A stretch of 20,856 nucleotides of DNA. It comes from Verrucomicrobia bacterium GWF2_51_19 (lineage in GTDB: Bacteria > Verrucomicrobiota > Verrucomicrobiia > Opitutales > UBA12508). Location of the stretch: positions 1 to 20,856 of the forward strand of contig MIDP01000027.1 in NCBI GenBank assembly GCA_001831095.1. Direction: 5' to 3'. The notes beneath the pieces were generated by a model. The model was not told the origin of the DNA, searched no databases, and saw nothing but the letters and a program-made list of their open reading frames with translations. Of the stretch, positions 1 to 20,856 are shown piece by piece. The translations under genes were made by a program, and so were the position numbers. The stretch's first letter is position 1. Every line of letters begins with the position of its first letter.

Positions 1-20
1 TTATAAGTATTTTTTTCATA

Positions 21-60
21 ATAAGACCATTGCAAAATGTCCCACGGCGTTCTCGTCGTT
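21..60. repeat. Half copy of family-1 palindromic element (one arm only)
   Basis: ataAGACCATTGCAAAATGTCCcacGGCGTTCTCGTCGTTc matches the reverse complement of the right arm of the 9753-9874 copy (GACCCGTGCAAAATGTCCtctagcGGCGTTCTCGTCGTTC), including a 17/17 run. It fills the whole gap between the kinase stop (60-62) and a minus-strand ATG at 17-19. Confidence 0.7.
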
Positions 61-1961
61 CATAAAGGTATGCGTATTGTGAACAAAGTGCCTTCGCCTT
101 CTCTACTTTTACACTGAATGTCTCCCTTGTGCAAGTCTATACAGTGGCGAACGCAGAAGAGGCCAACGCCGACACCCTTAATGTTGCCAACGTTCGAGCC
201 GCGTGAAAACATCTTGAAGAGGCCTGATCGGTCTTTTTCAGGAATGCCGATGCCGCTGTCCTCGACCTCTATATATAGGGTCTTTTCTTTTACGGACCAG
301 CGCAAAACGACCGTTCCATTGGAATATTTGCAGGCATTGCTCAAGAGGTTGTTTAAAATGTATTGAAGGAGGTTGGAATCAAGGGTGTAGAGGCCATCCG
401 ATGGGCCTTCGAGGCGAATGTCGCGGTTGGGAAATGCGCCAGAGAGGGTCGTCTTGAGCGCCTGCAATAACTTTGAAAAATCGGTTAACTGGGGTGAAAA
501 GGTCAACTTGCCTGCCTCGATGCGACCGATGAGCAAGACGTCGTCCATGAGTTGTGTGATGCGTTTGATGCCAAGTTTAACGGAATCGAACTGTTCCTCA
601 CGTTCCGGGGCCTGCAAACGCTCCCAATAGTGTTCCAAGAGGTCTGTGGCGCTCTGGATCGATGTCAGCGGCGTCCTGAATTCGTGTGAAACCATGTTGA
701 CAAAGACCCCCTTTAAGCGGCTCAACTCGCGTTCGTGCTCGAGGGCGGTGATCAAGCTGGCTTCGGCTTCTTTGCGCTTGGAGAGGTCATGGATGGTGAG
801 GGCGACGCGTTTGCTCTTGCGGAAATCAAAGACGGTTGACGCGACCTCGACCGGAATGAGGTTGCCGTTGTCGACGCGTTGGTGGAGGGTCTCGCGAATG
901 CCGGGTGTTAGGACCTGTTCCTGGATCCATGCGTCCTTATGAAGGGCCTGTGCGGCGACGGCCTGTGGGTTAACGTCAAAGAGAGTCAGGGACAGCAGCT
1001 TTTCCACAGAACAACCAAAATGCTCGCAAGCAGCCTTGTTGGCATAGACAAAACGCATGTTGTCTTCGGGCGAAACCCAAACAACGGCCTCCGAACTGCA
1101 ATCAATAGTCGTTTTAAAACAAACAATCTCTTCCTCGGCACGCATGCGTTCAAACATCTCAGCCTCGAGGTTCTTGTTGACATTTGCCAACTGACGCGTG
1201 CGGCGCTGGACACGGTTTTCGAGCGTTTCACTGAGCGCCTGGTATTGTTCTTGGAGCTGTTTCTGGGCGGAAATGTCGGTCAAACGGCCCAAGACCATCG
1301 ACGCGTTGCCACGGGCATTTCTAGCCACTACCTGCGCTTGACAAAGACAATGGATGATGCCCCTGTCGCTCTCTATTTTTAATTCGGTATTGCACGACGT
1401 GTCTGTCTCGATGAGGGCCTTCAAGGCTCGTTCCAGTGGCACACCGTCTTGGAATTGTTTTAAAAACGTCGACAGGCTCAACTCAAAGACCTCTTTCCCA
1501 ATCCAGTTAAAGAAATTGTGGGTAACTGTCACGGCGTCTGTTTTGATTTCCCACTTCCAAAAAACATCGGGCGAGTCCATCAGAAATTGGCTCGTCACCT
1601 TCCATTCGTTGTAAGCATGATTGAGGGCCGCCTCGTAGGCCAGGTCTTCATGGAGCGTCAAGATGTTTTGGCCCAATGGGTAAGCGCGCATGCGGACTTT
1701 CTTGTCGCCAACAGTGTAATGAAACTGGCCCGGCTTGCCCGACTGCAAACAACGATGCAGCTCAAACTCGATCGGCACTTCGGAATGGAATAGAGCAGCC
1801 ATGTTGGGTGCGGCCCGCAATGCATTGCAATCTTTGCCAAAAAGCCCCTCAAATGCCTCATCGCACGCGAGCACGCGGAATGCCAGGCCTTTACATGCCT
1901 CCAAAATACACAGTCCCTCAACGCGCTCCGCCGACAGTTTTTTGCCAAGATCCGATAGCAT
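60..1961 (-). CDS. Soluble multi-PAS sensor histidine kinase (HisKA + HATPase_c)
   Basis: 633-aa ORF. H-box MVSHEFRTPLTSI, N-box NNLLSNACKYS, G1 VEDSGIGI, G2 GVGVGLF. PAS-like segments and a coiled-coil linker (QEQYQALSETLENRVQRRTRQLANVNKNLEAE) lie upstream. No obvious transmembrane segment and no response regulator visible in the window. Confidence 0.9.
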   Translation of the reverse strand: MLSDLGKKLSAERVEGLCILEACKGLAFRVLACDEAFEGLFGKDCNALRAAPNMAALFHSEVPIEFELHRCLQSGKPGQFHYTVGDKKVRMRAYPLGQNILTLHEDLAYEAALNHAYNEWKVTSQFLMDSPDVFWKWEIKTDAVTVTHNFFNWIGKEVFELSLSTFLKQFQDGVPLERALKALIETDTSCNTELKIESDRGIIHCLCQAQVVARNARGNASMVLGRLTDISAQKQLQEQYQALSETLENRVQRRTRQLANVNKNLEAEMFERMRAEEEIVCFKTTIDCSSEAVVWVSPEDNMRFVYANKAACEHFGCSVEKLLSLTLFDVNPQAVAAQALHKDAWIQEQVLTPGIRETLHQRVDNGNLIPVEVASTVFDFRKSKRVALTIHDLSKRKEAEASLITALEHERELSRLKGVFVNMVSHEFRTPLTSIQSATDLLEHYWERLQAPEREEQFDSVKLGIKRITQLMDDVLLIGRIEAGKLTFSPQLTDFSKLLQALKTTLSGAFPNRDIRLEGPSDGLYTLDSNLLQYILNNLLSNACKYSNGTVVLRWSVKEKTLYIEVEDSGIGIPEKDRSGLFKMFSRGSNVGNIKGVGVGLFCVRHCIDLHKGDIQCKSREGEGTLFTIRIPL

Positions 1962-2110
1962 CTACGCCATTATGAACACCCGTTTTCATCATGGCAAAAC
2001 AAATTTTAAGACTGCACACAAGGTTGGCAAGTTTTGGTCGACCTATAAGGGTGGTCCATCAGAATTTCTTGCCGCCACAACTCTTTTGGGGGATAAAGGG
2101 CCAATGCTAG

Positions 2111-2141
2111 GGGGGCCTGCTTTAGTGTATCGCAGGCCCCC
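2111..2141. other. GC-rich hairpin (10-bp perfect stem, 11-nt loop) in the kinase/ankyrin intergenic region
   Basis: GGGGGCCTGC-tttagtgtatc-GCAGGCCCCC. No flanking U-tract on either strand, so the function is unknown. Confidence 0.4.
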
Positions 2142-2165
2142 ATCTCGATTGCGTGATGAAACCGC

Positions 2166-2196
2166 TGCAAAATAGCACCAAAATGCGTTTCGCGCT
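2166..2196. repeat. Truncated copy (left arm only) of family-1 palindromic element
   Basis: TGCAAAATAGCaCCAAAATGCGTTTCGCGCT matches the reverse complement of 7408-7438 with one mismatch. No matching right arm follows. Confidence 0.7.
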
Positions 2197-2251
2197 GTGG
2201 GTAGCATCGCCCATTAAACGCCCATTAAACAATGAAGTGCAACACTCGAAT

Positions 2252-2289
2252 GGAAAAAGCGTGACACGAGTTTCCCCGAGTCACGCTTT
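2252..2289 (-). terminator. Rho-independent terminator candidate for the ankyrin gene
   Basis: On the minus strand: AAAGCGTGAC-loop-GTCACGCTTT followed by TTcc (a run of 5 T including the stem end), about 65 nt downstream of the stop at 2355. Confidence 0.6.
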
Positions 2290-2354
2290 GTTCAGCTGCG
2301 TTGATCGCCTACAGCTTAAGTGTTTTTTAGAATAATATAGAAGTTATAATCGTC

Positions 2355-3536
2355 TCAGAATTCAAAGTTTAAAAACTCTTCGTAGAAAAATCCTAAAGGT
2401 GAGATAGGATCCATTTTATCATAGAACCAACCCTCAAGTGTAATTGCTTTTGTTTCCTCCACGGACCAACCCTCAAGTGTAATTGCTTTTGTTTCTGTTT
2501 CCGTTTCCATCAAGCGCCTCATCGTATTAATCACTTCTTCGCTGATATTTTGTGCGTCATTATAATCATGGTTATTCTGATTCTGACAGTAGATCGCATC
2601 CAATAATTTATCACTCTTCGCAGCAGTCTCTGTATCATCCGTCATGGCACCATTCTTCGCGGCGTATAAAATACGTATGGCTAACGAAATCGTCGAGTCT
2701 GGATTTGCGACCGACTCTTTTTCGTCGAGCGTAATGCGTAATTCCTCCGCTGCTTTTTTGCACATGCCATAAATGATGTTGTACTCTTCTGCGTAGTTGG
2801 TGAGGAGCGCTATGATGTCGTTGTGGCGTCTTTCTTGGACCAACCCCAACGCGGTTTTGCCGTGTTTATTCTGAATGTTTGGATTCGCTCCGGCTGCAAT
2901 TAAGAGCTTAGCAATTTCGGTTTGGTCCAGTATCACGGCAAGCGTCATCGCGGTGTTGCCGTTTTTATTCTGAATGTTTGGATTCGCTCCGGCTGCAATT
3001 AAGAGCTTAGCAATTTCTGTTTGGTCATCCATCATGGCAAGCCTCATCGCGGTGTTGCCGTTTTTATCCTGAATGTTTAAATCCGCTCCGGCTGCAATTA
3101 AGATCTGAACAATTTCTGTTTGGTCATTCATCACGGCAAGCGTCAGCACGGTGGAGCCGTTTTGACCCTGAATGTTTGGATTCGCTCCGGCTGCAATTAA
3201 GATCTGAACAATTTCTGTTTGGTCATCCATCACGGCAAGCCTCATCGCGGTGTTGCCGTGTTTATCCTGAATGTTTAAATCCGCTCCGGCTTTAATTAAG
3301 ATCTGAACAATCTCTGTTTGGCCCTTCATCACGGCAAACATCAGCGCGGTGTCGTTGTCGTCATCTTGCCAATTGACATAATTTTTGAGCGCGACCTCAT
3401 TATTTTTGTATGGCTCGATCAATCTGATAACTTCATTCAAATTGCCATCCTTCGCTGCATCATTCAAAGCTTTATCGGCAAAAAGCACGTTAACAGACGT
3501 TAATGTGACTGAAATAAGTAATAGATATTTTTTCAT
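2355..3536 (-). CDS. Secreted ankyrin-repeat protein
   Basis: 393-aa ORF. Sec-type N-terminus MKKYLLLISVTLTSVNVLFA. Six consecutive 33-aa ANK modules (e.g. NGNTAMRLAVMDDQTEIVQILIAAGANPNIQ). Non-ANK C-terminal ~150 aa ending in a duplicated ETKAITLEGW motif. Confidence 0.92.
   Translation of the reverse strand: MKKYLLLISVTLTSVNVLFADKALNDAAKDGNLNEVIRLIEPYKNNEVALKNYVNWQDDDNDTALMFAVMKGQTEIVQILIKAGADLNIQDKHGNTAMRLAVMDDQTEIVQILIAAGANPNIQGQNGSTVLTLAVMNDQTEIVQILIAAGADLNIQDKNGNTAMRLAMMDDQTEIAKLLIAAGANPNIQNKNGNTAMTLAVILDQTEIAKLLIAAGANPNIQNKHGKTALGLVQERRHNDIIALLTNYAEEYNIIYGMCKKAAEELRITLDEKESVANPDSTISLAIRILYAAKNGAMTDDTETAAKSDKLLDAIYCQNQNNHDYNDAQNISEEVINTMRRLMETETETKAITLEGWSVEETKAITLEGWFYDKMDPISPLGFFYEEFLNFEF
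2426..2495. repeat. 39-bp tandem duplication inside the ankyrin gene 3' region
   Basis: ACCAACCCTCAAGTGTAATTGCTTTTGTTTC occurs at 2426-2456 and 2465-2495 (31/31 identical, period 39). It encodes the duplicated ETKAITLEGW peptide. Confidence 0.9.
2851..3345. repeat. Five tandem 99-bp units (ankyrin modules), highly similar at the DNA level
   Basis: Unit starts at 2851, 2950, 3049, 3148 and 3247 (GCGGTGTTGCCGT...). Neighbouring units differ at roughly 10 of 99 positions by eye. Long shared strings include CTGAATGTTTGGATTCGCTCCGGCTGCAATTAAGA. Confidence 0.9.
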
Positions 3537-3889
3537 AATTTTTATTATTTATGTTAAAGATTTTTAAAAAACCAAAAAAGTCAAGAAGATTTTTAAAAAA
3601 TCTGCAAATTCAAGAAAGAAGTGCACCAGGCGAAAGGACAGGATGGAAGGATTGAAAAAAGAGAGGAGAGATGCAAGACTGGCGTTATATAACTGTGTAC
3701 GTCGGCACTGAATATAGCCTCGACGATTTATTGCGAAAAAGCTTGACTTTTTGTTTAAAAACTATATTAGACATTAAATACAAAAATTTGAATATTTAAA
3801 ATCATCATCAATATCCGATATTTTTTTAAAATTATCCAAAGCCGCTTTCGGGCGCAGAAGGAGTGCGCCACAAAAGGCTCTCATAGACC

Positions 3890-3967
3890 CGCCGAGCTCT
3901 CTAACGGCACATCGAGGGCGCATCGAAAAACGGATGCGCGGTAATAAAGTTTCGCTAATGATTGAGG
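3890..3967 (+). repeat. Family-2 modular repeat, copy 1 (leader block + hairpin + conserved 24-mer)
   Basis: CGCCGAGCTCTCTAACGGCaCATCGAGGGCG, then hairpin GCGCATCGaaaaaCGGATGCGC, then the 24-mer GTAATAAAGTTTCGCTAATGATTG (3941-3964). Matches the reverse complement of 20717-20856 apart from a ~62-nt indel. Confidence 0.8.
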
Positions 3968-4097
3968 CCCATAGTCGTTTTTTTGAAAACCTTTAACTTT
4001 TTTTTGAAAAAAATGTTTTCCCCTAAAGTGCTGAATGTGAATAAGTTTTGTTAAAGTTTTCCCGCGGACAGACGATTTTTTATTTTTTAACTAAATT

Positions 4098-5594
4098 TTG
4101 GAAAAACTGTGTCGATTGTGCATAAGCGTGAAAACGACACATCTTCTTCTCGGGGCCTCCCTGTGTCTAGGGGGGTCGATATGGGCTATTCAATCCATGC
4201 CCGCACTCGTCAATAATTATGGGGAAAGCGAAGTTAAACTCTCTCCTTATTTTGACGAGTGCGTCGCAGATATACACCTTCTGATTCGAAGGAGCTATCT
4301 CTGCAGCAAGCGCGACGCCGGATGCGAAATTCCGGAAACCGCCTATCGTTATTACGAGGGCATTTTTCAAGACATGATCCTTGAGACAGGCACGATGGAT
4401 TATTTTCCGGATGCCTCGGACCCAGAGGGCCATGCACTGGCGCGGTATCCATTTGAGCATACCTGGCTATGTAAAAAAACCTTCATGGGAGAACAGGGCC
4501 GAACTCAAATCGGCTCTTTTTTTGAAAACACGCTGGGCATTCAGAGCACTGAAACCGACTTTCCTGGCTTTATCGCTCTGAAACGCGGTGAAAATGGCCA
4601 TCCGGACGTCTTGGTGGTGGTCTTGCGTGGCTCACAAGCGGAATCCTTCCAGCCACTCCACGGCATGCTCGGCTCGAGTTGGCGAACCAACTACGCTGTA
4701 GGCAAAGAAAAATTACCAAAAGCGATCTTTGGATTCAAGGGTTCTATGCACTACGGCTTTTTGGAAAAAGAGCTGGCCTTTCGTCAAACGCTCTTGCACT
4801 CGATCTACGACACGATTATCAATGAGCAGGTCGACATCGACAACCTCATTATCGTCGTCACTGGACACAGCCAGGGAGGCGCGCTCGCCCAAATCACCAT
4901 CGTTGACCTCGTTAAAAACCTCGGACCGCTGCTCTTCGGCAACGACTTCGATAATGCAAAACATAACCGCTTTTATGGCTATTTTATGTCTCCAGCGCGC
5001 GTGGCTGGGTCGAAATCAACCGTCCGCCATATTCACGACCTCGTCGGTAAGCACAACATGATACGTCACAGCACCATCCACGATCCAGTGCCCAACGCTG
5101 GCATCGATCGAATCTTTGAGCGCATCGCCATACTCGATCCAATCAACGCTATCTTCGCTTACCACAACATCGGATACCTCGCTCTCGACGACAGCGGCCG
5201 CGTCCTCGAAAAAGCGCTCGCCTCAGAAGCTTCTTACCCAAATAAATATGATGAGCGCCTCTTCACCGAGTTCAACCGCGACCGCTACCTCATGGTCCAA
5301 ATCGTCAAAAATAAACTCTTCGACTCCTACAAGTGCCACCTCAAAGCTAAGGGCTGCAGCCGTCTCATGCCAAAATACCACTATTGGAGCACCAAGAGCG
5401 ACCTTAAAATGGCCAGGGCAATCTTCCGCGCTGGCCCGCTCGGCGGTCTCTATTGGATGGTTTCCTGCTGGCACTTCGGCAGTCGAGCAAACAATGAAGG
5501 CGGTTATGTTTTTGACCCCGTCCTGCCCGATAAAAATATCGACATCGCCCTCATTCGTGGTCGACTGCATAAGATGGCCAAAACTATGCCGTAA
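4098..5594 (+). CDS. Class-3 (fungal-type) lipase family alpha/beta hydrolase, probably secreted
   Basis: 498-aa ORF. Nucleophile elbow VVTGHSQGGALAQ preceded by the VVVLRGSQ block typical of Lipase_3. Start uncertain: TTG 4098, TTG 4116 or GTG 4128. GTG 4128 gives a signal-like MKTTHLLLGASLCLGGSIWA. No clear SD. Confidence 0.82.
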   Translation: MEKLCRLCISVKTTHLLLGASLCLGGSIWAIQSMPALVNNYGESEVKLSPYFDECVADIHLLIRRSYLCSKRDAGCEIPETAYRYYEGIFQDMILETGTMDYFPDASDPEGHALARYPFEHTWLCKKTFMGEQGRTQIGSFFENTLGIQSTETDFPGFIALKRGENGHPDVLVVVLRGSQAESFQPLHGMLGSSWRTNYAVGKEKLPKAIFGFKGSMHYGFLEKELAFRQTLLHSIYDTIINEQVDIDNLIIVVTGHSQGGALAQITIVDLVKNLGPLLFGNDFDNAKHNRFYGYFMSPARVAGSKSTVRHIHDLVGKHNMIRHSTIHDPVPNAGIDRIFERIAILDPINAIFAYHNIGYLALDDSGRVLEKALASEASYPNKYDERLFTEFNRDRYLMVQIVKNKLFDSYKCHLKAKGCSRLMPKYHYWSTKSDLKMARAIFRAGPLGGLYWMVSCWHFGSRANNEGGYVFDPVLPDKNIDIALIRGRLHKMAKTMP

Positions 5595-5618
5595 GACAAC
5601 TCTGGACTTTCGCCTCGA

Positions 5619-5670
5619 TCATTAGCGAAACTTTTTCTAGTGGTTCATTAGCTGAACTTTTTCTAGTGGT
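5619..5670. repeat. 26-bp tandem duplication
   Basis: TCATTAGCgaAACTTTTTCTAGTGGT (5619-5644) and TCATTAGCtgAACTTTTTCTAGTGGT (5645-5670), 24/26 identical. The first unit contains the inverted copy of the family-2 terminus TTTCGCTAATGA. Confidence 0.9.
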
Positions 5671-5693
5671 CTCAAGCATGTCTGTTGTTTTAT

Positions 5694-5761
5694 GACTCAA
5701 TGTGTGTAATTACAGCGCATCGGTTTTCCGATGCGCTGTAATAAAATTTCGCTAATGATTG
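5694..5761 (+). repeat. Family-2 modular repeat, copy 2 (perfect hairpin + 24-mer); possible terminator of the lipase gene
   Basis: 15-bp perfect stem ATTACAGCGCATCGG-tttt-CCGATGCGCTGTAAT (5709-5742), followed by the 24-mer GTAATAAAATTTCGCTAATGATTG (5738-5761). The left flank GACTCAATgtgTGTAAT resembles GAGTCAATactTGTAAT in the reverse complement of copy 3. Confidence 0.8.
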
Positions 5762-5790
5762 GTGGACCGCTTTGGCGTTTCTATTTTCTA

Positions 5791-5821
5791 TTGACATCGC
5801 GAGGTTCGCTGGCAAATTTAT
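5791..5821 (+). promoter_or_regulatory. Possible sigma-70-type promoter for tRNA-Leu
   Basis: Perfect -35 TTGACA at 5791-5796. The -10 candidates are weak and AT-rich (AATTTA/ATTTAT at 5815-5821, spacing 18-19). The tRNA 5' end is at 5835. Confidence 0.3.
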
Positions 5822-5834
5822 GTGTTATCCTTGG

Positions 5835-5919
5835 GCTGGAGTGGTGAAATTGGCAGACACGCATGATTCAGGTTCATGTGCCGAAAGGCATGGGGGTTCA
5901 ACTCCCCCCTTCAGCACCA
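5835..5919 (+). tRNA. tRNA-Leu (anticodon CAG), type II with long variable arm, CCA encoded
   Basis: Acceptor GCTGGAG/CTTCAGC (one G:U). D arm GTG-AAATTGGCAGA-CAC. Anticodon stem CATGA/TCATG with loop TTCAGGT (CAG at 5869-5871). Variable arm TGCCGAAAGGCAT. T arm GGGGG-TTCAACT-CCCCC. Discriminator A plus CCA. Confidence 0.93.
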
Positions 5920-6049
5920 ACACGGCATGAGAATACGTGTGAAAACTCGTTTTTCGCTGCGCGCAACTGCCTCACGTACCATGCGTACGCTACGGCAGAT
6001 CGTGCTCACGCAAAGCCAAGTTTTGACACTTATTCTCATGCCGTGTTGG
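5917..6049 (+). repeat. Family-1 long palindromic element, full copy
   Basis: 19-bp perfect terminal inverted repeat CCAACACGGCATGAGAATA (5917-5935) / TATTCTCATGCCGTGTTGG (6031-6049). Arms CGTTTTTCGCTGCGCGCAACTGCCTCA. Central CGTAC-catgc-GTACG at 5975-5989. About 85% identical by eye to 10174-10303 over ~100 nt. Confidence 0.85.
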
Positions 6050-7248
6050 GGGTCGATGATAATAAGAAAATCACACTTTCGGATAATATCAGTGGACAAT
6101 TGACAACGGAACAACAGTCGAAAGCATGGGCGTTTAAAGTGATTGGTGTGGGGGGCGCCGGTTGTAACACGCTGCGCTTTTTTGAGAAAAACCAGATTGG
6201 GGCCCTCGCGCTCACAGCCATCGATACCGATGCGCAGACACTGGAGTCTATTTCATTTGAAAAATTGCAGATCGGTCATGCACTCACACGCGGACTCAGC
6301 ACGGGCAACGATTTCGAGCTTGGACGAAAGGCCGCCGATGCCGACCGCAAACGCATAAAGGCCCTCTGCAAAGGTCAAGATATCATCTTTATCGTCGCAG
6401 GCCTCGGTGGCGGATTGGGAAGCTCCGCAGCATCGATCGTAGCCGAATGCGCAGTGGAACAGGGCAGCACCGTCATTGCCTTTGTCAACATGCCGTTTTC
6501 TTTCGAGGGAGGCACGCGCTACAAACAGGCCGAAAAGGGACTCATAGACCTCCGCGCCCACTGTGAGGCCGTTATTCCGCTCCCCAACGACATTTTGCTG
6601 CAGTCGCTAGATAACGCAACGACCGTCCTCGACGCCTTTGCCCGCTCCAACACCTGGATGCATAAGGGCATCTGCAGCCTCGTCAACATGCTCGTACGGC
6701 CAGGCATGATCCACGTTGACCTCGCCACCCTTCAGAAAATTTTCATCTACCGCGGCGGCAAGACACTCTTTGGTCTAGCATCGGGCGAAGGCAACAACGC
6801 CCTCAAAGACGCCATTAAGAGCTTTTCGAAGTGTCCCCTACTCTCCACGCCCGAACACGCACGTAAGGCCGATGCGCTCGTTGTCAGCATAACCAGCGAC
6901 AACAGCCTCACCCTCGACTCCGTTAAAGAAATCCTCACTGCCATCTCCGACCTCTTTGGCGGTAAGGAAAACGTCGTCCTCGGCACCACCCTCGATCCCT
7001 CATTCGAGAAAAAGATCGAAATTGTCGTTCTCGGCACCACTCTCTTCCAGGCCTACCAGCAGAACGTCATTCGCCTCCAGCCACAAGAATCAAAGGCCCA
7101 AACGGACCTGCCTCTATTTTCGGAAAACGCCACCCTGCTCCCAACCGAAGACCGAGGCGTCTTTGAAGCCACCTCTCAGGCCCTCTTCAACGGTGAAGAC
7201 CTCGATGTCCCCTCTTATATACGCAAGGGCATCAAGTTACACGTGTAA
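6043..7248 (+). CDS. ftsZ: Cell-division protein FtsZ (divergent nucleotide-pocket motifs)
   Basis: FKVIGVGGAGCNTL, IDTDAQTL, AGLGGGLGSSAASIVA, MPFSFEGGTRYKQAEKGL, PLPNDILL, and the C-terminal anchor peptide DLDVPSYIRKG. The track ORF start (ATG 5863) lies inside the tRNA and the repeat, so it is rejected. Candidate starts are GTG 6043, TTG 6046 or TTG 6100. TTG 6100 leaves the usual ~12 residues before the VIGVGG strand. Confidence 0.85.
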   Translation: MLGVDDNKKITLSDNISGQLTTEQQSKAWAFKVIGVGGAGCNTLRFFEKNQIGALALTAIDTDAQTLESISFEKLQIGHALTRGLSTGNDFELGRKAADADRKRIKALCKGQDIIFIVAGLGGGLGSSAASIVAECAVEQGSTVIAFVNMPFSFEGGTRYKQAEKGLIDLRAHCEAVIPLPNDILLQSLDNATTVLDAFARSNTWMHKGICSLVNMLVRPGMIHVDLATLQKIFIYRGGKTLFGLASGEGNNALKDAIKSFSKCPLLSTPEHARKADALVVSITSDNSLTLDSVKEILTAISDLFGGKENVVLGTTLDPSFEKKIEIVVLGTTLFQAYQQNVIRLQPQESKAQTDLPLFSENATLLPTEDRGVFEATSQALFNGEDLDVPSYIRKGIKLHV

Positions 7249-7322
7249 GATCGATGGTCTTGAAGAGATCAAGCGACAAAGTGTAAAAAGTTATCCTTTT
7301 GTTGAATCTAATTTAAGATATT

Positions 7323-7447
7323 AGGCCGATGCAAAATAGATGCAAAAATGTGGCTTTGCGCGAGCATGAATGCCGTAGCGTACATAGAGGTACGTGAGGC
7401 AGTCAGCGGAGCGCGAAACGCATTTTGGCGCTATTTTGCATCGGCCT
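7323..7447 (-). repeat. Family-1 long palindromic element, full copy, inverted orientation
   Basis: 16-bp terminal inverted repeat AGGCCGATGCAAAATA / TATTTTGCATCGGCCT. Reverse complement reads ...CCAAAATGCGTTTCGCGCTCCGCTGACTGCCTCACGTACC..GTACGCTACGGCA.. Central CGTAC-atagag-GTACG at 7379-7394. Confidence 0.85.
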
Positions 7448-7503
7448 TGTTAAGGCAGCAACTTTTGCCAATGTTGGAGCCTGAAGACTCACCTTGTGTC
7501 AAA

Positions 7504-7546
7504 CTGTGACGGGCGAAATGTCTCAGTTGTCACAGGTTTGTCACAG
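7504..7546. promoter_or_regulatory. Dyad/direct repeats of GTCACAG upstream of dnaK (candidate operator or enhancer site)
   Basis: CTGTGAC (7504-7510) forms a dyad with TTGTCACAG (7527-7535), which is repeated directly at 7538-7546. The repeats lie ~100-140 nt upstream of the sigma-54-like element. Confidence 0.35.
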
Positions 7547-7642
7547 AAAGCGGGCGGAAGTCCGGGAAGAGGTCTCTCGATCGGATTTTGTAAACTGTTG
7601 ATGGAGAACGACTTGTGATATTTGGCATGCGATGTTGGCATT

Positions 7643-7658
7643 TGGCACAGTTCTTGCA
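7643..7658 (+). promoter_or_regulatory. Sigma-54 (-24/-12) promoter-like element
   Basis: TGGCACagttcTTGCA matches TGGCAC-N5-TTGCA exactly with canonical GG/GC spacing. It is preceded by two further TTGGCAT motifs (7622-7640). Caveat: the predicted start (~7669) falls only ~4 nt before the dnaK ATG and inside its AGAGG SD. Confidence 0.45.
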
Positions 7659-7672
7659 AAAGAAAGAGGCGT

Positions 7673-9589
7673 ATGAGCAAGAAAAAAGTTATCGGTATTG
7701 ACCTAGGAACGACAAATTCCTGCATGGCCATTTTGGAAGGCGGCAAGCCTGTCGTCATTCCCAACGCAGAGGGCGCCCGCACGACACCCTCTATCGTCGC
7801 CTTTACCAAAACGGGCGAAAGGCTCGTGGGTCAGGCAGCCAAGCGGCAAGCCATCACCAATCCTCACAACACGATCTTTTCTGCAAAACGACTGATCGGT
7901 CGTAAATTTGCCGAAGTTCAAAATACGGTCAAAAAACTGCCGTACAGCGTCGTCGAAGGCAAAAACGGTGATGCTTGGATCGAGTGCACCGTCGCCGGCA
8001 AAAAAGAAAAGTTTGCGCCCGAACAGATCTCTTCTATGGTCCTAGCTAAATTGAAGGCCGACGCGGAAGCCTACCTCGGTGAAGCCGTTACACAGGCCGT
8101 CATCACGGTTCCGGCTTACTTTAACGACGCCCAACGCCAGGCAACTAAGGACGCTGGCACGATCGCCGGCCTCGAGGTTTTACGCATCATCAACGAGCCC
8201 ACAGCCGCGTCTCTCGCCTACGGTCTCGACAAGAAAAAAGACGAAAAGATCGCCGTGTACGACCTCGGCGGCGGCACCTACGACATCTCCATTCTCGAGA
8301 TCGGTGACGGCGTCTTCGAAGTGAAGGCCACCAACGGCGACACCCAACTCGGCGGTGACGATTTCGATGAGGCCATCATTCATTGGCTCGCGGAAACCTT
8401 TCAAAAGGAAAACGGCATCGACCTCCGCAAAGACGCCATGGCCCACCAAAGGCTTAAGGAAGAGGCAGAAAAGGCAAAAATCGCCCTCTCATCGGCTCAA
8501 CAGGTCGACATCAACCTTCCCTTTATCACAGCGGACGCCAGCGGCCCAAAACACCTCAACGTCGTCCTCACGCGCGCCAAGATGGAACAGATCTGCGACA
8601 GCTTTTTCGAGCGCACCGTTGCTCCATTCAAGGCCTGCTTAAAGGATTCCGGGCTGAACGTTAAAGAACTCGATGAATTGGTGCTTGTTGGCGGAATGAC
8701 ACGTATGCCAAAGGTCGTTGAAACGGCCCACAAACTCGTTGGGAAGACCCCCCACCAAGGCGTCAACCCAGATGAAGTCGTCGCCGTCGGTGCCTCCATT
8801 CAGGGCGGCGTCCTCCAGGGCGATGTCAGCGACATTCTCCTCCTCGACGTCACCCCACTCACCCTCGGCATCGAGACTGCTGGCGGCGTCTCGACTCCCA
8901 TGATCGAGCGCAACACCACCATCCCAACCAAGAAAACACAGGTTTTCAGCACCTATGCCGATAACCAAACTGCTGTCGACGTCAAAGTCCTCCAGGGAGA
9001 ACGCCCCATGGCCAGTCAAAACAAGATGCTCGGCACCTTCCGACTCGACGGCATTCCTATGGCCCCACGCGGCATTCCCCAAATCGAGGTTACCTTTGAT
9101 ATCGACGCAAACGGCATCCTCCACGTCACCGCTAAGGACGTAGGTACCGGCAAAGATCAGAAAATCACCATCAGCGGCGCATCCGGCCTCTCCGAAAGCG
9201 AAATTGAACGCCTCAAAAAAGAAGCCGAAGCCAACGCTGAGTCCGACAAGAAAATTAAGGAAGGCGTCGAGGCTCGCAATGCCCTCGATTCTATGGTCTA
9301 TCAGTGTGAAAAACAACTCAAGGAACTCGGCGATAAGGCCTCCGAAGAGAAGAAAAAGGACGTCACTAACGCCATCGACATCGCTAAGGATACCCTCAAA
9401 AATACCAACTCAACCGCCTCTGAGCTGACTTCCTCTAACGAGAAATTGACCCTCGCATTCCAGGCCCTCGCCCAGGAAATCTACGCAAAGGCCGCTTCCT
9501 CCCCTCAACAAGAACAACCCTCTTCCCAACCCAAAGATAACAACGTCGTCGACGCTGACTTTGAGGTAGTCGATGAGGAAAAGAAGTAA
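7673..9589 (+). CDS. dnaK: Molecular chaperone DnaK (Hsp70)
   Basis: [47 protein letters not shown], acidic C-terminus. ATG 7673 is preceded by AGAGG. The TTG 7622 extension in the track is rejected. Confidence 0.98.
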
Positions 9590-9595
9590 TTTGGA

Positions 9596-9622
9596 AGAAC
9601 CTTTTATAGAATAAAAGGTTCT
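9596..9622 (+). terminator. AT-rich hairpin just after the dnaK stop (weak terminator candidate)
   Basis: AGAACCTTTT-atagaat-AAAAGGTTCT. No U-tract follows. Confidence 0.3.
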
Positions 9623-9649
9623 CCCAAACCCTCTCCCAAACACTTTTTT

Positions 9650-9686
9650 GCGAAACACAAAAAGGCCTCGCCTTTTTGTGTTTCGC
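9650..9686 (+). terminator. 17-bp perfect-stem hairpin downstream of dnaK (terminator candidate)
   Basis: GCGAAACACAAAAAGGC-ctc-GCCTTTTTGTGTTTCGC. A T-run lies upstream (cacTTTTTT) and another ~10 nt downstream (aaagTTTTTT). Confidence 0.5.
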
Positions 9687-9752
9687 ATGAGAAAGTTTTT
9701 TGGAAGGGGCTTTTTGAAACTTTCCCTAAACAACTATAACATAACCAACGAC

Positions 9753-9874
9753 AAAGACCTGGGCAAAATGGGCCTATAGCCAGGCCCGAGGAGCGAGGGC
9801 GACAGGAGCCTACTTGAGGTAGGTGACTTAGCCCGAACGACGAGAACGCCGCTAGAGGACATTTTGCACGGGTC
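9753..9874 (-). repeat. Family-1 long palindromic element, divergent full copy, ends 11 nt before the groES ATG
   Basis: Termini AAAGACCTGGGCAAAATG (left) and CATTTTGCACGGGTC (right), 13/15 complementary. The left end equals the left end of the 10174-10303 copy (AAAGACCTatGCAAAATG). Central CCTAC-ttgag-GTAGG at 9809-9823, exactly midway. Confidence 0.75.
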
Positions 9875-9884
9875 TAACATTACT

Positions 9885-10175
9885 ATGAGCAATATAAAAC
9901 CAATAGGAGAGCGCGTCCTCGTGAAATTGTTAAACGAGGCCGAGCAAGTGAAGGGTGGAATCATCATTCCAGATTCCGCCAAAGAAAAACCAAACAAGGC
10001 TACTGTCGTGGCCTTAGGATCCGGTCGTCGCGACGAAAACGGCAAACACATTCCGTTTGAAGTCAAGGTGGGCGATCAGGTCTTGATCAGCAAGTACGGA
10101 GGAACTGAAGTCAAAATCGACAACGAGACGTTCATGTTGCTCCGGGAGGATGACATTCTAGGTACTATCGCATAA
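9885..10175 (+). CDS. groES: Co-chaperonin GroES
   Basis: [36 protein letters not shown]..., 96 aa from ATG 9885. The TTG 9864 in the track lies inside the repeat terminus. Confidence 0.97.
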
Positions 10176-10303
10176 AAGACCTATGCAAAATGCCGTGAAA
10201 GCTCGTTTCGCGCTCCGCTGACTGCCTCACGTACCACTCGTACGCTACGGCAGCTCGTGCTCGCGCAAATCCAAGCTTTGACAGCATTTATCATAGGTCT
10301 TTT
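10174..10303 (+). repeat. Family-1 long palindromic element, full copy, between groES and groEL
   Basis: 12-bp terminal inverted repeat AAAAGACCTATG (starts inside the groES TAA) / CATAGGTCTTTT (10292-10303). Arm CGTTTCGCGCTCCGCTGACTGCCTCA. Central CGTAC-cactc-GTACG at 10230-10244. Confidence 0.88.
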
Positions 10304-10341
10304 CAAAAAATTCAAGAAACTATAACTGTAACTTAAAATAG

Positions 10342-12018
<1,677 letters not shown>

Positions 12019-12027
12019 AAAAAACGC

Positions 12028-12051
12028 AAGGGGGACTCAAACATCCCCCTT
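12028..12051 (+). terminator. Hairpin after groEL (terminator candidate)
   Basis: AAGGGGGA-ctcaaaca-TCCCCCTT, 10 nt after the stop. An A-run precedes it, but no U-run follows on the + strand. Confidence 0.4.
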
Positions 12052-12088
12052 ACCCCATCAGCATGACCAACAGGCCATGCACCCATTA

Positions 12089-12123
12089 CATTTGCGTTCG
12101 TCCTAACATGATGAACGCAAATG
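12089..12123 (+). terminator. Second hairpin in the groEL-malQ spacer
   Basis: CATTTGCGTTC-13 nt loop-GAACGCAAATG (11-bp perfect stem) followed by GTTT. Confidence 0.35.
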
Positions 12124-12144
12124 GTTTAAGGCAACAAGCGCACA

Positions 12145-13653
12145 ATGACTTCTATGAGACTATTTAACACGGAATTAGACCGCAAGGCTGGCATGTTATT
12201 GCCGATATCGAGTTTGCCATCGGGGCAAGGAATCGGCTGCTTTGACGAGCACGCGCGGCGTTTTATAGACGTTTTGAAGGAGGCGCGATTGGCCTATTGG
12301 CAGCTGTGTCCCTTGGGGCCGACGGGCTATGGAGACTCGCCGTATCAGTGTTTTTCAGCCTTTGCGGGCAACCCGTACTTCATCGACCTGGGTGAGTTTT
12401 TACAAACAGGGCTGTTGACAGAAGAAGAGGTGATGCCTCTGCGTGGCTTGCCTGAAAACGCAGTTGATTACGGCCATCTCTACCAACACTTTTGGGGCAT
12501 TTTGCGAATAGCGCACCGGCGGTTTTCAGAGACCGGAGACAAGGCATTTGAGAATTTCCAAAAAGTCGAAAAGAAGTGGCTGCTGCCCTACGCGACGTAC
12601 CGCGCGCTCAAGGGTCATTTTGAAGAAAAATGCTGGATTGAGTGGCCGCAAGAGTTTCGGAGCTTTCAAAAGGCGAGCGCTTCCAGCCTCTGTCGAGAAC
12701 TGAAGGAAGATATTGATTTCCACCAGTTTACGCAATTTTTCTTTTTCAAGCAATGGAAGGCGCTGAAGGCTTACGCGAAGGAGCATGGCATTGCGATCAT
12801 TGGCGACATCCCAATTTTTGCTGGCCTCGACAGCGCTGATGTTTGGACGCATTCTGAGCTTTTCCAAATTAAGAAAGACCTCCCAACACACGTTGCGGGC
12901 GTCCCACCCGATTATTTTTCGCCGGAAGGCCAACTGTGGGGCAACCCTCTCTTTAACTGGAAGGCGCTCGAGAACAGCCACTTCGACTGGTGGATTGAGC
13001 GTATCGAGCACAACTTCCGCATGTTCGACGTCGTCCGCCTCGACCACTTCCGCGGCTTTTACGACTATTGGAAAGTCCCGTACGGCGCTCCAAATGCGAT
13101 CAAGGGTGAATGGGAAAAGGGGCCCGGTCTGGCCTTTTTCCAGGCGATTCACAACAAGATTCCATCAGCGCGTTTGATCGCCGAGGACCTCGGTTACCTT
13201 TCGAAAGAGGTGGTTGAGCTACGCAAGGCCGTCGGACTGCCTGGAATGGCCATTTTGCAGTTCGCGTTTGGCGGAGATTCAGAAAACATCTACCTTCCTC
13301 ACAACCTCGACCCGCACACGGTCATTTATTCAGGATCGCACGACAACGACACGTCTATAGGCTGGTATGCTGGCTCTAACGAGTCTACACGCGATCACCT
13401 GCGACGTTATTTGCGCATCAACGGCAGTGAAGTCGCCTGGGACCTCATTCGATCGGCCTATGCGTCGGTTGCCAACTGGTGCATTTTCCCAATGCAGGAC
13501 TTTCTCAGCCTCCCGAGCTGGGCTCGCATCAATACGCCAGGAAAGGCACAAGGAAACTGGGCCTGGCGCATGACGCCTCACGACCTCGACCTCTTCCGCT
13601 ACAAAAATACTGAATACCTACAAATGTTGGCCGACTTATACGGTAGGAGGTAA
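12145..13653 (+). CDS. malQ: 4-alpha-glucanotransferase (amylomaltase, GH77)
   Basis: 502-aa ORF. YGDSPYQCFSAFAGNPYFID, VVRLDHFRGF, LIAEDLGYL, YSGSHDNDT. Start could be ATG 12145, 12154 or 12193. Confidence 0.93.
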   Translation: MTSMRLFNTELDRKAGMLLPISSLPSGQGIGCFDEHARRFIDVLKEARLAYWQLCPLGPTGYGDSPYQCFSAFAGNPYFIDLGEFLQTGLLTEEEVMPLRGLPENAVDYGHLYQHFWGILRIAHRRFSETGDKAFENFQKVEKKWLLPYATYRALKGHFEEKCWIEWPQEFRSFQKASASSLCRELKEDIDFHQFTQFFFFKQWKALKAYAKEHGIAIIGDIPIFAGLDSADVWTHSELFQIKKDLPTHVAGVPPDYFSPEGQLWGNPLFNWKALENSHFDWWIERIEHNFRMFDVVRLDHFRGFYDYWKVPYGAPNAIKGEWEKGPGLAFFQAIHNKIPSARLIAEDLGYLSKEVVELRKAVGLPGMAILQFAFGGDSENIYLPHNLDPHTVIYSGSHDNDTSIGWYAGSNESTRDHLRRYLRINGSEVAWDLIRSAYASVANWCIFPMQDFLSLPSWARINTPGKAQGNWAWRMTPHDLDLFRYKNTEYLQMLADLYGRR

Positions 13654-13654
13654 G

Positions 13655-14101
13655 ATGGAGTCTAGCGAACTAATCAAAGAGGCCTACAAAGAAGCGCAAA
13701 TTGGTCTGGCTGAAGGCGGCCTGCCCATTGGCTCCGTGCTTTTTAGAAACGAGAAAATCATTGCCCGGGGTCACAATCGTCGCGTCCAGGACGACGACCC
13801 TCTTGAACACGCCGAAATCAACTGTCTGCGCAATGCCGGCCGCATGAATTCCTATCAAGACTGCATCCTCGTCTCCACTCTTATGCCCTGCTACCTCTGC
13901 GCCGGGGCGATCGTCCAATTCAAGATCCCAGAGGTCATCGTCGGCGAAAGTGCGAATTTCGAAGGAGCCGAAGCCTTTCTTCGCGCCAACGGAGTCAAGC
14001 TAACCAATCTCAACGACTCTCTGTGCACAGAGCTCATGGCCACCTTTATTAAGGAGCAGCCATTACTATGGAACGAGGACATCGGGGTTCCGCCGGCTTA
14101 A
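13655..14101 (+). CDS. CMP/dCMP-type zinc deaminase, yeast Fcy1-like cytosine deaminase family
   Basis: 148 aa. Zinc motifs HAEINCL and PCYLCAGAI. End-to-end resemblance to the Fcy1 layout, including GGLPIGSVL, RGHNRR and C-terminal FIKEQPLLWNEDIG. AGGAGG SD. ATG lies 1 nt after the malQ stop. Confidence 0.8.
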   Translation: MESSELIKEAYKEAQIGLAEGGLPIGSVLFRNEKIIARGHNRRVQDDDPLEHAEINCLRNAGRMNSYQDCILVSTLMPCYLCAGAIVQFKIPEVIVGESANFEGAEAFLRANGVKLTNLNDSLCTELMATFIKEQPLLWNEDIGVPPA

Positions 14102-14215
14102 TGAAGGCAATAAGTTCGTTGGCCATCGGATTGGACTGTCCTCACGTACCGCACGTACGCTCCGGCAGCCCAACCTCGGCCGCCTGCTTCTTGCCTCCAT
14201 TGAGTCCGGCGGAAC
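14087..14215. repeat. Family-1 long palindromic element, divergent full copy, between convergent genes
   Basis: Termini GTTCCGCCGG (overlaps the last deaminase codons) / CCGGCGGAAC. Arms partly self-complementary (TTAATGAAGGCAATAAG.. vs ..CTTCTTGCCTCCATTGA). Shared core CCTCACGTACC-GCA-CGTACGCTCCGGCAG with central CGTAC-cgcac-GTACG at 14145-14159. Confidence 0.7.
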
Positions 14216-14270
14216 GGGTCTATTGGGAAACACATGAGGGCATTTCTCCTCTGTCTTACTTCGTTAACCT

Positions 14271-14978
14271 TCACTTCGCGTCAATCTGGAAAATGTAATC
14301 GCCGGTGAGGTTTTTCTCAAAATAAGGGTCGAGCTTGTGTTCGATGACGAAAGGCTCATCGGGGACGTTGTCGGCGTCGAGGTCCATGCTGTCGAGGGCA
14401 TCGATGTCGTCGAAAAAGTGGGTCATGCGTCGCGGTTCGTTGTCGAGAATTACGGAGACACTAGCAACGGCGCCGTTTTTGACTCGCTCAACGATGCAAG
14501 GCAGGTGTCGATGCGCGAAGGACTCTTCGTAGGCGTGCAACCACTGGGACGGCGTCTTTTCGTGTTTATTGAGAAGGAGAACGTCCGAAAAGTGCTCGAC
14601 GACCTCGTAATAGGGCTTGTCCTCGTCGCGAGCCAGCCGTTCACAATCGACGACGCTCAAAATGCGCGTCAATGGCAGAGCTAACTGCTTCCACTTTTGG
14701 GAAAAAGCCTCCAAAAACGTCAGTAAATTGACCTCCGCGGGCGCCATCAGAAAGAGGCTGTTAAAGTCATTGGCGTCGGTCAGTGGGTCGTCGACGTCGC
14801 GAACGGTCACAAAGGGCAACTCGCGAATTTTTTTATAAAAGGGATCTTCACTTTTTCCCATGCAGACGAGGACCTTATCACTCGCGTCAAACGCGCCGAT
14901 GAGGAGGTTGTACAATACCTTTTCGCGACCACTGGACGCCATGCCCAGGATCAAAAAACTTTCGGAGAGTTGGCTCAT
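14271..14978 (-). CDS. Hypothetical protein; CobW/G3E-like P-loop NTPase fold with degenerate Walker A
   Basis: 235-aa ORF. Its ATG overlaps the aminotransferase stop (ATGA). FLILGMASSGREKVLYNLL sits where G3E proteins have GFLGxGKTTLLN. LFLMAPAE, SVVDCERL and DVLLLNKHEK echo the CobW/YjiA switch and NKxD-like blocks. Assigned from memory of the family only. Confidence 0.55.
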   Translation of the reverse strand: MSQLSESFLILGMASSGREKVLYNLLIGAFDASDKVLVCMGKSEDPFYKKIRELPFVTVRDVDDPLTDANDFNSLFLMAPAEVNLLTFLEAFSQKWKQLALPLTRILSVVDCERLARDEDKPYYEVVEHFSDVLLLNKHEKTPSQWLHAYEESFAHRHLPCIVERVKNGAVASVSVILDNEPRRMTHFFDDIDALDSMDLDADNVPDEPFVIEHKLDPYFEKNLTGDYIFQIDAK

Positions 14979-16153
14979 AAATGGTACATTTTACAAAAAG
15001 TTTGCAAACGTTCAATCCCTTTTTCGATCGTCGCATCGGACGTCGCGTATGAAAGCCGAATGCAGGTGTCGTCGCCAAACGCGATGCCCGGAACGACAGC
15101 CACCTGCTGTTCTTGGAGCAGTTTGTCGGCAAAGGCGGATGAGGCACCAAAGTTCTCGATCGAGGGAAAGAGGTAAAACGCGCCCTGACTCTTAAAGACG
15201 CGCATGCCGTCGATGGCGCTGAGGCCGCTGTAAAGGAGCTTCCGGCGACGGTCGAAGGCCTGCCGCATGGATTCTACAGAGGCTTTTGAGAGAGCCTCGT
15301 TCTGTAACGCCGCCAGAGCTCCATATTGGGCGAACGTCGTTGCATTCGACGTCATGTGGCTCTGAAGGTTGTCCATGGCCTCGGCAATCCCCTTTTCGGC
15401 GACACTGTAACCGAGCCGCCAACCCGTCATTGCAAAGGTCTTTGAAAAGCCGCCTGTCGTGATGACGTACGGGAAGTAGTCCGCAACTGAGGCCGGTGAA
15501 AAGTGTTGAACGCCATCGTAGACGAGCGCCTCGTAGATCTCGTCGGACATGACATAAATGCCCTCGTGGACACAGTAATCGACCAGGGCGCAAATCTCTT
15601 CCTTGGAATAGACGGTGCCCGTCGGGTTTGACGGACTGTTGAGAATAAACAGCCGCGTCCGGTCGGTCTTGGCCGCACGGAGGTCATCGACGGTCACCTT
15701 AAATGCGCTGGCGAACGTCGTTTTCAGGAAGATGGGTGTGGCGCCTGCCAGGCGGACCATTTCGGGGTAACTCAGCCAATAGGGTGAGGGAATCAAGACC
15801 TCGTCTCCCGGACTGCAGACGGCCATGACGGCGAGATGACAGGAGAATTTGCCACCCGGACTGACGATAATGTTCTTTTCGGAAAGGCCAGTGAGGCCAT
15901 TTTCGCACTCGTACTTTTTTGCGATCGCCTGCCGGAGAGGAAGAAGGCCAGCCGACGGCAAGTACTTTGTTTTCCCGTCCCGAAGCGCCTGTATGCAGGC
16001 CTCTTTGATGAAATCAGGGGTGTCGAAATCGGGCTCGCCCGATCCGAATTCGCAGATGTCCTTGCCAGCCGCCTTGAGAGCCTTTGCTTTGGCGGAAATG
16101 GCAAGGGTCAGTGATGGACTGATCTGTCTAGCCCAAATTGATAGTTGTTTCAT
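14975..16153 (-). CDS. Class-I (subgroup Ib) aspartate/aromatic aminotransferase, PLP-dependent
   Basis: 392 aa. FGSGEPDFDTP, NSPSNPTG, GGFSKTFAMTGWRLGY (PLP lysine). Start overlaps the MATE stop (ATGA). Confidence 0.92.
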   Translation of the reverse strand: MKQLSIWARQISPSLTLAISAKAKALKAAGKDICEFGSGEPDFDTPDFIKEACIQALRDGKTKYLPSAGLLPLRQAIAKKYECENGLTGLSEKNIIVSPGGKFSCHLAVMAVCSPGDEVLIPSPYWLSYPEMVRLAGATPIFLKTTFASAFKVTVDDLRAAKTDRTRLFILNSPSNPTGTVYSKEEICALVDYCVHEGIYVMSDEIYEALVYDGVQHFSPASVADYFPYVITTGGFSKTFAMTGWRLGYSVAEKGIAEAMDNLQSHMTSNATTFAQYGALAALQNEALSKASVESMRQAFDRRRKLLYSGLSAIDGMRVFKSQGAFYLFPSIENFGASSAFADKLLQEQQVAVVPGIAFGDDTCIRLSYATSDATIEKGIERLQTFCKMYHL

Positions 16154-17499
16154 ATTTTGCTACAGATGCGTTTAAAGGTGTACCGATATCGAAGGTAATA
16201 CGCGATGGTAACGCTCCAAATGCCGATGCCGATGCCGACCCAGAGTCCAACACCGTTCCAATGCAAGGGAAATGCGAGCCAGTAGGCGAGTGTCAAGGTG
16301 ATGACAAAGTAGATCAAAAATCCTAAAAGCGTCGGAATAAGGATGTCGTGGAGTCCCCGTAACGCGGCAAGGGTGATCACTTGTATGCCGTCACCGATCT
16401 GTGCCCACGACCAAATGGCCAAAAATTGTACCGCCATTGCAATGACCAGCTCGTTGTCGATGAAACACCGCGCGATCGGCCTACCGAGCGTTAGGGAGAT
16501 CAGGCTGCACACCGACATAAAGATAAAGGATAACCAAAGGCTGGAATTGACGATGCGTCTAACCTCAGCCCAGTCGCCCGCTCCACTCGCATGTCCAACG
16601 CGTATCGTCGTGGCAAAGCCGATCCCCAATGGCACCATGAAACACACGCTGACGAATTGGCCAACAATTTGGTGAGCGGCCAGGGTGTCTTTCCCAATCC
16701 AGCCCATCATGAAAGATAAACAGATAAAAGTGCCCCATTCAAACAGAATTTGCAGACTGATGGGCATCCCCGTTACAAAGATCTTTCGGAAACGTTTGAA
16801 TTGCGTGTCAAAGACGTTCAAGAGGCTCCAATGGACATTCAGTGGCTTTCGCGAGAGGACGTAGTAGAGCAAGATGGCAAAGCTCACCATGCGGGAGAGG
16901 AAGGTGGCCACGGCCGCTCCCTTGACACCCATAAATGGAAATCCCCAGTTACCGAAAATCAGCAGCCAATTGAGAAAGATGTTGAGCACGACGCCGACAT
17001 TCAGCATCCAAAAGGGCGCCCAGATGCGTCGGTGACATTCGCAAAAATTCTTGACCGCCTGGCAGCCAAACGCGAAGACGAGCGACCACATTGTCCACGG
17101 AGTGTATTCTTTAGCGCCGTCGACCACGGCCGAATTTTGGCCAAAAAATTCAAGACAACGTGGGTAGAGCTCAAAGAAAAGGCCGGCCATTATGCCATAG
17201 GCAAGCATCAACCATAGCCCGTGCTTGAAGGAATTAAGGGCGTCGTTGGGCCGCTTTGCACCGAGAGATTGTGAAACCAGGACGTGAATCGCCGATCCAA
17301 ACCCGAGCCCAAAAATCAAAAACACCGTCACGACACTCGACCCAAAGGCAACGGCCGCGAGCGGCGCCACACCCAATCGACCGACCATGATGTTGTCACT
17401 CAGCTGGATGACCATTTGCCCGATTTGGCCCATAATCATGGGGAGCGCAAACAACATCGTCTGCTTGATTTCGGAAAAAGTTGAGAGACGGCGTAACAT
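16150..17499 (-). CDS. MATE family efflux transporter
   Basis: 449 aa, about 12 hydrophobic segments. N-terminal LFALPMIMGQIGQMVIQLSDNIMVGRLG is typical of NorM/DinF-type MATE proteins. Confidence 0.9.
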   Translation of the reverse strand: MLRRLSTFSEIKQTMLFALPMIMGQIGQMVIQLSDNIMVGRLGVAPLAAVAFGSSVVTVFLIFGLGFGSAIHVLVSQSLGAKRPNDALNSFKHGLWLMLAYGIMAGLFFELYPRCLEFFGQNSAVVDGAKEYTPWTMWSLVFAFGCQAVKNFCECHRRIWAPFWMLNVGVVLNIFLNWLLIFGNWGFPFMGVKGAAVATFLSRMVSFAILLYYVLSRKPLNVHWSLLNVFDTQFKRFRKIFVTGMPISLQILFEWGTFICLSFMMGWIGKDTLAAHQIVGQFVSVCFMVPLGIGFATTIRVGHASGAGDWAEVRRIVNSSLWLSFIFMSVCSLISLTLGRPIARCFIDNELVIAMAVQFLAIWSWAQIGDGIQVITLAALRGLHDILIPTLLGFLIYFVITLTLAYWLAFPLHWNGVGLWVGIGIGIWSVTIAYYLRYRYTFKRICSKI

Positions 17500-17500
17500 A

Positions 17501-18706
17501 TCAAAAATTTGTATAGATGGCTAAAAGAATGATGACCACGCCAGCCAACAGAGCGCCAATTAGGGTGACGGTTCCGCCGGGCGCGCGGTAATCAATCGCG
17601 TAATGGCCGATACGACGTATTTTGAAGACGACGCAAGCAGGAATCAGGACAGCGAAGATACTGAACATGATCGCCGCGTAGCTCAAGACCGTTATAAAGC
17701 CATTTGGATAGATAAGAGAGATTCCGATTGGCAGTACGAGGGTGAGCAAGGTAGTTATCAGTCGTCCCTTGGCATTGGAAGACATTTTGAAGAGAGTGGC
17801 CAAGTAGTCGAAGAGACCGAGCCCAACGCCTAAAAAGGACGTCGACAAGGCCAAAAGCGAAAAGCTGCTCGTTAGGATCATGAGCTGGGGGGCGGTTGTC
17901 AGCTTGTTTAACTCGCCTAAAAAGGCGCCCAGGTCGTTGTTTTCCGCAAAAACATTCGCAAAACTGACATCGCCAGTCGCCGGCAAACTGCCCAAACAAC
18001 AGAAGACCCACGTGATGTAGATGACGAGCGGCAACAGGCTGCCCACGACGAAAATGTGCTTCAGCCGGGAAACGTTTTCCGGACCAACGTAATCGACAAT
18101 CGTGTGAATGCAGGTGTGAAAGCCAAAGGCCGTGAAAAAGATGGGAATGGCCAAGCTAAAGGCGTCAAAGCGCACGGGAATGTCGGCATTGAGGTTTTTA
18201 AAGTCGATAAAGTGATTGAGAGAAAACAGCACGAGGACCAAACACGTGATTTTTGCCGTAAACAAGATGCGGTTGGCATAGTCAACGGCCTTCGTGTGAA
18301 AGAATACAAAAATTCCCAAGATGCCCGCAAATAGGCATTGGAGGACTTGTGTTGAAAGGGGGATGTCGAGCAATTCCTGCAAAATACTGCCGCCGCCCGC
18401 GGTAAACGCCGCCAACAACGCGTAGAGCAAGAGAAGAAAGGAGAGACTCGCCGTGATATTTCCCCAAGCTCCCAAAAAGCGCTTGGCCGCCGTACCGATC
18501 GCAATGCCCTTGCCGACGTACAGGTTTATCTCGAGGGACAAGAGCGCGACATACGCCATCAAGCTCCACATGGCAACAAAGAGCCCAAGACTCTTCCAAA
18601 ACCCAATTTGCGCCGCCGTGATAGGAAGGGCCAACATCCCCGCTCCCAGACCCATGCCGGCAATAATTAAGATGGATCCAATGTATTTTCCCGTAGACCG
18701 TTTCAT
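17501..18706 (-). CDS. Aromatic amino-acid permease, HAAAP family (Mtr/TnaB/TyrP-like)
   Basis: 401 aa, about 11 hydrophobic segments. N-terminus GKYIGSILIIAGMGLGAGMLALPITAAQIGFW is typical of Tyr/Trp-specific permeases. Stop lies 1 nt before the MATE ATG. Confidence 0.82.
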   Translation of the reverse strand: MKRSTGKYIGSILIIAGMGLGAGMLALPITAAQIGFWKSLGLFVAMWSLMAYVALLSLEINLYVGKGIAIGTAAKRFLGAWGNITASLSFLLLLYALLAAFTAGGGSILQELLDIPLSTQVLQCLFAGILGIFVFFHTKAVDYANRILFTAKITCLVLVLFSLNHFIDFKNLNADIPVRFDAFSLAIPIFFTAFGFHTCIHTIVDYVGPENVSRLKHIFVVGSLLPLVIYITWVFCCLGSLPATGDVSFANVFAENNDLGAFLGELNKLTTAPQLMILTSSFSLLALSTSFLGVGLGLFDYLATLFKMSSNAKGRLITTLLTLVLPIGISLIYPNGFITVLSYAAIMFSIFAVLIPACVVFKIRRIGHYAIDYRAPGGTVTLIGALLAGVVIILLAIYTNF

Positions 18707-18800
18707 CGCCCTCAGAAGATTTCAGAGACCGCACTTCCTGTCGAGCCAAAGTTTCGGATTTTAGCAAAAGATCATGGCAAAAGACCCTTTTGCAGCGGCC

Positions 18801-20060
18801 TTACAGGAGGCGTTGTTCTCTTTCCAATAGTGTCGGGTGGGAGTAATAGAAGGTGCTATAGAGGGGGTGAGGGACGAGGTTGGAGAGGTTTTTCTCGCTG
18901 AGTTTTTCGAGGGCGGACGTGAGTGGTGTGGCGGATCCGATGTGTAGTTTGGCAAAGGCGTCGGCCTCGTACTCATGTTTTCGAGACCAGGCGTTGAAGA
19001 GGGGCGTTGTCCAAAACGTGACGAGTCCACTGAGATAGGAGAAGAGCAGGAAAATGCAAATGATTCCCTGTGCGGGCGCGAAGCCGAAGGCCTCGTAAAA
19101 AGCAGGTTGCAGGCTCAGCCAATAGACGCAAAACAGTCCAACGAGCGTAAACAGGCCGCTCATAAGAATCATTTTGGGAACGTGGCCCTTTTTGTAATGG
19201 CCGATTTCATGTGCGAGAACGGCCTCAATTTGCTCGTGGGTCATCTGTTCGATAAGGGTGTCGAAGAGGACAATGCGTCGAAAGCGTCCAAATCCGGTGA
19301 AGTAGGCATTGGAGTGAGTCGAGCGCTTACTGCCGTCGATGACTTCTATGGTCTTTGCGGAAAATCCGGTGCGGTCGGCCAATTGAAACAGGCGCTCTTT
19401 GAGTTCGCCGTCCTTGAGCGGGCTGAGCTTGTTAAAGATGGGCAGGATCAGACGTGGGTAGAGGATCAACATGAGCAATTGAAAGCTGAAGAGCGCGACA
19501 AAGCCCCAAAACCACCAGGTTGACGGGTACAGCGTCACCATCCAGAGCAGGAGCGCCAAGACGGGCGTTCCAATGACGAACGACAGCAGCAGCTCTTTAA
19601 CTTTGTCCAAAACCCAGAGGCGGCGTGTGCTTTTATTGAATCCGAATCTCGCCTCCAGCGCAAATTGGTTGTAGTACTCGAGCGGCAGGGTTGGTATCGA
19701 GAGAACGACACCGATGGCCAAAAACGACAACGCATTACCCCAGATCCCGCTTCCCCAGACGTTTCCAAAGAGATCAAGCATCCATGGCAGCCATTTACCC
19801 AAAATCACGACGGCCAAAATCATGGCACCAAAGAGGGTCTCCAGGACATCAAATTGCAACTTGGCGAGGGTGTACGTGAGGCTCTTGTCAAACACCTCTT
19901 GCGTGCAAAACCCACGAAATGATTCCGGCACCGTTCCTTGATGTCCCGCCACGTGCTTCGCATTTAAAAACAGTAAGACTAGCTCAACGCCGATTTGGGC
20001 AATGAGCAACACAATAAAGGTATACACTAAAACGTTCACAAGAACAGCTTGATTCCTCAA
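18801..20060 (-). CDS. M48 family zinc metalloprotease, Ste24/CAAX-protease-like
   Basis: 419 aa. Multi-TM N-terminal half, NAYFTGFG, VLAHEIGHYKKGH (HExxH), C-terminal YSHPTLLERE. TTG start at 20060, with an in-frame GTG alternative at 20039. Confidence 0.9.
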   Translation of the reverse strand: MRNQAVLVNVLVYTFIVLLIAQIGVELVLLFLNAKHVAGHQGTVPESFRGFCTQEVFDKSLTYTLAKLQFDVLETLFGAMILAVVILGKWLPWMLDLFGNVWGSGIWGNALSFLAIGVVLSIPTLPLEYYNQFALEARFGFNKSTRRLWVLDKVKELLLSFVIGTPVLALLLWMVTLYPSTWWFWGFVALFSFQLLMLILYPRLILPIFNKLSPLKDGELKERLFQLADRTGFSAKTIEVIDGSKRSTHSNAYFTGFGRFRRIVLFDTLIEQMTHEQIEAVLAHEIGHYKKGHVPKMILMSGLFTLVGLFCVYWLSLQPAFYEAFGFAPAQGIICIFLLFSYLSGLVTFWTTPLFNAWSRKHEYEADAFAKLHIGSATPLTSALEKLSEKNLSNLVPHPLYSTFYYSHPTLLEREQRLL

Positions 20061-20084
20061 TAAATTTCTGCAACGCTAAACTCT

Positions 20085-20297
20085 ATGAATGTCACATTCG
20101 AAGAAGCCCTGAGCTCGTTAGAAAAGGTTGTGGAGACGCTCGAGACCGGCGATATCCCGCTGGCCGAGCTCGTCAAAAAGTACGAGGAAGGCCTCATGTT
20201 TTTAAAAATCTGCGAAAACCAACTGAAAGATGCCGAACTCAAAATCCAACAGATCTCCCAGGACAACACCCAAACGACCTTTAACGGCCTCGAATAG
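20085..20297 (+). CDS. xseB: Exodeoxyribonuclease VII small subunit
   Basis: 70 aa. FEEALSSLEKVVETLETGDIPLAELVKKYEEGLMFLKICENQL is the typical XseB helical hairpin. Confidence 0.9.
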   Translation: MNVTFEEALSSLEKVVETLETGDIPLAELVKKYEEGLMFLKICENQLKDAELKIQQISQDNTQTTFNGLE

Positions 20298-20319
20298 CCC
20301 GGAGCCTCAGCCAAGGAGC

Positions 20320-20655
20320 ATGAAGACGTACGCCTGCGAAGCGTGGAAGTTGCGCTATGGCAAGACACATGCAGCTGAGTCGATCATCGATATTGCCCTA
20401 AAAAAAGTTTTGGAATCAGCTAAGAAAAACGAAGAATCCAATGACGTCATAATGAAAAGCTGGAAGGATCTCGTCGGTCCGCAGGCGTCGCATCGTTGTA
20501 CGCCAATAACTTTCAGCGAGGGCTGCCTGACGGTTAGTGTTAACAATGCCACCCTGCGCAGCACACTCGAAATGCAAAAGTCGAAAATTCTGGAAAAGCT
20601 GAAAACGCTTCCCAATTGCCAAAACGCCCAGCGTATTCACTTTCAGGCCGGGTGA
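20320..20655 (+). CDS. DUF721 (DciA-like) family protein
   Basis: 111 aa from ATG 20320 (AAGGAG immediately upstream). WKDLVGPQASHRCTPITFSEGCLTVSVNNATLRSTLEMQKSKILEKL fits the DUF721 pattern W..lvG......t.p..f..g.L.v.v. The longer track ORF (20230) overlaps xseB and is rejected. Confidence 0.6.
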   Translation: MKTYACEAWKLRYGKTHAAESIIDIALKKVLESAKKNEESNDVIMKSWKDLVGPQASHRCTPITFSEGCLTVSVNNATLRSTLEMQKSKILEKLKTLPNCQNAQRIHFQAG

Positions 20656-20716
20656 GTGGCCCCTCCATGCCTATCTTGTCGCTTGTCAATCCATTCTGGC
20701 GGTATGGAACAGCTAA

Positions 20717-20856
20717 CCTCAATCATTAGCGAAGCTTTATTACTGCGCATCGGTTTTCCGATGAGCACTTGAATGCGTCATTTCATTACAAGTATTGACT
20801 CCATCCAACTCTGCGTGTGTCAACACGCCCTCGATGCGCCGTTAGAGAGCTCGGCG
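20717..20856 (-). repeat. Family-2 modular repeat, copy 3, inverted orientation, runs to the window edge
   Basis: The reverse complement reads CGCCGAGCTCTCTAACGGCgCATCGAGGGCG, then a ~62-nt insert, then CATCGGaaaaCCGATGCGC, then GTAATAAAGCTTCGCTAATGATTGAGG. The 24-mer is at 20720-20743. Confidence 0.8.

What the first reader, a model, noticed from the sequence alone, without database searches (positions are those of the whole stretch)
21..14215. Unclassified family of ~120-130 nt imperfect palindromic intergenic elements (5 full + 2 half copies in 20.8 kb)
Full copies lie at 5917-6049, 7323-7447 (inverted), 9753-9874 (inverted, divergent), 10174-10303 and 14087-14215 (divergent). Half copies lie at 21-60 and 2166-2196. 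Each full copy has 10-19 bp terminal inverted repeats, often built around ATGCAAAAT/ATTTTGCAT. Each has partly self-complementary arms (e.g. CGTTTCGCGCTCCGCTGACTGCCTCA) and a central 5-bp stem-loop placed exactly at the midpoint. All copies are intergenic. Four sit flush against a gene 3' end: kinase stop 60, tRNA CCA 5919, groES stop 10175 and deaminase stop 14101. No transposase is nearby. This density and placement resemble REP/BIME, Correia or MITE-type elements, but I do not recognise the sequence as any family I know. Possible roles are transcript-end stabiliser, terminator or attenuator, or a non-autonomous mobile element.
Basis: seen in the sequence. Interest (0 to 1): 0.75.

Follow-up and report, generated by a model that had tools for sequence, protein, structure and literature searches.

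The report
Dispersed hairpin repeats at gene ends
The window carries a real family of about 130-base hairpin-forming repeats that litter the genome of an uncultured Opitutae (Verrucomicrobia) bacterium, usually starting at the stop codon of the gene in front, and they belong to a wider, apparently undescribed group of such hairpins that also occurs in alphaproteobacterial plasmids, a betaproteobacterial genome bin and phage contigs.

Summary
All five full copies and both half copies are real, and a 24-nt mini-hairpin made of the family termini lies at 10341-10364. The window comes from the MAG 'Verrucomicrobia bacterium GWF2_51_19' (Opitutae). About 170 kb of the same organism holds more than 35 further copies in four subfamilies.

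- **Structure:** each copy is one long hairpin, with 18 of 42 base pairs showing compensatory changes.
- **Junctions:** no target-site duplication was found.
- **Placement:** 19 of 21 A/B/D copies begin at the stop codon (or tRNA CCA end) of the upstream gene, in one orientation.
- **Evidence of insertion:** nested, truncated and internally deleted copies exist.
- **Wider family:** the apex motif TCA-C-stem-loop-stem-G-CTNC also tops 130-150-nt hairpins in about 20 phage contigs, 36 alphaproteobacterial plasmids and a Burkholderiales bin. These too mostly abut upstream stop codons.
- **Databases:** there is no Rfam match.
- **Strand asymmetry:** one strand is always pyrimidine-rich and the other always folds better.

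Best reading: a non-autonomous mobile hairpin element of the REP/MITE class, moved by an unidentified enzyme acting in trans, possibly through a single-stranded hairpin, and co-transcribed with the upstream gene. I rate it a new variant of a known kind. Identity with the rhizobial RIME/Sm repeats could not be tested.

The parts
22..61 (+). Half copy: left arm of subfamily C (TAAGACCATTGCAAAATGTCC..CGTTCTCGTCGTTC). It fills the 40-nt gap between the kinase stop (60-62, minus strand) and the start codon of the next minus-strand gene (CAT at 17-19).
   Evidence: The neighbouring gene is seen in L020.
2158..2196 (+). Fragment: left arm of subfamily B, ending after CGTTTCGCGCT.
   Evidence: I5: 94% complementary to 7410-7444; D12.
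5917..6049 (+). Full copy of subfamily A with divergent but self-complementary outer arms. It starts at the CCA end of tRNA-Leu (5835-5919). Apex at 5972-5993.
   Evidence: I6: 38-nt arms, 87%; 119 bits.
7323..7447 (-). Full copy of subfamily B between ftsZ and dnaK. It lies 69 nt after the ftsZ stop and is the exception in orientation. Apex about 7371-7399.
   Evidence: I14; 153.5 bits.
9753..9876 (-). Full copy of subfamily C with a compensated apex stem (CCTAC/GTAGG). Its model-strand 5' end lies about 10 nt from the groES ATG (9886). Apex at 9805-9826.
   Evidence: (43 bits, E=5e-7, not in the training set).
10174..10303 (+). Full copy of subfamily A inside the groES-groEL spacer. It starts directly after the groES stop TAA (10173-10175). 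Apex at 10227-10248.
   Evidence: I9; 137.9 bits.
10341..10364 (.). Mini-hairpin TAAGACCATT-TTGG-AATGGTCTTA, made only of the family termini, just upstream of groEL. Probably an internally deleted remnant.
   Evidence: Comparable deleted copies: L019 6776-6848 and L009 646-721.
14087..14215 (+). Full copy of subfamily D. Its left outer arm overlaps the last codons and the stop (14099-14101) of the deaminase gene. Its right arm carries GCCTGCTTCTTGCC, which is shared with phage copies. Apex at 14142-14163.
   Evidence: (52.7 bits).

Best explanation
These are copies of a non-autonomous mobile hairpin element, in the same general class as REP/REPIN and MITE repeats. The element has multiplied in the genome of an uncultured Opitutae bacterium.

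Anatomy:
- Each copy is a single imperfect hairpin of about 125-135 nt.
- Termini in subfamilies A, B and C: (T)AAGACCnnTGCAAAAT / ATTTTGCAnnGGTCTT(A).
- Apex in all subfamilies: a 5-bp stem-loop flanked by the unpaired bases TCA on the 5' side and CTNC on the 3' side.
- A CGTT motif lies about 20 nt 5' of the apex.

Shown:
- The family is dispersed at unrelated housekeeping loci.
- Copies insert into one another, get truncated and lose their centres.
- No target-site duplication is made.
- In subfamilies A, B and D, one particular end abuts the stop codon of the upstream gene, so the element is co-oriented with that gene and must be transcribed with it.
- The two arms change together.
- The same apex sits on hairpins in other phyla and in phages.

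Inferred:
- Movement depends on an enzyme encoded elsewhere that recognises the folded apex.
- The lack of duplications, the strand asymmetry and the concerted change of the arms suggest a single-stranded hairpin intermediate, as used by HUH/Y1 transposases (RAYT, IS200/IS605) or by integron attC recombination.
- Once inserted, the element forms a long RNA hairpin at the 3' end of the upstream message, or in the 5' leader for subfamily C. There it can stabilise, process or attenuate the transcript.
- Compaction of spacers and selection against the more stable opposite-strand hairpin in mRNAs may sharpen the placement and orientation.
For: - Source organism: five assemblies are 99.95-99.99% identical to the window, so the fetched loci are copies within one genome.
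- Copy number: the model finds about 35 distinct copies in 182 kb, and the 10 kb to the right of the window holds 3 more.
- Covariation: 93.5% of cells are paired, against 31-45% when partners are slid. 18 of 42 pairs change on both sides, including 12 of 15 in the outer helix, and 0 of 500 shuffles reach this.
- No duplication: no direct repeat of 2-9 bp at any boundary offset.
- Placement: 19 of 21 A/B/D copies have their 5' end at distance -1 to -29 from an upstream stop or tRNA end, in sense. Distances on the other side are mostly tens to hundreds of nt.
- Insertion and decay: nested insertions at L018 3373-3503 and 4736-4858; centre deletions and solo termini.
- Wider family: the apex motif gives 1 genome hit, 16 metagenome hits and 3+21 phage-contig hits, all inside long hairpins, where about 7 chance hits were my rough estimate for the looser pattern. 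There are 68 places in 36 alphaproteobacterial plasmids.
- Apex stems covary: CGTAC, CCTAC, CGCAT, CGTGC, GGAC.
- Phage copies: many abut upstream structural genes. 10 of 10 checked lie after capsid, terminase or tail genes or an unassigned ORF, with the stop 50-59 nt 5' of the apex.
- Change at one site: orthologous copies in two related phages differ by compensated changes.
- Empty site: related phages lack the element after the capsid gene.
- Strand asymmetry: the model strand has C>G in 31 of 31 and T>A in 28 of 31 elements, with unskewed flanks. The opposite strand folds better in 33 of 35 and 18 of 19 copies.
- Transcription: small RNAs matching the apex of a family member are listed for Thalassospira lucentensis (PMC6413936, Table 5).
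- Literature: REP-type repeats are known to sit within 20 bp of upstream ORF ends and to supply stop codons, and Opitutus terrae is rich in them (PMC3733652).
Against: - No mobilising enzyme was found. No transposase domain is encoded in the window, and a crude HUH/RAYT motif screen of about 170 kb found nothing.
- No insertion polymorphism exists among the five assemblies.
- No close relative exists for an exact empty-site comparison, because the nearest FtsZ is only about 45% identical.
- The active strand is unresolved. The better-folding strand is antisense to the upstream gene, yet the IS608-type rule (my reasoning) would put the active strand on the lagging-strand template, which is the sense strand of co-oriented genes.
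- Subfamily C does not follow the stop-codon rule. About 5 of 8 copies are antisense and several abut start codons.
- One alphaproteobacterial copy (L046) is flush but antisense.
- Compensatory change at one orthologous phage site fits a host-useful structure as well as it fits a selfish element.
Confidence: 0.6

Rival explanations
1. It is a classical MITE: a deletion derivative of an insertion sequence, moved by a DDE transposase that binds the terminal inverted repeats and makes staggered cuts.
For: Conserved 16-25-bp terminal inverted repeats in subfamilies A-C. The size is typical of MITEs. Many near-identical copies. The termini loosely recall IS6-family ends; this rests on my memory only and was not tested.
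Against: - No target-site duplication of any length, although the copies are young at 85-95% identity.
- Strong orientation bias, which symmetric ends would not give.
- Termini differ completely between lineages while the apex is conserved.
- No IS with these ends was found in the sequence sampled.
Confidence: 0.12
2. It is mainly a host-selected RNA element, such as a 3'-end stabiliser, RNase III-type processing site or attenuator. It would be spread and kept because it tunes expression within operons, and mobility would be secondary or extinct.
For: - Sense orientation directly after stop codons, including inside the groES-groEL operon and after phage capsid genes.
- Compensatory change at an orthologous phage site.
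- Small RNAs from both arms near the apex in Thalassospira.
- Conserved internal loops.
Against: - The strand present in the mRNA is the one that folds less well and has pyrimidine-rich loops.
- There is no U-tract in most phage copies and no terminator call by the scan.
- Nested, truncated and decaying copies look like junk.
- Subfamily C sits in other positions and the other orientation.
Confidence: 0.2
3. It is an attC-like recombination site of an integron-type or other tyrosine-recombinase system: a folded single strand placed after each gene cassette.
For: Imperfect 60-140-nt palindromes directly after stop codons in a fixed orientation, strand asymmetry, and conserved unpaired bases. 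These resemble attC behaviour as I know it.
Against: - The flanking genes are housekeeping genes (tRNA-Leu, ftsZ, dnaK, groES/EL, rplT, rbfA), not cassettes.
- The termini do not fit RYYYAAC/GTTRRRY (read directly).
- The conserved part is the apex, not the base.
- No integrase lies nearby.
Confidence: 0.03
4. It is a single-strand initiation or priming signal (sso/ssi-like hairpin) used when one DNA strand is exposed, in phages, plasmids and chromosomes.
For: - Strand-specific folding advantage across all lineages.
- Presence on phages and large plasmids.
- The better-folding strand carries NAGCGT at the apex, which recalls the CS-6 TAGCGT of ssoA origins (my memory, not tested).
Against: - Dozens of copies per genome at about 1 per 5 kb are not needed for priming.
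- The T of TAGCGT is not conserved.
- Nested and decaying copies.
- No link to rolling-circle replication genes was seen.
Confidence: 0.05

Closest known systems
REP / BIME elements and REPINs (mobilised by RAYT, a Y1 HUH transposase)
   Same: - High-copy extragenic palindromes close to upstream ORF 3' ends that can supply the stop codon.
- G.T pairs and hairpin folding.
- No target-site duplication.
- Present in Opitutae (PMC3733652).
- On the better-folding strand, the apex reads G-N-A-G followed directly by a 5-bp stem-loop and then TGA, which recalls the GTAG tag plus hairpin plus 3-nt tail.
   Different: - REP units are 20-40 nt and fold individually, and REPINs are two such units in inverted order. 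Here the arms do not fold on their own (z -0.3 and +0.2) and there is a single small hairpin at the tip.
- The tag position N varies (T, G or A).
- No RAYT was found.
MITEs such as the Neisseria Correia element, enterobacterial ERIC/IRU and pneumococcal RUP
   Same: Imperfect palindromes of 100-150 nt with terminal inverted repeats. They are intergenic, co-transcribed, non-coding and multi-copy.
   Different: Those elements make target-site duplications (TA for Correia and RUP, from my knowledge) and insert in either orientation. This family shows no duplication and a strong orientation rule. No sequence resemblance was seen when I compared the termini with the consensus sequences I recall.
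Integron attC sites (e.g. Vibrio cholerae repeats)
   Same: Imperfect palindromes of similar length placed right after stop codons in a fixed orientation. One strand is favoured for folding, and there are conserved unpaired bases.
   Different: attC conserves the base (R and L boxes) and varies at the tip, whereas here the tip is conserved and the base varies. The flanking genes are housekeeping genes and no integrase is present.
Rhizobial intergenic repeats (RIME1/2, Sm-1 to Sm-5, A/B/C palindromes of Sinorhizobium meliloti)
   Same: Palindromic intergenic repeats of about 100-150 nt in Hyphomicrobiales, the group where the phage-type relatives are most frequent on plasmids. They are reported as conserved in sequence and structure, with unknown function (PMC2573895).
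   Different: Unknown. The paper giving the RIME sequences is not held. No S. meliloti plasmid was among the 36 plasmid records that matched.

Membership tests
REP / REPIN (RAYT-associated) | A unit of 20-40 nt that is itself an imperfect palindrome; a REPIN is two such units in inverted orientation. | tested here: not met
   The left and right arms fold no better than shuffles (z -0.33 and +0.24), while the whole element gives z -5.7 to -8.1.
REP / REPIN (RAYT-associated) | A conserved GTAG (or CGTC) tetranucleotide at one foot of the hairpin. | tested here: inconclusive
   The apex on the opposite strand reads G-[T/G/A]-A-G directly 5' of the 5-bp stem. The second base is not conserved.
REP / REPIN (RAYT-associated) | A RAYT gene flanked by copies in the same genome. 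| not testable with these tools
   Only about 170 kb of the genome could be fetched. A crude HUH/YxxNP motif screen found only a GNAT acetyltransferase.
REP / REPIN (RAYT-associated) | Extragenic, close to the 3' ends of upstream ORFs. | tested here: met
   19 of 21 A/B/D copies abut an upstream stop codon or tRNA end.
MITE (DDE-transposase derived) | Terminal inverted repeats. | tested here: met
   AAGACCnnTGCAAAAT / ATTTTGCAnnGGTCTT in subfamilies A-C.
MITE (DDE-transposase derived) | A target-site duplication of fixed length. | tested here: not met
   No excess of identical flanking k-mers for k=2-9 at boundary offsets -4 to +6 in 30 copies.
MITE (DDE-transposase derived) | A parent insertion sequence with the same ends. 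| not testable with these tools
   Solo termini were found, but none flank an ORF in the sampled loci. The full genome could not be scanned.
Integron attC | An R'' box RYYYAAC and an R' box GTTRRRY at the base of the hairpin. | tested here: not met
   The termini read (T)AAGACC and GGTCTT(A).
Integron attC | An array of promoterless cassettes next to an integrase. | tested here: not met
   The flanking genes are tRNA-Leu, ftsZ, dnaK, groES, groEL, malQ and tadA. No integrase is present.
Any Rfam RNA family | A covariance-model match. | tested here: not met
   In the window, only the tRNA reaches a gathering score. Nothing overlaps the elements at E<=1 in L003, L006, L010, L016, L023-L026, L037, L045 and L046, apart from chance miRNA-precursor hits to long hairpins.
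Intrinsic (Rho-independent) terminator | A short G+C-rich stem-loop followed by a U-tract. | tested here: inconclusive
   The scan calls none of the full copies and only the mini-hairpin at 10342-10365. A/B copies end in 2-5 T. Phage copies mostly lack a T-run.
Rhizobial RIME / Sm repeats | Sequence identity to the published consensus. | not testable with these tools
   The source paper is not held and repeat features are not in the plasmid annotation table.

The most novel reading that the evidence does not exclude
The window family is the Verrucomicrobia branch of a cross-phylum class of hairpin elements. The class is defined by a conserved folded apex (TCA / 5-bp stem-loop / CTNC), a CGTT motif about two helical turns away, and strand-asymmetric loops. 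An as-yet unidentified enzyme that reads the folded single strand would recognise these elements. It would place them, without target duplication and in one orientation, at the ends of open reading frames in bacteria, megaplasmids and phages. That would be a system parallel to, but distinct from, REP/RAYT and attC/IntI.
Probability: 0.3. Interest if true: 0.8.

Novelty: new variant of a known kind. Interest (0 to 1): 0.6.

Why it matters
Small hairpin repeats are common, but few families have a known way of moving, and very few are shared between phyla.

- Here a single short folded motif links repeats in Verrucomicrobia, Alpha- and Betaproteobacteria and phage contigs.
- The elements obey an unusually strict rule: one end at a stop codon, one orientation, no duplication.
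- If a dedicated enzyme reads this apex, it would be a new single-strand DNA recombination system and a possible tool.
- If the element acts as RNA, it is a portable module that sets relative expression inside operons, for example between groES and groEL or after phage capsid genes.
- Practically, these repeats cause wrong gene calls. The 461-aa 'FtsZ' ORF runs through a tRNA and a repeat. They probably also break metagenome assemblies of this lineage.

Tried and rejected
- **Rfam.** Searches at gathering and at E<=1 on the window and 13 related loci found nothing relevant.
- **Literature by sequence.** Searches with apex strings returned only primers and unrelated text, except the Thalassospira small-RNA table.
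- **blastn of the window copy.** Only a chance 22-nt hit against plasmids. Phage-type copies found nothing in the GenBank phage collection.
- **Empty sites.** The nearest FtsZ relatives are about 45% identical, so no close genome exists. Five assemblies of the same organism are identical at all copies.
- **RAYT/HUH screen.** A motif screen of the sampled loci gave one hit, which was a GNAT acetyltransferase.
- **Outward promoter or terminator.** The consensus scan gives no support. The -35-like TTGACA in the right arm of subfamily A is absent from B-D.
- **Hammerhead ribozyme.** Suggested by CTGATGAG in L024, but there is no Rfam match.
- **REP dimer.** Rejected because the arms do not fold alone.
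- **CGTC-type REP.** Rejected because that type requires its own 8-9-bp stem next to the tag.
- **Mutational-skew origin of the strand asymmetry.** Rejected because the 600-nt flanks are unskewed.
- **A simple count of G.T versus A.C mismatches.** Within the Opitutae copies this is not clearly asymmetric (41 vs 50). The asymmetry lies mainly in the loop composition and in the folding energies.
Full report
**Where the window comes from.** The DnaK and FtsZ proteins of the window are recorded under 'Verrucomicrobia bacterium GWF2_51_19', on a contig of 20,857 bp, and under an 'Opitutae bacterium' MAG. The same stretch occurs at 99.95-99.99% identity in an ENA metagenome contig, two Logan assemblies, GCA_003530575.1 and the JGI metagenome Ga0209417. 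The nearest FtsZ relatives in 5.8 billion proteins, from Opitutaceae, Cerasicoccus and Ruficoccus, are only about 45% identical. The organism is therefore an isolated lineage. Genes in the window are a PAS histidine kinase, an ankyrin-repeat protein, a class-3 lipase, tRNA-Leu, ftsZ, dnaK, groES, groEL, malQ, a tadA-like deaminase, an aminotransferase, a MatE pump, a permease, an M48 peptidase, xseB and dciA. None is a transposase.

All seven stated copies are present. The repeat finder recovers them without prior knowledge. A covariance model built from 17 copies finds the untrained divergent copy at 9750-9880 with E=5e-7. Whole elements fold far better than shuffled sequence (z -5.7 to -8.1). 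Each arm alone does not (z about 0), so an element is one hairpin and not a pair of smaller palindromes. A further 24-nt perfect hairpin made only of the family termini lies at 10341-10364, just before groEL.

**The family within this genome.** An exact scan for the apex, CCTCACGTACC-N4-5-GTACGCTNCGGCA, found 16 metagenome loci. Fourteen of them belong to this same organism. The model then found about 35 distinct copies in 182 kb, and the 10 kb to the right of the window holds three more.

Four subfamilies can be told apart:
- A: 10174 and 5917
- B: 7323 and the fragment at 2158
- C: 9753 and the half copy at 22
- D: 14087

A, B and C share the termini (T)AAGACCnnTGCAAAAT / ATTTTGCAnnGGTCTT(A). 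All four share the apex. The parts in between differ but stay paired.

On a structure-independent MAFFT alignment, 93.5% of cells are paired, against 31-45% when partners are slid. Of 42 pairs, 18 show changes on both sides, including 12 of the 15 pairs of the outer helix, and no shuffle out of 500 reaches these values. Single copies carry several compensated changes at once. L010 3861, for example, has GACTG/CAGTC, GCCAAAT/ATTTGGC and ATGG/CCAT. Even the lengths of the terminal A-run and T-run match in 12 of 19 copies (read).

**Signs of insertion and decay.**
- A D-type copy sits inside a C-type copy (L018 4736-4858). It interrupts that copy two bases after its CGTT motif.
- A C-type copy sits inside a degenerate A-type copy next to a tRNA.
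- L019 6776-6848 has lost its centre between two CGGGC direct repeats. L009 646-721 and the window mini-hairpin are similar.
- Solo termini and half copies are common.
- No direct repeat of 2-9 bp flanks the copies at any boundary offset. This argues against a classical staggered-cut transposase.

**Placement and orientation.** I call the strand that reads TCAC...GCTNC the model strand. In 19 of 21 A/B/D copies whose context can be read, the 5' end of the model strand overlaps or touches the stop codon of a gene on the same strand, or the CCA end of a tRNA. The distances are -1 to -29. Distances on the 3' side are mostly tens to hundreds of bases. With random orientation alone, 19 or more of 21 has a probability of about 1e-4 (my calculation).

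The stop codon is usually the TAA formed by a T and the terminal A-run. A T precedes the A-run in 16 of 20 A/B copies, but an A follows the T-run in only 8 of 19 (read). GroES keeps a normal C-terminus (...DDILGTIA), so that copy lies exactly after the natural stop and inside the groES-groEL operon.

Subfamily C behaves differently. About 5 of 8 copies are antisense to their neighbours. Several have the same end within 2-12 nt of a start codon of a gene reading away from them. These are window 22 next to CAT at 17-19, window 9876 next to the groES ATG at 9886, and L012 3102.

**A wider family.** The strict apex pattern also hit three sequences with unrelated arms:
- a 6-kb contig of a 'Roseateles' bin, with the element between murJ and a transglutaminase-like gene followed by hda and pcnB, which looks like a normal betaproteobacterial chromosome region;
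- a metagenome contig, L016;
- three IMG/VR contigs.

A looser pattern, TCACGTACC-N3-6-GTACGCTCC, gave 21 IMG/VR loci. By my rough estimate about 7 hits would arise by chance. All 21 lie at the tip of 130-150-nt hairpins. Five contigs carry two copies.

These are real phages, with P22-type and HK97-type capsid, terminase and tail genes. In at least 13 of 21 loci the upstream gene ends 50-59 nt before the apex, which is at the foot of the hairpin, and in sense. The upstream genes are major head protein (five loci), large terminase (two), tail (two), baseplate or structural (one) and one without a PHROG match (L023).

A phage copy used as query matched 68 places in 36 alphaproteobacterial plasmids or chromids at 77-88% identity. 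The hosts include Sphingobium, Shinella, Phyllobacterium, Agrobacterium, Rhizobium, Ensifer, Novosphingobium, Bosea and Aminobacter, and almost all matches are unannotated. The Sphingobium example is again flush and in sense. The Phyllobacterium example is flush but antisense.

In the 32-sequence alignment the only invariant columns are T, C, A, C before the apex stem and G, C, T, (N), C after it. The stem itself covaries: CGTAC/GTACG, CCTAC/GTAGG, CGCAT/ATGCG, CGTGC/GCACG and GGAC/GTCC. Other shared modules are:
- CGTT, or a near variant, 19-21 nt 5' of TCAC in most lineages;
- TGCAAA(A)TGG on the left against CCATTTT(C/T) on the right, with a conserved C.T mismatch;
- GCCTGCTTC(C)TTGCC in the right arm of both the window D copy and phage L035.

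Two related phages, L041 and L043, whose capsid genes end LKFGE* and LKFGA*, carry the element at the same place. Their outer stems differ by compensated changes. In L041 the gene ends on a stop codon supplied by the element. Phages whose capsid proteins are 57-58% identical lack the element after the capsid gene. One of them has a 66-nt spacer with a small hairpin.

**Strand asymmetry.** The model strand has C>G in 31 of 31 elements and T>A in 28 of 31, with mean skews of -0.15 and -0.13. The 600 nt on either side show no such skew. The unpaired positions are therefore pyrimidines on the model strand and purines on the other strand.

The other strand folds better in 33 of 35 Opitutae copies (mean -68 vs -58 kcal/mol as RNA) and in 18 of 19 phage copies, by up to 21 kcal/mol. 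It also folds better with DNA parameters. A plain count of G.T against A.C mismatches within the Opitutae copies is not clearly one-sided (41 vs 50). The effect comes from loop composition and, in remote members, from wobble pairs.

The strand carried by the upstream gene's mRNA is thus the one that folds less well. No explanation I have fully accounts for this.

**Known families.**
- Rfam 15 has no match at E<=1 on the window or on 13 related loci.
- The closest described class is REP/REPIN. According to Di Nocera et al. 2013 (PMC3733652), REPs lie within 20 bp of upstream ORF ends, can provide stop codons, often show G.T pairs, are abundant in Opitutus terrae, and are linked to RAYT or TIR-flanked RAYT-like genes.
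- The present elements fail the unit definition, because the arms are not palindromes. They resemble REPs only in that the apex on the better-folding strand reads G-N-A-G, stem-loop, T-G-A.
- They fail the MITE definition on target-site duplication.
- They fail the attC definition on box sequences and on context.
- Rhizobial RIME and Sm repeats could not be compared, because the source paper is not held.

**Transcription.** One published data set bears on this. A small-RNA study of Thalassospira lists TTCGGTGCTCACGTACTTTTAG and TGCGCTCCGATGCGCGTGAACC as the 5p and 3p products of a 'miRNA' precursor present at two loci (PMC6413936, Table 5). These are the two sides of the apex on the model strand, with a wobble in the stem. 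At least one member is therefore transcribed and yields short fragments from both arms.

**How it most likely works.**

Shown:
- a dispersed, decaying, self-nesting family of hairpins;
- no duplication at the junctions;
- one end anchored at ORF boundaries;
- arms that change together;
- an apex conserved across phyla.

Inferred:
- An enzyme encoded elsewhere recognises the folded apex and moves the element. The intermediate is probably single-stranded, which would explain the absence of duplications and the strand-specific features. It would also explain the concerted changes in the arms, because repair of mismatches within a folded strand either reverts a change or copies it to the other arm.
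- After insertion the element is transcribed with the upstream gene as a long hairpin. Loss of spacer DNA brings the stop codon to its foot, as seen in L041.
- The orientation rule may come from the insertion mechanism or from selection against the more stable opposite-strand hairpin in messages.

I put 0.6 on the general statement and about 0.3 on the specific HUH-type single-strand route. A mainly regulatory RNA role (0.2) and a classical MITE (0.12) are the main rivals.

**Verdict.** The family by itself would be an ordinary new member of the hairpin-repeat class. Three things raise it to a new variant worth following: the conserved apex shared with phages and other phyla, the strict placement rule without duplication, and the universal strand asymmetry. 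The caveat is that part of the wider family may already carry a name in the rhizobial literature.

Noticed in passing
window 3681-3970; inverted copy from 20717 to beyond the window end; partial copies at 5612-5634 and 5715-5761: A second, unrelated dispersed repeat of about 290 nt. It contains the hairpin GCGCATCG-nnnn-CGATGCGC, the box TAATAAAGTTTCGCTAATGATTGAGG, and promoter-like TTGACT...TATATT boxes. It often occurs as inverted pairs in long intergenic regions, with many copies in L017, L015, L008, L018 and L004.
   Followed up: partly
window 5863-7248: The longest FtsZ ORF (461 aa, as called in two databases) starts inside tRNA-Leu and runs through the repeat at 5917-6049. The real start must lie near 6043-6100, and NCBI aa. 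The repeat therefore causes a wrong gene call.
   Followed up: partly
window 2748-3368: Five tandem 99-bp units (69-88% identical) lie inside the 393-aa ankyrin-repeat gene. They are coding ankyrin repeats, not a non-coding array. Together with a class-3 lipase and the very divergent core proteins, they hint at a host-associated lifestyle.
   Followed up: no
window 9638-9698 and 9714-9742: A conventional terminator-like hairpin with flanking A/T runs follows dnaK. A sigma-70-like promoter match lies just upstream of the C-type copy, which would put that copy in the groES 5' leader, ending about 10 nt before the ATG ([I10], 6, 49).
   Followed up: no
L024 1304-1319 and 1481-1496: A 16-nt direct repeat, GGGGAGGGGCTAGGCA, brackets one phage copy of the hairpin. 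It is the only case seen that looks like a flanking duplication. The second copy in the same contig has none.
   Followed up: no
L023 2530-3321: A sub-threshold group I intron match (38 bits, gathering score 50, E=1e-6) lies inside the P22-type coat protein gene of a phage contig that also carries the hairpin.
   Followed up: no
L006 343-360, L014 2353-2380, window 17-28: Solo termini of the family lie directly at start codons. In L006 the ATG of the terminus ...TTGAAAAATG appears to serve as the start codon of the downstream gene.
   Followed up: partly
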